A stretch of DNA of 64,000 nt from Spirochaetota bacterium (GTDB lineage Bacteria > Spirochaetota > UBA4802 > UBA5550): contig JBGTBN010000010.1 in assembly GCA_041749375.1 (NCBI GenBank), forward strand, positions 9,828 to 73,827, in the 5' to 3' direction. The first letter of the stretch is position 1; each line of letters begins with the position of its first letter. The notes under the pieces are model-generated. The model made no database searches. It had not been told where the DNA came from and saw nothing but the letters and a program-made list of their open reading frames with translations. Shown here piece by piece: positions 1 through 64,000 of the stretch. Both the position numbers and the translations under genes were made by a program.

Positions 1-706
1 CTTTCAGGATGAGGGCCTCCGGGACCTCCTTCTCCTCGAGATATATCTCCATGATCTCTTCATTATAATCAGCGAGCTTTTCGATGAGCTTGGCCCGCAT
101 TTCTTCGGTCTTCTCACGGTAAGCTTCGGGAATTTCGCTTTCGATGCGCTCCATGTCCTGGAAGGTATAGGCCTTCCGCCTGATGACGTCGATAACGCCC
201 TCGAACGTGTCCTCGATGCCCATGGGCACCTGGAAGGGCACCGGGTTTGCGTCAAGGTACTTGTCCATCTGGCTGACGACTTCGAAGAAATCGGCGCCGA
301 TGCGGTCCATCTTGTTGACGAAGGCGATGCGCGGCACGCGGTAACGGTCGGCCTGGTTCCAGACGGTCTCGCTCTGTGGCTCGACGCCGGCTACGGCGCA
401 GAACACCGCGATCATGCCGTCGATGACACGCAGGGAGCGCTCGACCTCGACCGTGAAGTCGACGTGGCCCGGGGTGTCGATGATGTTGACCATGTGGCTG
501 TTCCAGACGCAGGATATGGCTGCAGAGGCGATGGTAATGCCCCGCTCCTGCTCCTGCTTCATGAAGTCCATGGTCGCCTCGCCATTGTGCACCTCGCCGA
601 GCTTTCTCGTCGTCCCGGTGAAGAAGAGCATCCGCTCCGTAACGGTTGTCTTGCCCGCGTCAATGTGGGCGGCGATCCCGATGTTTCTCACTTTTTGTAA
701 CGGCAT
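1..706 (-). CDS. fusA: Elongation factor G, N-terminal GTPase part (3' end lies beyond window edge)
   Basis: Reverse-strand ATG at 706-704 is preceded by GAGGA. My translation reads [31 protein letters not shown]...[10 protein letters not shown]...FVNKMD, which are the G1/G3/G4 motifs of EF-G. The ORF is open to the window edge, so it is absent from the ORF track. It is not flanked by rpsG/tuf, so it may be an EF-G paralog. Confidence 0.88.
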
Positions 707-922
707 ATGATTCCTCTACTTTATTAGTACTTATAAATTGCCCGGCAAATAATTTGTTACCACGGTGTTGTCAGTTTTCCGGAGACGGAGAATCCTCAAG
801 CAGGTTTACTTCACAGACCGCGTACGGCAAAATAAGATGGCATATTCTATTGAGGGCTTTTTTTGTCAATAGAAAATTATATAAAATTATGATTAACCGT
901 CCGGATGTCCGGGCCCCGGGGC

Positions 923-1411
923 TCATTCTCCTAGGATGTTCAGCATGTCAAGCTGGAGCTCCGCCTGCTGGCGGTAGGCCGATTCCCTGTGGTTCTCTAT
1001 TATCTCGTTGAAGACCTCGGATGCTTTCTTGTCATAGCCCATTTTCATGTAGCAGATACCGGTATTGAAAAAGGCTTCAATACCTGGCTCCGTGGTGCTG
1101 AATTCCTCGTACAGTGAGCGGTAATATTCGATCGCCCTGTTGTATTCGAGCCGGTTGAAGTATATCTCTGCAATGTATTTGTACGCCTCGTTGCGGTGGT
1201 TTCCGTTATAGTATATCTCGAGATATTCGTTGAATGTTTCCAGCGCCTTGTCGTACATTTTCAGCTTGATGAAGCCAAGGCCGTTCTGGAACTTGACGTC
1301 GTCGGCCAGCGCATCAAGGGTCCTGGGCTCCTTTATGGCCTCGGCCGCGAGTATGACCGCCGGAAGCAGGGTCAGAGTAAGGACGAGTGAGATAATCCTG
1401 ATCTGTGCCAT
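923..1411 (-). CDS. Secreted TPR-repeat protein
   Basis: 162 aa with an N-terminal signal peptide (MAQIRIISLVLTLTLLPAVILAAEA). The rest is TPR-like (YDKALETFNEYL, YNRAIEYYRSLY, YDKKASEVFNEII). Confidence 0.7.
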   Translation of the reverse strand: MAQIRIISLVLTLTLLPAVILAAEAIKEPRTLDALADDVKFQNGLGFIKLKMYDKALETFNEYLEIYYNGNHRNEAYKYIAEIYFNRLEYNRAIEYYRSLYEEFSTTEPGIEAFFNTGICYMKMGYDKKASEVFNEIIENHRESAYRQQAELQLDMLNILGE

Positions 1412-1443
1412 GATGTTACCTTCTCAATAATACACAATATATA

Positions 1444-1455
1444 GATAGTTATCGG
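1444..1455 (+). repeat. Copy of GATAGTTATC(GG) motif, 33 bp upstream of the TPR gene start
   Basis: Exact 10-mer read directly at 1444-1453. See the motif finding. Confidence 0.9.
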
Positions 1456-1530
1456 TTTTAATGCGACATAACATTAGATTTTTTTATTTTTTGTCTTTCT
1501 ATTCGGATCCCGGGAAGAATATGCTCAAAG

Positions 1531-1662
1531 TGTCATCGCGAGGAACCCTCAATGTGTTGAGGGTGACGAAGCAATCTGCCCGGCGATAAGATAATGCATT
1601 ACTATAAAAGCTAAAATATTTATTGCCAATAAACAGATCGCTTCGCTGCGCTCGCGATGACA
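1531..1662. repeat. REP/MITE-like palindromic element
   Basis: Left arm: TGTCATCGCGAG (1531-1542) and CGAAGCAATCTG (1567-1578). Right arm, inverted: CAGATCGCTTCG (1634-1645) and CTCGCGATGACA (1651-1662). The arms flank an AT-rich core. An internal hairpin CCCTCAAtgtgTTGAGGG sits in the left arm. Confidence 0.6.
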
Positions 1663-1724
1663 GATGTTTCTAGTGAAATCTTCAGCTTTACATGTAATCG
1701 TTACGTATAAATGAGCTCTCCTTC

Positions 1725-1985
1725 CTATGCGGTTACTTCGATTCTGGCATTCGGATTGAAGGGGTTCGTGCGCACTGCTATCGAGTAGAGATAGGGGTAA
1801 CCGGTCTTCAAATGTTTCATGTATTCCAGCCATTCTCCCACGATGAGTTTGTAGGCCCGCAAGATATCGCCCCTGAGATGGTTGAGGTCGGAATCCGGAA
1901 GAGAGTCGAATGAGGCCCGGTGACCACCTCGCGTGTGAATGTGATACAGGTGTGCCGCGGCAAAGCGCGGGACGTTAAATTTTTT
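1725..1985 (-). pseudogene. Start-less ORF fragment (possible gene remnant)
   Basis: The stop-to-stop frame reads ...HLYHIHTRGGHRASFDSLPDSDLNHLRGDILRAYKLIVGEWLEYMKHLKTGYPYLYSIAVRTNPFNPNARIEVTA*. There is no ATG/GTG/TTG near its 5' end. It is wedged between the MFS gene stop and the palindromic element. I do not recognise the family. Confidence 0.25.
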
Positions 1986-3189
1986 TTATTTCGAGGTCGA
2001 GACCGCCGTAACGCGACCGAACGGCCCACAGGAGCGGCAGGGCCGCGACGAAGCCCGCGGCGCAGAAATTGAAGGCCGAGCGATAGGTGCCGGTGTGGTC
2101 GATAAGGAAGCCGAGGCCGAGTGCAAAGGCCATCATGCCGCCGTTAAAGGTGGCGGTGAACAGAGCGTTGGCCTTTCCCCTGTCGCAGGTATCCACGAGG
2201 CCGACCATGGTCGCGTTCAGGACCGGGTAGAGTATGCCGTGGGTAATGCCGTACATGATGCTGACCGCGATAAGCACGGCCATGGAATAGAGGAAGTTCA
2301 GGCACAGGTTCATCAGCGCGCCGACCGCGAACGCGATCATGATAATGACAACGCGGTTGAACCGGTTGACGATCCGCATGAAGGTAAACCGTATGATGAT
2401 GAGGACCGCGATATAGGTCATGAAGAATATCGAGAACTTGAAATCGGTCGTCGTGCGTATGAAGTTGGGCAGGTAGGTGATGATGACGCCGAACCCGCCC
2501 CCGAAAATCAGCCCGGCCAGCGACATGAGAAGAAACTTCCTGTCGGATAAAAGATGAAGTGAACCGCGGGTCGCCGGCTCGCACGCGTCAGGATCGCGAA
2601 GGTCGCCGCGGGGAAGGAGGAACGTGATGGCCATGCTCATCCCGACGAGGACGACTGACAGGATGAATATCAGCTGGTGCGAGTGGCCGCGCGCCAGGAG
2701 CATCTCGCCGACGAAGGGGCTCAGCGCGTTGCTCAGGGCGCCGGTAATGCCATAGAGCCCGATGGCCTCGGCCGCGTCCTCGAGCGGTACGATGTCGAAC
2801 ACGATGGTTGTTCCGAGTATCATCGCCACCGAGAAACCGATGCCGTGAAGGATGCGGATCGCCAGGATGAACCAGGAAAGGGAAGAGATCAGCAGGTATG
2901 AGGCGTACGCGACCAGCAGTATGAGATAGCCCAGACGCAGCATCCTGATCCGGTCCCTTCCGTGCATGATCGACCCAAGGGATACGGCAGAAATGATGAT
3001 GAACACCTTGTCGATATTGTTCATGACTCCGATATAGGACTCGGATGCGCCCATGTTTTTCAGGTACACCGGGAACAGTATGTAGAGCGAATTCCCGAGG
3101 AAGAAAAGGAAATTCGCCAGCGCCAGGTAGTAGAATATCGGCTTGTAGCGTTTCATGCTTCTACCATAAGGATTGATACCGAATGGCAA
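1975..3189 (-). CDS. MFS transporter
   Basis: 404 aa, about 12 hydrophobic helices, typical MFS loop composition. Confidence 0.8.
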   Translation of the reverse strand: MPFGINPYGRSMKRYKPIFYYLALANFLFFLGNSLYILFPVYLKNMGASESYIGVMNNIDKVFIIISAVSLGSIMHGRDRIRMLRLGYLILLVAYASYLLISSLSWFILAIRILHGIGFSVAMILGTTIVFDIVPLEDAAEAIGLYGITGALSNALSPFVGEMLLARGHSHQLIFILSVVLVGMSMAITFLLPRGDLRDPDACEPATRGSLHLLSDRKFLLMSLAGLIFGGGFGVIITYLPNFIRTTTDFKFSIFFMTYIAVLIIIRFTFMRIVNRFNRVVIIMIAFAVGALMNLCLNFLYSMAVLIAVSIMYGITHGILYPVLNATMVGLVDTCDRGKANALFTATFNGGMMAFALGLGFLIDHTGTYRSAFNFCAAGFVAALPLLWAVRSRYGGLDLEIKKI

Positions 3190-3316
3190 GTATTTTTTTT
3201 CAGTGTGTTCCGGACCTCACCCCGGCTCCCTTCGGCGGGCTCAGGACAAGCCGCCGCCGGGCGAGCGCTTTTAGAACATCCTGTCCGCGCTCGCCACTAC
3301 AACATCCTGTTGTGAG

Positions 3317-3392
3317 CCTTTCCCGAAGGGAGAGGGCTGAGAGAAAGAAGGCTCGTAACCAGGCGCCCTTTTCTCCCTTGGGGAGAAGGGGG
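3317..3392. repeat. Two GC-rich REP-like hairpins in an intergenic region
   Basis: CCTTTCCCgaaGGGAGAGG (3317-3335) and TTCTCCCttgGGGAGAA (3371-3387). This is the kind of sequence that yields spurious PLGRRG-type ORFs. Confidence 0.5.
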
Positions 3393-3510
3393 ATGGGAGG
3401 ATGAGGTCATGGCGGTTATGGATAAAAAATTGATTGCATTAATTCCCGCGGGGTATGAATATTAAGCATGCCCGCACAACCCGGGCCCATTCTCCCACCG
3501 GAGGCCGTTC

Positions 3511-4065
3511 ATGGAACTGCAAGAGGCGATACTGAAGCGCCGGAGCCAGAGAAAATTCACCGATTACCATGTTACTGACGAAGAAATACGCGAGCTCCTT
3601 GAAGCGGCGCGCTGGGCCCCGTCGTGGGCCAACTTCCAGGTCTGGGAATTCATCGTGGTCCGGGACCGGGACGTCATTGCACAGGTGGCCGCCACCTATG
3701 ATGAGAACAACCCGGCAGTCAGGTGCACCCAGGCGGCTTCCGCCCTGATCGTGGGATGCGCGAAGACCGGGGTGTCCGGCCTCAAGGGCGGCAAACAGAC
3801 CGTATTCTCGGAGTGGTTCATGTTCGACCTGGGACTCGCGGTCCAGAACCTCTGCCTCAGGGCGCACGAGCTCGGGCTGGGTACCGTCATCGTTGGATCG
3901 CTCGACCATAATGCGCTCAGGAAGGTGCTATCGGTTCCCGAAGGCTACCATGCCGCGGTGGTTATGCCCCTGGGCAAGCCGGTCGTACCGGACAAGCAGC
4001 CGACTCCGCGGAAAGAGATAAAAGACTTCTCGCACCTGGACGCGTTCGGCAGGCCGTATGCCTGA
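3511..4065 (+). CDS. Nitroreductase family protein
   Basis: 184 aa. The N-terminus AILKRRSQRKFTDYHVTDEEIRELLEAARWAPSWANFQ is the classical nitroreductase signature. Confidence 0.85.
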   Translation: MELQEAILKRRSQRKFTDYHVTDEEIRELLEAARWAPSWANFQVWEFIVVRDRDVIAQVAATYDENNPAVRCTQAASALIVGCAKTGVSGLKGGKQTVFSEWFMFDLGLAVQNLCLRAHELGLGTVIVGSLDHNALRKVLSVPEGYHAAVVMPLGKPVVPDKQPTPRKEIKDFSHLDAFGRPYA

Positions 4066-4080
4066 GAATCTATTACGGAG

Positions 4081-4899
4081 ATGCAGATGACGAGCGGCAT
4101 AGAGCTTGAATACCGGGGCCACTGCGCGGTCATTACGCTCAACAGGCCGGAGAAAAGAAATGCCTTCAACCGTGAAATGTGGGCAGCGCTCGATTCTGTC
4201 TCGAGAAGGCTCCATGACCGGCTTCCCCGCGTGGTGGTCATGACCGGCGCCGGGGAGAGCGCGTTCTGCGCCGGGTTTGATGTTAATCCAGACAATCCGC
4301 AGGTGTCCGAGCTTATGGGCGCAGTGCAGAAACGGGACCGCGCGCCGGCAGAGGAGCTTGTCCGTTACATACGCGGCGTCGTCGATCACCTGGTGAGCCT
4401 GCCGGTCCCGCTGATCGCCGCGATCAACGGCCTGGCATACGGCGGCGGCGCGGAGCTGGCGAGCCGGTGCGACATGCGCGTAATGGACCCGGCCGCGGTG
4501 GTATGCTTTTCGGAGGTCCGACTGGGCCTGATGCCGGACTGGGGCGGCGGGGTGGCCCTCTCGCGCCTGATCGGGAGATCGCGCGCGGCAGACATCATAC
4601 TCACGGCCCGTCGCGTTGGGGCCGAGGAGGCCCTTCGTATCGGCCTGGCGGACCGGGTGAGCGCACCGGGACGGGCGCTCGAGGAGTCGCTTGCCCTTGC
4701 GGAGTCCATCGCGAAGAACGGCCCCCGCGCCGTGCGATCCGCGCTCGAGGTGATCCGAAGGGCTGCGGACATCCACCTCAGGGACGCGCTGGAGTTCGAG
4801 ACCATGATCGCGGCGGACCTCATAGCCTCCGGGGAGTGCGTACACGGGATCACGGCGTTTCTCAGGAAAAAGGAGCCGGAGTTTCCCGATCCGGAGTAA
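4081..4899 (+). CDS. Enoyl-CoA hydratase/isomerase (crotonase) family protein
   Basis: 272 aa. Contains ITLNRPEKRNAF and the oxyanion-hole region AAINGLAYGGGAELA. Confidence 0.85.
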   Translation: MQMTSGIELEYRGHCAVITLNRPEKRNAFNREMWAALDSVSRRLHDRLPRVVVMTGAGESAFCAGFDVNPDNPQVSELMGAVQKRDRAPAEELVRYIRGVVDHLVSLPVPLIAAINGLAYGGGAELASRCDMRVMDPAAVVCFSEVRLGLMPDWGGGVALSRLIGRSRAADIILTARRVGAEEALRIGLADRVSAPGRALEESLALAESIAKNGPRAVRSALEVIRRAADIHLRDALEFETMIAADLIASGECVHGITAFLRKKEPEFPDPE

Positions 4900-4965
4900 A
4901 CCCTCCAGTCCGACCGCATGCAGCTACTACCGGATTGAAGTCATAGTTCAAGGATTATCTGACCC

Positions 4966-6645
4966 ATGTTCATACCAGCGACCACGGAAGAAGCCCGCCC
5001 TCTCGGGTGGGAGAGATTCGACGTTATCATCATATCCGGGGACACATACATCGACGTGCCCTGTGACGGCGCTGCGGTCATCGGCCGCGTGTTGATTGAC
5101 GCCGGGTACCGCGTGGGCATTATTGCACAGCCGGACGTATCCGGTGGGGATATTGCCCGGATGGGCGAGCCGCGCCTCTTCTGGGGCGTAACCGCCGGTT
5201 CGGTGGACTCCCTTGTCTCGAACTACACGGCAACCGGGAAGCGCCGTGCGCAGGACGACCTGACGCCCGGCGGCAGGAACACCCGGAGACCGGATCGCGC
5301 GTGCATCGCGTATGTAAACCTGATCCGGCGCCATTTCCGAAACACCGCCCCGATCGTCCTGGGCGGTGTCGAGGCGAGCCTGCGGCGCGTGGCGCACTAC
5401 GATTTTCGCGACGATGCGGTCAGGCGTTCAGTGCTCTTCGACGCCAAGGCCGATATCCTCGTGTACGGCATGGGAGAGAGAGCGGTCCGTGACCTGGCCG
5501 GTCGCCTGGATAGGGGCGAAGACTGGCGGAGTGTGCGGGGTATCTGTTACATCGCGGGGGCTGCTCCCCCGGGATCCGTGGTCCTTCCGTCGTACGAGAC
5601 AGTGGCGCGCGAGAAGGGCGAGTTCACAAGAATGAGCGGGCTCTTTTTCTGCAACAGCGACCCGACCGCGGGCAAGGGAATGGCGCAGAAGCACGGGGAC
5701 CGCTTCCTCGTGCACAACCGGCCCGCGGCACCGCTTACTCCTGCGGAGCTGGACCGCGTGCACGAGCTGCCCTATGAGCTCGACGTCCATCCGTACTACA
5801 AGAAGATGGGACGGGTGAAGGCGCTGGATACGGTCCGCTTTTCGATCGCCACGCATCGGGGCTGCTTCGGAGGGTGCAATTTCTGCTCGATAGCCGCGCA
5901 CCAGGGTGCAGGTATCGTGTCACGGAGCGAGGAGTCTGTTTTGCGAGAGGCGCGGAGAATGGCCTGCCATGCTTCATTCGGGGGCACAATCGCCGATGTC
6001 GGCGGGCCCACCGCGAACATGTATGGAATGTCATGCAAAAAAATGTCGCGCCGGGGGGCGTGCGAGGACAGGCGCTGCCTCGCGACCCGTACCTGTAAAA
6101 GCATGGGTATATCGCACGGGAGGGTGATTGGCCTGCTCCGCCGCATCAGGAAAATCCCCGGCGTGCGGCACGCCTTCGTCGCCTCGGGCATCCGGCATGA
6201 CCTTGTCCTGGCGGACGAGGAGCACGGTAAGGAGTACCTGTCCGAAATTGCTCACTTTCACGTCTCGGGGCAGCTCAAGGTTGCGCCCGAGCACAGTGAC
6301 GGCCGCGTGCTCACCCTCATGGGCAAGCCGGCCATTGACAGCCTTATCCGGTTCCGGAACCTCTTCAACCAGCTCAGCCGCAAGTTCAACAAGCGGCAAT
6401 ACCTCACGTATTACCTGATAGCCGCACACCCGGGCTGCAACCTGCAGGATATGAGGGCCTTGGCGCAGTTCACGCGGAAAGAGCTGCATATTGCACCGGA
6501 ACAGGTCCAGATATTCACGCCGCTGCCCTCCACCTGGTCGACGGTCATGTATTACACGGGAATCGATCCCTTCACGGGCGAGAAGATTTTCGTGGAACGG
6601 GACGCACGGGGAAAGGAAAAGCAGAAGCGGGCGCTTACGGGATAA
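4966..6645 (+). CDS. ygiQ: YgiQ-family radical SAM protein (UPF0313)
   Basis: 559 aa. The N-terminus MFIPATTEEARPLGWERFDVIIISGDTYIDVP...GYRVGIIAQPD is typical of YgiQ. A CxxxCxxC-like cluster GCFGGCNFCS is present. Confidence 0.85.
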   Translation: MFIPATTEEARPLGWERFDVIIISGDTYIDVPCDGAAVIGRVLIDAGYRVGIIAQPDVSGGDIARMGEPRLFWGVTAGSVDSLVSNYTATGKRRAQDDLTPGGRNTRRPDRACIAYVNLIRRHFRNTAPIVLGGVEASLRRVAHYDFRDDAVRRSVLFDAKADILVYGMGERAVRDLAGRLDRGEDWRSVRGICYIAGAAPPGSVVLPSYETVAREKGEFTRMSGLFFCNSDPTAGKGMAQKHGDRFLVHNRPAAPLTPAELDRVHELPYELDVHPYYKKMGRVKALDTVRFSIATHRGCFGGCNFCSIAAHQGAGIVSRSEESVLREARRMACHASFGGTIADVGGPTANMYGMSCKKMSRRGACEDRRCLATRTCKSMGISHGRVIGLLRRIRKIPGVRHAFVASGIRHDLVLADEEHGKEYLSEIAHFHVSGQLKVAPEHSDGRVLTLMGKPAIDSLIRFRNLFNQLSRKFNKRQYLTYYLIAAHPGCNLQDMRALAQFTRKELHIAPEQVQIFTPLPSTWSTVMYYTGIDPFTGEKIFVERDARGKEKQKRALTG

Positions 6646-6693
6646 TTATTAATGAAAAAATAATAATGAATAATTCCGGATCAAATCCAGTTT

Positions 6694-6718
6694 GAATCCA
6701 TGCGAAAAATATGGATTC
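6694..6718. repeat. Intergenic hairpin (REP-like, possible terminator of ygiQ)
   Basis: GAATCCATgcgaaaaatATGGATTC, an 8-bp perfect stem, embedded in ATTCCGG...CCGGAAT outer repeats (about 6672-6749). Confidence 0.45.
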
Positions 6719-6927
6719 CGGCTCTTCGATGGTCTTCGGCCGGAATGATAGTTGAGTTTTGCAACAAGTCTACTATATAGAAGAATAGCATTGTAAGATA
6801 TCATTGGAATACTAAAAATTCTTTTACCATATCTATTCAACTTGTTGTAATATTGATTCGTGTGTATTCGTGTTCATTGGTAGTTAATTTTACAACCCAC
6901 AATATTCCCTGATGCGGTGGTGGCTTT

Positions 6928-7854
6928 TCATTTGTACACAACGTTCGTAAAGCTCCGCCTGATCCCCCTCTTGTAAGTGTAGGCCGGATATCCCATGATC
7001 ATGGCGAGGGCCACCTTGTTGTCAGCCGGTATGCCCCATTTTTCCTTGAGCTTTTTCTCCCGGTCGAGCGCGAACGCGACTGTGCCGATCATGCAGGTGC
7101 CGAGGCCGATCGACTCGGCCGCGATCATAGCGTAGGTGCAGACGATGTGGCCGTCCACGGGGTCCGCGTAGGGCGACTGGTGGAAAAGGAGCACGACCGG
7201 CGCGTGATAGAAGAGGTAGTCCGTTCCGTCTTTCCGCGCGTCGATCATGAGCTTCGTGGCTGGCAGAATGAAATCCTTGAACGACTCGATCTCTCCCTTT
7301 TTAAAGAAGGGGCGCATCAGCAGCATGACCACCGGGTTGAAAAACGCCTGCCATTTTTTGAACACGCCGGTGATGTCGCCGGCCAGTTCCTGCACCCGTT
7401 CGTGACCGCTCACCACGGTAACCCCCACGTCAGAGGGGGGTATGCCCATCGGAGCGGTCGCTGACATTTCGAGAACGCGGTCGATGGTTTTCCGCTCCGG
7501 CTCCCTGTCCATGAAGTCCCGCACGCTTCGACGGCAGACCAGCAGGTCCATCAGTGACTCGGGCGTCGCCCGCTTTTCCTTCGGGGGCAGCGGGAATGCA
7601 TAACCGGCTTCCAGCTTCCGCCCGGTGACCGTGACGGCCCCTTTAGGGCATACAGCCATGCACTGGCCGCATGCAATGCACCCGAGCTCGTTATCGATAT
7701 CGACAACCGGTTTTCCGTCCCTGTTGATGATTGTGAAGGACTTGCAAACCTTGACGCAGAGGCCGCAATTAGTGCAGAGGTTATACTCGATCACCGGCCT
7801 TCCCGATTCGTCGCCGAATCCTGTCTTTATTGTTTTACCGGGTTTTCGTTTCAT
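6928..7854 (-). CDS. 4Fe-4S ferredoxin-domain / nitroreductase-domain fusion protein
   Basis: 308 aa. Two CxxCxxCxxxCP motifs (CTNCGLCVKVC, CIACGQCMAVCP) are followed by a nitroreductase-like domain (CRRSVRDF...). Confidence 0.8.
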   Translation of the reverse strand: MKRKPGKTIKTGFGDESGRPVIEYNLCTNCGLCVKVCKSFTIINRDGKPVVDIDNELGCIACGQCMAVCPKGAVTVTGRKLEAGYAFPLPPKEKRATPESLMDLLVCRRSVRDFMDREPERKTIDRVLEMSATAPMGIPPSDVGVTVVSGHERVQELAGDITGVFKKWQAFFNPVVMLLMRPFFKKGEIESFKDFILPATKLMIDARKDGTDYLFYHAPVVLLFHQSPYADPVDGHIVCTYAMIAAESIGLGTCMIGTVAFALDREKKLKEKWGIPADNKVALAMIMGYPAYTYKRGIRRSFTNVVYK

Positions 7855-7855
7855 G

Positions 7856-8446
7856 TTATCTCTCCTTGTAAATGGTTATGAATGATTCGATGAAATCGTT
7901 GATGGTCTGCTCGAGTAAAAGATCGGCATCGATCGCCAAGTACCCGATGATACCGTCGAGTGCGGCCATGAGGGCGATGGAAGCGCTGTGCGGGTTAAAT
8001 GATTTGAATCTCCTTTCAGTGATGCCTTTCAGGTATATCGAATCGAAAAAGGCGGTCATCTGGGATGTGTAGCCTTTATAGAGATACTGAAAATTTTCAT
8101 TCAGTATGGTTTTTGTCATTGTGAGAAACACGAACGAAAGTTCGTGCGGATGCCCGGTCCAGTAGGTCAGGTAATTCCGAATGTAGCCGGCAAGACCGTC
8201 GGCTGCGTCAGGGTCGGCCATCGCTTCCCCCATGAAAGTGAATATCGGCTCCATAAAAGCTTCATTGGCCTTTACCAGGATATCGTCTTTGCTGTTAAAG
8301 TGATAATACAGGCCTCCCTTCGTGAGGCCGGCCCTGGCGGCTATTGATTCCATGCTTGCATTTTCGTAACCCTTTTCTACGAATTCCTGGATTGAAGCGT
8401 CAAGAATGTCACTTATCCGCTTGGTTTTTGGCTCTTTTTTGGTCAT
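7856..8446 (-). CDS. TetR/AcrR family transcriptional regulator
   Basis: The HTH region is ILDASIQEFVEKGYENASMESIAARAGLTKGGLYYHFNSKDDIL. The start was moved to the internal ATG (MTKKEPK) because the longer ORF would run through its own promoter and operator. The stop lies 1 nt from the start of the downstream nitroreductase fusion. Confidence 0.85.
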   Translation of the reverse strand: MTKKEPKTKRISDILDASIQEFVEKGYENASMESIAARAGLTKGGLYYHFNSKDDILVKANEAFMEPIFTFMGEAMADPDAADGLAGYIRNYLTYWTGHPHELSFVFLTMTKTILNENFQYLYKGYTSQMTAFFDSIYLKGITERRFKSFNPHSASIALMAALDGIIGYLAIDADLLLEQTINDFIESFITIYKER

Positions 8447-8466
8447 TACATAATCCTTGTAATAAG

Positions 8467-8493
8467 GATACCTACGGTCGGTATCTTTGTCAA
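8467..8493 (-). promoter_or_regulatory. Palindromic operator GATACC-N7-GGTATC overlapping a TTGACA -35 box
   Basis: The reverse strand reads TTGACAaaGATACCgaccgtaGGTATCcttattac. The perfect 6-bp arms span 8467-8485 and the -35 box spans 8488-8493. It lies about 20 bp upstream of the TetR start. Confidence 0.6.
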
Positions 8494-8527
8494 GAAAAAA
8501 ATTTGCTGTCAAAGTAATGTATCGCCG

Positions 8528-8713
8528 GATAGTTATCGCCTTGTATGGGAATCAGATTAAAAAAAGAGGCTATAGCCATCGTCAAATTCGGGGCCGAATA
8601 AGATTGGATTGATAGTTATCGCCACGTTTGGGGTCAGAGCCCCGAATACGCCATCCTGGCTAAGTTGGGACTTCGGCATCCATGCCTTAGCTTTTTATAC
8701 AGATAGTTATCGC
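8528..8713 (+). repeat. Array of three direct GATAGTTATCGC(C/T) copies (iteron-like)
   Basis: Copies start at 8528, 8611 and 8702 (spacing 83 and 91 bp). Copies 1 and 2 share an extended match: GATAGTTATCGCCnnGTnTGGG..TCAGA. Confidence 0.85.
8659..8697 (+). terminator. Terminator-like hairpin plus T-run in the ABC-F leader (candidate attenuator)
   Basis: GCTAAG (8659-8664) pairs with CTTAGC (8686-8691). An inner GGCAT/ATGCC pairing is possible. The stem is followed by TTTTTAT. It lies about 110 bp upstream of the ABC-F ATG. Confidence 0.35.
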
Positions 8714-8808
8714 TGCCTGTAATAACACATATAAACCGGCAGCAACCCGGAAAACTGTTTGAAATCCCGATAGCATTCTCCAACTATTGTCAAATTTGAT
8801 ATTAAGCC

Positions 8809-10677
8809 ATGATACAAGTAACAAATCTATCGAAATCCTTTGGAAGCCAGCTCCTGTTCGACGAGGTCAGCTTCAACATCAACCAGAAAGAGCGGATCGG
8901 GCTGGTGGGCAGGAACGGACACGGCAAGACAACGCTCTTCCGGATCATCATCGGCGAGGAGCAGGCCGACTCGGGCGAGATATCCATTCCACGTAATTAC
9001 CGGATCGGGTACGTCACCCAGCAGCTCCTGTTCTCGGAGCAGACTGTGCTCGCAGAGGCCTGCAGGGGCCTCCCCGAGTACTTGCACGGAGAGACCTGGA
9101 TGGCGGAGAAAATCCTCTCCGGCCTTGGTTTTGCGAAGCAGGACATGGACCGGAGCACGTCTGAATTTTCCGGCGGTTACCAGGTGCGACTCGGACTCGC
9201 CCGGGTTTTAGTATCGGAGCCGGACCTCCTGCTCCTCGACGAGCCGACCAACTATCTCGACATCGTCTCGATCCGCTGGCTAGAGAAGTTCCTACGGCAG
9301 TGGAAGAGCGAGCTCCTGGTTATTACCCACGACCGCTCCTTCATGGACAGCGTGACCACGCATACAATGGGGATTCACCGCAAGAAGATACGTCGCATCG
9401 AAGGCGGCACTGACAAGTATTACGGCCAGATCCTCAAGGAAGAGGAGATATTCGAGAAGACCCGCATCAACGACGAGAAAAAGCGGAAGGAGGTCGAGCT
9501 TTTCATCACCCGCTTCCGAGCCAAGGCACGCCTGGCCGGCATGGTGCAGTCGCGGATCAAGCAGCTTGAAAAGCAGGACCGCCTGGACAAGCTGGACAAG
9601 ATCAAGACGCTGGATTTTTCATTCACCTATAAGCCGTTTCCTGCCAAGGTGCTCATGACCGTCGACGGCCTCTCCTTCTCGTATGGCGAGGAGGACCTTA
9701 TCCAGAACTTCGGCATCACCATCGGCAAGAGCGACCGGATCTGTGTTATCGGTAAGAACGGCAAGGGCAAGACCACGCTTCTCCGCCTGCTGGCAGGTGA
9801 GCTCCCCCCTCGATCGGGAGTGATATACTCACATGGCGACATGAACATCGGGCATTTCGCACAGACCAACGTGATGCGACTCAACGATTCCTTCACCATC
9901 GAGGATGAGATCATGAGCTCCGGTTGCGAGCGGCAGAGGGCCAGGGACATCGCTGGCGCCATGATGTTCGAGGGCGACATGGCGCTCAAAAGCATACGGG
10001 TGCTATCTGGCGGGGAGAAGAGCAGGGTGCTCATGGGCAAGATCCTGGCCCAGAAATCGAACCTGCTCCTGCTGGACGAGCCGACCAACCACCTTGACAT
10101 GGAGTCGTCTGACGCGTTGCTGGCTGCAATTGATGATTTCGATGGAGCGGTCATGATCGTGACCCACAACGAGATGTTCCTGCACACGCTGGCCAACCGC
10201 TTTGTGGTGTTCCAGGGGGGCGGGGTGTCGGTATTCGAGGGGAGCTATCAGGGCTTTCTCGAAAAGATAGGATGGGAAGACGAGCGAGCATACCCGTCCC
10301 AGCGCGAATCAGCCGCCTCGGCCGTTGCGCGCGCCGAGCGCGAGCCGGTGAACCGCAAGGACGTACGCAAGCTTCGCGCAGACATCCTTTCCAGAAAGTC
10401 AAAGTCGATCAATCCGCTCAAGACGAAGATCACGGAGGTCGAGTCGAACATCGAGCGGAAGGAGCGCCGCCTCTCCGCGCTCAACAACGACATCATTGCG
10501 GCATCGGGAATAGGGAAGGGGGAAACTATCGCGCAGTTGTCCCGGGAGATACATCAACTCCGTACCGAGATTGACGTGCTTTTCGACGAGCTCGAGGTAC
10601 TGATAACGGAGCTCGAAGGTAAAGTCCAAGAATTTGACCGCGAGATGGGAGTGCTGGAGGTCCCGGCCCAGGAATAG
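8809..10677 (+). CDS. ABC-F family ATPase (two ABC domains, C-terminal coiled coil)
   Basis: 622 aa. There are two Walker A motifs (GRNGHGKTT, GKNGKGKTT) and two signature motifs (FSGGYQ, LSGGEK). It has no TM domain and a K/E-rich C-terminal tail. Confidence 0.9.
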   Translation: MIQVTNLSKSFGSQLLFDEVSFNINQKERIGLVGRNGHGKTTLFRIIIGEEQADSGEISIPRNYRIGYVTQQLLFSEQTVLAEACRGLPEYLHGETWMAEKILSGLGFAKQDMDRSTSEFSGGYQVRLGLARVLVSEPDLLLLDEPTNYLDIVSIRWLEKFLRQWKSELLVITHDRSFMDSVTTHTMGIHRKKIRRIEGGTDKYYGQILKEEEIFEKTRINDEKKRKEVELFITRFRAKARLAGMVQSRIKQLEKQDRLDKLDKIKTLDFSFTYKPFPAKVLMTVDGLSFSYGEEDLIQNFGITIGKSDRICVIGKNGKGKTTLLRLLAGELPPRSGVIYSHGDMNIGHFAQTNVMRLNDSFTIEDEIMSSGCERQRARDIAGAMMFEGDMALKSIRVLSGGEKSRVLMGKILAQKSNLLLLDEPTNHLDMESSDALLAAIDDFDGAVMIVTHNEMFLHTLANRFVVFQGGGVSVFEGSYQGFLEKIGWEDERAYPSQRESAASAVARAEREPVNRKDVRKLRADILSRKSKSINPLKTKITEVESNIERKERRLSALNNDIIAASGIGKGETIAQLSREIHQLRTEIDVLFDELEVLITELEGKVQEFDREMGVLEVPAQE

Positions 10678-10729
10678 AGGCCCGGACCTGTACCTTTTGC
10701 GACTTCAGATTATAATCATTGGAGGAGCC

Positions 10730-11158
10730 ATGGAAACATATGGAATCGTAATAATTGCTCTTGCCCTGCCCGGTTTTGTCCTGTTCTGGATCGGGATTAA
10801 TGCCCTGATGGCGATTGCCGGCGGGTGGTTCGGTCTTGCCAGGTCTCATCCCATACCGGGCCACCTGTATGAAAAAGGAGTGCGCTACTCGTTTCAATCG
10901 CTGCGTCTCGGGCTGTTTGCAAATTACAATTCATCGGTGCACGTGACCATCTACTCTTCAGGAATAATGATTGCCCCGCTCTTTATTTTTTCCATTCTGC
11001 ACAGACCGATATTTATTCGGTATGACGCCATGAGTTCCCCTTCATTCGGCAGGTTCATCATGTATTATGCTTCATTTTCATTTGATGGAAGGAAGATGAG
11101 GATTATGGGCAAGAGTGCTCTCTCAATCAAGGAAAAAATCGCCCTTCCTGATGCTTGA
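10730..11158 (+). CDS. Small membrane protein, unknown function
   Basis: ATG at 10730 follows GGAGGA. The N-terminus METYGIVIIALALPGFVLFWIGINALMAIAGGWF contains two TM helices. Confidence 0.55.
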   Translation: METYGIVIIALALPGFVLFWIGINALMAIAGGWFGLARSHPIPGHLYEKGVRYSFQSLRLGLFANYNSSVHVTIYSSGIMIAPLFIFSILHRPIFIRYDAMSSPSFGRFIMYYASFSFDGRKMRIMGKSALSIKEKIALPDA

Positions 11159-11247
11159 ATATGTCCTTTACCCGCATGACAATAGAGCGTATATACAACG
11201 GGTAACCGTCACGACATACTGCCGGAGTCGTGACGGTATCATTGATG

Positions 11248-11622
11248 CTATTTGTTTTTGATTGAAATCAGCTTATACTCACTACCCGACTTTATTACTA
11301 CAACAATAACATCAAGCTTGCTTCCTTTTTTTTGTAAAAACTGTCCTACTTTCCTACTACTTTCTTTATTGAATTTAAGCAAGGCCCCATAGTGATAAAG
11401 GGAATAGCCGCTTGCCGCGCATTCAGGCATGAGGGCACATTCCTTTGAGTGAGATTTAATGAATTGCTCCATGCTGCTTTTATGTGCGTTTGCACAGTGA
11501 TTATCAACAATTGTGCCTGAAATTGTTATGTTTTCAGATTTTTTATCCTTCTGAATATCTGCTGCAAATGCGCCTGTTGATATAAGAGTAACAGATATTA
11601 GCATTAATATGATTTGTTTCAT
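11248..11622 (-). CDS. Secreted Cys-containing protein, unknown function
   Basis: 124 aa with signal peptide MKQIILMLISVTLISTGAFA. AT-rich coding sequence. Confidence 0.55.
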   Translation of the reverse strand: MKQIILMLISVTLISTGAFAADIQKDKKSENITISGTIVDNHCANAHKSSMEQFIKSHSKECALMPECAASGYSLYHYGALLKFNKESSRKVGQFLQKKGSKLDVIVVVIKSGSEYKLISIKNK

Positions 11623-11772
11623 TATACATCTCCTCTATTTAGAATATTAAATAATACTAAAATATCATGAGACTGTCAAGCTGTGAGAGTGATTTTTTTC
11701 AGTATTGTTATAATGGGAAGTGCTCTATCGTTTCAAGGGGGGCAACTGGGCGAGGATATCATGGTATTCGGG

Positions 11773-12390
11773 TTAGAAGCAGCTGCCGGTTGATTGTCGG
11801 TAGATGCACCCAGCGGGGAAAACCGTGTCACCTATATCCAGCATGGCATTGATAAGTGCAGCATCCCGGAATGATGGAATGTCTTCAATGGTTACCCTTT
11901 CCTCTTGAATCAATCCCTCTGCAAGTAGGTGTGCACGCTTGGTCCCTTTCAGCAGGGGTGAAGCGGGTGTGACCCATGAGCGCCCGTTGAAGAATATGAT
12001 ATTGCTGAATGATGTATCTGTTATCTGTCCGTTTTTTACAATGAGGATGTCATCACATCCGCCTCTTCGTGCCTGGAGCGATAATAGTCTTTCTTTGTTT
12101 TCAAATTTATACGAGTAATCAATAGTATCATCGTAAACCAGCTTCAAGCTACTGATGTTTCTCCTGGTATACTTTTCAATTGTCACATCCAATATTTTTT
12201 CGGAGTATACAATTCTACATTTATAGATGCCGCGCATACAATCTTCCGGGACTGTCACAATGTCCCGGATGTCATATGAATCGGTGCGATTCAACAGGTT
12301 GAGCCGCGATTCATTCATCCGTCTTGAATGATATGACGGATTGATGATCTCTCCATCCATGATTTTCAGACTCTCAATTAATCGGCACAT
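11773..12390 (-). CDS. pabC: Aminodeoxychorismate lyase-like (class IV aminotransferase fold, short form)
   Basis: 205 aa with the pattern ...NPSYHSRRMNESR...GGCDDILIVKNGQITDTSFSNIIF...TPASPLLKGTKR. It overlaps the upstream pabB-like gene by 17 nt. Confidence 0.6.
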   Translation of the reverse strand: MCRLIESLKIMDGEIINPSYHSRRMNESRLNLLNRTDSYDIRDIVTVPEDCMRGIYKCRIVYSEKILDVTIEKYTRRNISSLKLVYDDTIDYSYKFENKERLLSLQARRGGCDDILIVKNGQITDTSFSNIIFFNGRSWVTPASPLLKGTKRAHLLAEGLIQEERVTIEDIPSFRDAALINAMLDIGDTVFPAGCIYRQSTGSCF

Positions 12391-13336
12391 ATATTTTATC
12401 GATCATCTCCTGGTATTCCATTTCCGGATTACTGTAGACCGTAATCCCACCGCCGCTTTTATAATATAGTTCGTCATTAATTCTTTCCATGTACCGGATC
12501 ATAACTCCGCTGTCCAGATTGTTTCCGTCAAAGAAGCCGAATATACCGGTGTAGTATCCCCGGTCATAGTTTTCTGCCGCGCGGATTATTTCCACAGTCC
12601 TTTTCTTGGGTGCACCGGTGACTGATCCGGCAGGGAGGAGCGAGGCAATGATTGTCCCGATTCGGGAATTGTAATCCCGATCGAGTCGCCCGGTGATCAG
12701 GGAGCTGATCTGGAGTAATGTCTTTTCGGGAGAATAAACTTTTTCAATGTAGCGAAATCGTTCGACGGTCACTCCGGTTGAAACCTGGTTCAGATCGTTT
12801 CGGATAAGGTCAACAATGGTGAGGTGCTCTGAAAATTCTTTCTCGTCAGCAAGAATTATCTTCTCGGCATCGGGTATAGCGTCGTCTATGGTCCCCTTCA
12901 TCGGATGGGATGCTATTATTCCACCGTGTATCGTGATAAAGGTTTCAGGCGAGAAGACCAGGAAGGTATCTTTAAACAATAACTTGTATCTGGCCGTGCA
13001 TCTGGAATAAATCTCTGTGAGGGTGAGATTTATCTCTATTTTGGTAGGCACGGTTAGATTCAACAGATACGAGTTGCCGTTCATCTGGTGTTCGATGATG
13101 AAATCGAATTTATTTTTATATTGCTGATAGGATACAGGGTACTTGTTCAGAACGACCGCCTGTTTCGTTTCCGTATAATCGATATCCGGATGGTTTTGTA
13201 TCCCATTAATTGAATACAGGATGTCTTTGCCATCCAGGTCGGCAAGCGGGATTACTACTGGACGCTTGATTTCGAAATCGATTATAAATAAAAACGGGAT
13301 ACGGTTTTTCCCGTAAAAATTCATGGCGTCAATCAT
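12374..13336 (-). CDS. pabB: Chorismate-binding enzyme, short PabB-like aminodeoxychorismate synthase component I
   Basis: 320 aa. Contains LLPAGSVTGAPKKRTVEIIRAAENYDRGYYTGIFGFFD and GGGITVYSNPEMEYQE, the conserved C-terminal core of the TrpE/PabB family. Confidence 0.7.
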   Translation of the reverse strand: MIDAMNFYGKNRIPFLFIIDFEIKRPVVIPLADLDGKDILYSINGIQNHPDIDYTETKQAVVLNKYPVSYQQYKNKFDFIIEHQMNGNSYLLNLTVPTKIEINLTLTEIYSRCTARYKLLFKDTFLVFSPETFITIHGGIIASHPMKGTIDDAIPDAEKIILADEKEFSEHLTIVDLIRNDLNQVSTGVTVERFRYIEKVYSPEKTLLQISSLITGRLDRDYNSRIGTIIASLLPAGSVTGAPKKRTVEIIRAAENYDRGYYTGIFGFFDGNNLDSGVMIRYMERINDELYYKSGGGITVYSNPEMEYQEMIDKIYVPIN

Positions 13337-15426
13337 GTAATCCGGACCCTTGCATCAAGTGCGACTGCGCCGGAACCGAGTATCCGCACCGGGTTTGCGT
13401 CAAGCTCCTGGATTTCGGGGAACGTAGCCAGCAGATGTGAAATCCGTACTATCATGTCAACGTATGCTTCGATGTCACCCGCCGCTTTCCCCCTGGTGCC
13501 TTTCAGTATGCGGAACGATTTTAAATCCTTTACCTTCTCGAGGATCTCGTCACGGCTTGCGGGAGAGAGAAGTAATTTCACGTCCTTGAAAATTTCGATA
13601 TAAATTCCGCCATATCCGAAAAATACAACGGGTCCGAATGAAGCGTCCTGCCTGCCGCCGATGAACATATCGTAACCCTCTTCAGCCATTCTCATGACCC
13701 GGACGCCCTCGAATCGTGCTTGCTTGTTGTACGCGGCAAGGTTTTGTTGTATCGAATCGAACCCTTCCTTGACTTCTTTATCACTGCGCAGATTAAGGAT
13801 GACGCCGCCTGCTTCAGACTTGTGAAGCGCGTCCGGCGATACCACTTTCAGCACAACCGGGTAACCGATATTTTTTGCGAGAGAGGCTGCCGTGTCCCTT
13901 TCTCCGGCTATGGCCGACGGCGCGACCGGAACTCCGAAAGAAGTTAGAAGATCAAGGCTCTCTTCGCCGGTGTCGCCGTGGTGAGCTGCGACCCATTTTC
14001 TTGCTTTGTCGAGGTCGATCCCGTCCGGCATCGAGTATTCACCGGGACCATGAAGTTTCCTGATGTGATAATCGCACTGCTTTTTCAGGGCGACCATCAT
14101 CTCCTCGAAGCTGTCGAAGATGGGGAAGTTGATGTTCTTTTTTATGGTTGATATCGTCGAAGACAGACCGAAGATGCAGCATGCCAGCGGTTTGCCGGAG
14201 GAAAGCATTGTGCCGGTGGCTTCCTTGGACAGATCGGTGTGAAACATCTTGTAGAAAACATCCTGACCACGCGGCATTTCCGGCCACTGGCTAACGAATA
14301 CGGCACCGTCCACATTGGTATTATGCATTACCTCGTAAAATATTTTCGTATGAAGGTTCGGGTCGTAGATATCACCCATGTCAAGCGGGTTCGAGAAGTT
14401 GATGACACCGGCGTTCGAGAAACCCTTCAGTCCTGCGTAAAACTCCTTTCCGGGATCGGCGAAACGGAAGCCGATTTTCTCGCACAGGTCGGCCATCATG
14501 ACCGTGATGCCGCCGGCCGGGCTCATCATCATTAGACGATTGTCCCGCATCGGAGGCAGGTCGAACGCCTTGGCGACGTTGATGAAGTCGTTGAAATGGG
14601 TGATCCTGATTATGCCGGCCTTCTCGAACGCTGAATCGATGATCTCATCATCATTCGATAACGCAGCCGTGTGGCTCATGGCCGCCCTGCGACCTGCCAT
14701 GGTGGTGTTGGACTTGAGGATAACAATCGGTTTGTTTATTCTGGCCGCGGCCGCGAGCAGGTCTTTCCCGCGGGGAAGGCTCTCCAGGTACATCCCGATG
14801 ATCTTCGTTTCAGGGTCCCGGCCATAATATTCGAGAAAATCCACCTCATCAAGGTCCAGCTTGTTCCCGATGCTGGCAAACTTTGCCATCCCGACGTTCT
14901 GGTCGGTCATGAAGTTCCAGAGCATGATGCCGACGCCGCCGCTCTGGGATACGATAGAAAGACCCCCTTTCGGTGGAGGAAACGAGGGAATGAAAGGAAG
15001 ACAGAGTCCGTTTGCGGTATTTGCCACGGTGAGGCCGTTAGGGCCGACAAACCGTATATTATGCTTGCGAGCCTTCTCGCGCAAAATAACTGAAAGATTC
15101 TTCCCCTCTGCTCCCAGCTCGTTGAAGCCGCCGGAGGGTATTGCCATCCATCGAGTGCCGACGCTTCCACATTCATCTACGAGGTCGGGAATGTATTTTG
15201 CTGGCACCAGGGCGAAGACCAGATCCGGAACGACCGGCAGGTTGCTTATACTTTTATACATCTGGATCCCGTTGACTTCATGGTCGTCGGATCGGGCGTT
15301 TACTCCCAGGATCCTTCCTTTGTATCCCCATCGAATCAGGTTTTCAAGTACCAGTTTGGGTATGTTGTTAGCTTTCGAGGAGAGCCCGATAATCGCAAGC
15401 GATTCGGGATAAAAGAGTTTTTCCAT
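13333..15426 (-). CDS. ADP-forming acetyl/acyl-CoA synthetase (CoA-binding plus ATP-grasp fusion)
   Basis: 697 aa. The N-terminus FYPESLAIIGLS...GVNA... is a CoA-binding/succinyl-CoA synthetase-like flavodoxin domain. The C-terminus is ATP-grasp (GYPVVLKVVSPDALHKSEAGGV). It overlaps pabB-like by 4 nt. Confidence 0.8.
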   Translation of the reverse strand: MEKLFYPESLAIIGLSSKANNIPKLVLENLIRWGYKGRILGVNARSDDHEVNGIQMYKSISNLPVVPDLVFALVPAKYIPDLVDECGSVGTRWMAIPSGGFNELGAEGKNLSVILREKARKHNIRFVGPNGLTVANTANGLCLPFIPSFPPPKGGLSIVSQSGGVGIMLWNFMTDQNVGMAKFASIGNKLDLDEVDFLEYYGRDPETKIIGMYLESLPRGKDLLAAAARINKPIVILKSNTTMAGRRAAMSHTAALSNDDEIIDSAFEKAGIIRITHFNDFINVAKAFDLPPMRDNRLMMMSPAGGITVMMADLCEKIGFRFADPGKEFYAGLKGFSNAGVINFSNPLDMGDIYDPNLHTKIFYEVMHNTNVDGAVFVSQWPEMPRGQDVFYKMFHTDLSKEATGTMLSSGKPLACCIFGLSSTISTIKKNINFPIFDSFEEMMVALKKQCDYHIRKLHGPGEYSMPDGIDLDKARKWVAAHHGDTGEESLDLLTSFGVPVAPSAIAGERDTAASLAKNIGYPVVLKVVSPDALHKSEAGGVILNLRSDKEVKEGFDSIQQNLAAYNKQARFEGVRVMRMAEEGYDMFIGGRQDASFGPVVFFGYGGIYIEIFKDVKLLLSPASRDEILEKVKDLKSFRILKGTRGKAAGDIEAYVDMIVRISHLLATFPEIQELDANPVRILGSGAVALDARVRIT

Positions 15427-15623
15427 GGGTTCCTCCCTGTTGATCGCCGTGAGTATTAACGGCGATGGCGATCATGCAATATCAGCCTACCATGTTGCGA
15501 TAAGCTTCGTCAATTCGTTTTAGCAAAGTTTGGAGCAACTACCGGATCGTGTATCCGTAATAATATATTACCCGGCATTGCTGTGTACAACCAGAGGTCT
15601 GGAAGACCCGTGGCATGATAGTA

Positions 15624-15911
15624 TTAAATGCCCTGGAGGGATGAGAATTTCAGGATCCGTTTTATATTTTCTGAACAGTTTATTATTGAGAGGGTATGAT
15701 TTGAATCTTTCAGTTTGTTTGAAAGTGTTAATAGCGCACGAATGCCGGATGAATCAATATAATCCACCAGATCAAGATCAACTTCTACGTTTTTCCCCAA
15801 ACCGGGAATGTTCGCAATCTTATCGCTGAAAGGCTTGATCGTGGTTGATTCGAGATTGCCCTCTATAATTAATTTTATAATATCAGTTCCTTGATTGATT
15901 TTAACCTTCAT
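15624..15911 (-). CDS. STAS-domain anti-sigma-factor antagonist
   Basis: 95 aa. Contains DLDLVDYIDSSGIRALL, the SpoIIAA-type phosphorylatable Ser context. Confidence 0.8.
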   Translation of the reverse strand: MKVKINQGTDIIKLIIEGNLESTTIKPFSDKIANIPGLGKNVEVDLDLVDYIDSSGIRALLTLSNKLKDSNHTLSIINCSENIKRILKFSSLQGI

Positions 15912-16032
15912 TATAATATCCTCTGTCGACTTTTATATATTTACTATTTCTTGTTCATCACTACTATATATTACAATCGGGATTATTGTGCCTTATTTAT
16001 TAATATATGTCAATAAACTTTCTCAAAGAGAA

Positions 16033-16044
16033 GATAGTTATCGC
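16033..16044 (+). repeat. Copy of GATAGTTATCGC motif in the STAS promoter region
   Basis: Exact 12-mer. It is followed by the dyad CATGTTtatAACATG (16045-16059). Confidence 0.9.
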
Positions 16045-16188
16045 CATGTTTATAACATGTTATCTGATTCCCGGGAAATTCTGATTAGATTTTCCGTGTT
16101 GAAACTCTAAGGCTCGGCAGGAAACCTAAAAAAAAAGATTAATAATTGATTAAAGCTAGCATTGGACCGGATTGACTGGAGGTAATTA

Positions 16189-17250
16189 TCAATTAAGGGA
16201 AAAATGGCCCATACCAAGTAGTTGACCGCCCGCCGTCCAGACTTCCACAGTATATTTTCCCGGACCCTCGAGAATGGTGTGACGGGACCATGTTCCAAAA
16301 CCTTGCTTTCTGCCTCCTCTTATTTCGTTCAGACTTACTGTAAACAGGCGTCTTCCATTGTGATACCATACATGATCAATTTTTTCTTTAAGTCCCCTCG
16401 GCGCGAATATTGAGGAGTAAAAATAAACTTCCGATGCGGAATTAAAGTTCGATCGACTGAAAGCCTCAATTGGTTTGTACAGCTCGATCTTGCGGCAGGC
16501 TGTTGCGCGAGTTAGCTTTAGCGGGGAGGGGGGGATAAGACTCCTGCTAAACCATAAAAGAATGAAAAATAGACAAATTCCAATGATAAAGACAAGACTA
16601 TTTTTTCTGTTTTTTAGCAATTCAATATGCGGATACACGAAAATGAGTACAGCTGCTGCGGCAACTCCACCGGAGATGAGCAAGCTCCAGATGTTTCTCG
16701 TTCCAAAGAGAACAGGAAGAAGAAAGTTCAATACACAAAAGAATGTAAGGGCATAGAATAATGAACTTCGTAAAGGGTGTTTTGCAATGAATCGCTGGTA
16801 TACTGAGAACCAGCCTGCGATGATGGTTAGCCCGAGTATGAGTGGAGCGAATAACATGTTGCGTGATGGGAAAGTCATCGACTCGAAATAAAATGGCAAA
16901 ACGAAAAGAAGCATGTTGTTTATGATGAATATCAGAGCAGTATCCCATAATGAGGTTATAGCACCTTTCTTTTCTTTTAAAGGATAAAGCCGGAATGTAA
17001 TATAAAAAAATGCAAAGATGGTTGAAACAATAGCAATCGGCACGTATTCGAATCCCTTTTGAAAAAGAAATATTACCAGGAGGCTTGTAGCCAGGGAGAA
17101 TAGAGGCTGCAGTTTCATGAGACGTTGCAGGCCTTCAGGCCACAGGTTAATTAATGTATGAAGATACCTGAAAGTTCCGGTTATTCCCGGAGGGTGATCT
17201 TTCCGGGAAGGGAAGCCTTCCGTGTAATAGTGTAGTAACCTATCAATCAT
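16189..17250 (-). CDS. Polytopic membrane protein with DUF2914-like C-terminal domain
   Basis: 353 aa, about 8 TM helices, then a soluble tail ...IDHVWYHNGRRLFTVSLNEIRGGRKQGFGTWSRHTILEGPGKYTVEVWTAGGQLLG. This matches my recollection of DUF2914. Confidence 0.6.
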   Translation of the reverse strand: MIDRLLHYYTEGFPSRKDHPPGITGTFRYLHTLINLWPEGLQRLMKLQPLFSLATSLLVIFLFQKGFEYVPIAIVSTIFAFFYITFRLYPLKEKKGAITSLWDTALIFIINNMLLFVLPFYFESMTFPSRNMLFAPLILGLTIIAGWFSVYQRFIAKHPLRSSLFYALTFFCVLNFLLPVLFGTRNIWSLLISGGVAAAAVLIFVYPHIELLKNRKNSLVFIIGICLFFILLWFSRSLIPPSPLKLTRATACRKIELYKPIEAFSRSNFNSASEVYFYSSIFAPRGLKEKIDHVWYHNGRRLFTVSLNEIRGGRKQGFGTWSRHTILEGPGKYTVEVWTAGGQLLGMGHFSLN

Positions 17251-17297
17251 AATTAGATGAGATAAAGCTAATGTGAATCAAGGATGTCAAATATTAT

Positions 17298-17762
17298 TTA
17301 TGTAATGTAACGCATCAGAGTTTCAGTCGCTGGCAGTCCCCAAAAATTGATATTGTATATGATGCCATTTTTTATTCTTCGCGAGAAAATATAATTCATT
17401 AAGCGATAACTATCTATGTTCTCGATGATAGAGTTTTTCATTTTCATGATTATCAAATTTATAAATTGTTTAACAGCATCAGAGATGATCAATGATAATG
17501 TTTTTTTATATATTTTACGAAAATCATTACAATACTCATATTCATCTTCTCGTAAGTATAAATGAAATGTATGCCAGTTAGAAGGATTATCACGCTTCTG
17601 ATATTTGACCGCTGAAAACATGACTACCTGATGATTATGCTCCGAATATTTCTTCAAGAGAATTCTAATGATGTTCATCCTTGAGAGGTGCAGCATGTTT
17701 GATGCATGATCTAGCTTATACATTATTCCTTTTTGAATATTAATCGTCGTTTTAATTGCCAT
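17298..17762 (-). CDS. Hypothetical protein with possible N-terminal ribbon-helix-helix
   Basis: 154 aa, very AT-rich (13 G+C in the 60 nt at 17461-17520). The N-terminus KTTINIQKGIMYKLDHASNMLHLSRMNIIRILLKKY fits a beta-alpha-alpha RHH pattern. I recognise no family. Confidence 0.45.
   Translation of the reverse strand: MAIKTTINIQKGIMYKLDHASNMLHLSRMNIIRILLKKYSEHNHQVVMFSAVKYQKRDNPSNWHTFHLYLREDEYEYCNDFRKIYKKTLSLIISDAVKQFINLIIMKMKNSIIENIDSYRLMNYIFSRRIKNGIIYNINFWGLPATETLMRYIT
17403..17414 (-). repeat. Copy of GATAGTTATCGC motif, the only one on the minus strand
   Basis: The plus strand reads GCGATAACTATC. It lies inside the 154-aa ORF, encoding D-S-Y-R. Confidence 0.9.
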
Positions 17763-17873
17763 GGTTGCTCCTGTCTTTATAACATTTATTTATATAACGA
17801 ACGGCAGGTTAATAAAATAAAAAAAATTTAGATTAATGTCATTTATATTAAAAATGAGATAAATAATCTTTAA

Positions 17874-20378
17874 TTATTTTCGAGGCTTGGCATTGCTGGT
17901 TGGAACTGCAACCCGGGGATTGTCGGGCCAGTAATGTTTGGGATATCTCCCCATCTGCTCTTTCTTTACATCTTTATAAGATCGATCCCAGAAACCGTTC
18001 AAATCGCTAGTGATCTGTATTGGCCGTCCTGCCGGGTTCAGCAAGTGTATTATGCAGGGAATGCCGCAAAGTTGAGGAGTTTCAGTGGACCCAAGGAATT
18101 CTTGAATACGAGCAGCTATAATCGGAATTTCTCCGCTTTCATAATCGATCGATTTCTGTGTTCCTGATGGTAGAGTGTAATGCTCTGGTGCCAGCTTGTT
18201 TAGGATAGTTATCCGATCCCATCCTAAACGATTTTCAAGTGCTGAAATGATTGTTTTTTCTTGAAGGAGTGGTTCGCCATTAAAGTTGCCTGTTGGGATA
18301 AGCCATGTCTCGATTTCATCGATTAGAGTTTGAGATGTGAAGTCCGGCCAATTATTCTGTGTGCCGAAATTCTGAACAAATCGGCATCGTGCTAGGTACT
18401 TGCAAGAAGACTTATTCCATGGAAGGCAATCCAGGCCTTCTTTCATAATGCGATTATAAGCGATTGTTATCGCCTTCTCCTTGGTGAGCTGTATTCCATG
18501 AGTTTCTTTCAGGACCAGTCTACCCAGACGGAGAATAATCCGGGATTTCGGTGTCCAGCCGTCCCATTCGGTAATATATTCTTCCTCGGGCTCGCCTGCC
18601 AGACCATTGATGATGTCCTCCTTATTAATTGGCGCTGCAAGAAATATTCGAGCGTCTGTTTCTCCTCCATCCAATTCTGCTATGGCGATAAATTCTTCTT
18701 TGGCAAGAGGGCCGGTCAGACGCGCACCCCTTCCACTTGCCAGCACCCATCGAGATGCTTTATCATTCATACTGGTCTTTTGTGCTGTGCGGTCGGGATA
18801 GGCCAGCGCAAGCAATGTACCGGCCAGATCGGGTTCGATATCGTGTGCATTAAGATAGTTATCGCTTCCAGTTTTGATACGCAGTATTCGACGAGATTCA
18901 TCCACTATGCGGTGAACGAGACTTTCTTGAAGGGAGCAATTCCTGCCATCGAGCCAAAGAGCAAGAGCCGAAAGCCGGTCACGGAAATCAGGGTCATCAT
19001 TTCCAGGAAAGTCTCCTTCTTCGATGATCGCAGCGGTGACCGCTGCCGTGGTTAGCCAGCCTTTACCGGCAGCTACCTGGATCATATGCCCCAACCGGGG
19101 GTGAAGCCCAAGAACAGTGGCATTCCGGCCCGTATCCGTAATGCGCCCGCTGTCATCGATAAGCGATAACTGTCGCAATAGGCCCGATGCCCTGTCTGTG
19201 GCCGCCCGTGGTGGCGGGGTAAGCCATTTTAAGTCGTAGGGAGAGACCGCGCCCCAGAGAGCTGTTTCTAAAACAAGGGGAGCCAGGTCTGACTCGGCTA
19301 TTTCCGGTGGTGAAAAATTTTCACGGCGGACTGCCTGGTCCCACCATCGAAGACAGAGGCCCGGGCCGAGCCTTCCCGCCCTCCCTTTCCTCTGTTCGGC
19401 CGATGCAACAGATATTTCCACTGTGTTCCAGTGGTCCATGCCGGTCCGGGGGCGGTAGCGAACCCGTCGCTCCAGTCCGGTGTCTACCACAACGCGGACT
19501 CCCGGGACCGTCAAGCTTGTCTCAGCCACGTTTGTAGAGAGTATTATACGCCTGCCGCTTCCTGGTTTCGGGGCGAGGACCGACCGCTGTTCTTCCGGGG
19601 TGATACGGCCATGGAGAATGACGACCCTTGCGCGGGGTTTCGGAAGCCGTTCGAGAATTTCCCTCGTACGGTGTATCTCGCGGAACCCGGGGAGGAAGAC
19701 CAGGACGTCCCCCTCCGATGGAGAGAGGATAGTTATCGCCTCGTTGGCCAGGCGGGCGGCACCTTCCCATGGCTTTTCGTATGGGAGGGGAGGCCGGTAT
19801 TCGACCCGGACCGGGTGTGAGCGGCCGCCTACCGATATGAGAGGTATTTCTCCATACGCTGCGCGTACCTCGTCAGCAGGCGGGGTTGCTGACATGAGGA
19901 GTATTTTAAGCCCGGGCCTGAGCGTTTCACGGCAGTCCCAGCTCAACGCCAGGCCCAGGTCACTCTGCAAATTTCGTTCATGGAATTCATCGAAAATAAT
20001 CGTGCCATAGGTATCAAGCGACTGGTCATGCTGCATGATCCGGGTGAGGACTCCTTCCGTCATCACTTCGAGCCGGGTCGTTTTCCCAATTATGGTTTCC
20101 TGCCGGGTGCGGAGCCCGACCGTCTGCCCGATCGTTTCGTCCAGGAGATCGGCAATTCGCTCGGCCGCGGCCCGTGCCGCGATACGGCGCGGCTGGAGAA
20201 GGATCAGCTTCAATCCGGCGAACGTTTCATGCGAGAGAAGACGCCACGGCACAAGCGTGGTTTTTCCCGCACCGGTCTCCGCGTGGAGCATGAGCGTACC
20301 TGATCCGGCGAGAGAGACCGCTATGTCATCGAGCCGTGCGTATACCGGAAGGGACGCAATTTCGTCGATTGAGCGCAT
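17874..20378 (-). CDS. hrpB: ATP-dependent RNA helicase HrpB (DEAH box)
   Basis: 834 aa. Contains AETGAGKTT, DEFHER, SAT, TNVAETSLT and QRKGRAGR, plus the long HrpB-type C-terminal extension. Confidence 0.9.
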   Translation of the reverse strand: MRSIDEIASLPVYARLDDIAVSLAGSGTLMLHAETGAGKTTLVPWRLLSHETFAGLKLILLQPRRIAARAAAERIADLLDETIGQTVGLRTRQETIIGKTTRLEVMTEGVLTRIMQHDQSLDTYGTIIFDEFHERNLQSDLGLALSWDCRETLRPGLKILLMSATPPADEVRAAYGEIPLISVGGRSHPVRVEYRPPLPYEKPWEGAARLANEAITILSPSEGDVLVFLPGFREIHRTREILERLPKPRARVVILHGRITPEEQRSVLAPKPGSGRRIILSTNVAETSLTVPGVRVVVDTGLERRVRYRPRTGMDHWNTVEISVASAEQRKGRAGRLGPGLCLRWWDQAVRRENFSPPEIAESDLAPLVLETALWGAVSPYDLKWLTPPPRAATDRASGLLRQLSLIDDSGRITDTGRNATVLGLHPRLGHMIQVAAGKGWLTTAAVTAAIIEEGDFPGNDDPDFRDRLSALALWLDGRNCSLQESLVHRIVDESRRILRIKTGSDNYLNAHDIEPDLAGTLLALAYPDRTAQKTSMNDKASRWVLASGRGARLTGPLAKEEFIAIAELDGGETDARIFLAAPINKEDIINGLAGEPEEEYITEWDGWTPKSRIILRLGRLVLKETHGIQLTKEKAITIAYNRIMKEGLDCLPWNKSSCKYLARCRFVQNFGTQNNWPDFTSQTLIDEIETWLIPTGNFNGEPLLQEKTIISALENRLGWDRITILNKLAPEHYTLPSGTQKSIDYESGEIPIIAARIQEFLGSTETPQLCGIPCIIHLLNPAGRPIQITSDLNGFWDRSYKDVKKEQMGRYPKHYWPDNPRVAVPTSNAKPRK
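18204..18215 (+). repeat. Motif copy GATAGTTATCCG inside hrpB
   Basis: Exact 10-mer. It encodes R-I-T-I on the gene strand (CGG ATA ACT ATC). Confidence 0.9.
18854..18865 (+). repeat. Motif copy GATAGTTATCGC inside hrpB
   Basis: Exact 12-mer. It encodes S-D-N-Y-L, a different frame from the other hrpB copies. Confidence 0.9.
19728..19739 (+). repeat. Motif copy GATAGTTATCGC inside hrpB
   Basis: Exact 12-mer. It encodes A-I-T-I (GCG ATA ACT ATC) in a GC-rich part of the gene. Confidence 0.9.
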
Positions 20379-20434
20379 TGTCGGATCAGGGGTTGTGCCC
20401 GAGCTGACGCTCAGGATGACCCGCGAGCTCCTGG

Positions 20435-22054
20435 TTATTCAATTCGTTTTATCCGCCCTCCGGCTGCTGCTTCAACCGTGCGCTGCTTCCGTATCGTGTC
20501 AACAAGAAGCTCCCGCAGCGGGAGGCCGGTTTTTGTCGATGGCTTGCCTGTGAATAGAGCGTATCCGTCGCCGCCGGAATGCATGAAATCGGTTATGGTG
20601 ACCGAGTAGGTTTTTGCCGGATCGATCGCTGCGCCGCCGACCAGGACATCGGCCACCGTCTTGCCCTTGATCGTGAACGAGATGCCGGATACATGGAGGA
20701 ATCCGCCGTCCTCGTCCGCTCGATTGCCCCGGGCCGAGCGATTCAGCGCCGTGAGGATTTCACCGCCTGTCAGCTTTGCCACTACTATCTCGTTGGGATA
20801 AGGCATCACCTTGAATACGCTCTCGATAGTTATCGGCCCCCTGTCGAGGCTGGACCTGAGCGATCCGGCGTTGATAAACGCGATGTCCGAACTCGTATAA
20901 TTGCGCATGACGTCCGCAACGAAGTCACCCAGGTTCGTCTCCTCGTACCTGATGCGCCCCCGCTCGCCGTCCATGAACACCAGGGATTCGCCGATTACCT
21001 CCTTGAATGTCGCGTCGAGCTTCGAGCTGTACGCGTCAACGATTATCTTGACCTGCGGGTCCGGTTTGATATCGGAGGTTATAGGCAGGTAGCTCGTTGT
21101 TATGATTTCGCCCCGCTTGAGCACCGGGTCTATCGCGATGTCGATTCTTCCCAGATATCGTCCTTTCTCGAATGCCTGGAGTACCGGGACCCCGTTCGCA
21201 TTCTTGACCGGCTCGAAAAGTATCTGGTCGTGGCCGCCTATGATGGCGGTGAGTCCGCCAACCTTGTGTGCTATATCGGAGTCGGTCTGGAACTTACTGT
21301 GAGATAGTAGTATAACCGGTCCGTTCAAGAATGACTTCAGAAAGTGGTAGGACACGGTCTGTACCGAATCCATCACGTCGAGCTTCTCAACGTTTTCCGG
21401 TGCGGTCGTGGTCATAAGCTCCGTGGTGGTAGCGCCTATCACGGTGAGTCTCAGTTTGCCTGAAATAGGGAAGACGGCAAGGGGCTCGTTTACCAGTTTC
21501 CTGGTGTCTTTCCAGACGATGTTTGAGCTGATAAATGGAAACTTCGCCGCTTTCTTCATCGCAAGAAAATTATCGAGGCCGAAATCGAACTCATGGTTGC
21601 CGACCGTCATGGCATTGACACCCATGGCGTTGAATATCTCGATATCGGGTTTTCCCTTGAAAACTGTGGACATCGGCGTGCCCTGTAAAACGTCTCCTGC
21701 AACGAGCAGGAATGTCTTTATCCCCAGCTTCCTGTTTTCAGCGCGGACCTGTTTTACCAGGGTTGCAATCCCGGCTATGCCACCCACGTCAACCGTGGTG
21801 CCGTCTTCCTTTTTTGTTTTAAAGGGCTGGAGGTTTCCGTGAAGATCGTTAAAGAACAGGACCGTGAATTTCTCGACACGCGCCGGGGCATTTTTCGAGG
21901 ATGATACCTTGTTCGCGACGCGCGCGCCCCGGATTGAGCCCGTGTGAGCGGCCTGTAACCCGGGCTTTGCATGATGGTCGAGATCGAAAGGAGCGAGCCA
22001 TGTCGCCAGTAGCAACGCAAGTGTGAATCTGGAAAGACGCCTGTTTGATTTCAT
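20435..22054 (-). CDS. Periplasmic bifunctional metallophosphatase / 5'-nucleotidase (UshA-like)
   Basis: 539 aa with a signal peptide. Contains metallophosphoesterase motifs (FNDLHG, GDVLQG, GNHEFD) and a 5'-nucleotidase C-terminal domain. Confidence 0.85.
   Translation of the reverse strand: MKSNRRLSRFTLALLLATWLAPFDLDHHAKPGLQAAHTGSIRGARVANKVSSSKNAPARVEKFTVLFFNDLHGNLQPFKTKKEDGTTVDVGGIAGIATLVKQVRAENRKLGIKTFLLVAGDVLQGTPMSTVFKGKPDIEIFNAMGVNAMTVGNHEFDFGLDNFLAMKKAAKFPFISSNIVWKDTRKLVNEPLAVFPISGKLRLTVIGATTTELMTTTAPENVEKLDVMDSVQTVSYHFLKSFLNGPVILLSHSKFQTDSDIAHKVGGLTAIIGGHDQILFEPVKNANGVPVLQAFEKGRYLGRIDIAIDPVLKRGEIITTSYLPITSDIKPDPQVKIIVDAYSSKLDATFKEVIGESLVFMDGERGRIRYEETNLGDFVADVMRNYTSSDIAFINAGSLRSSLDRGPITIESVFKVMPYPNEIVVAKLTGGEILTALNRSARGNRADEDGGFLHVSGISFTIKGKTVADVLVGGAAIDPAKTYSVTITDFMHSGGDGYALFTGKPSTKTGLPLRELLVDTIRKQRTVEAAAGGRIKRIE
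20825..20836 (+). repeat. Motif copy GATAGTTATCGG inside the 5'-nucleotidase gene
   Basis: Exact 10-mer. It encodes P-I-T-I (CCG ATA ACT ATC). Confidence 0.9.
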
Positions 22055-22124
22055 GACCCGGACCTCCGCTTCCTGCCAATTCCGTTGCTTATCAGGAGTA
22101 ACGGGGGCGGGAATTAAATCAAGA

Positions 22125-22330
22125 TTATTTTTGTTTCTTACGCTTTTTGTTTTTTACCTGACAATCATCGTACGGTTCCGGATGAACCGTCACGTCCGAA
22201 TCGGGTATGCATTCCTGGATCGTTTTTTCTATTATTTCGGTCAGCTCGTGCGCTCTCTTAAGGCTCTGCGTGTCGTCGGTCAGGATGTGGATGTCGATGA
22301 AAACATACTGACCCGGCCGCGTGCGAGGTG
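22125..22330 (-). pseudogene. Remnant of a cation diffusion facilitator (CDF) transporter, C-terminal cytoplasmic domain only
   Basis: The reverse frame reads ...RTRPGQYVFIDIHILTDDTQSLKRAHELTEIIEKTIQECIPDSDVTVHPEPYDD...*, the CDF C-terminal domain pattern. There is no start codon. The frame is open back to a stop at 22350-22352 inside the terC 3' end. The 6 TM helices are missing. Confidence 0.6.
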
Positions 22331-22338
22331 AGGGGATA

Positions 22339-23262
22339 TTATTTTTTCTTTATATTTTTCGGCGGAAACAGGAGAGACAGGATGATCGATAGTACCAATA
22401 TCCCTCCGACCGTGCCCAGTGCAATCCCGATGGGTATTTTGTAGAAGTCAGCGATGAGCATTTTAACTCCGACGAATACGAGGATGAGCGATAGCCCGTA
22501 ATTCAAATACGCGAAGAGCTGCATGATTCCGGAGATTGCAAAGTAGAGGGCGCGGAGGCCCAGGATCGCGAAAATGTTCGAAGTAAATACAATGAAGGGG
22601 TGCCGGGTGATGGAGAGTATCGCCGGTATTGAGTCTACCGCGAACACGATGTCTGTCGATTCTATGGCTATGAGCACGATGAAAAGCGGCGTCGCGTATG
22701 TCTTGCCTCCCTTCCGGGTGAAAAATTTGTTGCCCGTGTATTTCGTGTCGACCGGGAACAGTCGCTTGACTATTTTTAAAAGGGGATTCTGCTCCGGGTG
22801 GACCTCCTTCTCCTTCTCGAATGCCAGCTTGATCCCGATATAAACGAGAAATACTCCCAACACGTAAATGACCCAGTGGAGCCGTTCGATGAGGGCGACC
22901 CCGGCAATAATGAATAAGGCCCGCATGATGATTGCGCCGAGTATCCCCCAGAAGAGGATCTTGTGCTGAAAACGCGGCGCAACACCGAAATAAGAAAAGA
23001 TGATTATAAAAACGAATATGTTGTCAACGCTGAGGGCTTTCTCTATCAGGTAACCGGTCAGGAACTCGAGTGCGTAATCGGTCCCCATGTAAAAATAGAT
23101 GCCCAAATTGAATCCCAGGGAAAGCACGATCCAGAAAAGCGTCCAGAGGAGCGCTTCCTTGATCATGATCTCATGCTCTTTTTTCTGGAATACCTTCAGG
23201 TCCAGCACGAGCATTGCAATGATGAAAAGGATAAAGCCGCCCCATAATAGAATATCGGTCAT
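22339..23262 (-). CDS. TerC family integral membrane protein
   Basis: 307 aa. The N-terminus MTDILLWGGFILFIIAMLVLDLKVF...EALLWTLFWIVLSLGFN and the motif EKALSVDNIFVF are typical TerC/Alx. Confidence 0.85.
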   Translation of the reverse strand: MTDILLWGGFILFIIAMLVLDLKVFQKKEHEIMIKEALLWTLFWIVLSLGFNLGIYFYMGTDYALEFLTGYLIEKALSVDNIFVFIIIFSYFGVAPRFQHKILFWGILGAIIMRALFIIAGVALIERLHWVIYVLGVFLVYIGIKLAFEKEKEVHPEQNPLLKIVKRLFPVDTKYTGNKFFTRKGGKTYATPLFIVLIAIESTDIVFAVDSIPAILSITRHPFIVFTSNIFAILGLRALYFAISGIMQLFAYLNYGLSLILVFVGVKMLIADFYKIPIGIALGTVGGILVLSIILSLLFPPKNIKKK

Positions 23263-23326
23263 TGGTCTTCCTCTACATGGCAGTATAGCAGGCTTTGGCG
23301 GTTATGGCTCGCCCCGGGCTGTGTGC

Positions 23327-24031
23327 TCATTGTTTCGCCTCCGCGTGCTTTTCCATGCGGACTTTTAACACCTGGTAAAAAATGGGCAGAACAGAAATTA
23401 TGATTATGACAATCACCACGAGCGAGAAATATTTCTTCACTATCGGAATGTTGCCGAAAAAATAGCCGAGCAGGACAAAAGTCATTGGCCAGACTATGCC
23501 CCCGGTTATGTCAAAGGCGAGAAAGCGCGGGTAGTGCATGCGCCCGATGCCTGCCACGAAGGGCATGAAGGTGCGGATGATCGGCATGAACCGGGCAAGG
23601 ATGACGGTCTTGCCCCCGTGTTTCTCGTAAAATGCATGGGTCCGGTCCAGGTACCTTTTATTAAAGATGCGCACGTTTTCCCTGGAAAAAATCCTGGGCC
23701 CAACATGGTGGCCTATCCAGTAGTTTACGTTATCGCCGATAATCGCCGCGGACGAAAATACCACGATGAGCAGCGTTACATCGAAAGCGCCGATGGCTGC
23801 GAAGGCGCCTGCCGCAAAAAGGAGAGAATCGCCCGGCAGGAACGGGGTGACTACCAGGCCCGTCTCGCAGAAGACTATGATAAAAAGGATGACATAAGAC
23901 CAGATCCCGAATGTCTGGATTATCACGTTGATATATTTGTCAACATGGAGGACGATGTCGATGAGCGTTGTTATCAGTTCCACTGGTACCTTCCGGAGAA
24001 AAAAATACGCTTGCATAATCGCACCGTGCAA
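23327..24031 (-). CDS. DedA family membrane protein
   Basis: The motif ETGLVVTPFLPGDSLLFAAGAFAA...GPRIFSRE...YEKHGGKTVILARFMPIIRTF is the DedA signature. The ORF begins with TTG, so the true start may be further downstream. Confidence 0.85.
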   Translation of the reverse strand: MHGAIMQAYFFLRKVPVELITTLIDIVLHVDKYINVIIQTFGIWSYVILFIIVFCETGLVVTPFLPGDSLLFAAGAFAAIGAFDVTLLIVVFSSAAIIGDNVNYWIGHHVGPRIFSRENVRIFNKRYLDRTHAFYEKHGGKTVILARFMPIIRTFMPFVAGIGRMHYPRFLAFDITGGIVWPMTFVLLGYFFGNIPIVKKYFSLVVIVIIIISVLPIFYQVLKVRMEKHAEAKQ

Positions 24032-24094
24032 CGTTACGAGGGAATGCGTCCCTTGTCAAGAATATATAACGAGGGACGCTGCGATGAGCCCGGG

Positions 24095-25072
24095 TCAGTT
24101 GAGCTTGAACGGCCCCTTTTCGTTGAACTCGAGCTTGAGCAGGGACGTTTTGATCTCGTCCGGCAGCTTGATGTTCGAAAATCCCCTGAGCTGGTAAGAC
24201 CCGGCGCGGGTGCTGAACATGTTAACCACCGACACGCCCAGGGCCTTCGAGCTGAAGGTGTTGGTTATGCGTATCACTGACGCGTTGCCTTCTTGGCGGA
24301 CGGACCCCGTGGTTCCGTTGAGGATCTTCGCGTCATTGACGAGAAAATCATACGTGAGGTCCCGGCACGAGAGTTTCGCCTTCGTATTGTTTTTCACTTC
24401 GACGTCAAAGCTTATGCTGATGGGCACATCGAGCGACGTAAGATCGAGGGCCGGGGTGGTATCACGGCCGGATATCAGCCCCTCGAACATGCCCAGGAGG
24501 TTTTTGGGGTCCAGGTTCTTTTTCCCTGTCTCGATCAGAGAGCGCTTTATTTCGTCCAGTGTCGGCGCCTTGACGTTCACGTTAACAATTCTGAACGACG
24601 GTTTAAGTGCAGGGATCTTTTTCTCCACCGTGTAATTGAAGGTGATGTTTTTCTTTATCGATTCGAGCGCTTTCGGGAGTGGTATCACTATATCTATATC
24701 GATCTTGCATGCGAGATAATCGCGCTCCGCATAATTCTTGATGATCTTCATGATGTCTTCATATACGAGGGTAACCTTGACCGGGGTCATCTCGCTCCCG
24801 TTGGCCTTGACCGTTACTCCCTTTTTCGTCCTTGTCTTAAACAGTTGGTTTCCCTCGACCTGGACGTTGAAGCCGATATCCTCGAGCCTGAACCCGACGG
24901 GATAGGGATTGTTTAATTCGATCTCGAACAGAAAGGTGATATCCTTAAGGCTGATCGAGTCTATGTCGAACCGCTTGAGGCTTACTTCGGGTTTTTTTCC
25001 TATTAAATTTTCGAAGGCTGCGCATGAAAAAAGAATAAAGGGGAGTACCAGCAGGACCAGGCATTTTTTCAT
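24095..25072 (-). CDS. LEA_2 (WHy/LEA14-like) repeat lipoprotein
   Basis: 325 aa. Lipobox LFSC after the signal peptide. Three repeats of the pattern ...FEIELNNPYPVGFRLEDIGFNVQVEGNQL.... Confidence 0.7.
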   Translation of the reverse strand: MKKCLVLLVLPFILFSCAAFENLIGKKPEVSLKRFDIDSISLKDITFLFEIELNNPYPVGFRLEDIGFNVQVEGNQLFKTRTKKGVTVKANGSEMTPVKVTLVYEDIMKIIKNYAERDYLACKIDIDIVIPLPKALESIKKNITFNYTVEKKIPALKPSFRIVNVNVKAPTLDEIKRSLIETGKKNLDPKNLLGMFEGLISGRDTTPALDLTSLDVPISISFDVEVKNNTKAKLSCRDLTYDFLVNDAKILNGTTGSVRQEGNASVIRITNTFSSKALGVSVVNMFSTRAGSYQLRGFSNIKLPDEIKTSLLKLEFNEKGPFKLN

Positions 25073-25308
25073 GATGAGGCTCCTTTATCATGGATTTGAA
25101 GGTTGTATTAATGGTACCTGCAGCTCGGATAAATTTCAAGCTTTTTCTTATAGCGCCCTCACGGACGTCTTGAGGCCGTTTTCACGGCTGGAGTAAAATA
25201 ATCTTGCTTTTTTTTCTTCAGTCTGCACAGATATTAGCAGGCGGCAGTACCGGGCGAGAAGACCGCGATTGCAGGAATAATTAATATCAATATTTAAGGA
25301 GAACTATT

Positions 25309-25926
25309 ATGAAAGATACAATTCTGATCGGCGTACTCTGTTTTGCCGTAGCGGCTGTGACAGTGAACGGGTGTAAGAAACAGGAAGGGACTATAGACAA
25401 TCTGAAGAAGGCGATAACCGGTGAGACAACGGCCAGCGCGAAATATAAGGCCTGCGCAAAAAAGGCGAAAGAAGAGAAGCTTGACAAGATAGCCAGGCTG
25501 TTTGAGGCGGCCTCACTGGCCGAGAGCATCCATGCGAAAAAGCATACCGCAGTTCTGGAAGCGGCGGGTGCGAAAATGGACCCGATACTACCGCAGTTCA
25601 TGGTGAAATCCACAAAGGAAAATCTTCGGAACGCTATCAAGGGCGAGTCGCATGAAATCGATTCCATGTATCCCGAATTCATCCAGAAGGCCAGGGATGA
25701 GAAAGAGGACGATAGTGCCTTCTCGTTTGATTATGCCTTCCAGGTGGAGAAAAAGCATAAAGAACTGTTCACCGAGGCGCTCGGCGCGCTTGAAAAAAAT
25801 GAAATGAAAGCGCTTCCCGATACATATTTGGTCTGCCTGGTCTGCGGCAATACATTCGGCGCCAGGATCCCGGATGCATGCGAGATTTGCGGCGTTCCGG
25901 AAAAGGATTTCGTCGCCATTAAATAA
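25309..25926 (+). CDS. Rubrerythrin-family protein with N-terminal lipoprotein-type signal
   Basis: 205 aa. Ferritin-like ExxH pairs (GETTASAKY...AESIHAKKH; GESHEIDSMY...VEKKHKELF). C-terminal rubredoxin-like CxxC...CxxC (CLVCGNTF...CEICG). The N-terminus is MKDTILIGVLCFAVAAVTVNGC. SD AAGGAG lies upstream. Confidence 0.8.
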   Translation: MKDTILIGVLCFAVAAVTVNGCKKQEGTIDNLKKAITGETTASAKYKACAKKAKEEKLDKIARLFEAASLAESIHAKKHTAVLEAAGAKMDPILPQFMVKSTKENLRNAIKGESHEIDSMYPEFIQKARDEKEDDSAFSFDYAFQVEKKHKELFTEALGALEKNEMKALPDTYLVCLVCGNTFGARIPDACEICGVPEKDFVAIK

Positions 25927-25942
25927 GCATAACGACACTCAC

Positions 25943-25990
25943 GATAGGTCCGCAGGCGCTTGTGATAGGACCGCAAACGCTTGCGGACCT
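25943..25990 (+). terminator. Tandem 21-bp repeat / hairpin cluster after rubrerythrin
   Basis: GATAGGTCCGCAGGCGCTTGT followed by GATAGGACCGCAAACGCTTGC. CCGCAAacgcTTGCGG and GGTCC...GGACC pairings are possible. There is no clear T-run. Confidence 0.35.
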
Positions 25991-26229
25991 GTCAATTGAT
26001 GTATTATTTCCCCACCACTTTCGCGATCTCCCACATCTCGTTTGTGATACCCGGCACCTTTTCCGTTCCCGGGCCCTTGTAGGCGCAGAGCGGGGAGGAA
26101 CCACTATGCAAAGTTTATATTGTGAATTTATATTTATTAATCATCCGGAGAGAAACATTATGTCATATGACGATGCACCTGAGCGACACGGATTGCTTTT
26201 GAAAATTAATTGATGCCGTGAAAATTCTG

Positions 26230-26258
26230 TTGACACCGAAGTTCACTGCGTGTAGTAA
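26230..26258 (+). promoter_or_regulatory. Sigma70-like promoter upstream of the rnk-like gene
   Basis: TTGACA, 17 nt, TAGTAA(T). This implies a leader of about 100 nt. Confidence 0.4.
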
Positions 26259-26365
26259 TTAATCATTGCAAGACTGCGTCTCATTTGCTCTTTATCCGGC
26301 AGTTTTTCATCTGCAGGGTTTCCGCCGGTTTCTCGTGTCTGATTCGATTGAACGCGGGGGGAGAT

Positions 26366-26773
26366 ATGCGCAAGGGTAAAGTATTCACAAAACATGATTA
26401 TGAACGGCTTGTCAGTATCCTTAACAGCAGGGAAGCGACAACTGTACTCGATAAAACGACGGCTGAGAAGCTGAAACGCGACCTTGAACGCTCCCGGCTT
26501 GTAGACCCCCATGATATCAGGCCCAATATAGTAACCATGAATTCTAAAATCTGCCTTAAAAACCTCGGTAACGGGAAGAAAGAAGTCTATTCTCTTGTCT
26601 TTCCCGGCGATGGTAAAGGCAACGATACTTTGAATGTGTTTTCAGGAATGGGAACCGAGCTCCTCGGCAGCACCATCGGCACGGTCGTGAAAAAGAACCC
26701 CTCTGGCGAACAATATTTCGTTATAGAGGACATCCTCTATCAGCCCGAAGCGGCCGGCGATTTCCATCTCTGA
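26366..26773 (+). CDS. rnk: GreA/GreB-family protein, Rnk-like (nucleoside diphosphate kinase regulator type)
   Basis: ATG at 26366 follows GGGGGGA. About 135 aa with a short N-terminal helix (DYERLVSIL...) and a FKBP-like GreA C-terminal domain (VTMNSKICLKNLGNGKKEVYSLVFP...LNVFSGMGTELLGSTIG). Confidence 0.7.
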   Translation: MRKGKVFTKHDYERLVSILNSREATTVLDKTTAEKLKRDLERSRLVDPHDIRPNIVTMNSKICLKNLGNGKKEVYSLVFPGDGKGNDTLNVFSGMGTELLGSTIGTVVKKNPSGEQYFVIEDILYQPEAAGDFHL

Positions 26774-26815
26774 CAACCGGCGCTCCCTCGTCCGGGTTTT
26801 TTCCGCGGTATGAGG

Positions 26816-27205
26816 CTAAAATGAAACGATCCAGTTTTTTCCCGATTTCGTCAGCTTCCTGGCTTTTATTCCCTTCAACAGCTCAAGCGCCTCGTTGTAA
26901 TCAATACCGGTTATCTGATACTCATCTTCGCGGCCGCCGACCAGGTGATCATAACGGTATTCGTCCGTGTAGAGACGCGAGCAGAGCGGGCACCTGAGTA
27001 TATGCCACGAGTTTTTTACCAGGATGAATTCCTCAAGGCCGTTGGTTTCGCCCGGGGCCGTACCGGACGTGCTGCCGGGTGCGGTCTCTTTGCCCATGAT
27101 GTGTGAAAGCCTGGCGCAAACGGGGCAGGTACCGCGTTTCTTTGGCGGTCTCTCCACCGGGGCCAGTATCATTTTCAGGTTCTCTTCTGTAAAAAGGTAT
27201 TCCAT
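26816..27205 (-). CDS. Hypothetical protein with Zn-ribbon-like CPxC...CPxC
   Basis: Start taken at the internal ATG (MEYLFTEENL); the longer ORF begins with TTG. Contains CPVC and CPLC pairs. I recognise no family. Confidence 0.4.
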   Translation of the reverse strand: MEYLFTEENLKMILAPVERPPKKRGTCPVCARLSHIMGKETAPGSTSGTAPGETNGLEEFILVKNSWHILRCPLCSRLYTDEYRYDHLVGGREDEYQITGIDYNEALELLKGIKARKLTKSGKNWIVSF

Positions 27206-27376
27206 GCGCCCGATCCGGTCAGGCGGGATTCCCTCCGGGTGTTCCCGCCTGTGGTGCTGCACCTCCTGCCGGGTTTGATGCCAGACAGTACGGTCACAAC
27301 ACTTGAAATTACCAGAAAATATCAATAATGCAATCCATTTTTTAATACCATGCTTGCGATTATTGGTAAATTGTTC

Positions 27377-27440
27377 TTGACATATTAACCAAACGGTTAA
27401 TAATGCATGTTGATTTTAACCGTTTGGTTAATACTATAAT
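27377..27440 (+). promoter_or_regulatory. Two tandem promoter-like elements, each overlapped by a TTAACC-N4-GGTTAA palindrome
   Basis: TTGACA (27377-27382), then TTAACCAAACGGTTAA (27385-27400), then TAATAAT. This is followed by TTGATT, then TTAACCGTTTGGTTAA (27416-27431), then TATAAT (27435-27440). The two 16-mers are exact reverse complements of each other. Confidence 0.6.
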
Positions 27441-27462
27441 GTAACGAAGAGAGACCGGCAGC

Positions 27463-27990
27463 ATGAATCTTCGCATTGATTATTCAGCGTCGATAATCGC
27501 GGAAAAGAAAGGCCTTATCATCGCCGGAGCGGTACTGACGGTCGCGCTATCCCTGTATTTTATCGCCTGGCATTGGTCCATCATCGCAATCGGGTCCATC
27601 TATTCCACGCGTGACGTTTCCGTGGATTTTATCCTGCTGTCGGCCCGGTATTGCGCCGCCAGCGTGATTTTCTCGAGCGCCGTCTGTGTCTTGTTGATTG
27701 TGACAAGAAAACCGGCAGTCAGGAAATTCATTGTCGGATCAGCCCTTTTTCTTTTCTTCGCGTCGGAGTTTGTCAGGATGTTCGACTGGGGCGCGATGTA
27801 TTTTGGCGGTAACCACGTGGACAGCAATTTCTGGGCGCACGCCTTTTATTCCGACGGGACCGTGTACCTGACGACATGGCTCTCCATCGGAATCTATGCA
27901 TCGGTCGTACTTATGTTCGCGCTCGTGTTCGCATTACTGCGGAAAATATATCTTTATACTGAGCAGTTTGATGAAGGTGCCCGGTCATGA
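27463..27990 (+). CDS. Polytopic membrane protein (probable membrane module of a split LtaS/sulfatase-type enzyme)
   Basis: 175 aa, about 5 TM helices. ATGA overlap with the following sulfatase-domain gene. Confidence 0.55.
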   Translation: MNLRIDYSASIIAEKKGLIIAGAVLTVALSLYFIAWHWSIIAIGSIYSTRDVSVDFILLSARYCAASVIFSSAVCVLLIVTRKPAVRKFIVGSALFLFFASEFVRMFDWGAMYFGGNHVDSNFWAHAFYSDGTVYLTTWLSIGIYASVVLMFALVFALLRKIYLYTEQFDEGARS

Positions 27991-29519
27991 AAGCACGCCT
28001 TGCGATTATCGTTATCGTGACCAACGTCGCAGCTGCACTGCTCCTGACGTTGCTCGTGCAGTCAGGCTTGTTCCTCTCCGTACTTCTTGCCCGGAATGGA
28101 AATGAGCCGCCGTTGATGAAGGGAAACGGCTCGATCTCCATACATATCGATAAAAAAACATTGATGGACCGCGAACGTTCGATAGATCGCATAGAATCCG
28201 TTGAAAAGGCGTTCCGGAACGATGTCTCGGATCCCCGTGTCTACCTCAGTCTGCCGGAGTCGGAGTTCTTCAATTCGTTATTTGCATACTATTTCCTTTC
28301 GAAGATCATGAGCGCGAAGCCGGTCACGCTTGACCCGGGAACCATCAATTTCTTCAAAGAGCGTGGCCAGCTGCTATATACCATGGGAGAGCGGTATCCC
28401 CTCATGAAAAAAAGCATATTCCTGGACCCGCGCAGGAAATCGTACAACAGGCCCGCGATATCTCCAGGCATCAATGTCATCATCATTTTCGTCGAATCGC
28501 TTTCCGGTTTTTTCCTTAAAGATGAGATCCATGGCGTACAGGGGCTCACGCGTAATATCAATGAGATGGGAAAAGAATCCTTCGCGTTCACGAATATGTA
28601 CAACGCCAGCTTCCCTACCATACGGGGACTCATTGCCGCGCTTGGCTCGGGCGTCTACCTCCTGGACGAGAACATCGGCGGATCGCGCATACCCATTCCC
28701 TGCCGCTTCCTGTTCCTTTCGGACATTCTGAAAACAAGGGGATACACGACTATCCACGCACAGGCCGGGAGCGAGCACTTCATCGGCATGAAGGATTTTT
28801 TCATGAAACGGCAGAGTTATGATTATTTTTACGGGTGCGAGAGCCTGATCCCGCGCACGATACGGGACAGCGAAAGCGGGTTCGGCGTGGACGACGGCAT
28901 CCTGTTCTCTTTTATCGTTGAGTGGCTGAAAAAGCAGCCCCGGAACAGGCCCTTTCTCATGACGGTGTCGACCATAAACTCGCACCCGCCGTTCAAGGTG
29001 AAGGTGAAACATCCCGGTTCCGCTGGAAACGACATGATCGACGCTATCTATTCCACTGATTGCGCGTTCGGCGCGTTCTGGGAATATTTTAAAGCATCGC
29101 CCTACGCAGATAATACAGTGCTGATACTCACCGCAGACCATGCAATGGGCAACAACAAGCAGTACATAGAATTCATGAAAAAGAATGAGGACCGCTTCAG
29201 CCCGTTCTTCGATATCATCCCCTGCTTCATCCGCCTCCCCGGGGGCGCATGGCGGGGCAGGACGAATGATACGCGCTGCATAAGCCTGGACCTTCTGCCG
29301 ACACTGCTCGAGATGATGAACCTGGATCTGCCAAACCCGTTCATGGGCGTGCCGATTTTCTCGGAACGTAAATACTACCAGGAGCTGGAGAACCCGGCCA
29401 CGAAGATGGAGTTTGACCGGGAAACGATAGCGCGGGCGAAAAAAGTCCTTGCCTTCTACCTTAACCTGTACAAAGAAGACAGGATAATTCCCAGGGATTA
29501 TACTGTCACCCTGCATTAG
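27987..29519 (+). CDS. Sulfatase-like hydrolase/transferase (alkaline-phosphatase superfamily, LtaS/phosphoglycerol-transferase-like)
   Basis: 510 aa. One N-terminal TM helix, then NVIIIFVESLSG..., PTIRGL..., STINSHPPF and LILTADHAMG, which are motifs of the sulfatase domain. Confidence 0.75.
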   Translation: MKARLAIIVIVTNVAAALLLTLLVQSGLFLSVLLARNGNEPPLMKGNGSISIHIDKKTLMDRERSIDRIESVEKAFRNDVSDPRVYLSLPESEFFNSLFAYYFLSKIMSAKPVTLDPGTINFFKERGQLLYTMGERYPLMKKSIFLDPRRKSYNRPAISPGINVIIIFVESLSGFFLKDEIHGVQGLTRNINEMGKESFAFTNMYNASFPTIRGLIAALGSGVYLLDENIGGSRIPIPCRFLFLSDILKTRGYTTIHAQAGSEHFIGMKDFFMKRQSYDYFYGCESLIPRTIRDSESGFGVDDGILFSFIVEWLKKQPRNRPFLMTVSTINSHPPFKVKVKHPGSAGNDMIDAIYSTDCAFGAFWEYFKASPYADNTVLILTADHAMGNNKQYIEFMKKNEDRFSPFFDIIPCFIRLPGGAWRGRTNDTRCISLDLLPTLLEMMNLDLPNPFMGVPIFSERKYYQELENPATKMEFDRETIARAKKVLAFYLNLYKEDRIIPRDYTVTLH

Positions 29520-29580
29520 CGCCGGCCGGCGTGACCGCGCGGGACGCCAGTAACCAGACAGGACAGATCGGGAGCGGGAC

Positions 29581-30039
29581 ATGCTGCAGTCAATTGTAAA
29601 TCTGCTGAGCGGAAAATCCACGGGCAGCGGTCCCCGCGCGGACGGCGGGGACCGGATCAGCGTTGCCGCGTGCGTGATTCTCCTGGAGATGGCCCATGCT
29701 GACGATGATTTCTCCGTCATCGAAGGGGACCGCGTGCGACGGCTGATGCGCGAGGAGCTCGGTCTCGGCGCGGAGGAGGCGGAGGCCGTTCTCGCTACCG
29801 CCGGGCGCGAACAGCGTGAGGCCACCGACCTGTGGGGCTATACCAGCGTTATCAACCGGAATTTCAGCGATGCGGAAAAGCGGCGTCTCATCGAGTACGC
29901 CTGGCGCATCGCCTATGCCGATGGGCGCCTCGACCCGGGCGAGGACCACCTGGTCCACCGGCTCGCCGCGCTCCTGCATGTCGATCACGCCGAGCTGATC
30001 GCCGCCAAGCTTCGGGCACGCGACGCGGGTGACCGGTGA
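29581..30039 (+). CDS. TerB-family (tellurite-resistance TerB-like) protein
   Basis: 152 aa. Contains LLEMAHADDDFSVIEGDRVRRLM...FSDAEKRRLIEYAWRIAYADGRLDPGEDHLVHRLAALL. Confidence 0.7.
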   Translation: MLQSIVNLLSGKSTGSGPRADGGDRISVAACVILLEMAHADDDFSVIEGDRVRRLMREELGLGAEEAEAVLATAGREQREATDLWGYTSVINRNFSDAEKRRLIEYAWRIAYADGRLDPGEDHLVHRLAALLHVDHAELIAAKLRARDAGDR

Positions 30040-30055
30040 AGCGTGCGCCGCTTAC

Positions 30056-31042
30056 TTACCTGACAATTTTCTCCATGTTCTTGAGCGCCTGCTCGTAGGT
30101 CTCGTTGAAGGAAAGCTTCGACTTGTATCCGGCCGCATTTTTGTGGCCGCCGCCGCCACGTTCCATGGCGAGCTGCGCCACGTCGATGTCGCCCTTGGTC
30201 CGCATGCTCACCTTGACCGGCCCCTCGATGTCCTGCTTGACTAAAATACTCGCCACCACACCCCTGACCGTCAGGGGAAGGTTGATGGCCGGCTCGCCCT
30301 CGGAGAAGGAGGCCCCGGTTTCCGTGAGCATGTCGGGGGTGAGCCTGAGCGCAATCATTTTCCCGCCGTGGAGCACTTCCATCGTGGACAGGACCCGCCC
30401 CCGGAGCGCGAAGCTTGAAAGGGCATTTTGCTCGTAGATCTGCTCGTGGATGAAGAACGGGGTCACGCCCGCCTCCACCAGTTTTGCCGCTATGCGGAAG
30501 GTCTCCGGCGTGGTTTTGGGATACTTGAACGAGCCGGTGTCGAACACGATACCGCCGAAGATCGCCTGGGCCGCGCGCAGGGTGGGCGGCATGCCGAAAT
30601 GCTCTATGATGTGAAACATTATCTCGCTGACGGAGGAGGCGCCGGCCTTGATGATGTTGGCGCCGAGCTTGCTCTCGTCTCCCTCGTGGTGGTCTATGAT
30701 GAGGAGCTCCCGCACCCGGTCCTTGAGCGCGTTGTAGGCGCCGGCGCCGATGTTGTCATAATCGTTCGTGTCCAGCACGATATGCGCGTACTCGTCGATG
30801 TCGTCGGGGAGGGTGAAGGTCCCGTCCATGACATTGATGTCGTGCTCCAGGTCGAGGAAGAGAAAATTGTCGGGCGTGGGGTCGGAATTGACGATGAGGG
30901 GCTTTTTCCCGAGCTTGTTCAGGAGCTCGAACATGGCTATCTCGCCGCCCAGGCCGTCCCAGTCCGGGCTTTCGTGCGTCGATATTACGAATTTTTCGTA
31001 TTTGGAGAGGAATGTTTCGAGCTTGACGAAACTCTCGTCCAT
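30056..31042 (-). CDS. nrnA: DHH-family phosphoesterase NrnA-like (oligoribonuclease / pAp phosphatase)
   Basis: Start at the internal ATG ([12 protein letters not shown]...THESPDWDGLG). Contains DHH (IIDHHEG) and GGGHKNAAG motifs. The TGATG junction overlaps the glyQ stop. Confidence 0.8.
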   Translation of the reverse strand: MDESFVKLETFLSKYEKFVISTHESPDWDGLGGEIAMFELLNKLGKKPLIVNSDPTPDNFLFLDLEHDINVMDGTFTLPDDIDEYAHIVLDTNDYDNIGAGAYNALKDRVRELLIIDHHEGDESKLGANIIKAGASSVSEIMFHIIEHFGMPPTLRAAQAIFGGIVFDTGSFKYPKTTPETFRIAAKLVEAGVTPFFIHEQIYEQNALSSFALRGRVLSTMEVLHGGKMIALRLTPDMLTETGASFSEGEPAINLPLTVRGVVASILVKQDIEGPVKVSMRTKGDIDVAQLAMERGGGGHKNAAGYKSKLSFNETYEQALKNMEKIVR

Positions 31043-31938
31043 CAGGCTGCCCCGGCCGGTTGTTTTTTGAGGAGCGGAAAGCCCATCTCCTCGCGTATTG
31101 CCACGTACTGCTCGGCGCACCGCCGTGCGATGTTGCGCACCCGCGCGATGTACCCGACCCGCTCGGTGACCGAAATGGCTCCACGTGCGTCCAGCATGTT
31201 GAATACGTGCGAGCACTTCAGCACGTAATCGTAGGCCGGGAGCACGATCTTCTGCTTCGGGTAGTCGAGTATTGCGAGGCACTCCTTCTCATACAGGTCA
31301 AAGAGCCTGAAGTGGAGCTCTGTGTCCGCGATGTTGAAGTTGTAGTGCGAGAACTCGAACTCGCTCTGGCCGTGTATGTCGCCGTAGCGCACGTTCTCGT
31401 TCCACATGACGTCCTTGAAGTGGTTCACGCCCTGCAGGTACATGCAGATCCGCTCCGTGCCGTAGGTCAGCTCCACCGAAACCGGTTTCAGCTCAAGGCT
31501 CCCGCACTGCTGGAAGTAGGTGCACTGCGAGGTCTCCTTGCCGTCGAGCCACACCTCCCAGCCCAGGCCGGCAGCGCCCAGTGTGGGTGATTCCCAATCG
31601 TCCTCCACGAAGCGGACGTCGTGCTCCTCGAGCTTGATGCCCAGGTGACGGAGCGAGTCAAGGTACAGGTCCTGCACGTCGACCGGCGAGGGCTTCAGGA
31701 TCACCTGGTACTGGTAGTAGTGCTGGAGGCGGTTCGGGTTGTCGCCGTAGCGGCCGTCAGTGGGTCGCCGCGAGGGCTCCACATAGGCCACGCTCCACGG
31801 CTCCGGGCCGAGAACGCGCAGGAAGGTTGCCGGGTTGAAAGTGCCCGCTCCCACCTCGAGGTCGTATCCCTGTATGATGAGACAGCCCCGCTGGGCCCAG
31901 TATTCGTTCAGTTTTGCGAGCAGGTCCTGGAAATACAT
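31042..31938 (-). CDS. glyQ: Glycine--tRNA ligase alpha subunit
   Basis: Start at the internal ATG ([48 protein letters not shown]). Highly conserved GlyQ sequence throughout. Confidence 0.92.
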
Positions 31939-32118
31939 CGAAAAGCTCCTTTGTCGTATGGGGCCCGGCAACTCCCCCGGCCCGTGGCAAGGGGCCATCC
32001 GGCCGTTACGGTACAACCCATGATACCTGCGGCAGGCGCAGGAGGGACAATAGTGGGGTGGAAAAATGTATTTAGTCAAGTAAATTATTTGGGGGTCGAT
32101 CGTCCCCGGCACGCGGTC

Positions 32119-34002
32119 TTATACCCGGAACCTTGAGACGAGCAGGGTCATCTCCCCGGCAAGCTCGCCCAGGCGTTTCGCCATGAGGTTGACGCGGTCG
32201 GCATTGCCCGATGTCTCCTGGGATATCTGGGTGATGGAGTTTACCGCATGGGTGATCTCGTCGTTGGTCGCCTTCTGCTCTATCGATGAATTGTATATTT
32301 CCGCGGAGGATTCGTTCAGCCCGCCAATCTTCGCCTGGATGCTCTCGGTCATCTCCTTCATCCCCTCGGTAAAGGAGAACACTTCTCGGATAACGCCGTC
32401 GGTTTCGACCATGCTGGCGTTCATCGCGGTGAACGCCTCCAGCACCTTGCCCATGTACACGAGCTCGCGATTGATCTGTTCCGTGTGCCGGGTGATGTTT
32501 CCCCGTATGCCCCCTGACAGGGAGGTCGTCTGATCGGCGAGCTTGTTGATCTCGTCGGCGACAACGGCGAAGCCGCGCCCGTGCTCGCCGGCCCGGGCCG
32601 CCTCGATGGCCGCGTTGAGGGCCAGCAGGTTGATCTGGTCCGCTATATCGTTTATCATGCCGACCATGTCGTCGATGTTCTTCACGAGCCCGGCGAGGTC
32701 CTGGAGCGATTTCATCGATTCGTCAACGAGGGCGCCGCTCTCTTTCGCGATCTCCATCGTCCTGACCGCCTTCTCGCGCAGGTTGCGCGATTTATCAGAG
32801 AGCTCGCCGCTCCGCGCCGACATGATCTCGATGTCCTTTTTCACGGCCGCTGCTTCCTCGTTCTGTTTCCTGACGCTGCGGAGGTTTATCTCGAAGGAGG
32901 TTGACATTTCCTCGTAGGCGGCGCTGGTCTCCTCGACGATTGACGCATGATCGGACGCGATCTTTGAAAGCCTCTCGGAGGAATCCATGAGCTCCCCGCT
33001 GGCGGATGTCATGCCCGATGAGCTTCCCGCTATCGCAGTCACCATCAGCTTGAGGTTTTCCTTCATGCCGTAAACTGAAAGGTTGATCGAGGACAGCTCG
33101 TCGAGCACCGGTATTTTTTTCGCGGGCGCGTCAAGGGCCCCATCGCCGATCGTGCCGAGCATGCCGAGAATGATGTTGACCTTGTACAGCATGGTGCGGG
33201 TGAGCATCACGGACACGAAAAAAGAGCTGGATACCGTGATGATCGCCATGATGACGATTTTCAGGAGTATGCCGGACTTGTCCATGTCCAGCGGCGCGAT
33301 GAACATGAGGAAGAAAGCAAGGAAGATGGCAAAGGGCAGAAGCGTGATGATCACGATCGAGACGGTGAATTTTTGAAAAAGGGACAGGCGGAGCTTCTTC
33401 CCGGTTTCGGCCCATCGCGGGAAAACACCCGTCTTCATGATCTTTTTCATGTACAGCTCGGTGAGGAAAAAATACATGATGCTCGTGAACGGGGCGATAA
33501 TGACGAGGATCATCCACATGTTGAAGGTCTGCGCCCATGATATGTCGCCCAGTATCATCATTGGAATGATGACAAGCGACAGGCCCAGGATCCACCGGTA
33601 GAAAGAATGGAACGCATGGAGGTAGGGCAGTGCTGTAAAACGTTTAAAAGCGCGGTTATACTCCTCCTCCGCAGGCTCGATTCCCCGAAGTATTTTCTTG
33701 AAGTACGAGTCCACGGGCCGGGTGAGCAGCATGTTGCTGACGTTGGTGATCACGGCGAGAATGACGACATTTGCGATCGCGAGCTTGATGAACAGCCAGA
33801 ACTGGTCGTCTGTAAAGCTGAGGTTGGCCCAGACATAGAAAAACAGAAGAGGCACTATATAAAAATAACTCACCCCCTCCGTGCGAAGGATGAATTCCTT
33901 CGTGAATCGCTTTAATACCGATCGTGATTGTTCAGAAACAGTTATAATCATATATCCGGCTCCCGTGGTCCTTGCTTTTTGTGTGCGTTGCGTCGCGGCC
34001 AT
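32119..34002 (-). CDS. Methyl-accepting chemotaxis protein
   Basis: 627 aa with multiple N-terminal TM helices. Contains the signalling hairpin [33 protein letters not shown]. Confidence 0.88.
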
Positions 34003-34318
34003 CCCTGTTTAAAGAAAGAGAAATTCTAATAGATGAGAGCAATCACATGCAAGTTAAAAATTATTATTTATTGCTTTTATGCGACTGGTCGGCATCCAAC
34101 TGCCAGGCGGCATGCCGATTGCCGGCGGAATGCTGCATTTTAAGGGAATTTCCCTACAGGGATTTCCGTCGAATCCTTGATCATTTGATTTGTTTCCCGG
34201 GATCGAAGCGGAACCGCTTGATGACCGCCATTACGGCTGATTGGCTCCGGGCATATCGTGAAGATTATTTCTGGCGCGCCCCTCCGCGGGACGGGAGGGA
34301 TGGGACGGCGCGCAGTTG

Positions 34319-35824
34319 TTACGCTTCCTTCTGCTGGCTCTCGTACGACTCTTTCAGGACCTTGTGCATGATGTCGAATGCCTTGCGGTCGCCCAGGTTG
34401 AAGTACTCGATCACGTCCTCGTCTATGAATTCATAGCGGAACCGCTTCTTCTCGATCTCGACAAGGCAGTCGCCCAGGTACACTATGAACACGAGCTGGC
34501 GTATGTTGACCGGCGCCATGTGGGGCCGGTGGTGGTACTCAACGGTCTTGATGAGCGCGTCGTTGAACTTCCATTTGCTGAAGATCATGCCGCCCAGCGC
34601 GGCGTGGGATATGCCCAGGCTGATCTCCTCCAGCAGGTCGATGTTCTCCATTCCCTTGAACCCGGCCAGCTCCTGGAGCGATGTCAGGAGGTCAGACTTG
34701 AGCGAGAGCATCACGATGAAGCCGACGTCGGAGAGGAGGGCGGCCAGGTATGCGAAGTCGCCCAGCTTGGTCTTCTTCATCTGCACCGCGATCTGGGAGG
34801 CGTAAGCCGCCCGCTTGTACGAGTCCTTCCATGTCGCTTCTGCGCGTTTGTACCGCGCGTCCATGACCTTGTGCACGCCCGTGGCGAGCAGCAGCGCGTT
34901 GATCCCTTTCACGCCGATGATCTTGACTGCTTCCTCGATGGTCTCGGTCTTCTTGACAGTGAAGTACCCGGCCGAGTTGGCCAGCTTGAGGATCGAGGTG
35001 GTGAGTCCCGGGTCGAGCGTGATGGCCCCGGCGATCTCCCTGATGGTCGTGTCCGCGTTGGCGCAGAGCTTCTGTATCCGGATGATGTTTTCCGGGAACG
35101 CCGGTATCGCCTCTATCTCGCGTATGATCTCTCCGGCGATCTGGACCCGGGCGCGGATCTTGTCCATGGCGAGCGGTATCGCTATCGCTGATATCGTCAA
35201 CTCCTTCTTCCGGTATATACGGAAGGAGTCCTGGGACATGCCCATGTTCTTGAAGATCATCATCGCCATGATGAGCCCCAGGCCCGCGCCCTCGGAATCG
35301 TCCAGGACCTCGTCAAAGGCCTCGGATATGTCGTTGTACTTGTACGCTTTCTTGATGCGGGCGTTGATCTTGGAAAGCTCCGTATCCAGGATGGGTACGT
35401 TGTTGATTACGTTGATGTAGAGATATTCGCCGGAGGTCTTGAACGCGACGCGCACGACGAGCGGGGACTCCGCCAGTTTAGCCATGTAGTCCTCGTCCCC
35501 CTCGTATGCCTCCTCCTTGAAGGTCTCCATGCCCTGCCGGTAATCCTCGGTCTTGAGTATGTCCAGCTTTTTCACCGTGAAGTAGAGCCTTTTTAAATTG
35601 GCCTTGATCGCGTTATTGACGAGCTCCTTGATCACGTTGATGATCTGGTTCTTGATATAGCCCAGGTCGTAGTGTGCCAGGTAGCGGTGCACGCACTTGT
35701 TTATGATGCCGTCTACCGCCGGCGAAAGGACGTTAAACTGGATGTAGAAGTCATTTTCAGCGGCAACGGCCTTTTTATAATCCTGCGGCTGAATGGTGTA
35801 GCTGGTTGTACTCCCGTTGCTCAA
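34319..35824 (-). CDS. GHKL-ATPase-like (anti-sigma kinase-type) domain fused to an HDOD domain
   Basis: 501 aa. N-terminal N-box ELVNNAIKAN and G-box DDSEGAGLGL. C-terminal HDOD pattern (IEAIPAFPENIIRIQKLC...IAGAITLDPGLTTSILKLANSAGY...ETIEEAVKIIG). Confidence 0.65.
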   Translation of the reverse strand: MSNGSTTSYTIQPQDYKKAVAAENDFYIQFNVLSPAVDGIINKCVHRYLAHYDLGYIKNQIINVIKELVNNAIKANLKRLYFTVKKLDILKTEDYRQGMETFKEEAYEGDEDYMAKLAESPLVVRVAFKTSGEYLYINVINNVPILDTELSKINARIKKAYKYNDISEAFDEVLDDSEGAGLGLIMAMMIFKNMGMSQDSFRIYRKKELTISAIAIPLAMDKIRARVQIAGEIIREIEAIPAFPENIIRIQKLCANADTTIREIAGAITLDPGLTTSILKLANSAGYFTVKKTETIEEAVKIIGVKGINALLLATGVHKVMDARYKRAEATWKDSYKRAAYASQIAVQMKKTKLGDFAYLAALLSDVGFIVMLSLKSDLLTSLQELAGFKGMENIDLLEEISLGISHAALGGMIFSKWKFNDALIKTVEYHHRPHMAPVNIRQLVFIVYLGDCLVEIEKKRFRYEFIDEDVIEYFNLGDRKAFDIMHKVLKESYESQQKEA

Positions 35825-36161
35825 CCCCGGTCTCCCCTCATGTGTCTGGATCTGTCTGGCAAGCCTGATATTTATATATCGCTCGGTTATTGAAAATAAT
35901 CAAGTATTTTGTTGGTTTTTTTTGGCCAGGAATCTCCCTGGCAGGCGGGGCAAGTCGCGTATGACGGCCGCCCTGACAGGACGACCCCGCCCGGGCGGCA
36001 TGACATTTATCCATTTTTCATCTTGACAACATGGTTTTGGTTTTTTACATTCTTCAAAACTGCTGGAATACGAACAATTAGCGCGTGCCGGTACTGCCTG
36101 GGAGCGCACCTCCAGGATGTTTCTTCTATATATATTATATATTCATTAGCGCGGAGGAACG

Positions 36162-36620
36162 ATGAAGGGAAGAGGGGATTTCCCCAGTTTGAACACCAAG
36201 ATGCCTGACGGGATCAAGCCGGGAGGCAGGCCGTATAAGCTTATGGTCGTGGAAAACAAGGATTTTCTGAGGAAGCAGATAGTACAGATATTCGAGTCGG
36301 AGAGTTATAACGTGGTGGCCACTGCCGCCAACGGGCAGGAGGCCCTCGACAAGCTTTCAAAAATTGAAGGTAAGATCGATCTTATAACGACCACCCTTGA
36401 TATGCCCGTCCTTGACGGATATGCGTTTTTATACGAGCTTTCCAGGAGGCCTAACAAACCGCTTGTCATTTTTGTAAGCGATGAAACGACCAAGGGGGTA
36501 ATGGCGGACCTGGTGAAGCTCGGCATCAGCGATTTTATCCTCAAGCCTGTCGATCGCAGGACGCTCCTGCTGCGGGTTAAAGCAGTATTGCAAAAATACA
36601 AGCTGGCAAACCCGGACTGA
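36162..36620 (+). CDS. CheY-like single-domain response regulator
   Basis: 152 aa. SD GGAGGA lies upstream. Receiver core LMVVENKD...DLITTTLDMPVLDG...FILKP. An alternative start exists at 36201. Confidence 0.8.
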   Translation: MKGRGDFPSLNTKMPDGIKPGGRPYKLMVVENKDFLRKQIVQIFESESYNVVATAANGQEALDKLSKIEGKIDLITTTLDMPVLDGYAFLYELSRRPNKPLVIFVSDETTKGVMADLVKLGISDFILKPVDRRTLLLRVKAVLQKYKLANPD

Positions 36621-36719
36621 AAAAATTCTTGTAAAAACCCGGTGGATATGACCGGATGATTAAGCGGAAGATAACGGGGGGGCTCTTCCGCGGCGGTTAT
36701 TGCACACCCGTGGAGAATT

Positions 36720-37790
36720 ATGTCAGAGATAATGGAAAACGCGGCCGATTCGCTGGCGGATTACACAAAGAAGCTCGAGATGGCGATGTTCTTCACCAAC
36801 GGCGATGAAGAGCGCGCCAGGCAGATGATTGCGGGCAACCTTGATGACATTTGTGTGATCAAGGGCCGTTTTTCATCGACGCAGTCTTTCGGTGCGTTCA
36901 TTGCTTTTTTTAACCGGTATTACCTGACGCTGAACAGCTTGTACCCGGTCATATCCGATTCGTTCAATCTCAAGGACATCAAGACCAGTGTGGACTGGAG
37001 GAACTTCGAGAAGGACATCATGGATTTCGTCGGGAGCCAGTCACATGATGACGTGCTGGGCCGGCAGTTCAAGCATGTCTTTCTCTCAACCTTTACCGTG
37101 AACTTCGCCGGCGAGCTGAAAAAGCTCCTGGACGGAAACAGCGAAGTCGACATTAACCGCGTCTTCCAGCTCATGGTGCAGGACCGCATGGGCCTCCAGG
37201 GCGTGAGCATGATGGTCGATACCGAGTACCTCTCGTCGCTGGAGATGGAAACCGATTCGGTGACCAGCAGGAAAATGATGGATTACCAGCTGCACAAGGA
37301 CGACAAGGGAACGGCTGAACTCAATCTGGAAGTCGACACCGATGACGACCGCGAGGCCCTGAAAGGAAAAGAGGTCAAGTTACTCTTGAGGGGGAGCCTC
37401 ATCCTCGCCCCCATCAGCGGCAGGGACATCGGTCTTCTTGTAGTCGGTGACCGGATCAGGGTCAAGATCGTCGACAGTCACCCGCGCGCGGTCCAGGTCG
37501 CCAAGGCGTTTAACGCTTACACGGAAGAGGGGATACAGCCCATAACCGGAAGGATCGTGTTCCTCCGGCGGCGGGCCGACGGCGGGTACACTATATTCGC
37601 CGCCGTGGCCAAGGGCATATACGTCAAGATCGAGGAGATGGAGGAGCGCATCAAGATCGCCATAGACACCTCCTACATGGATGCGCCCGCGCCCTCGGAC
37701 AGCATGTCAAAGATAACCATGGGCGCCATTGCCGCGCTTGCGGTCCTGCTCGTAGGCCTGATCATAGCCATGGTGCTTATCTTCAAGTAA
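36720..37790 (+). CDS. Tail-anchored protein of unknown function
   Basis: 356 aa. A single C-terminal TM helix (ITMGAIAALAVLLVGLIIAMVLIFK). The N-terminal segment KKLEMAMFFTNGDEERARQMIAG looks UBA/EF-Ts-N-like. SD GGAGAA lies upstream. Confidence 0.5.
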   Translation: MSEIMENAADSLADYTKKLEMAMFFTNGDEERARQMIAGNLDDICVIKGRFSSTQSFGAFIAFFNRYYLTLNSLYPVISDSFNLKDIKTSVDWRNFEKDIMDFVGSQSHDDVLGRQFKHVFLSTFTVNFAGELKKLLDGNSEVDINRVFQLMVQDRMGLQGVSMMVDTEYLSSLEMETDSVTSRKMMDYQLHKDDKGTAELNLEVDTDDDREALKGKEVKLLLRGSLILAPISGRDIGLLVVGDRIRVKIVDSHPRAVQVAKAFNAYTEEGIQPITGRIVFLRRRADGGYTIFAAVAKGIYVKIEEMEERIKIAIDTSYMDAPAPSDSMSKITMGAIAALAVLLVGLIIAMVLIFK

Positions 37791-37999
37791 TCCCTCTATC
37801 GCCCTAACCGTCTCGCCTGGGGGCACGGTTACAGGGCGGAATCAAATCCATAAACAGGTGGAATGTGCCCCGTATTCAAAACAGGCCCATGGGCATATAT
37901 TGAATCAGGTGCTTTTTCCTTGGTGTTAATATCAACCCTGTCAGGATTTTCAGGATGTCGGCGCGGCGGTAAAATTTGTATAAATGGCGGAGATGCAAC

Positions 38000-39550
38000 A
38001 TGAAACAATTTTACAAAATCTTTTTGAGCAAATATGCGGGCAGGGACATGCGGGAGGAACAGAAGGCCAGGGCGATCGTCATTCTCTATTTCACCGTTGC
38101 AATCATGCTCTTCCTGGTTTTGATGTCGCTTATTCTGGTTCACCGGAAAGCGTTCACCGATGTGTCGATAATCGGGATTATCGTAATTGAAATTATCCTC
38201 TTTGTTGCACTCATGCTGGTATGGAAGGGATGGAACAACATCGCGGCGCATGTAATGCTGGTGCCGATAGTAATAGTTGTATGGCTTATCATGTTCAAGT
38301 CCACCAGCACTGCCAGCCTTATCGAAGGTGTGGATACGGTGGTGTATGTTTTCCCGATCATCGGAATCGCGACGCTTATTTCCAACCGGGTTTCAGTGGT
38401 AATATATACGGTTTTTAATGTTCTCATGTTCATACTGTTTAACATGTACTTGCAGAATTTGGACATATTGACCAAAATACAATCAGCTGATTATCTGGTG
38501 GATGGTACCGTGGCTCTTTTCGGTACGGGTGTCGTGTGCTTTACGATTTTGAGCAATTTTCTGAAAGCCGACCAGTCACTCAAGGTCTCCCTTGAGGAGA
38601 GCAACCGCAGCAAGGAGAGCATAAAGACGATACTGGCCCAGACATACAGCATAGCGGAACATCTGGCGTCATCAACCGGCATGATGGCGAAGGCGACATC
38701 GTCCTTCTCGACGAGCGCGCAATCGCAGGCCTCATCGATCGAGGAAATCACGTCAACGGTGGAAGAGGTAACCGCCAGCGGGGAAAGCATTTATTTCATG
38801 GCAGAAAAACAGACACAGCTTTCCGAAGAGGTTAAGGGAGACATGGAGACTCTTCATGGGATCGTGTCCAGGGCGGGGGATAAAATGCAGGAGGCAGTCT
38901 CAATCCGCGACAGTCTGAACGAAACCGTAGAGAAATTAAAAGTGGAAATTCAAAACGTGCTGCAGGTTATGACTACGGCAAGCGACAAGTTCAAGGACGT
39001 GCAGGACACCGTCAATGTCATAGAAGATATATCCGACCAGATAAACCTTCTCTCCCTGAATGCGGCGATCGAAGCGGCGCGAGCCGGGGAATTCGGCAGG
39101 GGCTTCGCTGTCGTCGCGGACGAGATCGGGAAACTTGCCGACAACACCTCGTCTAACGTAAAATCCATAAACAACTCCTTCACTCTGAGCAACAATGAAA
39201 TAAAAAAAGTATACAGCCGGTTGGAGGTTTTCATCAGTTCCCTTAACAGCATGATCGATTATATCACCGAATTCAGTAATAAAATCGACATGGTAGTGGA
39301 GTTAACGAAGCAGGACCTCTCCCTCAACAGGACAGCCAGTGAGAAGCTGGAAAACGTGTACGGAGAGGCCAATAATATCCTGAACGCCACGAACGAGCAG
39401 AAAACGGCACTTGACGAAATCGCGAAGAGCATTTCGCTTATCAACAACATGACACAGGAGATCGCCATGAGCGCGCATGACCTCTCCTCCACCTCGAAAG
39501 GCCTCGCGGACACGGCGCGGGAATTGAGGAACCTGTCGGATATCGCATAG
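38000..39550 (+). CDS. Methyl-accepting chemotaxis protein
   Basis: ATG at 38000 follows GGAG; the track ORF begins at a TTG at 37976. About 6 TM helices, then [33 protein letters not shown]. Confidence 0.88.
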
Positions 39551-39742
39551 CAAATCTGTCATGTCATGGTACCCGGCATGCAGTACTCAACGGTGTATGA
39601 AACTTCAAAGGGGTTTCATCGGCAGATGAATATACAGCCGATCTGATCATAATCCTGATGACCAATGGATTCCCGATGGAGTTTATCCCGGGCACTGAGG
39701 GGCGGGACAGTAGAGAGCGAGCCTGCGGCGTGTTGCACGGAA

Positions 39743-40507
39743 TCAGAACGGATACCGCATCGGCACGCCGCGCGCCTGCAGCTCCTTCTTCACCTCGGCG
39801 ATTGAAATCTCCCTGAAATGGAAAATGGACGCGGCCAGCACTGCGTCGGCGCGTCCCATGGTGAGGCCCTCGTACATGTGATCGATCGTGCCGACGCCGC
39901 CGGAAGCGATCACGGGGATGTGTACGGCGTCGGACACCATGCGGGTAAGCTCGATGTCGTAGCCGATGCGGGTGCCGTCGCGGTCCATGCTCGTGAGGAG
40001 AATCTCTCCTGCGCCGAGCTCCTCGACCCGGCCCGCCCACTCGACGGCGTCTATGTCCGTGGGGGTCCTGCCGCCGTGGAGGTAGACGGTCCAGCTCCCC
40101 CGGTCGTTCCGCTTCGCGTCTATCGCAACCAGGATGCACTGCGAGCCGAAGCGCCGCGCCGAATCGGTGATGAGCGCGGGGTCCTGGACCGCGGCGGTAT
40201 TGATCGAGATCTTGTCCGCGCCGTTTTCGAGTATGAGCCGGACGTCCTCTATGGAGCGTATGCCGCCGCCGACGGTGAACGGGATGTGCACCTCTTCCGC
40301 AACCCCCTTGACCATGTGGAGGATGATGTCCCGCCGGTCGGATGATGCAGTGATGTCCAGGAAGACGAGCTCGTCAGCGCCTTCCGAATCGTAGAACGTT
40401 CCGTTTTCGACCGGGTCGCCCGCGTCGACAAGGTTCACGAAGTTCACTCCCTTGACGACCCGGCCCCTGTCGACATCCAGGCATGGTATGATGCGTTTGG
40501 CAAGCAT
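39743..40507 (-). CDS. hisF: Imidazole glycerol phosphate synthase cyclase subunit
   Basis: 254 aa. The sequence [23 protein letters not shown]...[10 protein letters not shown]...[11 protein letters not shown]...[11 protein letters not shown] is canonical HisF. Confidence 0.93.
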
Positions 40508-40621
40508 GGCTGCTCATTCTTCCATTGAAATTGGGGCGCTATGAAATACCCGAGAATCTATCTTACAAACAGGCCCGACCGGTAATAATCAACAAATTTT
40601 TCCGTGACGAATGTAAAATAG

Positions 40622-40645
40622 TTGAGTTGTTGCAAAACAACTCAA
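40622..40645. other. Perfect 10-bp stem / 4-nt loop hairpin in an AT-rich intergenic region
   Basis: TTGAGTTGTTgcaaAACAACTCAA. No T-run follows. Function unknown (operator or RNA element). Confidence 0.4.
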
Positions 40646-40958
40646 ATGCCTGCAAAGATGCTGGCACATTCGCGGAGCGACGGATTTTGACTGATTTACT
40701 TATTGTGATATATAGTGAAACTATTTTTTCTGCGGCTATGCGTGCAAATCCGTAGCAGAAAATTTACAAAAATGCTTTTGACATAGTTGTTAAATTAACG
40801 GCTTTCTGAAAATTTTTGTATGCTTCTGGTCAAATGCATCGGCGTTGTCTGAATGGCATTAAGTTTTATTATTGATTTTTATAAATCATTGTTTACTCTG
40901 GCTGGACATTGTACAATCAAAGCCAATCATATTATTATTTAAGGTTGAGACAGACATT

Positions 40959-42995
40959 ATGAAAAACAGACCGCATATCCATATACTGTTTGCCGCGCTT
41001 GCCTGTGGGGCATTCCTGCTCGGCGGGTGCGTGTCGCTGAAACCGGCGACAATCAAGGTCAACAACCCGGCACCGCTTCCAGCGAAGAACGTGGACGAGA
41101 TTCTCGCGGGCGCGTCTAAAATCGACATCACCCCGCCGCCGGGCATCCCGCTCGCCGGCCACTCCCTCGCAGGGAAGCTGGCCAGGGGAGTGCGGACCAG
41201 GCTGTACGCCCGTGTCCTCTACCTGAAGCCCAAGGTGGGGAGACCGGTGGTACTGGTGCAGGCGGACCTGCTGTCCGGTTCCCGTATTCTCCATCACCGG
41301 GTCGCCGAGCTGATCGCGCCGAAGACCGATATCGAGGCCGGCGGCCTCGTGATCGCCGGCACCCATACGCATTCCGCGCAGGGCAACTATTTCGGAGAGG
41401 CATTTTATGACCGCATGGCCTCGCCCGAGCCCGGATTCCAGAAACAGCTTTACAACTTCATGGCCGAGAGGATCTCGGCCGCGATCATAAAAGCCTACGA
41501 GAGCCGCAGGCCGGCAAAGATAGCCACGGGCTCCATCACCATTGCCGGTGCCATCAGGAACAGGAGCCTCCCCGCCTACCATATGAACAAAACGCTTGGC
41601 GGCAAAAAACCGGGCGAGCTGGAGGCGGTAAACCCGGAGTTGAGGATGATCCGCGTGGACTGCCGGAACGAGGGCGGCGAGTATGTCCCGATTGCGGCGT
41701 TCTCGAACTTCTCCATGCACCCGAACCTGACGAACGAGGACACCGACGAGCTCTACAACGGCGATGTGACCGCCTACGTGGAGCGTGAGGTCGAATGGGG
41801 CATCCGCAACAGGTATCCCTCCGCAGCGGACCCGATACATGCGATCGCAAATTACACGCACGGGGACATCACTCCCGAATTCGCAAAGGATGAGAAGCTC
41901 GGATACGCGGCAATGCGGCGCCTCGGCGTCATGGTCGGTAGAAAGGCGCTGGAGCTTTTTATTTCGCTCGAAGCGGGGCTGTCGGACGACGCCGTCATCC
42001 GCTATCGTTTCAGCGAGGTCGACGTCTACAATATACGGAGCATAGACGGCGAGAGCGTGTGCGACAAGCCGGCGATCGGGATGGCGACCGTCGCCGGCGC
42101 TCTTGACAGGCCGATTCCCATCCTCAAGTCTCTGCCCGGTTTCGCGGCCGGCTGGCCGAAGCGAAACATTGCCAATGCATGCCAGGGCGGCAAGCGGATC
42201 ATCGTCGAGGCCATCCAGTACAAGATCTTTCCGCTGGAACAATTTCCGCATGTCCTCTTTCTCCAGGCGATCCAGATAAAGGACACGGTGCTCCTCCCGC
42301 TCCCCTTCGAGGTGACCACTGAATCGGGCCGGCGCATGGCGGAGCGGTGCTCTGCCGCGGCAAAGAAGGCCGGGCTTCCGGATGCCCGGTACATCGTGAT
42401 GGATACGGCAAACTCCTACTGGGGATACTGCACGACCCCGGAGGAATATTCCCTGCAATACTATGAGGGCGGCAGTACCCTGTATGGACCCGGTACCACC
42501 GGTTATGTGTCCGCACACCTGGCACGGCTGTCCGGCGATCTCGCGAAGGGCAGCGGCGGGGCCATGCAGGGCGAATGGATCTTCACGGTCATGGAAGGAA
42601 AAAACTTTTTTCCTGCCGACGTTTCGCCGCGGGGCGCGAGAAAGGTCGTTGCCGGGCCCGTGCTGATAAAGGCGGGTCGCAGCAACACCGAGCCATTCTG
42701 GTCCTTCCGGTGGCAGGACCTGCCTCCGGCACGCATCGCCATGCATGAGCTCCTGGTGAGCATCGAGACGACAGACGACCTGGAGAACTGGCGGCCGCTT
42801 CTCTCCGGCGCAATCCCGGTGGATGACAGCGGGTATGATATCGCCATCATTTGTACGAAACGTAAAAACTGCGACGGCATGGGCGTGTACGAGGCCCGCT
42901 GGTACAATCCGGTTCCCGGCGACGGCAAGCTATACCGCTTCAAAATTTCCCCGCGATCCGGGCAGGCGACGCTCTACTCCCCGGCTTTCCGCTAG
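40959..42995 (+). CDS. Neutral/alkaline ceramidase-like lipoprotein
   Basis: Start at the internal ATG (MKNRPHIHILFAALACGAFLLGGC, with a lipobox). Contains GASKIDITPPPGIPLAGH...VLVQADL...AGTHTHSAQGNY, typical of the N-terminal domain of neutral ceramidases. Confidence 0.7.
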   Translation: MKNRPHIHILFAALACGAFLLGGCVSLKPATIKVNNPAPLPAKNVDEILAGASKIDITPPPGIPLAGHSLAGKLARGVRTRLYARVLYLKPKVGRPVVLVQADLLSGSRILHHRVAELIAPKTDIEAGGLVIAGTHTHSAQGNYFGEAFYDRMASPEPGFQKQLYNFMAERISAAIIKAYESRRPAKIATGSITIAGAIRNRSLPAYHMNKTLGGKKPGELEAVNPELRMIRVDCRNEGGEYVPIAAFSNFSMHPNLTNEDTDELYNGDVTAYVEREVEWGIRNRYPSAADPIHAIANYTHGDITPEFAKDEKLGYAAMRRLGVMVGRKALELFISLEAGLSDDAVIRYRFSEVDVYNIRSIDGESVCDKPAIGMATVAGALDRPIPILKSLPGFAAGWPKRNIANACQGGKRIIVEAIQYKIFPLEQFPHVLFLQAIQIKDTVLLPLPFEVTTESGRRMAERCSAAAKKAGLPDARYIVMDTANSYWGYCTTPEEYSLQYYEGGSTLYGPGTTGYVSAHLARLSGDLAKGSGGAMQGEWIFTVMEGKNFFPADVSPRGARKVVAGPVLIKAGRSNTEPFWSFRWQDLPPARIAMHELLVSIETTDDLENWRPLLSGAIPVDDSGYDIAIICTKRKNCDGMGVYEARWYNPVPGDGKLYRFKISPRSGQATLYSPAFR

Positions 42996-43092
42996 GCCGC
43001 CGGCCCCCGGCGCCATGCCGGGGGCCAGTAATGTTCTTGACATACCGCCTTTGCCCGGGATATGTACGAGGTACGGGTGACGGCCCCTGCGC

Positions 43093-44220
43093 ATGCGCGC
43101 CCGCCGGTTGAAATATCCGCGAATGAAAGGACCACCCATGGACAGGAATCCGACCCCGCGCGACCGATTCAAGGCCTTCAGTAAGGAATACATCCCCCTG
43201 ATAGACAGTTCAATGCACGGATTTCTCCAGGTGAAGAAAAAGGATGCGCAGCTTCCCGTGATCAGTGACATGTACGAGTTGCTCGAGGAATACTGCTGCC
43301 GGGAGGGGAAGCGGGTGCGCCCCCTGATCATGCTCATCTCGTGCTTTGGCTACCAGCGGGGCAAGAAGCGCGAGGACGCGGTGAAGATCGCGTCAGTGAT
43401 AGAGATGATGCATTCCTTCCTGCTGATCCAGGACGACATCATAGACCGCTCGGACCTGCGCCGGGGCGGGCACTCCCTCCACGTGTCCTGCGCCCGCCGT
43501 TACGGCGGCAACTCGCACAACCAAAACATCGGCAGCGATATCGCGCTCATCCTTGCCGATGTCCTGTTCGCGGCAGCGGTCGAGATCCTCGCAGGGTCGA
43601 ACGTTCCTCCGCGGGTCAAGGACCGCTTCCTCGGCATATTCTCGAGCACCTACGAGGTAACGGCCTGGGGGCAGGTCCTCGACATTCTCAACTCCCGCTC
43701 GAAAAAAATCGAGAATCCGGCGGATAACGCACTTATCATATCAACGATGAAGACCGCGTATTACACAGTGTACTATCCCATGCTCATGGGATACGTTCTG
43801 GCAGGGAGAAACGCGGACCAGGAGAAGGAGCTCATACGTGACTTTTCGCTCCCCCTCGGCCTCGCCTTCCAGATGCGGGACGACATCCTGGGTGTGTTCG
43901 GCAGCAAGGAGGACGTGGGGAAGTCTACGAATTCCGACATCATGGAGGGGAAGGTCACCATCCTGGTGAACAGCACCATCGAGAAGCTCGAGAAGAGGGA
44001 CCGCAAGAAATTCCTCGATCTCTTTACCAGGAACAGGAAAACGCATGGGGACGTGGAAAAGATACGGCGGATGATCATAGCGAGCGGATCGCGGGAAGCG
44101 GTCCTGGAGCGCCACCGGGAGCTGGTCGAGCAATCGCGATCGCTCCTCTCCCGCCTCCATCTGTCGGAAGATTACCGCGAAACCATGGCCGGCCTCGTCG
44201 AGCTCATCGCGAAAATATGA
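43093..44220 (+). CDS. Polyprenyl diphosphate synthase (GGPP-synthase-like)
   Basis: First aspartate-rich motif LLIQDDIIDRSDLRRG, second FQMRDDILG. The start is uncertain (ATG at 43093, 43123 or 43138). Confidence 0.8.
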   Translation: MRARRLKYPRMKGPPMDRNPTPRDRFKAFSKEYIPLIDSSMHGFLQVKKKDAQLPVISDMYELLEEYCCREGKRVRPLIMLISCFGYQRGKKREDAVKIASVIEMMHSFLLIQDDIIDRSDLRRGGHSLHVSCARRYGGNSHNQNIGSDIALILADVLFAAAVEILAGSNVPPRVKDRFLGIFSSTYEVTAWGQVLDILNSRSKKIENPADNALIISTMKTAYYTVYYPMLMGYVLAGRNADQEKELIRDFSLPLGLAFQMRDDILGVFGSKEDVGKSTNSDIMEGKVTILVNSTIEKLEKRDRKKFLDLFTRNRKTHGDVEKIRRMIIASGSREAVLERHRELVEQSRSLLSRLHLSEDYRETMAGLVELIAKI

Positions 44221-44233
44221 CCCCGCGGGACCC

Positions 44234-44929
44234 TTACCGGGTCATGATGATCCCGCGCTTGTTGCGGTACTGGTCGGCAAATTCCAGCGTCCCGTTTTTC
44301 AGCATCTCAAAGAAGACCGGGTAATCGTCCGGCCTGTCCTTTTTCAGCCACACGACATTTTTGTACTGGAGCAGCTCGCCGGTGGCGGTGTCCATTTTTT
44401 TTGCGTCCTTTTTGTACAGCATCTCGTTCTGCGTTGTCTGGAAGTTCCCCTCGGGCGAGCAGCGGTAGACGGTGAGCCGTCCTCCCAGGACCACGCGGAT
44501 CTCCCTGAGCTTCTGGCGCGCAGGCTTGGTGAAGCGGTCCGGGTAGGCCAGGAAATAGTCAAAGAGCCAGCCCTCAAGGCCCAGGTTCGCGGTGTCCCTG
44601 ACAAATGCCCATTTCCCCTTCATCGCGCCGATGGTGACCTCGTCCGGATTGACGTAGAGAACGGTGACCTTCCGCGTAACGGGCATCTTCGCGAGCACCC
44701 TTGAGGTCGTGTCGGGCCTTGTCCTGAGGTTGACCATGTCCCCGGTGATCAGGGCGAAGCGCTGGTACGTGGTTTCGAACTGCCCCGGCACGCACTGGCC
44801 CGACAGGCAGCTCTTCTTGAGCGAGGGAATCTCCGCGTCCTCGTTTTTCGACCCCGAGCAGGCGCCCGTAAGGAGCCCGGCAATCAGGGCGGGGAATAGC
44901 ACGTTCATGACGGCGATTCGATGTCTCAT
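44234..44929 (-). CDS. Lipoprotein with SH3b-like domain
   Basis: 231 aa. Lipobox LTGAC. The segment GDMVNLRTRPDTTSRVLAKMPVTRKVTVL...GKWAFVRD resembles bacterial SH3. Confidence 0.5.
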   Translation of the reverse strand: MRHRIAVMNVLFPALIAGLLTGACSGSKNEDAEIPSLKKSCLSGQCVPGQFETTYQRFALITGDMVNLRTRPDTTSRVLAKMPVTRKVTVLYVNPDEVTIGAMKGKWAFVRDTANLGLEGWLFDYFLAYPDRFTKPARQKLREIRVVLGGRLTVYRCSPEGNFQTTQNEMLYKKDAKKMDTATGELLQYKNVVWLKKDRPDDYPVFFEMLKNGTLEFADQYRNKRGIIMTR

Positions 44930-45021
44930 GATTTTTCTCCGGTCTATGGATTACAACCCGGCAAAAATAAAAAAAACCCGGTCTGTTGTCAAGTTATATG
45001 CCAGTTCGAAGGGAGGGCTCG

Positions 45022-45084
45022 TCCGAAATAATGACGATAGTTAGCGGACGGACATTCCGAAAATAGTAACGGCATCCCGAAAAT
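45022..45084 (+). repeat. Three direct copies of (T/C)CCGAAA(A)T upstream of the GAF-GGDEF-like gene
   Basis: Copies at 45022, 45056 and 45076. They are interleaved with ATAGTTAGCGG (45037) and ATAGTAACGG (45063). Confidence 0.45.
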
Positions 45085-45153
45085 CCCGCTGCCGGCCCGC
45101 GCCCGGCGGGGTTTCGCGGCGCGTTTCATCATTTGCTACTGGAGCGAAGGGCC

Positions 45154-46698
45154 ATGTCAGAAAGGATCAAGATCATAGCAGTCGGGGCCGGCTTTTTGGT
45201 GGTCTGCCTGTTCCTCTATTTTACCATACGGTTCAAGTATGTCGAGCGGGACCTTCTCGACTCGCTCGTTGTGACGACGAACAGGATCGTGGCTGAATAC
45301 AATGACATGGAAAAGCGGACCGCCGCGGAAACGAAGACCCTCTCGAATGAAGACCTCACCGGGTTTTTAAAGCATATACACCGTAAGCACCGGGACATCG
45401 CGCTCCTCGCCATCACCGACAGCGGGCTGACCCTGCGCCTCTCCAGCAAGAACGACCGGTTTATCAGGACGACCGGGCTTTTCGAAACGATACTGACGGA
45501 TTTCACCCAGGACAAGTTCAACATCACCAGGTCCAGTCCGTTTATCACGCGGTACTATGACGAGAAATACAACGGCAAAACGGACCAGCTCAAGTTTTAC
45601 ATCTTCCTCGGTAAAATCGGCGGCCACCGCCTCCTGGTTGTATACCCGTACACGTTCGGGAACACGATACTCGTCCGGACCATGCTGGAGGTGCTCCTCG
45701 TGGTCCTGATCGTGGTCATCCTCACCGCGGCCATCGCGATAGTGTCCGGCAGGCGGCCGGCAACCTTGGTGGGAGACGACCGTCATACTATCGACCTGGG
45801 ACCGACCGGCGGGCAGGCCGCGCGTGAAGACGGGACGGTTTCGCGTGAAAGCTCCAATATCGTGTCCGATACGATCAGCGGTTATATCCAGGACCTGTTC
45901 GGGATGATCCATGCTTCCTACGCCACGGACAGCGTGGCCCTGTACCTGTACCACCCGACAGGGAAGCTGGTCAAGACCATGGAGCTCAAGGGCGGTACCT
46001 TCTTCCGGATCAACTCGATCAGCTTCGACACTATCGATCTCGATAACGAGGCGGGGAGGGAGATGCAGAACGGGTCGACAATGGTGCTCGACGGCGGGGG
46101 AAAGGTAGTCGTACCCCTTATTTATAATAACGCGTTCCTGGGCGCGGTTATCATCGTCCGCCGCCAGGGACTGAGGGGCAGTGACATCAGCGAGATCAAG
46201 GGGGGCATGTCCGGCATACTGAAAAACATCCATGATTTCATCATGTTCAACGATGTAATGACCGATTCAGGGACCGGGCTGCACAGTAAGATCTATTTCA
46301 GCCTGAAGTATAACGAGTACCACCGGCAATGGAAGCATCAGGGGAAGAGCTTCTCGCTCCTTTTCATCCGGCTCTTCGAACCGGACGGAGGCATAGGCGA
46401 GAACGAGAAAAACGCCGCGATACGTCTCATGGCCCCGTCGATTTCAGGGATCGTGAAAAACGACGGTTTCATCAGCCGGTATGACGAGTACCTCGCCGTC
46501 ATCCTGCATGACCGGGGCTCCAGGAAGACGTCGTCGATTGCCGGCGATATCAGGAGCGAGCTTATGAAGTACCGCGTGAAGATCGGCGCCGATACCTTCA
46601 TTCGGATCGCGCCTGCTCTGGGAATGTCGTCTACCGACACGGCCGGGCCGGACGAGGACCTGATAGCTTCCGCACTGAAGGCCATTCAGCCGGCATGA
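45154..46698 (+). CDS. Membrane sensor with GAF-like domain and degenerate GGDEF domain
   Basis: ATG at 45154; the track ORF starts at a TTG at 45133. Two TM helices flank a periplasmic-type region. The C-terminal GGDEF fold is recognisable (DSGTGLHSKIYF...FSLLFIRL...), but SRYDEY replaces the (R)xGGDEF active site. Confidence 0.65.
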   Translation: MSERIKIIAVGAGFLVVCLFLYFTIRFKYVERDLLDSLVVTTNRIVAEYNDMEKRTAAETKTLSNEDLTGFLKHIHRKHRDIALLAITDSGLTLRLSSKNDRFIRTTGLFETILTDFTQDKFNITRSSPFITRYYDEKYNGKTDQLKFYIFLGKIGGHRLLVVYPYTFGNTILVRTMLEVLLVVLIVVILTAAIAIVSGRRPATLVGDDRHTIDLGPTGGQAAREDGTVSRESSNIVSDTISGYIQDLFGMIHASYATDSVALYLYHPTGKLVKTMELKGGTFFRINSISFDTIDLDNEAGREMQNGSTMVLDGGGKVVVPLIYNNAFLGAVIIVRRQGLRGSDISEIKGGMSGILKNIHDFIMFNDVMTDSGTGLHSKIYFSLKYNEYHRQWKHQGKSFSLLFIRLFEPDGGIGENEKNAAIRLMAPSISGIVKNDGFISRYDEYLAVILHDRGSRKTSSIAGDIRSELMKYRVKIGADTFIRIAPALGMSSTDTAGPDEDLIASALKAIQPA

Positions 46699-46919
46699 TT
46701 CTCATGCGCATAATGAACGGTATTCCGGGAGGCAGCGCATGATTCTTTTACCCCGTGTGCCCCACCTGTTGACCCCATTTCCAGTAGAAATTAATATAAT
46801 TTTGTTGACATAAAACCCGCAAATTAAAATATATATTTCATTAAATAATCACTTAAAACAGGTTATTATTTAGCGTTTCATTTTTTTACCAATAATAAAG
46901 ATAAAAAAGGAGAGGCCTG

Positions 46920-47492
46920 TTGAAACGGACCGTTTTTCTAATCGGAATACCTTTTTTAGTTACCCTTTATTTTGGCTTCATCTTATCAAGTAAAGGCTGT
47001 AATTATGTTATGGCCAATCACCCGGATAAGCTCGTCGACTTTAACCACAAAAGCCACCTTTCAAAATATTTTCCTGCAAACGGCTTGAGCAAGGATGATT
47101 GCACCATCTGTCACGATTATTATCCAAACGGAAGGTTCAAGGGCCTTCCCACTGTCGCGGAGTGTACTTCCTGCCACGATCCGAACGGTACCGGCAATGA
47201 CGCCGATCCGAATGTGGCACGTCGCAAACCCATGCTCGACAAGTTCAAGGATACCGACAAACCGTGGGGGGCTTTCGCGAAACAACCCGGCCTCGTTTAT
47301 TTCAGCCACAAGGTCGTCATGACGGCGAAGTACGAGGATGGCAGGCTGAAAGCCAGGTGCGGCTCCTGTCACGGCGACAAGGCGGATTCAACGACCGCGG
47401 CCATGATCAAGGGCAAGATGCTCATGGGCCAGTGCGAGGACTGCCATACCGCGCTGAATCTCAGCAACAAGTGCGCCGTGTGCCACGACTGA
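46920..47492 (+). CDS. qrcA: Membrane-anchored pentaheme cytochrome c (QrcA/ActA-like)
   Basis: 190 aa. TTG start follows AAGGAGAGG. N-terminal TM helix. Five CxxCH motifs (CTICH, CTSCH, CGSCH, CEDCH, CAVCH). Confidence 0.75.
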   Translation: MKRTVFLIGIPFLVTLYFGFILSSKGCNYVMANHPDKLVDFNHKSHLSKYFPANGLSKDDCTICHDYYPNGRFKGLPTVAECTSCHDPNGTGNDADPNVARRKPMLDKFKDTDKPWGAFAKQPGLVYFSHKVVMTAKYEDGRLKARCGSCHGDKADSTTAAMIKGKMLMGQCEDCHTALNLSNKCAVCHD

Positions 47493-47534
47493 TAGCCTGA
47501 AATTACGAAACTTCTGAGAGGAGAAGGATTATCC

Positions 47535-49502
47535 ATGAAAAAGTTAGAACGTAAAGACTTCTTGATGTTAGGCGGCGGTGCTGTTGCCGGCGGCCTCGCA
47601 GGTTATGTTTTTTCCGGCGCGCCCTTCCTCGGACTTCAGTGGCTCGTGGAATGGACCCAGGACCAGCATGTCCCTGCCGGCGGCGCGGAGAATTACCTGA
47701 AAGCCGTATGCGGCGCCTGCCGCACTTCCTGCGATATGTCAATTCGGATGATCGGCGATCGTGCGGTGAAAATAGAGACCTCAAACAGCGGCTGTCCCTT
47801 CAGCCAGAACGCACTCCAGCTCCTGTATCATCCCGAGCGGCTTGATTCGCCGCTGAAGAGGACCGGCAGGAAGGGAACGGCAAAGGCCTCTGCGTTCGAA
47901 CCCGTTTCCTGGGACAAGGCAATTACGGACATCGCGAAGCGCATGAACAAGATGATCGGCGAGAAGAAAGGAAACCTGATCGCCGGAATCAGCAAGAACG
48001 ACAACCTCGCGGGCGCGCTCCTGAACAGGCTGGTAAAGGCCTCCGGAAGCGCCAACGCGTACTATGAGCCTTCCTTGAACACGCTTGCCCAGGCTGCCCT
48101 GGGCGGATACGTTGACTACGACTTCGCCAATGCGGACTTCATCCTCAGCTTCGGAGCGCGGCTCCTCGAGGGATGGGGCACACCCTGCTCGATGAACAGG
48201 AACTTCGTCGCCTGGAAGAAGAAGGGCGCGAAGCTGGTGCAGGCAGATGCGGTGCGCACCCGTACGGCATCGATAGCGGACACCTGGCTGGCCATCAAGC
48301 CCGGCACCGAGATAGTCCTGGCGCTGGGCATTGCCAACTGCCTCGCGAAGAAAGGCCGCGCTGCAGGCGGCGCCGACTGGATGGCGATCGTCGGACAGTA
48401 CACCCCGGAGAAGGCCGCGGCCATTACCGGGCTCAAGGCGAAGCAGATCGAGGAAGTGGCGGACGCGTTCGCCCGTGCCGGGAACCCGGTGGCGGTGGCG
48501 GGCCGCGGTGGAAGCGGCGTTTCCTCGTCATCCGCTGAGTTCCTCGCGGTGCAGGCGCTTAACGCCATGGTCGGGTCCCGTGCCGCTGCTCTGAAGAAGA
48601 GCCAGGGCCTCGGTGAGCCGGCCCTCTCGGCGAACGCGGCCGCATCGATCAAGGATGCGAAAAAGACCGTTGGCCTGGATGATTTTATCAAGAATGGAAA
48701 TTTCGAGATGCTCTTCGTGAACGAGGCCGATCCGGCGTACAAGAGCGTGTACGGCGCCGATCTCGTTAAAAAAATGGAGAGTGCGTTCGTGGTCGCGTTC
48801 ATGCCGCTGTTGAACGACACCGCCTTGTACGCGGACTATATTTTCCCCTCGCTGAGCTTCCTCGAGGAAGCCTCAGCGGCCGGGGACGCCCCGCTGAAGC
48901 CGTACATGAAGGCGGTCCACGCCGGCGACGCGATAATTACGCTGGCCAAAAAGGTCGATGACCTGAAAGGGGCCTTCCCCTGGAACGGTTATGTTGACCT
49001 GGTGAAGACATACGGGGCAGCGGCCGGAGCCGGCGCACCGAACTTCAACGCCAGGACGCTGGGCGACCATCTCGCCTCCCTCGAGAATACGCTGAAGGCG
49101 TCGGGCGACTTTCCGCTCAGCCTGGTGCCGATAGAGCTGACCTTCGTTGGCGACGGCGACGGGCTCGCGTTCCCCTACGTGCTTAAGACTATCGACGACA
49201 AGACCTACTCGCAGGGCAAGCTCTGGGTCCAGATCAACCGCAAGACCGCGGACGAGCAGGGCGTGTCCGAGGGCGAGCGGATCGATATCGAATCGTCCCG
49301 GGGCGAGATCGGCAGCGTCCGCGCACACCTGACCGATACGGTAGCGCCCGATACGATCGCGATACCGCTCGGGTTCGGCCACAGGGCATGCACCCGGTAC
49401 GCCCGGGAGAAAGGGGTAAACCCGAAGGAGATTATGGCGAACGACATCGATCCCCTGACCGGGGCCGCCAACTGGTGGCTCACCAGGGTCAAAATCAGTT
49501 AA
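47535..49502 (+). CDS. qrcB: Molybdopterin-oxidoreductase-family large subunit (QrcB-like)
   Basis: 655 aa. Degenerate Tat-like N-terminus (ERKDFLMLGGGAVAGGLAG). N-terminal FeS motif CGACRTSC...GCP. MopB-type domain order. It is smaller than catalytic Psr/Ttr subunits. Confidence 0.7.
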   Translation: MKKLERKDFLMLGGGAVAGGLAGYVFSGAPFLGLQWLVEWTQDQHVPAGGAENYLKAVCGACRTSCDMSIRMIGDRAVKIETSNSGCPFSQNALQLLYHPERLDSPLKRTGRKGTAKASAFEPVSWDKAITDIAKRMNKMIGEKKGNLIAGISKNDNLAGALLNRLVKASGSANAYYEPSLNTLAQAALGGYVDYDFANADFILSFGARLLEGWGTPCSMNRNFVAWKKKGAKLVQADAVRTRTASIADTWLAIKPGTEIVLALGIANCLAKKGRAAGGADWMAIVGQYTPEKAAAITGLKAKQIEEVADAFARAGNPVAVAGRGGSGVSSSSAEFLAVQALNAMVGSRAAALKKSQGLGEPALSANAAASIKDAKKTVGLDDFIKNGNFEMLFVNEADPAYKSVYGADLVKKMESAFVVAFMPLLNDTALYADYIFPSLSFLEEASAAGDAPLKPYMKAVHAGDAIITLAKKVDDLKGAFPWNGYVDLVKTYGAAAGAGAPNFNARTLGDHLASLENTLKASGDFPLSLVPIELTFVGDGDGLAFPYVLKTIDDKTYSQGKLWVQINRKTADEQGVSEGERIDIESSRGEIGSVRAHLTDTVAPDTIAIPLGFGHRACTRYAREKGVNPKEIMANDIDPLTGAANWWLTRVKIS

Positions 49503-49517
49503 GAGGTGGATACCGAC

Positions 49518-50321
49518 ATGAAGATGAACAGAAGATGGGGAATGGCGATAGACCTGGACAAATGCACCGGCTGCGGCGTATGCGCCATAGCCTGCTCCCA
49601 GGAAAACAATATGCCGGTGTTCGAGGATGACTCGGACCTGCCGAAGCGCGTGCAGTTCCTCGATTTGATGAAAGTCACCAATGACCGGGACGCCTCTTAC
49701 CCGGATGTCGAGGTCTGCTACATCCCGAAGATGTGCCAGCAGTGCGAAGGGAATGATCCGAAAAACCCGCAACCGCCCTGCGTATCGGTCTGCCCGGTCG
49801 TTGCCACTGATGTAGGCGATGACGGGGTCGTGAGCCAGGTCTGGTCGCGGTGCATCGGCTGCCGGTACTGCCAGGCGTCCTGCCCCTACGAGGCGCGTTC
49901 CTTCAACTGGTGGAAGCCGAAATATGAGGGATCGTTCAAAAACTCCCTCAATCCGGACGTGTCGATCGCGTCGCGCGGTACCGTGGTCAAATGCCAGTTC
50001 TGCAGCCACATCTGGAAACGGGAGCGGGACAAGGCCGCCGCGAACGGCGAGCTGGACATAAATGCGGTTACGTACACGCCGGCCTGCGTGGCCTCCTGCC
50101 CGACCGGCGCCATGCTTTTCGGGGACCTGAACGATCCGAATTCGGAGCTATGCCAGCTGCTTGAGAAAGAGAAGGCGCGGAAATTCCGGCTCGTCCACAC
50201 GATTGACGACAAGGACGAAAAGACCCGCGAAAAGATGATGCATATCAAACAGTTTCCCAATCCGAAGGTCTTCTACCTGACCAGCAAGACCTGGATCAAG
50301 GGAATGATGAAATTTAAATAG
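49518..50321 (+). CDS. qrcC: Four-cluster 4Fe-4S protein (QrcC / PsrB-like)
   Basis: ATG at 49518 follows GAGGTGGA; the track ORF begins at a GTG at 49506. Contains WGMAIDLDKCTGCGVCAIAC, CQQCE..PPCVSVCP, CIGCRYCQASCP and ACVASCPTGA. Confidence 0.8.
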   Translation: MKMNRRWGMAIDLDKCTGCGVCAIACSQENNMPVFEDDSDLPKRVQFLDLMKVTNDRDASYPDVEVCYIPKMCQQCEGNDPKNPQPPCVSVCPVVATDVGDDGVVSQVWSRCIGCRYCQASCPYEARSFNWWKPKYEGSFKNSLNPDVSIASRGTVVKCQFCSHIWKRERDKAAANGELDINAVTYTPACVASCPTGAMLFGDLNDPNSELCQLLEKEKARKFRLVHTIDDKDEKTREKMMHIKQFPNPKVFYLTSKTWIKGMMKFK

Positions 50322-50351
50322 ACTCCGATACTCTGATTAAGGAGAAAAACA

Positions 50352-51617
50352 GTGGACCTCATTAAAAAGTTTATTAATTTCCTCAAGACGGAATTCAACA
50401 GCTATTCACGGAACGTCCGGATAGCGCTCTACATACTCTTTTTCTTTACAGCCGGGTTCATCATCTTCGGAATACAGATCCTTTTCTGGGGACTGGGCTA
50501 TACCGATATGAGCAACGTGTATCCCTTCGGCCAGTGGATTATCGGTGACCTGGGCCTGGTCGGACTGGGCGGCGGGGCCTTTACCACCGGCTTTTTGCTC
50601 TATATCTTCAGGAACGACAAGCTGGAGCCCCTCATCAACTCAACCGTGCTGATTGGCTTCATGTGTTACCTGTTCACCCTGGTATTCCTCGTTTTTGACA
50701 TAGGCCAGCCACTCCGGGCATGGTTCGGTTACACCTACCCCAACTGGGGACCCGGCCTGATGCCGGTCTCGATGCTGACAGAGGTAGTCTGGTGCCTCAC
50801 CCTGTATTTCATGATCCTCTGCGTGGAGCTTGTCCCGGTCGTTCTGAAGCACAAAGTACTAGAGGCAATACCGCTGCTGAAATATATCGGCCATTACCTT
50901 CACCGGCTCATGTGGATCTTCGCGGCTGCCGGCACGTTCCTCTCGTTCTTCCACCAGGGCTCCCTGGGCGGCGGCATGTGGGACATCATGTATGGCAAGG
51001 CCGCCTGGTTCCGCGCGCACCACATCTATTTCTTCGTGGTAATCATAGGCGCGACGGCAGGCGGCACCGCGTTCATGACGCTCTGTGCCTACATAGCCGG
51101 CAAAGTCATGAAGAAGGAAGTCGTACCGGCCGAGACGTTCCAGTCCATAGCGAAGGTCTCCGGCGTCATGATTACGGTCTATTTCATCGCGCGCCTGGCC
51201 GACGTCATCCTGATGGCGACCGCGTGGACGCCGCTCTTCGACAGGAGTTTTGCCGCGAACATGGGCGGCTATTACGGCTGGTGGATGCTGGTCATCGAGT
51301 TCGGGCTTGCAGCGGCAGCCATCGTTCTGCTCCTGATCCCGAAATTCCGCAAGGAAGAGAAGACCTTCGTCGCTGGGATCAGCTGCGCGGCCGGATCGCT
51401 GTTCATCGGCAAGCTTATCGTTGTGCTGAATGGATCGTCGGTCCCCAACTTCCCCTGGAAGGAATTCGCAGCGTATAACCCGACCATACAGGAATGGTTT
51501 ATCATGCTGGGCGGTATCTCCGTGATGATCCTGATTTACATGTGGTTCGCCAAGTACACGCCGCTCTTTCCCCATGCCGCGCAGGCGCATCATGAGGGCG
51601 AGGGGCACAAGGCGTAG
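50352..51617 (+). CDS. qrcD: NrfD/PsrC-family integral membrane quinone-interacting subunit (QrcD-like)
   Basis: 421 aa. GTG start follows AAGGAG. About 10 TM helices with NrfD-like topology. Confidence 0.75.
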   Translation: MDLIKKFINFLKTEFNSYSRNVRIALYILFFFTAGFIIFGIQILFWGLGYTDMSNVYPFGQWIIGDLGLVGLGGGAFTTGFLLYIFRNDKLEPLINSTVLIGFMCYLFTLVFLVFDIGQPLRAWFGYTYPNWGPGLMPVSMLTEVVWCLTLYFMILCVELVPVVLKHKVLEAIPLLKYIGHYLHRLMWIFAAAGTFLSFFHQGSLGGGMWDIMYGKAAWFRAHHIYFFVVIIGATAGGTAFMTLCAYIAGKVMKKEVVPAETFQSIAKVSGVMITVYFIARLADVILMATAWTPLFDRSFAANMGGYYGWWMLVIEFGLAAAAIVLLLIPKFRKEEKTFVAGISCAAGSLFIGKLIVVLNGSSVPNFPWKEFAAYNPTIQEWFIMLGGISVMILIYMWFAKYTPLFPHAAQAHHEGEGHKA

Positions 51618-51652
51618 TAGACAGATCACGACAGGATGTCCAGAAACATGAA

Positions 51653-51679
51653 AGCGGCAGCGTGTCTGCCGCTTTTTTC
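51653..51679 (+). terminator. Rho-independent terminator of the qrc-like operon
   Basis: AGCGGCAGcgtgtCTGCCGCT followed by TTTTT. Confidence 0.8.
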
Positions 51680-51796
51680 ATTTTGTATCGGTTTACTATT
51701 GAAAAAATGTCACTGAAGTGATGACCGTGTAATTAACTGCTTGACAATTAATGCCGATCTTAGTATGAGAACTGGAATGTCAGTCAGGAAAGTCCA

Positions 51797-52174
51797 ATGA
51801 TCGATCTGCATGCCGAGCAATTCGGCGATACAATAATAATCCACCTTAACGGTGTTTTTAACATCGACAGCGTCGCGCGCGTGGAGCAGGTGTGGGTGGA
51901 CCAGGTCGTCAAGGTGCCGCGGCTGATCGCAATAAACTGCCTGAAGCTCGAGTCCCTGGATTCATCTGCCATCGGCAGTATCGTCAAGTTTTTCAACTTT
52001 GCCATGGGCAGGGGTATCATGATGGTGTTCTACGACCTGAACCCCCAGATCCAGAGGCTGTTCGAGACCGCCAGGCTTACCCGCTACTTCAACATCACAA
52101 CTGTATCGGATTTTAAAAACCGCTATTTTCTTGAGCCGCAGCAGCCGGTCTGCGAGATGGTTTCCGCACTCTAG
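51797..52174 (+). CDS. STAS-domain protein (anti-sigma-factor antagonist-like)
   Basis: 125 aa. Contains LIAINCLKLESLDSSAIGSIVKF...NPQIQRLFETARLTRYF. Confidence 0.75.
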   Translation: MIDLHAEQFGDTIIIHLNGVFNIDSVARVEQVWVDQVVKVPRLIAINCLKLESLDSSAIGSIVKFFNFAMGRGIMMVFYDLNPQIQRLFETARLTRYFNITTVSDFKNRYFLEPQQPVCEMVSAL

Positions 52175-52311
52175 TCCCCCTTCGATACTCTGCCACGCAG
52201 CACCCGGGGACCGTTAACCCACGGCTTCTCGCCGCACGTATACAGGCCTGTCCTCATCAGGATCGAATGGATCCGTGAATAGCCGGGGGATGGAGATGAA
52301 CGGGATGCCGG

Positions 52312-53316
52312 TCAGCGCACGATATTGAGCTCGTGTCCGCAGGAGGCGCAGGCGCTGCCCCTCAGCTTTTCTATCCGCGTGGAGTAGCCGATCCTGCGAA
52401 TGAGCGTCCTGTGGCACGAGGGGCAGATCGTGTCGTGACCCCCGGCTTCGGACGGGACGTTGCCGCAGTAGACGAAGTCCAGCTGTTTCGCTGCCTCCGC
52501 ATGGAGATCCGTCAGGTATTTTACGTCTGTCGCGGGACGGCCGTACCGGTAGTTCGGATAGTAGCGGGATATGTGCCAGGGTATGCGCCTGTCAACGGAA
52601 GCGATGAACCCGATAATGTCCCGCATCTCCTCCATCGAGTCGTTGACGCCGGGTACGACCAGCGTCGTAAGCTCGACATGGCACCCGTGTGCGTGTGCGT
52701 ATTTGATCGTTTCCAGCACCTCTGCGAGCCTCGCCTTCTGCACCGTGCGGTAGGTTTCTTCGCGGAAGCTTTTCAGGTCGATGTTCATGGCGTCGATAAA
52801 GGGGAGTAGTTGCTCCAGCGGCTCGCGGTTGATAAAGCCATTGGTGACCATCACGTTGACGAGCTGTTTTTCTCGCGCCAGAATAGCCGTGTCCAGCACG
52901 TATTCGTACCAGATGATCGGTTCGGAGTAGGTATAGGCGATACCGACAGACCCCTCGCGAAGCGCATGGTTGATTATGTCGATGGACGAATAGCGGCTCG
53001 CGCGCGCAGTTGCGTCCTGGGAGATATTCCAGTTCTGGCAGTAGGGGCATTTCATGTTGCACCCGCGGGTGCCCACCGAGAGTATCGATGACCCTGGATG
53101 GAAGTGATAGAGAGGCTTTTTTTCAATCGGGTCCATGGCGACGGCGGTATGGAGCCCGTAGATTTCGGTGACGAGGGTGCCGTCGCAGTTTTTTCTTACA
53201 CCACAGATGCCATGTTTCCCTTTGCGGATTACGCAATTATGGGGGCAGAGACGGCACCCAACGGTCCCGGTTCCGTCATCTGTTTTGTCATAAAAGGAGG
53301 CTTCGTGGCCGTTCAT
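52312..53316 (-). CDS. amrS: AmmeMemoRadiSam-system radical SAM enzyme
   Basis: 334 aa. Contains CRLCPHNCVIRKGKHGICGVRKN...DPIEKKPLYHFHPGS...GTRGCNMKCPYCQNWNISQ. Confidence 0.8.
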   Translation of the reverse strand: MNGHEASFYDKTDDGTGTVGCRLCPHNCVIRKGKHGICGVRKNCDGTLVTEIYGLHTAVAMDPIEKKPLYHFHPGSSILSVGTRGCNMKCPYCQNWNISQDATARASRYSSIDIINHALREGSVGIAYTYSEPIIWYEYVLDTAILAREKQLVNVMVTNGFINREPLEQLLPFIDAMNIDLKSFREETYRTVQKARLAEVLETIKYAHAHGCHVELTTLVVPGVNDSMEEMRDIIGFIASVDRRIPWHISRYYPNYRYGRPATDVKYLTDLHAEAAKQLDFVYCGNVPSEAGGHDTICPSCHRTLIRRIGYSTRIEKLRGSACASCGHELNIVR

Positions 53317-53333
53317 AAAGGCCTGCCTGTGCG

Positions 53334-53777
53334 TTATTCGGCGGCTGCTTCGCCCTCGGGTTCTTTCGGTTCGTCTCTTTCCTCGGATTCCTTATCAGGC
53401 TTCCTGGGATCGCCCTTGATCATCTCGCATTTGCCCTCGAACACAACGCCGTCGGCGATCTGAAGCTTTGCTGTCCTGATATTGCCGTAAAGTTTACCGG
53501 TGGCGTGGATCTCCAGGCGGGTGGTTGCCTCGATGTTGCCATGGACCGTACCAATGATGATGACCGTTTTGGCCTTGATATTGGCCTTCACGACCGCTCC
53601 TTCCCCCACGACCAGGAATCCGCCCGAGACGATCTCACCCTCGAAATTCCCGTTTATCTGGAGGGATTTTTTAAATGAGAGCTCGCCGTTGAATTCGGTG
53701 TCCTTGCTGAACACCGTCGTGACCATCCCGATATCATACACCGGGTTCTTGTTTATCTGGATAACCTTTTTAGCCAT
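53334..53777 (-). CDS. Bactofilin
   Basis: 147 aa. Repetitive beta-helix pattern (FNGELSF..SLQINGNFEGEIVSGGFLVVGEGAVVKANIKAKTVIIIGTVHGNIEATTRLEIHATGKLYGNI). Acidic C-terminal tail. Confidence 0.85.
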   Translation of the reverse strand: MAKKVIQINKNPVYDIGMVTTVFSKDTEFNGELSFKKSLQINGNFEGEIVSGGFLVVGEGAVVKANIKAKTVIIIGTVHGNIEATTRLEIHATGKLYGNIRTAKLQIADGVVFEGKCEMIKGDPRKPDKESEERDEPKEPEGEAAAE

Positions 53778-53795
53778 GTTCCTGTCCGCCGTGTG

Positions 53796-54017
53796 TTATT
53801 TTGTCGTCATAGTGAAAACGCCGTCCCAGTCATCGCCCGGCGGATCGTTCTTGAATTCGCGGGACCGATCGAGATAGAGAGATGACGGTCCGTCTTCGGG
53901 ATCGATCGCCAGGGCCTTTTCAAAGGCATGGATGGCGTCGTCCCATCGCCGCTGCTTGTACGCCGCCAGGCCCATGTTGTAGAATTTCAACAGATCTTCT
54001 TTTTCTTTTGTGATCAT
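53796..54017 (-). CDS. Small TPR-like protein
   Basis: 73 aa. One TPR (YNMGLAAYKQRRWDDAIHAFEKALAIDPED) followed by PSSLYLDRSREFKNDPPGDDWDGVFTMTTK. This resembles the C-terminal tail found on some class III nucleotidyl cyclases. Confidence 0.5.
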   Translation of the reverse strand: MITKEKEDLLKFYNMGLAAYKQRRWDDAIHAFEKALAIDPEDGPSSLYLDRSREFKNDPPGDDWDGVFTMTTK

Positions 54018-54140
54018 GACATTCTCCGGGGTAGCGGTGTTTGATCGGGTCTATCTAACTATATTCAAGGCCCGTAATATTACAACTTAATTTTTTGTGC
54101 GGACCGCTGAAAATCGGCGCCCGCACGTTTGGTCCGGGCC

Positions 54141-55115
54141 TTAATACGTCCTGTTCAGTAAAAATTCAGACAGATCGAGTAAAATGTTTTTAAAAACTGA
54201 ATCCGGATATCCGCCCAGTATGCCGCGTGCCCGGTCGATGTAATCGCCGGCAAGTCGGACCGAGTAATCGATGGCCCCCGAATCTGCAAGGCGCTTTTTA
54301 ATCTCTTCCCATGCCTGCTGGTCAGGACTTGTTATATACTGTTTGAGGCGCGTCAGGTCGGCGGGCCCGCCCTGCTCGATGAGGTAGAGAAAGGGAAGGG
54401 TGATTTTCCCGTCTTTGAAGTCACTTCCCACGTCCTTGCCGACCTGCTCGGATTTCTGCATGATGTCAAGCGTGTCGTCGATTATCTGGAAGGCGAAGCC
54501 GAGGTTCAGGCCGAAGCGGTACAGCTCATCGCATTCTTCCCGGGGAAGGCATGATTTCACGGCGCCCAGCCTGCAGCACGAGCCCATGAATTGCGCCGTT
54601 TTCAGCTCGATTATCTTCATGTAGTGCTCGCGCCGGGCCGTATCGATGTCGGCGTACTCGATCTGGCACAACTCGCCCATGACCATGTCCTTGGTCCCGT
54701 TGACCATGAGGGGGAAGATGGCCGGGTTGCCATCCTGGATGGCGGTGTTGAGCGCGACCGAATACATGAAATCACCCGCGAGCACGGCGACCTTGTTGCC
54801 CCATTTTTGGGGTACGGTGATGTTGCCGCGGCGGAATATCGACTGGTCGATGATGTCGTCATGAATAAGGGACGCGGCATGGACTATTTCGGTCGCGGCC
54901 GCGAGTGGAATGATGCCGTCGGGTACGGGGCCGCGCAGGCCGCTGGTCAGGATGACCAGGGAGGCCCTGATCCTCTTGCCGCCGCCGAGAAATAGGTGGA
55001 GTGAGCTCGCGTCGATGATCGGCACGCCCGTCTTAAGCCTGTTCTCGATTTCTTTTTCAACGTGTTTGAGGTAATCGCTCAGCGGCGCGAATATCGTTTT
55101 TATGTCCTTTCCCAT
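54141..55115 (-). CDS. ispB: Long-chain polyprenyl diphosphate synthase (IspB-like)
   Basis: Contains ASLIHDDIIDQSIFRRG and FQIIDDTLD. Start taken at ATG 55115; the track ORF begins at a GTG at 55151, which would overlap the upstream STAS gene. Confidence 0.8.
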   Translation of the reverse strand: MGKDIKTIFAPLSDYLKHVEKEIENRLKTGVPIIDASSLHLFLGGGKRIRASLVILTSGLRGPVPDGIIPLAAATEIVHAASLIHDDIIDQSIFRRGNITVPQKWGNKVAVLAGDFMYSVALNTAIQDGNPAIFPLMVNGTKDMVMGELCQIEYADIDTARREHYMKIIELKTAQFMGSCCRLGAVKSCLPREECDELYRFGLNLGFAFQIIDDTLDIMQKSEQVGKDVGSDFKDGKITLPFLYLIEQGGPADLTRLKQYITSPDQQAWEEIKKRLADSGAIDYSVRLAGDYIDRARGILGGYPDSVFKNILLDLSEFLLNRTY

Positions 55116-55129
55116 GTCGCGCGCCGCTG

Positions 55130-55459
55130 TCAGTCGAAGGTCGATAGGCACTCGCGCTGGGATTCGAATATTTCGAACACTTTATCGAGCATGGTGGTTT
55201 CAAAAAGTCTCAGCAGGTTGTCGTTGACGATGACGAGCTTGATGTCGCCCTCGTTGTCCTTGATCTTTCTTTTAATGGCCACCAGAACACCCAGGGCCGA
55301 GCTGCAGATATGTTTAACATCCATCATGTCGATGCAGATGTTGTTCTTGCCCTTGTCAAGGCAATCCTGGAGCATCCCCTCGAGCTCCTCCGATCCTTCC
55401 TGGTCGATGCGTCCGTCGAGAATAAGAATTTCAACATTGTCAGTTGATTTTCTCTTCAT
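55130..55459 (-). CDS. STAS-domain anti-sigma-factor antagonist
   Basis: 109 aa. Contains ICIDMMDVKHICSSALGVLVAI...LLRLFETTMLDKVFEIF. Confidence 0.8.
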   Translation of the reverse strand: MKRKSTDNVEILILDGRIDQEGSEELEGMLQDCLDKGKNNICIDMMDVKHICSSALGVLVAIKRKIKDNEGDIKLVIVNDNLLRLFETTMLDKVFEIFESQRECLSTFD

Positions 55460-55603
55460 GTTATAGTCTCCATACCGCTGTTGTTTGTTTCGTCCCGCTC
55501 CGCAGCCGACATCGCGTCGATTGATGCAGGAAGCTCCCTTATATACCGATAGTATGCCGGGGTCAATTCATATATTCGCAGTAGATCCATTTTACAATAA
55601 AAA

Positions 55604-56311
55604 TTATTTTTTTTCAAGTCTTTTTATGTCCGCCCGGGCCATTGTAAGGGAAATTACGCTGCGGGCGCCCGCATTCATGAGCTGGCGGGCGCATTCGTTG
55701 ATCGTGGCGCCGGTCGTGAAGATATCATCGACAAGCAGAACCGATTGCCCCGCCAGGCGGGCACCGGGTGCGGCCTCGTACCGGCCGAGGATGTTGATGA
55801 AACGGTCCCGCAGGCCCAGCTCTCTCTGCTTTCCGGTGCCGCTCCGCTCCGAAAGGAGCCTTCGGGAGGGGATGCCCGTTTTTTTCGATACGGCGCGAGC
55901 GATCAGCTCCGACTGGTTGAACCCGCGGTGCCGCAGCTTTTTCGCGTTCATCGGGACCCATGTTATCAGGTCGGCCGATACGCCCCTGGCGGACAGCTCG
56001 TCGCAGGCGAGTGCGCCCAGGACGGCATGAAGCCTGCGCACCTTTCCGAATTTGAGCTCGCGGAGGAGGTTCTTCATGATGCCGCTATACGCCGCCACGG
56101 TGATGTTCGTGTCAAGGTACCAGCGGCGGCCGGAGCAGACGGTGCATGTCCCGTTTTCCGGCTCCGGTCCGGAGCAGACCGGGCATGATCGGTCGAGGAA
56201 AGGTATTGCACGGGCGCAAGAGCTGCAGAGAAAATTCATCTGCGACGAAACGGGCCGTCCGCACCCGGCGCAGCGCGAAGGGAACAGAATGTCGGCGAAC
56301 AGCTCTATCAT
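55604..56311 (-). CDS. comF: ComF-family protein (PRTase fold with N-terminal Zn finger)
   Basis: Start at the internal ATG (MIELFADILFPSRCAGCG...). Contains CxxC pairs and the PRTase motif VLLVDDIFTTGAT. ATGA overlap with the queC stop. Confidence 0.8.
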   Translation of the reverse strand: MIELFADILFPSRCAGCGRPVSSQMNFLCSSCARAIPFLDRSCPVCSGPEPENGTCTVCSGRRWYLDTNITVAAYSGIMKNLLRELKFGKVRRLHAVLGALACDELSARGVSADLITWVPMNAKKLRHRGFNQSELIARAVSKKTGIPSRRLLSERSGTGKQRELGLRDRFINILGRYEAAPGARLAGQSVLLVDDIFTTGATINECARQLMNAGARSVISLTMARADIKRLEKK

Positions 56312-56994
56312 GAGGGCCGGTATCGGGTTGGATCGGATATGCCAGCCTCGAGGAAGCCTTTTTTCCTGATCTGGCAGCTGTCGCAGGAGCCACAGGCGAG
56401 CCCGTCCGGGCCCGGGTCGTAACAGCTGTGGGTGAGGGAAAAGTCGACGCCGAGCGACGCCCCTTTTTTGATGATATCCGCCTTGCTCATGCCGATGACG
56501 GGCGTTACTATTGTGAATGGATCCCCGGCAACGCCGGACCTGGTTCCCCGGTTCGCCATCTCCTGGAACGCCTGGAAAAACTCCGGCCTGCAATCGGGAT
56601 ACCCGCTGTAGTCGACTGCGGTCGCCCCTATGAAAATGTGGCGCGCACCGGCTGACTCCGCGAAGGCGAGTGCATAGGAAAGGAACAGGATGTTCCGGGC
56701 GGGCACGTAGGTGTCCGGGATGCCGCTGGCGCGCGTGTCCCGGTTTTTCGGCACGGACCGCTCCGCGTCGGTGAGGGCCGAGTGGAATATCCCGGTCGGG
56801 ATCTCGATGACAAGCGGGGGGGGGATGCGGAGTGAGCGGGCGAACCGCCCGGCCGCGATCACTTCGACCGCGTGCTTCTGGCCATAGGAAAAGGTGAGGG
56901 CGGTGAGGGTAAAGCCTGATTCGGAGGCTATCGCGGCCGTTGTGGCGGAGTCGATACCGCCGCTTAAAAGGACGATTGCTTTTTTATCGTGCAT
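56308..56994 (-). CDS. queC: 7-cyano-7-deazaguanine synthase
   Basis: 228 aa. Contains KKAIVLLSGGIDSATTAA...YGQKH and the C-terminal Zn site CGSCDSC. Confidence 0.9.
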   Translation of the reverse strand: MHDKKAIVLLSGGIDSATTAAIASESGFTLTALTFSYGQKHAVEVIAAGRFARSLRIPPPLVIEIPTGIFHSALTDAERSVPKNRDTRASGIPDTYVPARNILFLSYALAFAESAGARHIFIGATAVDYSGYPDCRPEFFQAFQEMANRGTRSGVAGDPFTIVTPVIGMSKADIIKKGASLGVDFSLTHSCYDPGPDGLACGSCDSCQIRKKGFLEAGISDPTRYRPS

Positions 56995-57088
56995 GGTGTT
57001 TCCCTGTTGTTATGGTTGAATGGGGGATGAGCATCCCCGCCTGCATGTTTCATTAATTATACTACGAACGGGACAGGCGGGCGATGAA

Positions 57089-57751
57089 TTATTTTTTCCG
57101 CGGTGACGGCTTTTTGATAAATTTTTTTATCAGCTTGACCTGGTTCCCTTTCTTGTTATAGCGGACTGCATCGAATATGTTCTTCGCCATCGAGATGCCC
57201 CTCCCGTGGGCAAGCATGTGCCGGTTAGCGTCCCGGGAGTTGTCCCCCATCACCTTTTTGTGGTCAAACCCGTCTCCCTCATCGGTAATCACGTATACAA
57301 TGCGTTCTTCCTCGACCGAATAGGAGACCGTGACCCTGCGGTCGCGGTAGCACGGCTCGCATCGCTTGCGGGCAACGAAATCGAAATAGGAATCATCAAG
57401 CATGGCTTTTGATTTTTCGCGGAAGGAGATGCCCAGGTTGCCGTGCTCTATCGCGTTGATTATCATTTCCCTGAGGGCGATGCGGACAAGCTTTGCCTGC
57501 TTCTGGTCTACGAGGCGCTTGAGGTTCCTGGTGACGAGCTGGGTCACGTCTTCTGCCGCGGCCAGGAGGTTCTCGATAGCGTACACGTGGTTACGTTTGT
57601 CAAGACACGTGATGTCCGTTCCGCCTGTCGCGCCCCGGCATTCCTCTGTTATCCTGTCCGATCGTGGCATTACGGCTGCACCTGCGGTCAATTCGTTCTC
57701 AACGGTTTCCGGACCGGTGATCAGCCGGCGCAAGAGCAGGCTCACGCTCAT
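57089..57751 (-). CDS. RsbW/SpoIIAB-type anti-sigma serine kinase-like ATPase
   Basis: 220 aa. N-box REMIINAIEHGN and G-box ITDEGDGFD...GRGISM. ATGA overlap with the upstream STAS gene. Confidence 0.75.
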   Translation of the reverse strand: MSVSLLLRRLITGPETVENELTAGAAVMPRSDRITEECRGATGGTDITCLDKRNHVYAIENLLAAAEDVTQLVTRNLKRLVDQKQAKLVRIALREMIINAIEHGNLGISFREKSKAMLDDSYFDFVARKRCEPCYRDRRVTVSYSVEEERIVYVITDEGDGFDHKKVMGDNSRDANRHMLAHGRGISMAKNIFDAVRYNKKGNQVKLIKKFIKKPSPRKK

Positions 57752-58047
57752 TCTATGTTAAACAACTTCCTGATATGAAGCATGTCGAAAACTTTCATCA
57801 CGAAGGGGGAGATGTTGACCAGGGAGAGCTCCTTCCCGATTGATTTGAGCGTGGTCTGGAGCTCGACGAATAACGCAATGGTTGACGAATCGCAGGAGCT
57901 GACGTGCTCGAGGTTCAGCACCAGGTCCTTCCCGTGCTCGCGCACCGCCTCCTCCAGCCTGTGGAATATGACCTGGGAGTTATGAACGTTCAGGATCTTC
58001 TCCTGCACGGTGGCAATTATCGAATCATCGATCTCAATCGAAAGCAT
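57748..58047 (-). CDS. STAS-domain protein, partner of the downstream kinase
   Basis: Start at the internal ATG (MLSIEIDD...). Contains LVLNLEHVSSCDSSTIALFVEL... Confidence 0.7.
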   Translation of the reverse strand: MLSIEIDDSIIATVQEKILNVHNSQVIFHRLEEAVREHGKDLVLNLEHVSSCDSSTIALFVELQTTLKSIGKELSLVNISPFVMKVFDMLHIRKLFNIE

Positions 58048-58193
58048 GAAATGCCCCTTCTTCAGAAGAAGGCTGGCAGACCGATTGTCGGAAATCAACT
58101 CATTTTTCGAGAGAGATGCTAAAAAGTGCTCACGGAGACTATTTTTTTATTGAAAAATAGCGGAAGTGAAATTATTACGGAGTAGACGGAACG

Positions 58194-58249
58194 GTCGCGG
58201 GCGCCCTGCCGGATGGCATTTGTGCAACAGGCTTCGTGACAGGGAGGAG
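58194..58249 (+). promoter_or_regulatory. GC-rich structured leader ending at the folE Shine-Dalgarno sequence (candidate riboswitch)
   Basis: GTCGCG (58194-58199) can pair with CGTGAC (58235-58240). Inner pairings GCC/GGC and UG/CA are possible. The 3' strand abuts AGGGAGGAG (58241-58249), and TTG lies at 58255. Confidence 0.3.
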
Positions 58250-58254
58250 CTGGC

Positions 58255-58809
58255 TTGAACAAGGAAAAGATAAAAAAAGCCGTAGTAGATATTCTGGAAG
58301 CGATCGGAGAGGACCCCGCCCGCCCCGGGCTGAAAGAAACGCCCGATCGGGTGGCCCGCATGTTTGAGGACATCTTCGGGGGCGAGAAGAAGGACCCCGC
58401 CGAAATACTGGGACGCACCCATGAGCTCGAGCACGATGAGATGGTCATCGTCAAGGACATCCATTTCTATACCATGTGCGAGCACCACCTTCTGCCCTTT
58501 TTCGGCATATGCCATATAGCCTATATACCGGAAAACAAGCGGATAGTCGGCATCAGCAAGCTGGCCCGGATCGTCGATGTGTTCAGCAGGCGGCTCCAGA
58601 TCCAGGAGCACCTGACCACCGAGATAGCCGATGCTATCATGACCCATATAAAGCCCAAGGGGGTCGCGGTAGTCATCAAGGCGCGGCACATGTGCATGGA
58701 GATGCGGGGGGTGCGTAAGCCCGGGGCCAGCACAATAACCTCGGTGGTGCGGGGAGTGTTCAGGAGCGATATCCGGACCCGCGAGGAATTTCTGAAGCTT
58801 ATAGAATGA
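58255..58809 (+). CDS. folE: GTP cyclohydrolase I
   Basis: 184 aa with a TTG start. Contains [20 protein letters not shown]...[12 protein letters not shown]...ISKLARIVD...RLQIQEHLT, canonical FolE. Confidence 0.92.
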
Positions 58810-58916
58810 ATTAATCTTGACAGAAGCATACGGGACATAATTATCTTTATATATGGCAAAAATACGGACCGCGGCATCAGGCTCGACGGGCCGGCCACCA
58901 TACGAAACGCGCGCCA

Positions 58917-59531
58917 ATGAAAACCAGAATCGCGGTGCTCATATCCGGGTCGGGGACCAATCTCCAATCCATAATCGACAGGTCAGAGTCGGGCGATCTG
59001 CCGGCCCGGGTCGTCTGCGTCATATCGGACAAGGAGAAGGCCTTCGGGCTTGACCGGGCGCGGAAACACGGCATCCCGGCATTTTTCGTAAGCCCGAAGG
59101 ATTTTGCGAAGCGAGAGGAACACGAGGACGCCATCATCAGGCTGCTGGACGACCACGGGGTCGAGCTGGTCGTTCTGGCCGGGTACATGCGGCTCCTCAC
59201 GAGGAACATGCTGGGACGCTACCGCACCCGGATCATCAATATTCACCCGGCGCTGCTGCCCAGCTTTCCGGGTACCGACGGATACGGCGACGCGTGGCGG
59301 TACGGCGTGAAAGTGAGCGGCTGTACCGTGCATTTCGTTGATGAGGGCTGCGATACAGGACCGATTATACTGCAGGGTGTCAACCCTGTTAAGGAAGACG
59401 ATACATTCGAGAGCTTCAGGGAGCGTGGACTGAAGCTCGAGCACAGGGTACTCCCGGAGGCTATCAGACTTTATTGTGAAGGGAGACTCAGGATAGAGGG
59501 CAGAAAAGTACGAATTCTAGAAAAGGAGTAA
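58917..59531 (+). CDS. purN: Phosphoribosylglycinamide formyltransferase
   Basis: 204 aa. Contains IAVLISGSGTNLQSII...LAGYMRLL...IINIHPALLPSFPG...GCTVHFVDEGCDTGPII. Confidence 0.92.
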   Translation: MKTRIAVLISGSGTNLQSIIDRSESGDLPARVVCVISDKEKAFGLDRARKHGIPAFFVSPKDFAKREEHEDAIIRLLDDHGVELVVLAGYMRLLTRNMLGRYRTRIINIHPALLPSFPGTDGYGDAWRYGVKVSGCTVHFVDEGCDTGPIILQGVNPVKEDDTFESFRERGLKLEHRVLPEAIRLYCEGRLRIEGRKVRILEKE

Positions 59532-59534
59532 ACT

Positions 59535-60254
59535 ATGGAAAAAGGTTTTGAAGCGTTAGCGCAAATGGTATATCCCGGTCGTATCATCATCATTGGAAGC
59601 AGTCCTGCAGGGGACGATATCGTCCTGTATGCGGTAACGGGACGGAGCTCCTCGAGCCAGGCCCGGCGTTTTGAGAAGGAGAAGAGGAACGTGTTCGTCA
59701 AACCTTCGGACGAAAAGGCCGTCCAGGGCGGTAACCCCGATCTGCTTATTTACCCCGCGATCATGGTGGGGCGTTTTAAATGGATCGCCGTGAGCAACGG
59801 CAAGCAGACGCCGGACATTGTCGCCCAGTTCAAGAAGGGCGTTACACCGATTGCCGCGATGGGCAACGCGCTCCGGGCCTGGGATTTCGAGCCCGATGCG
59901 CCGAACCACACCCCGCGCATTAACGGCTGTCTCTGTGAAAGCGCGGCGCTTTCCATCGTGAAGCGCGCGAAGGACGGGACCGTCCTGCGCGTATACTTTG
60001 AAGTACCGAAGGCGGCCGGCAAGGGTAAACTGATCGCTACCTATTCGGGTGTTAACACGGACCCGCTCCCCGTTTTCCAGGGCGAGCCGGTCGATGTCGA
60101 GCTTCCGTTCACCTCTCCCCGCGAGGCTGCGAGCGCGCTGTATAAGGCCCTCGCTCCCGAAAAAGGGAAAGACGATTACCGCGTCGCGACCGCCGCGGTT
60201 TTCCGGAGCGCGGAAGGCAAGATCAAGTTCGCGATCAAGAACAGGAACAAGTAA
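59535..60254 (+). CDS. purO: PurO-like (archaeal-type) IMP cyclohydrolase family protein
   Basis: 239 aa. The N-terminus YPGRIIIIGSSPAGDDIVLYAVTGRSSSSQARRF and ...EPDAPNHTPRI match my recollection of the IMP_cyclohyd family. It sits between purN and the AICARFT gene. Confidence 0.6.
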   Translation: MEKGFEALAQMVYPGRIIIIGSSPAGDDIVLYAVTGRSSSSQARRFEKEKRNVFVKPSDEKAVQGGNPDLLIYPAIMVGRFKWIAVSNGKQTPDIVAQFKKGVTPIAAMGNALRAWDFEPDAPNHTPRINGCLCESAALSIVKRAKDGTVLRVYFEVPKAAGKGKLIATYSGVNTDPLPVFQGEPVDVELPFTSPREAASALYKALAPEKGKDDYRVATAAVFRSAEGKIKFAIKNRNK

Positions 60255-60329
60255 GAGAGCATACCAGAGATTACGTGCACCGGGCGCGCCGTGCGGCGCG
60301 CCCGTCCATTTTTAACCAGGAGATGTTTC

Positions 60330-61484
60330 ATGGCTACTGACGTATCATCATTCAAAGACGCGTACAAGAAAGCGATACAGAGCGATTTCCCCGCGGAGGC
60401 GAAGCTCGTTATCGGCGACACGACAATTCCCCTGAAGAAGGTCCCGTTCCAGCTCAGGTACGGCACCAACCCGCACCAGCCGTTCATCGCGTACGCGCCG
60501 GTCGACGGGAAGAACTGCTCGGTCGGGAACCTCGACATCCTCAAGGGCGGCAAGGAGGGGCTCTCGCTCACCAACCTCCAGGACATGAGCCAGGCGATCA
60601 ACATACTGAAGTTTTTCCGGAAGCCGTCCTGCACGATCATGAAGCATGTCAACCCCTGCGGCTTCAAGGTCGAGACTGCCGGCGAGTCGCTGGCCGATAT
60701 ATACCGTATCGCTCGCGCCTGCGACGAGCGGAGCGCCTTCGGGTCGATCATCGGGTTCAATACCACGGTCGACGCGCAGGCCGCGGAAGCGGTCATGGAG
60801 AGTTTCGTCGAGGGGGTCATCGCACCGGGGTATGAGCCCGCAGCGCTCGAAATACTGAAGCGAAACGAGGGAACGAAAAAGCTCAATAACGCGATCAGGG
60901 TTGCCAGGGCCGCGAACATGGACCGCGTTCCGAAATTCATCGGTGACGATGTCAGCGGGTATTACAACCTGCGCAACCTGGTGGACGGTTCGCTCACCGT
61001 GGAGGTTCCCTACCTGACCAGGATCAGGTCAGCAGCGGACTTCGTGGTGGACCCGATGATCTCCAATGCTGATCCCGCCAGGAACGGGGGCGCGGACTAC
61101 GTGGTGCGTCGCAAGCCAACGGACAAGGAGCTCGAGGACTGCCTGGTCGCCTGGTACCTCAATATCAACGTGCGTTCCAACGGGATCGTGTTCGTGAAGG
61201 ACGGCGCAGCCATCTCGGTCGGCACCGGCGAGCAGGAGCGGATCGGGGCGGTCGAGCAGGCCATCGACAAGGCGCTCAAAAAGGGCCACAGCCTTAAGGG
61301 GGCGGTCATGTCGTCCGATGCCTTCTTCCCGCAGCGGGACAGCATCGACACGGTCGCGCGCGAGGGGGTAACGGCCGTGGTCTGGCCGGCAGGCTCCATG
61401 AACGACGCACTGGTGATCGAGGCCGCGAACGAGCACAATATAGCGCTCATGGCCACCCTCGAGCGGTGTTTCCTGCATATTTAA
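60330..61484 (+). CDS. purH: AICAR formyltransferase domain protein (PurH lacking the MGS-like IMP cyclohydrolase domain)
   Basis: ATG at 60330 follows CAGGAG. Contains QLRYGTNPHQ, IMKHVNPCG, SAFGSIIGFN, EGVIAPGY and AVMSSDAFFP. It lacks the N-terminal domain of about 200 aa found in bifunctional PurH. Confidence 0.8.
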   Translation: MATDVSSFKDAYKKAIQSDFPAEAKLVIGDTTIPLKKVPFQLRYGTNPHQPFIAYAPVDGKNCSVGNLDILKGGKEGLSLTNLQDMSQAINILKFFRKPSCTIMKHVNPCGFKVETAGESLADIYRIARACDERSAFGSIIGFNTTVDAQAAEAVMESFVEGVIAPGYEPAALEILKRNEGTKKLNNAIRVARAANMDRVPKFIGDDVSGYYNLRNLVDGSLTVEVPYLTRIRSAADFVVDPMISNADPARNGGADYVVRRKPTDKELEDCLVAWYLNINVRSNGIVFVKDGAAISVGTGEQERIGAVEQAIDKALKKGHSLKGAVMSSDAFFPQRDSIDTVAREGVTAVVWPAGSMNDALVIEAANEHNIALMATLERCFLHI

Positions 61485-61520
61485 TTTATAATGAATAATT
61501 GATAACGAATAATTAACGTA

Positions 61521-61553
61521 AATTGTAACCGCTCCACTGGAGCGGTTACAATT
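61521..61553 (+). terminator. Perfect 15-bp hairpin after the pur operon (possibly a bidirectional terminator)
   Basis: AATTGTAACCGCTCCactGGAGCGGTTACAATT, flanked by AT-rich imperfect inverted repeats (AATGAATAATTGATAA / TTATCAATAATTATTCATT). Confidence 0.75.
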
Positions 61554-61695
61554 ATCAATAATTATTCATTGTTCACTGTTAATTATTAATTTTTCTCTGC
61601 GTTCTCTGCGTTGATATTTATTAACAAAATCACTTGATTTCATCCCTTCCCCGTGGCATAATAGACCCGGTCTTCTAATCACGCGGAGCGCGGAG

Positions 61696-64000
61696 ATGGC
61701 AAATAATCGCATACTGATAGCCGAAGACGAGATCATATCCGGCAAGTACATACGGGACGCGTTGATCGTGCGGGGGTATGACGTACCGTACGTCGTGACT
61801 TCGGCCGACGAATTGATGTTGGCGGTCGAGCGCTTCCATCCGGACATCATTCTCATGGATATCCTGCTTGAAGGCACAGGCGACGGTATCGATGCGGCCG
61901 GAAAAGTGGCAGTGCGGCACGACATTCCCGTCATATACCTGACCGGTCACACGGACCGCGATATCCTCGACAGGGCAAAGGCGACCGGTCCGTACGGTTT
62001 TCTGGTGAAACCGGTGAATATCAACGAGCTTGTCATTACCGTTGAGTTCGCGCTCTACCGGCACGGCATGGGAAAAATGCTGAAGCAGAGTGAACAGCGG
62101 TACCGTGCCATAGTCGAGAGCGCCCCGGTCATGATCTGCAGGTTGCATCCGGAAACTGTCGCCATCACCTTCGTGAATGGCGAATTCTGCCGCTACTTTG
62201 ATTTACAGCGTGAAGATGTCATCGGCAAATCCCTCGACGAGCTCCTTACGGATGTCGACCTGTCTGAGGCGAAAAAGATGTACACGACACTGAGCGCAGT
62301 AAACCCTGTGATTAACCTCGAGCTTCGAATACGGATCCATTCGGAGGAGCGGTGGCAGCGGTGGATCGGGCAGGGCCTGTTCGACGAGATGGGAATCATC
62401 TCTGAAATACAGGCGATTGGCGAGGACATCACCGGCAGGAAGAAGTCGGAAGAGGCGCTTCGCGTTTCCGAGGAGAAATTCTACAAGACGTTCCATTCCA
62501 GCCCGAGCGGCATGCTCATAACGAAGATGGACGACGACAGTATCATCGACATGAACGAGAATCTGCTCTTCATGAGCGGGTTTACGCGCGAGGAAATCCT
62601 GAAAATGTCTGGAAACATTTTCACCAGTTTCATCGATGGGGAGGTCTTGGAATCAATGAGATCGTCCCTGCAAAGCGGCGGCTCGGTCCGGGACCGCGAG
62701 TTCCGGTTTACCGCAAAATCAGGAGAGATTCGGAACATCATGGTCTCTGTGGAGGTACTGGACCTCGGCGGCGAGAAACACCTGCTGTCTGTTTTGAATG
62801 ACGTCACGGAGATCAAGAAGATAGAAGTAGCGCTGCGTGACAGCGAGGAGAAGTTCCATCTCCTGTTCGAGCAGTCGGCTGATGCCCAGCTTCTGGTGGA
62901 AAACGGGTATATTATCGATTGCAACATGGCGGCCGTGCATCTGTACGGGGCCAGGAACAAGCCGGAGATGCTGGGGCAGGGAATATATGAGCTTTCCCCG
63001 GAATTCCTTCCCGAGGGGACCCATGCCCCGTCCAGAATGGATGAGATCGTTTCGCTGGTGTACGAGATGGACAGTCTCAGCCTTGAGTGGGTTGCGCTTC
63101 GGCTTGACGGAAGGCAGGTGCCCGTCGATATAACCCTCACCGCCATCCCGATCGCCGGGAAGCCGATGATACACGCAGTCCTCAAAGATATCACCCTGCG
63201 CAAGATGGCCCAGAGCGCGCTGGGCAGGAGCGAGGAGAAGTATCGCGTCCTGGTCCAGGCAATGAACGACGGACTGGTGCAGGGGGACGAGCGGGGGGGC
63301 GTCGTGTTCGTGAACGACCAGTTCTGCCTGATGGTGGGCCGTCCGGAAGAAGAGATAATCGGAAGGCCCATGATGGATTTTATTCATGAGGCCGACCGGC
63401 CGGGATTCGAGAATTTTCTCAACGGGAAGATAAGCGCGCGTCCGGGCGCGTTCGAGATAGCGCTGCAGCTCCCGGATGGTATCAAGACCGGCATGGTCAT
63501 TTCGCCGCGGTCCCTCACGGATGACCGGGACCGGGTCACGGGCTTCGTAGCCGTATTCACGGATATTTCCGAGCGCAAGTACCTGGAGCGGCAGATCCTG
63601 GAGATAAGCATGAGGGAACAGCAGCGCATCGGGCGCGACCTGCATGACGACCTGGGCCAGATCCTTGCCGGGACCGGGTTTCTGTGTGAGTCCCTGGTCA
63701 AGAAGCTGGCCGCGCGGGACGTCCCCGAGGCGGAGGACGCCCGCGGCATTACCGCGCTGATCAACGAAGCGAAGGAGCATACGCGGCTTCTCTCGCGTGG
63801 GCTGTCTCCCGTCGAGGTTGACTCGGGCGGAATCATAGCCGCGCTCGACCGGCTCACCAGGACCATGGAAAACGTGTACTCGGTCTCCTGCAAGATGAAG
63901 TACGATCCATCGATTACCATCAATGACAGCATGGTGGAGACGCAGTTTCATTACATTGTACAGGAATCCATTACAAACGCGATACGCCATGGAAGCGCAA
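61696..64000 (+). CDS. Hybrid sensor: receiver, about four PAS domains, HisKA_3-type histidine kinase (3' end beyond window)
   Basis: My translation from ATG 61696 reads MANNRILIAEDEIISGKY...DIILMDILL (REC). Repeated PAS modules follow, separated by EEKF/EEKY linkers. Then comes ERQILEISMREQQRIGRDLHDDLGQ (H-box of the NarX/DegS type) and QESITNAIRHG (N-box). There is no stop before 64000, so the ORF is absent from the ORF track. Confidence 0.85.
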   Translation, partial: MANNRILIAEDEIISGKYIRDALIVRGYDVPYVVTSADELMLAVERFHPDIILMDILLEGTGDGIDAAGKVAVRHDIPVIYLTGHTDRDILDRAKATGPYGFLVKPVNINELVITVEFALYRHGMGKMLKQSEQRYRAIVESAPVMICRLHPETVAITFVNGEFCRYFDLQREDVIGKSLDELLTDVDLSEAKKMYTTLSAVNPVINLELRIRIHSEERWQRWIGQGLFDEMGIISEIQAIGEDITGRKKSEEALRVSEEKFYKTFHSSPSGMLITKMDDDSIIDMNENLLFMSGFTREEILKMSGNIFTSFIDGEVLESMRSSLQSGGSVRDREFRFTAKSGEIRNIMVSVEVLDLGGEKHLLSVLNDVTEIKKIEVALRDSEEKFHLLFEQSADAQLLVENGYIIDCNMAAVHLYGARNKPEMLGQGIYELSPEFLPEGTHAPSRMDEIVSLVYEMDSLSLEWVALRLDGRQVPVDITLTAIPIAGKPMIHAVLKDITLRKMAQSALGRSEEKYRVLVQAMNDGLVQGDERGGVVFVNDQFCLMVGRPEEEIIGRPMMDFIHEADRPGFENFLNGKISARPGAFEIALQLPDGIKTGMVISPRSLTDDRDRVTGFVAVFTDISERKYLERQILEISMREQQRIGRDLHDDLGQILAGTGFLCESLVKKLAARDVPEAEDARGITALINEAKEHTRLLSRGLSPVEVDSGGIIAALDRLTRTMENVYSVSCKMKYDPSITINDSMVETQFHYIVQESITNAIRHGSA

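Follow-up and report, generated by a model that had tools for sequence, protein, structure and literature searches.

Why should a word of ten nucleotides crowd into the first 21 kb of a 64-kb stretch of a Spirochaetota chromosome and then disappear? In the stretch analyzed here (64 kb, hereafter the window), the word GATAGTTATC, which we call motif A, occurs ten times exactly, nine times on the plus strand and once on the minus strand (17405-17414), and all ten copies lie between 1444 and 20834 (Table 1). The expected number is 0.09, which is the mean of shuffled sequences, and no shuffle contained more than 1 copy. The density is 0.5 per kb in 21 kb and then 0, as no additional exact copy was found in the 43 kb from 21 to 64 kb. 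Under uniform placement, the probability that 10 of 10 copies fall in the first 21 of 64 kb is (21/64)^10 by our own arithmetic, or about 1.4e-5. No other 9- to 12-mer of the window is nearly as over-represented as this word, and 7 of the 10 copies extend to the 12-mer GATAGTTATCGC. Three one-mismatch relatives accompany the exact copies, of which the isolated one at 45036 may be a background copy or chance. A preliminary description of this DNA, made from its letters, had listed these copies, extensions and relatives and considered their number beyond chance, and our counts bear it out on each point.

Table 1. Motif copies and associated genes in the 64-kb window.
Feature	Position	Strand	Context
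Motif B-like GGGTCAGAGTA	1369..1379	+	Within 5' end of TPR gene, 65 nt from word copy at 1444
Word copy GATAGTTATCGG	1444..1455	+	Intergenic, 33 nt upstream of TPR gene ATG (gene on -)
TetR-family regulator gene	7856..8512	-	Adjoins triple site
Word copy GATAGTTATCGC	8528..8539	+	First of three in tetR / ABC-F divergent intergenic region
Motif B-like GGGAATCAGAT	8547-8557		After word copy at 8528
Word copy GATAGTTATCGC	8611..8622	+	Second in tetR / ABC-F intergenic region
Motif B GGGGTCAGAGCC	8630..8641	+	9 nt after word copy at 8611
Word copy GATAGTTATCGC	8702..8713	+	Third in tetR / ABC-F region, 96 nt upstream of ABC-F ATG
Word copy GATAGTTATCGC	16033..16044	+	Upstream of STAS gene
154-aa orphan ORF	17298..17762	-	N-terminus like beta-strand plus two helices, low confidence
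Reversed word copy GATAGTTATCGC	17403..17414	-	Inside 154-aa ORF, codons D-S-Y-R; kept in four species
hrpB (DEAH-box helicase)	17874..20378	-	Hosts five copies: three exact, two variants
Word copy GATAGTTATC(CG)	18204..18213	+	hrpB 3' part, R-I-T-I; window's lineage only
One-mismatch copy GATTGTTATCGC	18462..18473	+	hrpB, A-I-T-I; conserved in four species
Word copy GATAGTTATCGC	18854..18865	+	hrpB, second reading frame, S-D-N-Y-L; three species, fourth with one mismatch
Reversed one-mismatch copy GACAGTTATCGC	19163..19174	-	hrpB, R-Q-L-S-L; 13-nt run invariant in four species
Word copy GATAGTTATCGC	19728..19739	+	hrpB, A-I-T-I; 16-nt run invariant in four species, longest of the gene
Word copy GATAGTTATCGG	20825..20836	+	5'-nucleotidase gene, P-I-T-I
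One-mismatch relative GATAGTTAGCGG	45036..45047	+	Isolated

Comparison of the flanks of the word copies revealed no extended similarity, which indicates that the unit is the word itself and not a piece of a longer repeat or MITE. Unrelated hrpB loci of other phyla, 1.52 Mb in all, served as a control and contained 2 exact copies, approximately the chance level. The word has the anatomy of a quasi-palindrome, GATA-N2-TATC, of 12-16 bp; the dyad had been pointed out before, and its form would fit a dimeric DNA-binding protein. Extended at both ends, the word reads R-GATAGTTATC-GC-Y within the window's clade but C-C-GATAGTTATC-G-G-T among sister lineages. Neither an Rfam family at gathering score nor a tRNA gene was found at the sites or in the window. 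No described system uses the motif A word, and the preliminary description knew of none; full-text literature searches with the 10- and 12-mer returned primers only.

Within the cluster, 7 of the 12 copies and variants are located in ORFs. Five of these are exact copies, three in hrpB and one each in the 5'-nucleotidase gene and the 154-aa ORF, and they use at least two reading frames, as described earlier. One frame yields I-T-I at four sites with the variant at 18462 included, and another yields S-D-N-Y-L. The intragenic copies are free of indels and were made by substitutions. The densest part of the cluster is hrpB in every lineage examined. An alignment of hrpB and 5'-nucleotidase orthologs had been proposed as a check on selection. 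In a four-species codon alignment of hrpB (72-78% nucleotide identity, with 57% of the columns and 25% of the third positions invariant), 7 of 2542 12-nt windows were invariant and all 7 fell in two word sites. The two longest invariant runs of this 2.5-kb gene are two of its five word sites. The word positions fall in protein-variable segments, and AITI, DNYL or RQLSL is found there only in the clade with at least 73% HrpB identity. Since the word is invariant at synonymous sites though the segments are protein-variable, it is, on the evidence of these alignments, under purifying selection as DNA, which upholds the earlier claim that selection acts on the DNA word and not on the protein. At the hrpB site equivalent to 18462, the relative L253 carries a perfect GGCGATAACTATCGCC; at the site in the 154-aa ORF, L007 uses the same codons for a word in the opposite orientation, GATAACTATC (D-N-Y). 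In the 5'-nucleotidase gene, the window's copy is made purely by synonymous codon choice in a conserved GPITIE peptide; L004 and L253 have no word at this position. The word sites are selected strongly enough to dictate codons in conserved genes, and comparably clear examples of coding sequence shaped by selection on DNA are few, namely those of parS, of uptake sequences and of Chi.

Placement at permissive coding positions and enrichment in a helicase gene are also what a DNA uptake sequence (DUS/USS-like) of a naturally competent lineage would show. Such a signal was among the earlier suggestions, and it gains from the dialects of the 10-12-mer, ..GC in the window's clade and ..GG in sister lineages, and from the presence of ComFC-like and ComEC genes. 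However, the density is very patchy: 43 kb of the window have no copy, and a distant locus has 2 in 22 kb. Known uptake-sequence systems reach about 1 copy per kb of core genome with no local clusters, 10-100 times above the density of motif A. The strong local co-orientation, the tandem arrays with a second motif and the promoter footprints described below do not fit either. At the observed density we regard an uptake role as extremely improbable.

The word-rich region is not peculiar to the window. Relatives with HrpB identities as low as 63% have the same syntenic block, which runs from the 5'-nucleotidase gene to MFS/TPR over about 18-20 kb, and it is rich in the word there too. L004, L253 and L252 retain the same sites as the window. 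L005 and L007, both at 63% HrpB identity, carry sites at other hrpB codons, inside ygiQ and upstream of DUF5924, ABC-F and MFS. On both sides the block is bordered by DNA free of the word, of which the window covers 43 kb, L254 about 10 kb, and L004 and L005 8-10 kb; the L007 flank has one copy, at 3619. Individual sites come and go. A copy upstream of the 154-aa ORF is present in L004, L253 and L007, has one mismatch in L252 and is decayed in the window, which has gained a new site 330 bp from the lost one. As read from these comparisons, the block is conserved through genus-level divergence with turnover of individual sites. The word also occurs elsewhere: on the chromosome of one relative (the 4.8-Mb contig CAVSFD010000002.1), two exact copies lie 2.37 Mb from the block where 0.04 are expected. 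This single distant 22-kb sample with its 2 copies would put the genome-wide density at about 0.1 per kb. The confinement to 21 kb that had been claimed holds inside the window. It fails in relatives, given their copies at a distance of 2.4 Mb and their tandem arrays at other loci.

A bounded cluster of selected sites recalls a chromosomal centromere, and a non-canonical centromere or condensation-loading cluster had been put forward. On this reading, widened to organizing sites of the parS, matS or SlmA kind, a factor for segregation or condensation would be loaded or anchored at the roughly ten sites of the 20 kb. In its favor, the cluster packs about 10-13 short quasi-palindromes into about 20 kb, and many of these are intragenic. 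They stay at orthologous codons, with some turnover, and the cluster is bounded on both sides and persists over genus-level divergence. Chromosomal parS clusters have this architecture. Against it, the canonical 16-bp parS palindrome TGTTNCACGTGAAACA is absent from the window at up to 3 mismatches, and no ParA, ParB, SMC, MatP or FtsK gene was seen in the window or in the relatives' flanks; Pfam scans of 46 window ORFs, including the larger ones, detected no ParA or ParB domain. The cumulative GC skew is monotonic over the 64-kb window and a 39-kb stretch of a relative, with no switch within about -9 to +43 kb, which means that the cluster is not at ori or ter. Moreover, the word recurs 2.4 Mb away and in arrays at other loci, and its promoter-adjacent geometry points to transcription. 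We consider the centromere highly doubtful. A Ter-like fork trap, also suggested earlier, is not supported either. Ter sites are few and asymmetric in a genome, in two opposed groups that flank the terminus; here at least 10 sites occupy 20 kb without a skew switch, copies are found on distant parts of the chromosome 2.4 Mb away, and arrays exist elsewhere, all of which speaks against a Ter of the Tus/RTP type.

The strand bias could also mean that the word is a polar, replication-oriented signal of the Chi/KOPS kind, read by a RecBCD/AddAB- or FtsK-like machine and set on the leading strand genome-wide, with the hrpB block as a peak in density. The orientation does follow the chromosome strand and not gene direction, the ygiQ copy being sense and the hrpB copies antisense. 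The nine plus-strand copies of the window are on the G-rich strand, and so is the word at two loci 2.4 Mb apart in the 4.8-Mb genome, where the GC skew of the record strand has opposite signs, although only two independent loci are covered. Over more contigs the majority orientation agrees with the G-rich strand in 25 of 41 (13 of 21 at a GC of at least 0.5), which is not significant. In the direction in which the words point, a density of 0.5 per kb gives way to 43 kb with no copy. Reversed copies are conserved, and one site has flipped its orientation in place between lineages. Tandem arrays and promoter footprints would be unexpected. Chi and KOPS words are 5-8 nt long, not palindromic and spread rather evenly at one per few kb; a 10-12-nt quasi-palindrome with 0 copies in 43 kb does not have their form. 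Such a signal is distinctly improbable.

The intergenic copies bring promoters into the picture. Five copies are promoter-proximal as described before: three belong to the tetR / ABC-F region, and the TPR and STAS genes have one each upstream. The copy at 16033 is a phylogenetic footprint, located in a three-species alignment 19 nt upstream of a conserved promoter-like TTGACA-17-CACAAT (16013-15985, minus strand). A sigma-70-like TTGACA-17-TATCCT on the minus strand (8493-8465) lies 34 nt from the copy at 8528. Motif A lies 10 nt upstream of a -35-like TTGACA of DUF5924 in L005/L007 (a reading by eye, which gave no -10 at the correct spacing) and 10 nt upstream of the -35 TTGACT of a tetR gene in L258, where the order is B-B-A. 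The position relative to the promoter varies. It is about -50 or about -60 in some cases and about -75 for tetR, and for TPR it falls in the spacer or the 5'UTR.

The letter B refers to a second motif, GGGGTCAGAGCA, with the consensus GG(G/T)GTCAGAG(C/T)A, which went unseen in the preliminary description. The window's word at 8611 and the motif B at 8630 form an A-B composite as in metagenome contigs, which contain phased tandem arrays of motif A alternating with motif B every ~21 bp. Array spacings are 21, 42-43, 52-53 and ~84-105 bp, in data from a metagenome search that selected for pairs and in which some matches are chance tandem repeats. The two motifs interchange at the same loci across lineages. 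The tetR / ABC-F region reads A-B'-A-B-A in the window, A-A-A in L004, A-B-B in L254 and B-B-B in L259, and it has three A and two B in L160. Upstream of TPR, motif A in the window is motif B in a third lineage, L259; and column 523 of the hrpB alignment holds A or B by lineage, L005 and L007 having motif B, GGGTCAGAGCA, in the column of the window's copy at 18854. The two motifs share no sequence similarity, so that at least two DNA-reading surfaces are needed.

Arrays of two alternating unit types suggest a REP/BIME-like family as well, in which A and B would be unit types of a dispersed palindromic repeat peculiar to the lineage, spread and kept by a Y1-transposase-like enzyme or by recombination and acting mainly through structure (mRNA 3' hairpins, gyrase/IHF-type binding), with the window copies as old members. 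The copy number in the intergenic arrays varies between close relatives, and the spacings in the tetR / ABC-F region are 83 and 91 bp in the window, 156 and 45 bp in L004, and 99 and 40 bp in L160. Inverted doublets occur in L141, L146, L170, L194 and L195, and motif B often forms a hairpin with a nearby complement (window GGGGTCAGAGCCCC, L206, L154). The A/B swap at the same loci is in line with this reading. On the other hand, REP elements are extragenic, and half of the window copies are in ORFs, substitution-made and invariant at synonymous sites; single copies in the window, with a stem of 4-5 bp, are too short to fold. Several arrays lie in divergent promoter regions and not at 3' ends. 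When the ORFs within 1.5 kb of the arrays were all compared with one another, no shared neighbor emerged, and no transposase gene was seen next to the arrays. We regard a REP/BIME-like origin as unlikely.

Then, what would read these motifs? The nearest candidates are local. If the adjacent TetR or the protein from the 154-aa ORF used the word as its operator, with spill-over sites in neighboring genes, one would expect the three copies in the tetR / ABC-F divergent region, which are conserved in L004 and L160, and the copy upstream of the 154-aa ORF in the relatives named above. The patterns of gene presence and absence largely refute this. L005 and the L007 genome (locus L254) lack tetR and retain A/B upstream of ABC-F. 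L259 has tetR, yet its motifs are B only, and another TetR gene, in L258, carries a separate perfect palindrome of 30 bp across the -10, B-B-A being located further upstream. L005 also lacks the 154-aa ORF and keeps four A sites in the hot spot, so the ORF product, an earlier candidate binder whose structure model was uninformative, loses its case. Copies 2.4 Mb away add to the difficulty. The TetR of the window is a generic family member (best PDB match, MbdR) and is probably not the cognate binder, and a local regulon is very improbable altogether.

Neither the adjacent tetR nor the 154-aa ORF is needed for the sites to persist, and copies exist 2.37 Mb away, so the factor would not be encoded next door. 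We tentatively favor, at somewhat less than an even chance, that motif A represents the recognition sites of a lineage-wide, sequence-specific DNA-binding factor with an unusually dense, conserved domain around hrpB. The predicted factor would probably be dimeric, would have its gene elsewhere in the genome, would serve this Spirochaetota lineage as a whole and would act together with motif B. In intergenic DNA, A and B would form phased arrays of ~21 bp per element, upstream of or inside sigma-70-like promoters, with a regulatory or architectural role; inside genes, single copies would sit in permissive codons and be maintained by purifying selection. The domain from the 5'-nucleotidase gene to TPR/MFS (~20 kb), with a site density about 10 times that elsewhere, would be heavily occupied, most densely from hrpB to DUF5924. 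We infer that a protein binds the motifs and that its binding may regulate or organize the domain to some benefit. Among the options first listed, a regulon operator with many intragenic sites comes closest, with the amendment that the factor appears global rather than local.

Several observations count against such a factor. A transcription factor seldom has intragenic sites as dense and conserved as the five in hrpB. A symmetric dimer leaves the orientation bias unexplained. This bias is 9:1 in the window and about 22:4 when independently gained sites in relatives are included, the latter a rough count rather than a statistical comparison. The promoter-relative positions are not uniform, and the dissimilarity of A and B calls for at least two DNA-reading surfaces. 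Alternatively, A and B could be two elements of an undescribed chromosome-level system, either a polar strand-reading signal or a non-ParB loading or anchoring zone with its densest, evolutionarily fixed station at hrpB-DUF5924; or the core CCGATAGTTATCGG could be the substrate of a hairpin-recognizing recombinase that, in low-GC bacteria, also writes the core into the loops of partial tRNA genes repeated in tandem. We hold this to be quite unlikely. If a protein does read the motifs, as the favored DNA-binding factor would, the motif pair and its factor would be undescribed and belong to a phylum-level group known only from metagenomes. Oligonucleotides of A and B, together with the 4.8-Mb genome of the relative, provide a concrete handle on the system.

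Several known systems share part of this picture. parS clusters are also made of short quasi-palindromes, about 4-24 copies in 10-60 kb, many intragenic, selected and subject to turnover. However, the word is unrelated to the near-universal parS sequence, neither parAB nor an ori-type skew switch is nearby, and motif A has an asymmetric center, a biased orientation, copies far away and arrays with a second motif. The landmark sites of nucleoid-associated proteins (SlmA-binding sites, matS and Noc-binding sites) are 12-16-bp palindromes dispersed over a part of the chromosome, often within genes, and are read by a dimeric helix-turn-helix protein, of the TetR family for SlmA. Those sites extend over hundreds of kb without phased arrays or a second motif, in contrast to 10 motif A copies in 20 kb, and the window's TetR is dispensable for the sites. 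The REP/BIME elements of enterobacteria, which bind the host proteins IHF and gyrase, share lineage-specific palindromic units, alternating two-type arrays and variable copy number; they are 20-40 bp long, strictly extragenic and alternate in orientation, whereas A and B units are 10-16 bp, co-oriented and partly intragenic. The 9-12-mer uptake sequences of Neisseriaceae and Pasteurellaceae likewise come in genus-level dialects and are accommodated by variable segments of proteins in particular frames, but motif A is orders of magnitude sparser, clustered, strand-biased, arrayed and promoter-adjacent. Phased activator arrays (Fis at rRNA promoters) and iterons likewise repeat every two helical turns upstream of the -35, whereas motif A consists of exact 10-12-mers conserved across genera, with copies deep inside genes and arrays away from promoters. 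This arrangement is set apart by its dense and conserved block of 20 kb and by the way in which two unrelated motifs stand in for each other at the same loci, and no textbook system fits it exactly.

The word GATAGTTATC (motif A, pattern GATAGTTATCG) occurs ten times in the window, with nine copies on the plus strand and one on the minus strand, all within 1444-20834. Dinucleotide-preserving shuffles of the window contained on average 0.09 copies and at most one, and in the whole window the word tops the over-representation among 9- to 12-mers. Seven of the ten copies extend to GATAGTTATCGC. The ten-copy excess and the one-mismatch relatives reported in the preliminary description (see the table) were thus borne out, and so was the gene context given there. 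The intergenic copies lie upstream of the TPR gene (one), between the tetR and ABC-F genes (three) and upstream of the STAS gene (one); those within ORFs are found in the DEAH-box helicase gene hrpB, the 5'-nucleotidase gene and a 154-aa orphan ORF (17298-17762, minus strand). By its HrpB homologues, the window is placed among uncultured Spirochaetota. The right-hand 43 kb is empty of copies, and the remainder of the window consists of ordinary chromosomal genes (chemoreceptors, molybdopterin oxidoreductase, polyprenyl synthases, purH). Over 60 nt, the sequences flanking the copies show no relation to one another, so the word is not part of a longer repeat, and a MITE was ruled out on the same ground. 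An RNA gene or riboswitch was also rejected, since the window holds neither an Rfam family match nor a tRNA gene. An AT-rich stretch at 15000-19000 (37-42% GC versus about 55% for the window) spans the 154-aa ORF, the DUF5924 gene and the 3' end of hrpB, and it is here that the sites of the cluster are densest. The variant copy at 18460-18473 (+) makes up a small palindrome, GCGATTGTTATCGC, with a T-rich tail after it, and a terminator scan flags it on the strand antisense to hrpB.

Positions of word variants and motif B copies, arrangement of motifs A and B at shared loci (B', B-like copy), and loci of the tRNA-linked palindrome
Feature	Locus and position	Strand	Remark
One-mismatch relative of the word	window 18462	+	window sequence search
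One-mismatch relative of the word	window 19163-19174	-	window sequence search
One-mismatch relative, GATAGTTAGCGG	window 45036		window sequence
Motif B, GGGGTCAGAGCC	window 8630-8641		9 nt after the 8611 word copy
B-like copy, GGGAATCAGAT	window		follows the word copy at 8528
B-like copy	window 1369-1379		
Motif B copies (n=6)	L254 6389, 6476, 8210, 9860, 9956, 11224		
Motif B copies	L259 4716, 4774, 4827, 15890		
Arrangement, tetR/ABC-F spacer			window A-B'-A-B-A; L004 A-A-A; L254 A-B-B; L259 B-B-B; L005/L007 n/a
Arrangement, TPR upstream region			window A; L259 B; L004, L254, L005/L007 n/a
Arrangement, hrpB alignment column 523			window A; L005/L007 B; L004, L254, L259 n/a
tRNA-linked loci of TCCCGATAGTTATCGGGA	L134, L135/L202, L138, L140, L147, L161, L163/L172, L174, L176, L178		metagenome contigs, GC 32-48%
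tRNA-linked loci of TCCCGATAGTTATCGGGA, further	L182, L183, L187/L188, L189, L190, L192, L193, L209, L210, L211		metagenome contigs, GC 32-48%

The proposal that selection acts on the DNA word rather than on the protein was upheld in hrpB, where the word copies sit in segments in which the protein varies among homologues, yet include the longest invariant nucleotide runs. At those segments AITI, (S/G)DN(Y/N)L or RQLSL is encoded only by the clade of the window (at least 73% HrpB identity). We aligned the hrpB codons of four species, namely the window and the related loci L004, L253 and L252 (72-78% nucleotide identity), and found 57% of the columns and 25% of the third positions invariant. No invariant runs of this 2.5-kb gene are longer than GAGGCGATAACTATCC (16 nt) and GACAGTTATCGCT (13 nt), each of them a word site, and all seven invariant 12-nt windows lie inside these two sites. 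At the position of the 18462 variant of hrpB, L253 has a perfect GGCGATAACTATCGCC. In the 5'-nucleotidase gene, the copy is confined to the window and arose through synonymous choice in a conserved GPITIE peptide. Across the set, word copies use two reading frames and both orientations. No indels accompany them, and the copies originated through substitution rather than insertion. Judging from these alignments, the word is selected as DNA.

The same sites are kept in the closer relatives L002/L003, L004 and L253 (each at 81% HrpB identity) and L252 (75%), and L004 also carries three copies between tetR and ABC-F at a spacing different from that of the window. In the distant relatives L005 and L007 (63% HrpB identity), synteny is conserved, and the word is found at different codons of hrpB as well as in front of DUF5924. 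The neighbouring stretch L254, from the same genome as L007, has copies within ygiQ and upstream of both ABC-F and MFS. The motif-rich block of that genome spans about 18 kb between hrpB and MFS. Past MFS, the next 10 kb contain neither A nor B, and a single copy lies in the 10 kb past the 5'-nucleotidase gene. Individual sites turn over. Upstream of the 154-aa ORF there is a site that L004, L253 and L007 have in exact form and L252 with one mismatch; it is decayed in the window, which instead has a lineage-specific copy in the hrpB 3' end, 330 bp from the decayed site. Within the 154-aa ORF, L007 has its copy at the same codons but with reversed orientation (DNY versus DSY). The word was not found in L006 (57% HrpB identity, no synteny), and locus L257 of a 1.74-Mb relative contig had no copy, so not every related genome uses the word. 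The cluster around hrpB is a conserved, unusually dense domain of sites with turnover.

The confinement to the first 21 kb that had been claimed is true of the window only, as relatives carry the word in arrays and at a distance of 2.37 Mb. The latter case is the 22-kb locus L256, on the same 4.8-Mb contig as L254 (CAVSFD010000002.1), which has two exact GATAGTTATCGG copies, both intragenic, where 0.04 were expected. On this basis the background density of the word is low, about 0.03-0.1 per kb, yet far above chance, and the hrpB block exceeds it about tenfold.

The arrays came from a metagenome search for two word copies 68-98 nt apart, which matched at least 120 stretches; 80 loci among the matches were listed. 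Tandem repeats containing the 11-mer meet this pattern automatically, and L142/L203, L156/L173, L184/L205 and L137/L196 are chance tandem repeats of this kind. Two clearly real families stand out among the listed matches, an array family and a tRNA-linked family. In the former, on contigs with a GC content of at least 0.5, co-oriented arrays of about 21 bp per element (units of 42-43 bp) are made of GC-GATAGTTATC-GC or CC-GATAGTTATC-GG in alternation with GG(G/T)GTCAGAG(C/T)A, a second motif (motif B, pattern GGGGTCAGAG). One of these contigs, L160, is a relative's orthologous tetR/ABC-F spacer with three A and two B. Motif B is also present in the hrpB of L005 and L007, and at shared loci A in one lineage takes the place of B in a sister lineage, namely in the tetR/ABC-F spacer, upstream of TPR and at hrpB column 523. 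The genes adjoining the metagenome arrays are housekeeping genes with no neighbour common to them, and the plasmid collection gave no match to the arrays. A REP/BIME-like repeat family is a less likely rival reading of such sites.

The tRNA-linked family is found on low-GC contigs, where an 18-bp palindrome, TCCCGATAGTTATCGGGA, takes the place of a loop (the D-loop in most cases, otherwise the anticodon loop or T-loop) in two to six tandem partial tRNA gene copies. These are copies of the tRNA gene directly beside the array, the last copy being the intact gene, and involve many tRNA species (Phe, Ser, Leu, Arg, Pro, Val, Ala, Met and others). We found no description of this palindrome in the literature. 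The quasi-palindromic 11-mer holds only about 7 nt of information, and the family may share its core with the Spirochaetota word only by chance. In L163 (1724-1800, 2045-2169), a different, hairpin-forming 59-nt insert occupies the T-loop of a second copy of a tRNA gene, and the first copy has beside it a 3' partial tRNA copy that carries this insert too; in this organism, tRNA loops seem to serve generally as targets of insertion. The viral collection gave 48 matches (L084-L131), all of them enterobacterial lambdoid origin iterons, DnaA-box clusters (GTTATCCACA) or other repeats unrelated to the word of the window. In enterobacterial lambdoid prophage origins the 10-mer arises at the junction of adjacent iterons GGGATAGTTATCCC with 105-bp spacing, and in low-GC viral contigs it is fused to DnaA boxes (GATAGTTATCCACA).

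Several copies occupy regulator-like positions, with a geometry that is not uniform. In a three-species alignment of the STAS upstream region, the word is a conserved block 19 nt upstream of an equally conserved TTGACA-17-CACAAT. At DUF5924 in L005 and L007 the 10-mer, read by eye, ends 10 nt before a TTGACA for which no -10 at the correct spacing turned up. At a second tetR gene, in the related locus L258, a gap of 10 nt separates the end of a B-B-A array from TTGACT-17-TATTAT, the TPR copy lies 33 nt from the ATG, and the word upstream of the window tetR is about 34 nt beyond a TTGACA. A resemblance to the sigma-28 -10 element (GCCGATAA versus GCGATAAC) was rejected, as TAAA is missing at the right distance. 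The -10 of the L258 tetR gene is covered by a perfect 30-bp palindrome, TAATTAACGGTGTTAT-TATAACACTGTTAATTA (16505-16550, minus strand), presumably that gene's own operator and separate from the word. The window TetR is a generic family member, and genomes that do not have that tetR gene still carry the A/B array upstream of ABC-F. The 154-aa protein, proposed earlier as a candidate binder, fared no better: it has no family or structure match in Pfam or PDB, its single-sequence AlphaFold model is unusable (pLDDT 34), and its gene is missing in L005, where four copies remain in the hot spot. Since the sites persist without either gene, the predicted reader of the motif is most likely encoded elsewhere.

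Word copies within the block are strongly co-oriented (9:1 in the window), and their orientation tracks the chromosome strand rather than gene direction, the ygiQ copy being sense and the hrpB copies antisense. GC skew is positive throughout the window. The two independent loci sampled in the 4.8-Mb genome have skew of opposite sign, and at both the G-rich strand carries the word, which hints at a replication-related polarity. Among metagenome contigs, orientation agrees with local GC skew in 25 of 41, which is not significant. Reversed copies are conserved, and one site flipped its orientation in place. A polar signal read by strand is the other less likely rival reading.

The literature has the 10- and 12-mers only in primers and the like, in agreement with the earlier statement that no described system was known to use the word; the finding is real and apparently undescribed. 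In the window we found no parS and no ori, ter or par genes, and the centromere role that had been suggested was not sustained in its canonical form. Matches to a dif-like pattern in the window were weak, with three mismatches, and all lay outside the cluster. The literature likewise yielded nothing about spirochaete uptake sequences. The DNA-uptake machinery is partly present in the lineage, as the window has a ComFC-like gene (double zinc ribbon and phosphoribosyltransferase domain; 55604-56593, minus strand) and the relative's locus L258 has a gene with a ComEC 'Competence' domain (1-1236). A canonical centromere, Ter, dif, a local TetR operator and a classical uptake sequence are each contradicted by at least one test, and the best-supported reading is a lineage-wide two-motif system of putative protein recognition sites, kept by purifying selection within genes and between them, with a dense domain around hrpB.
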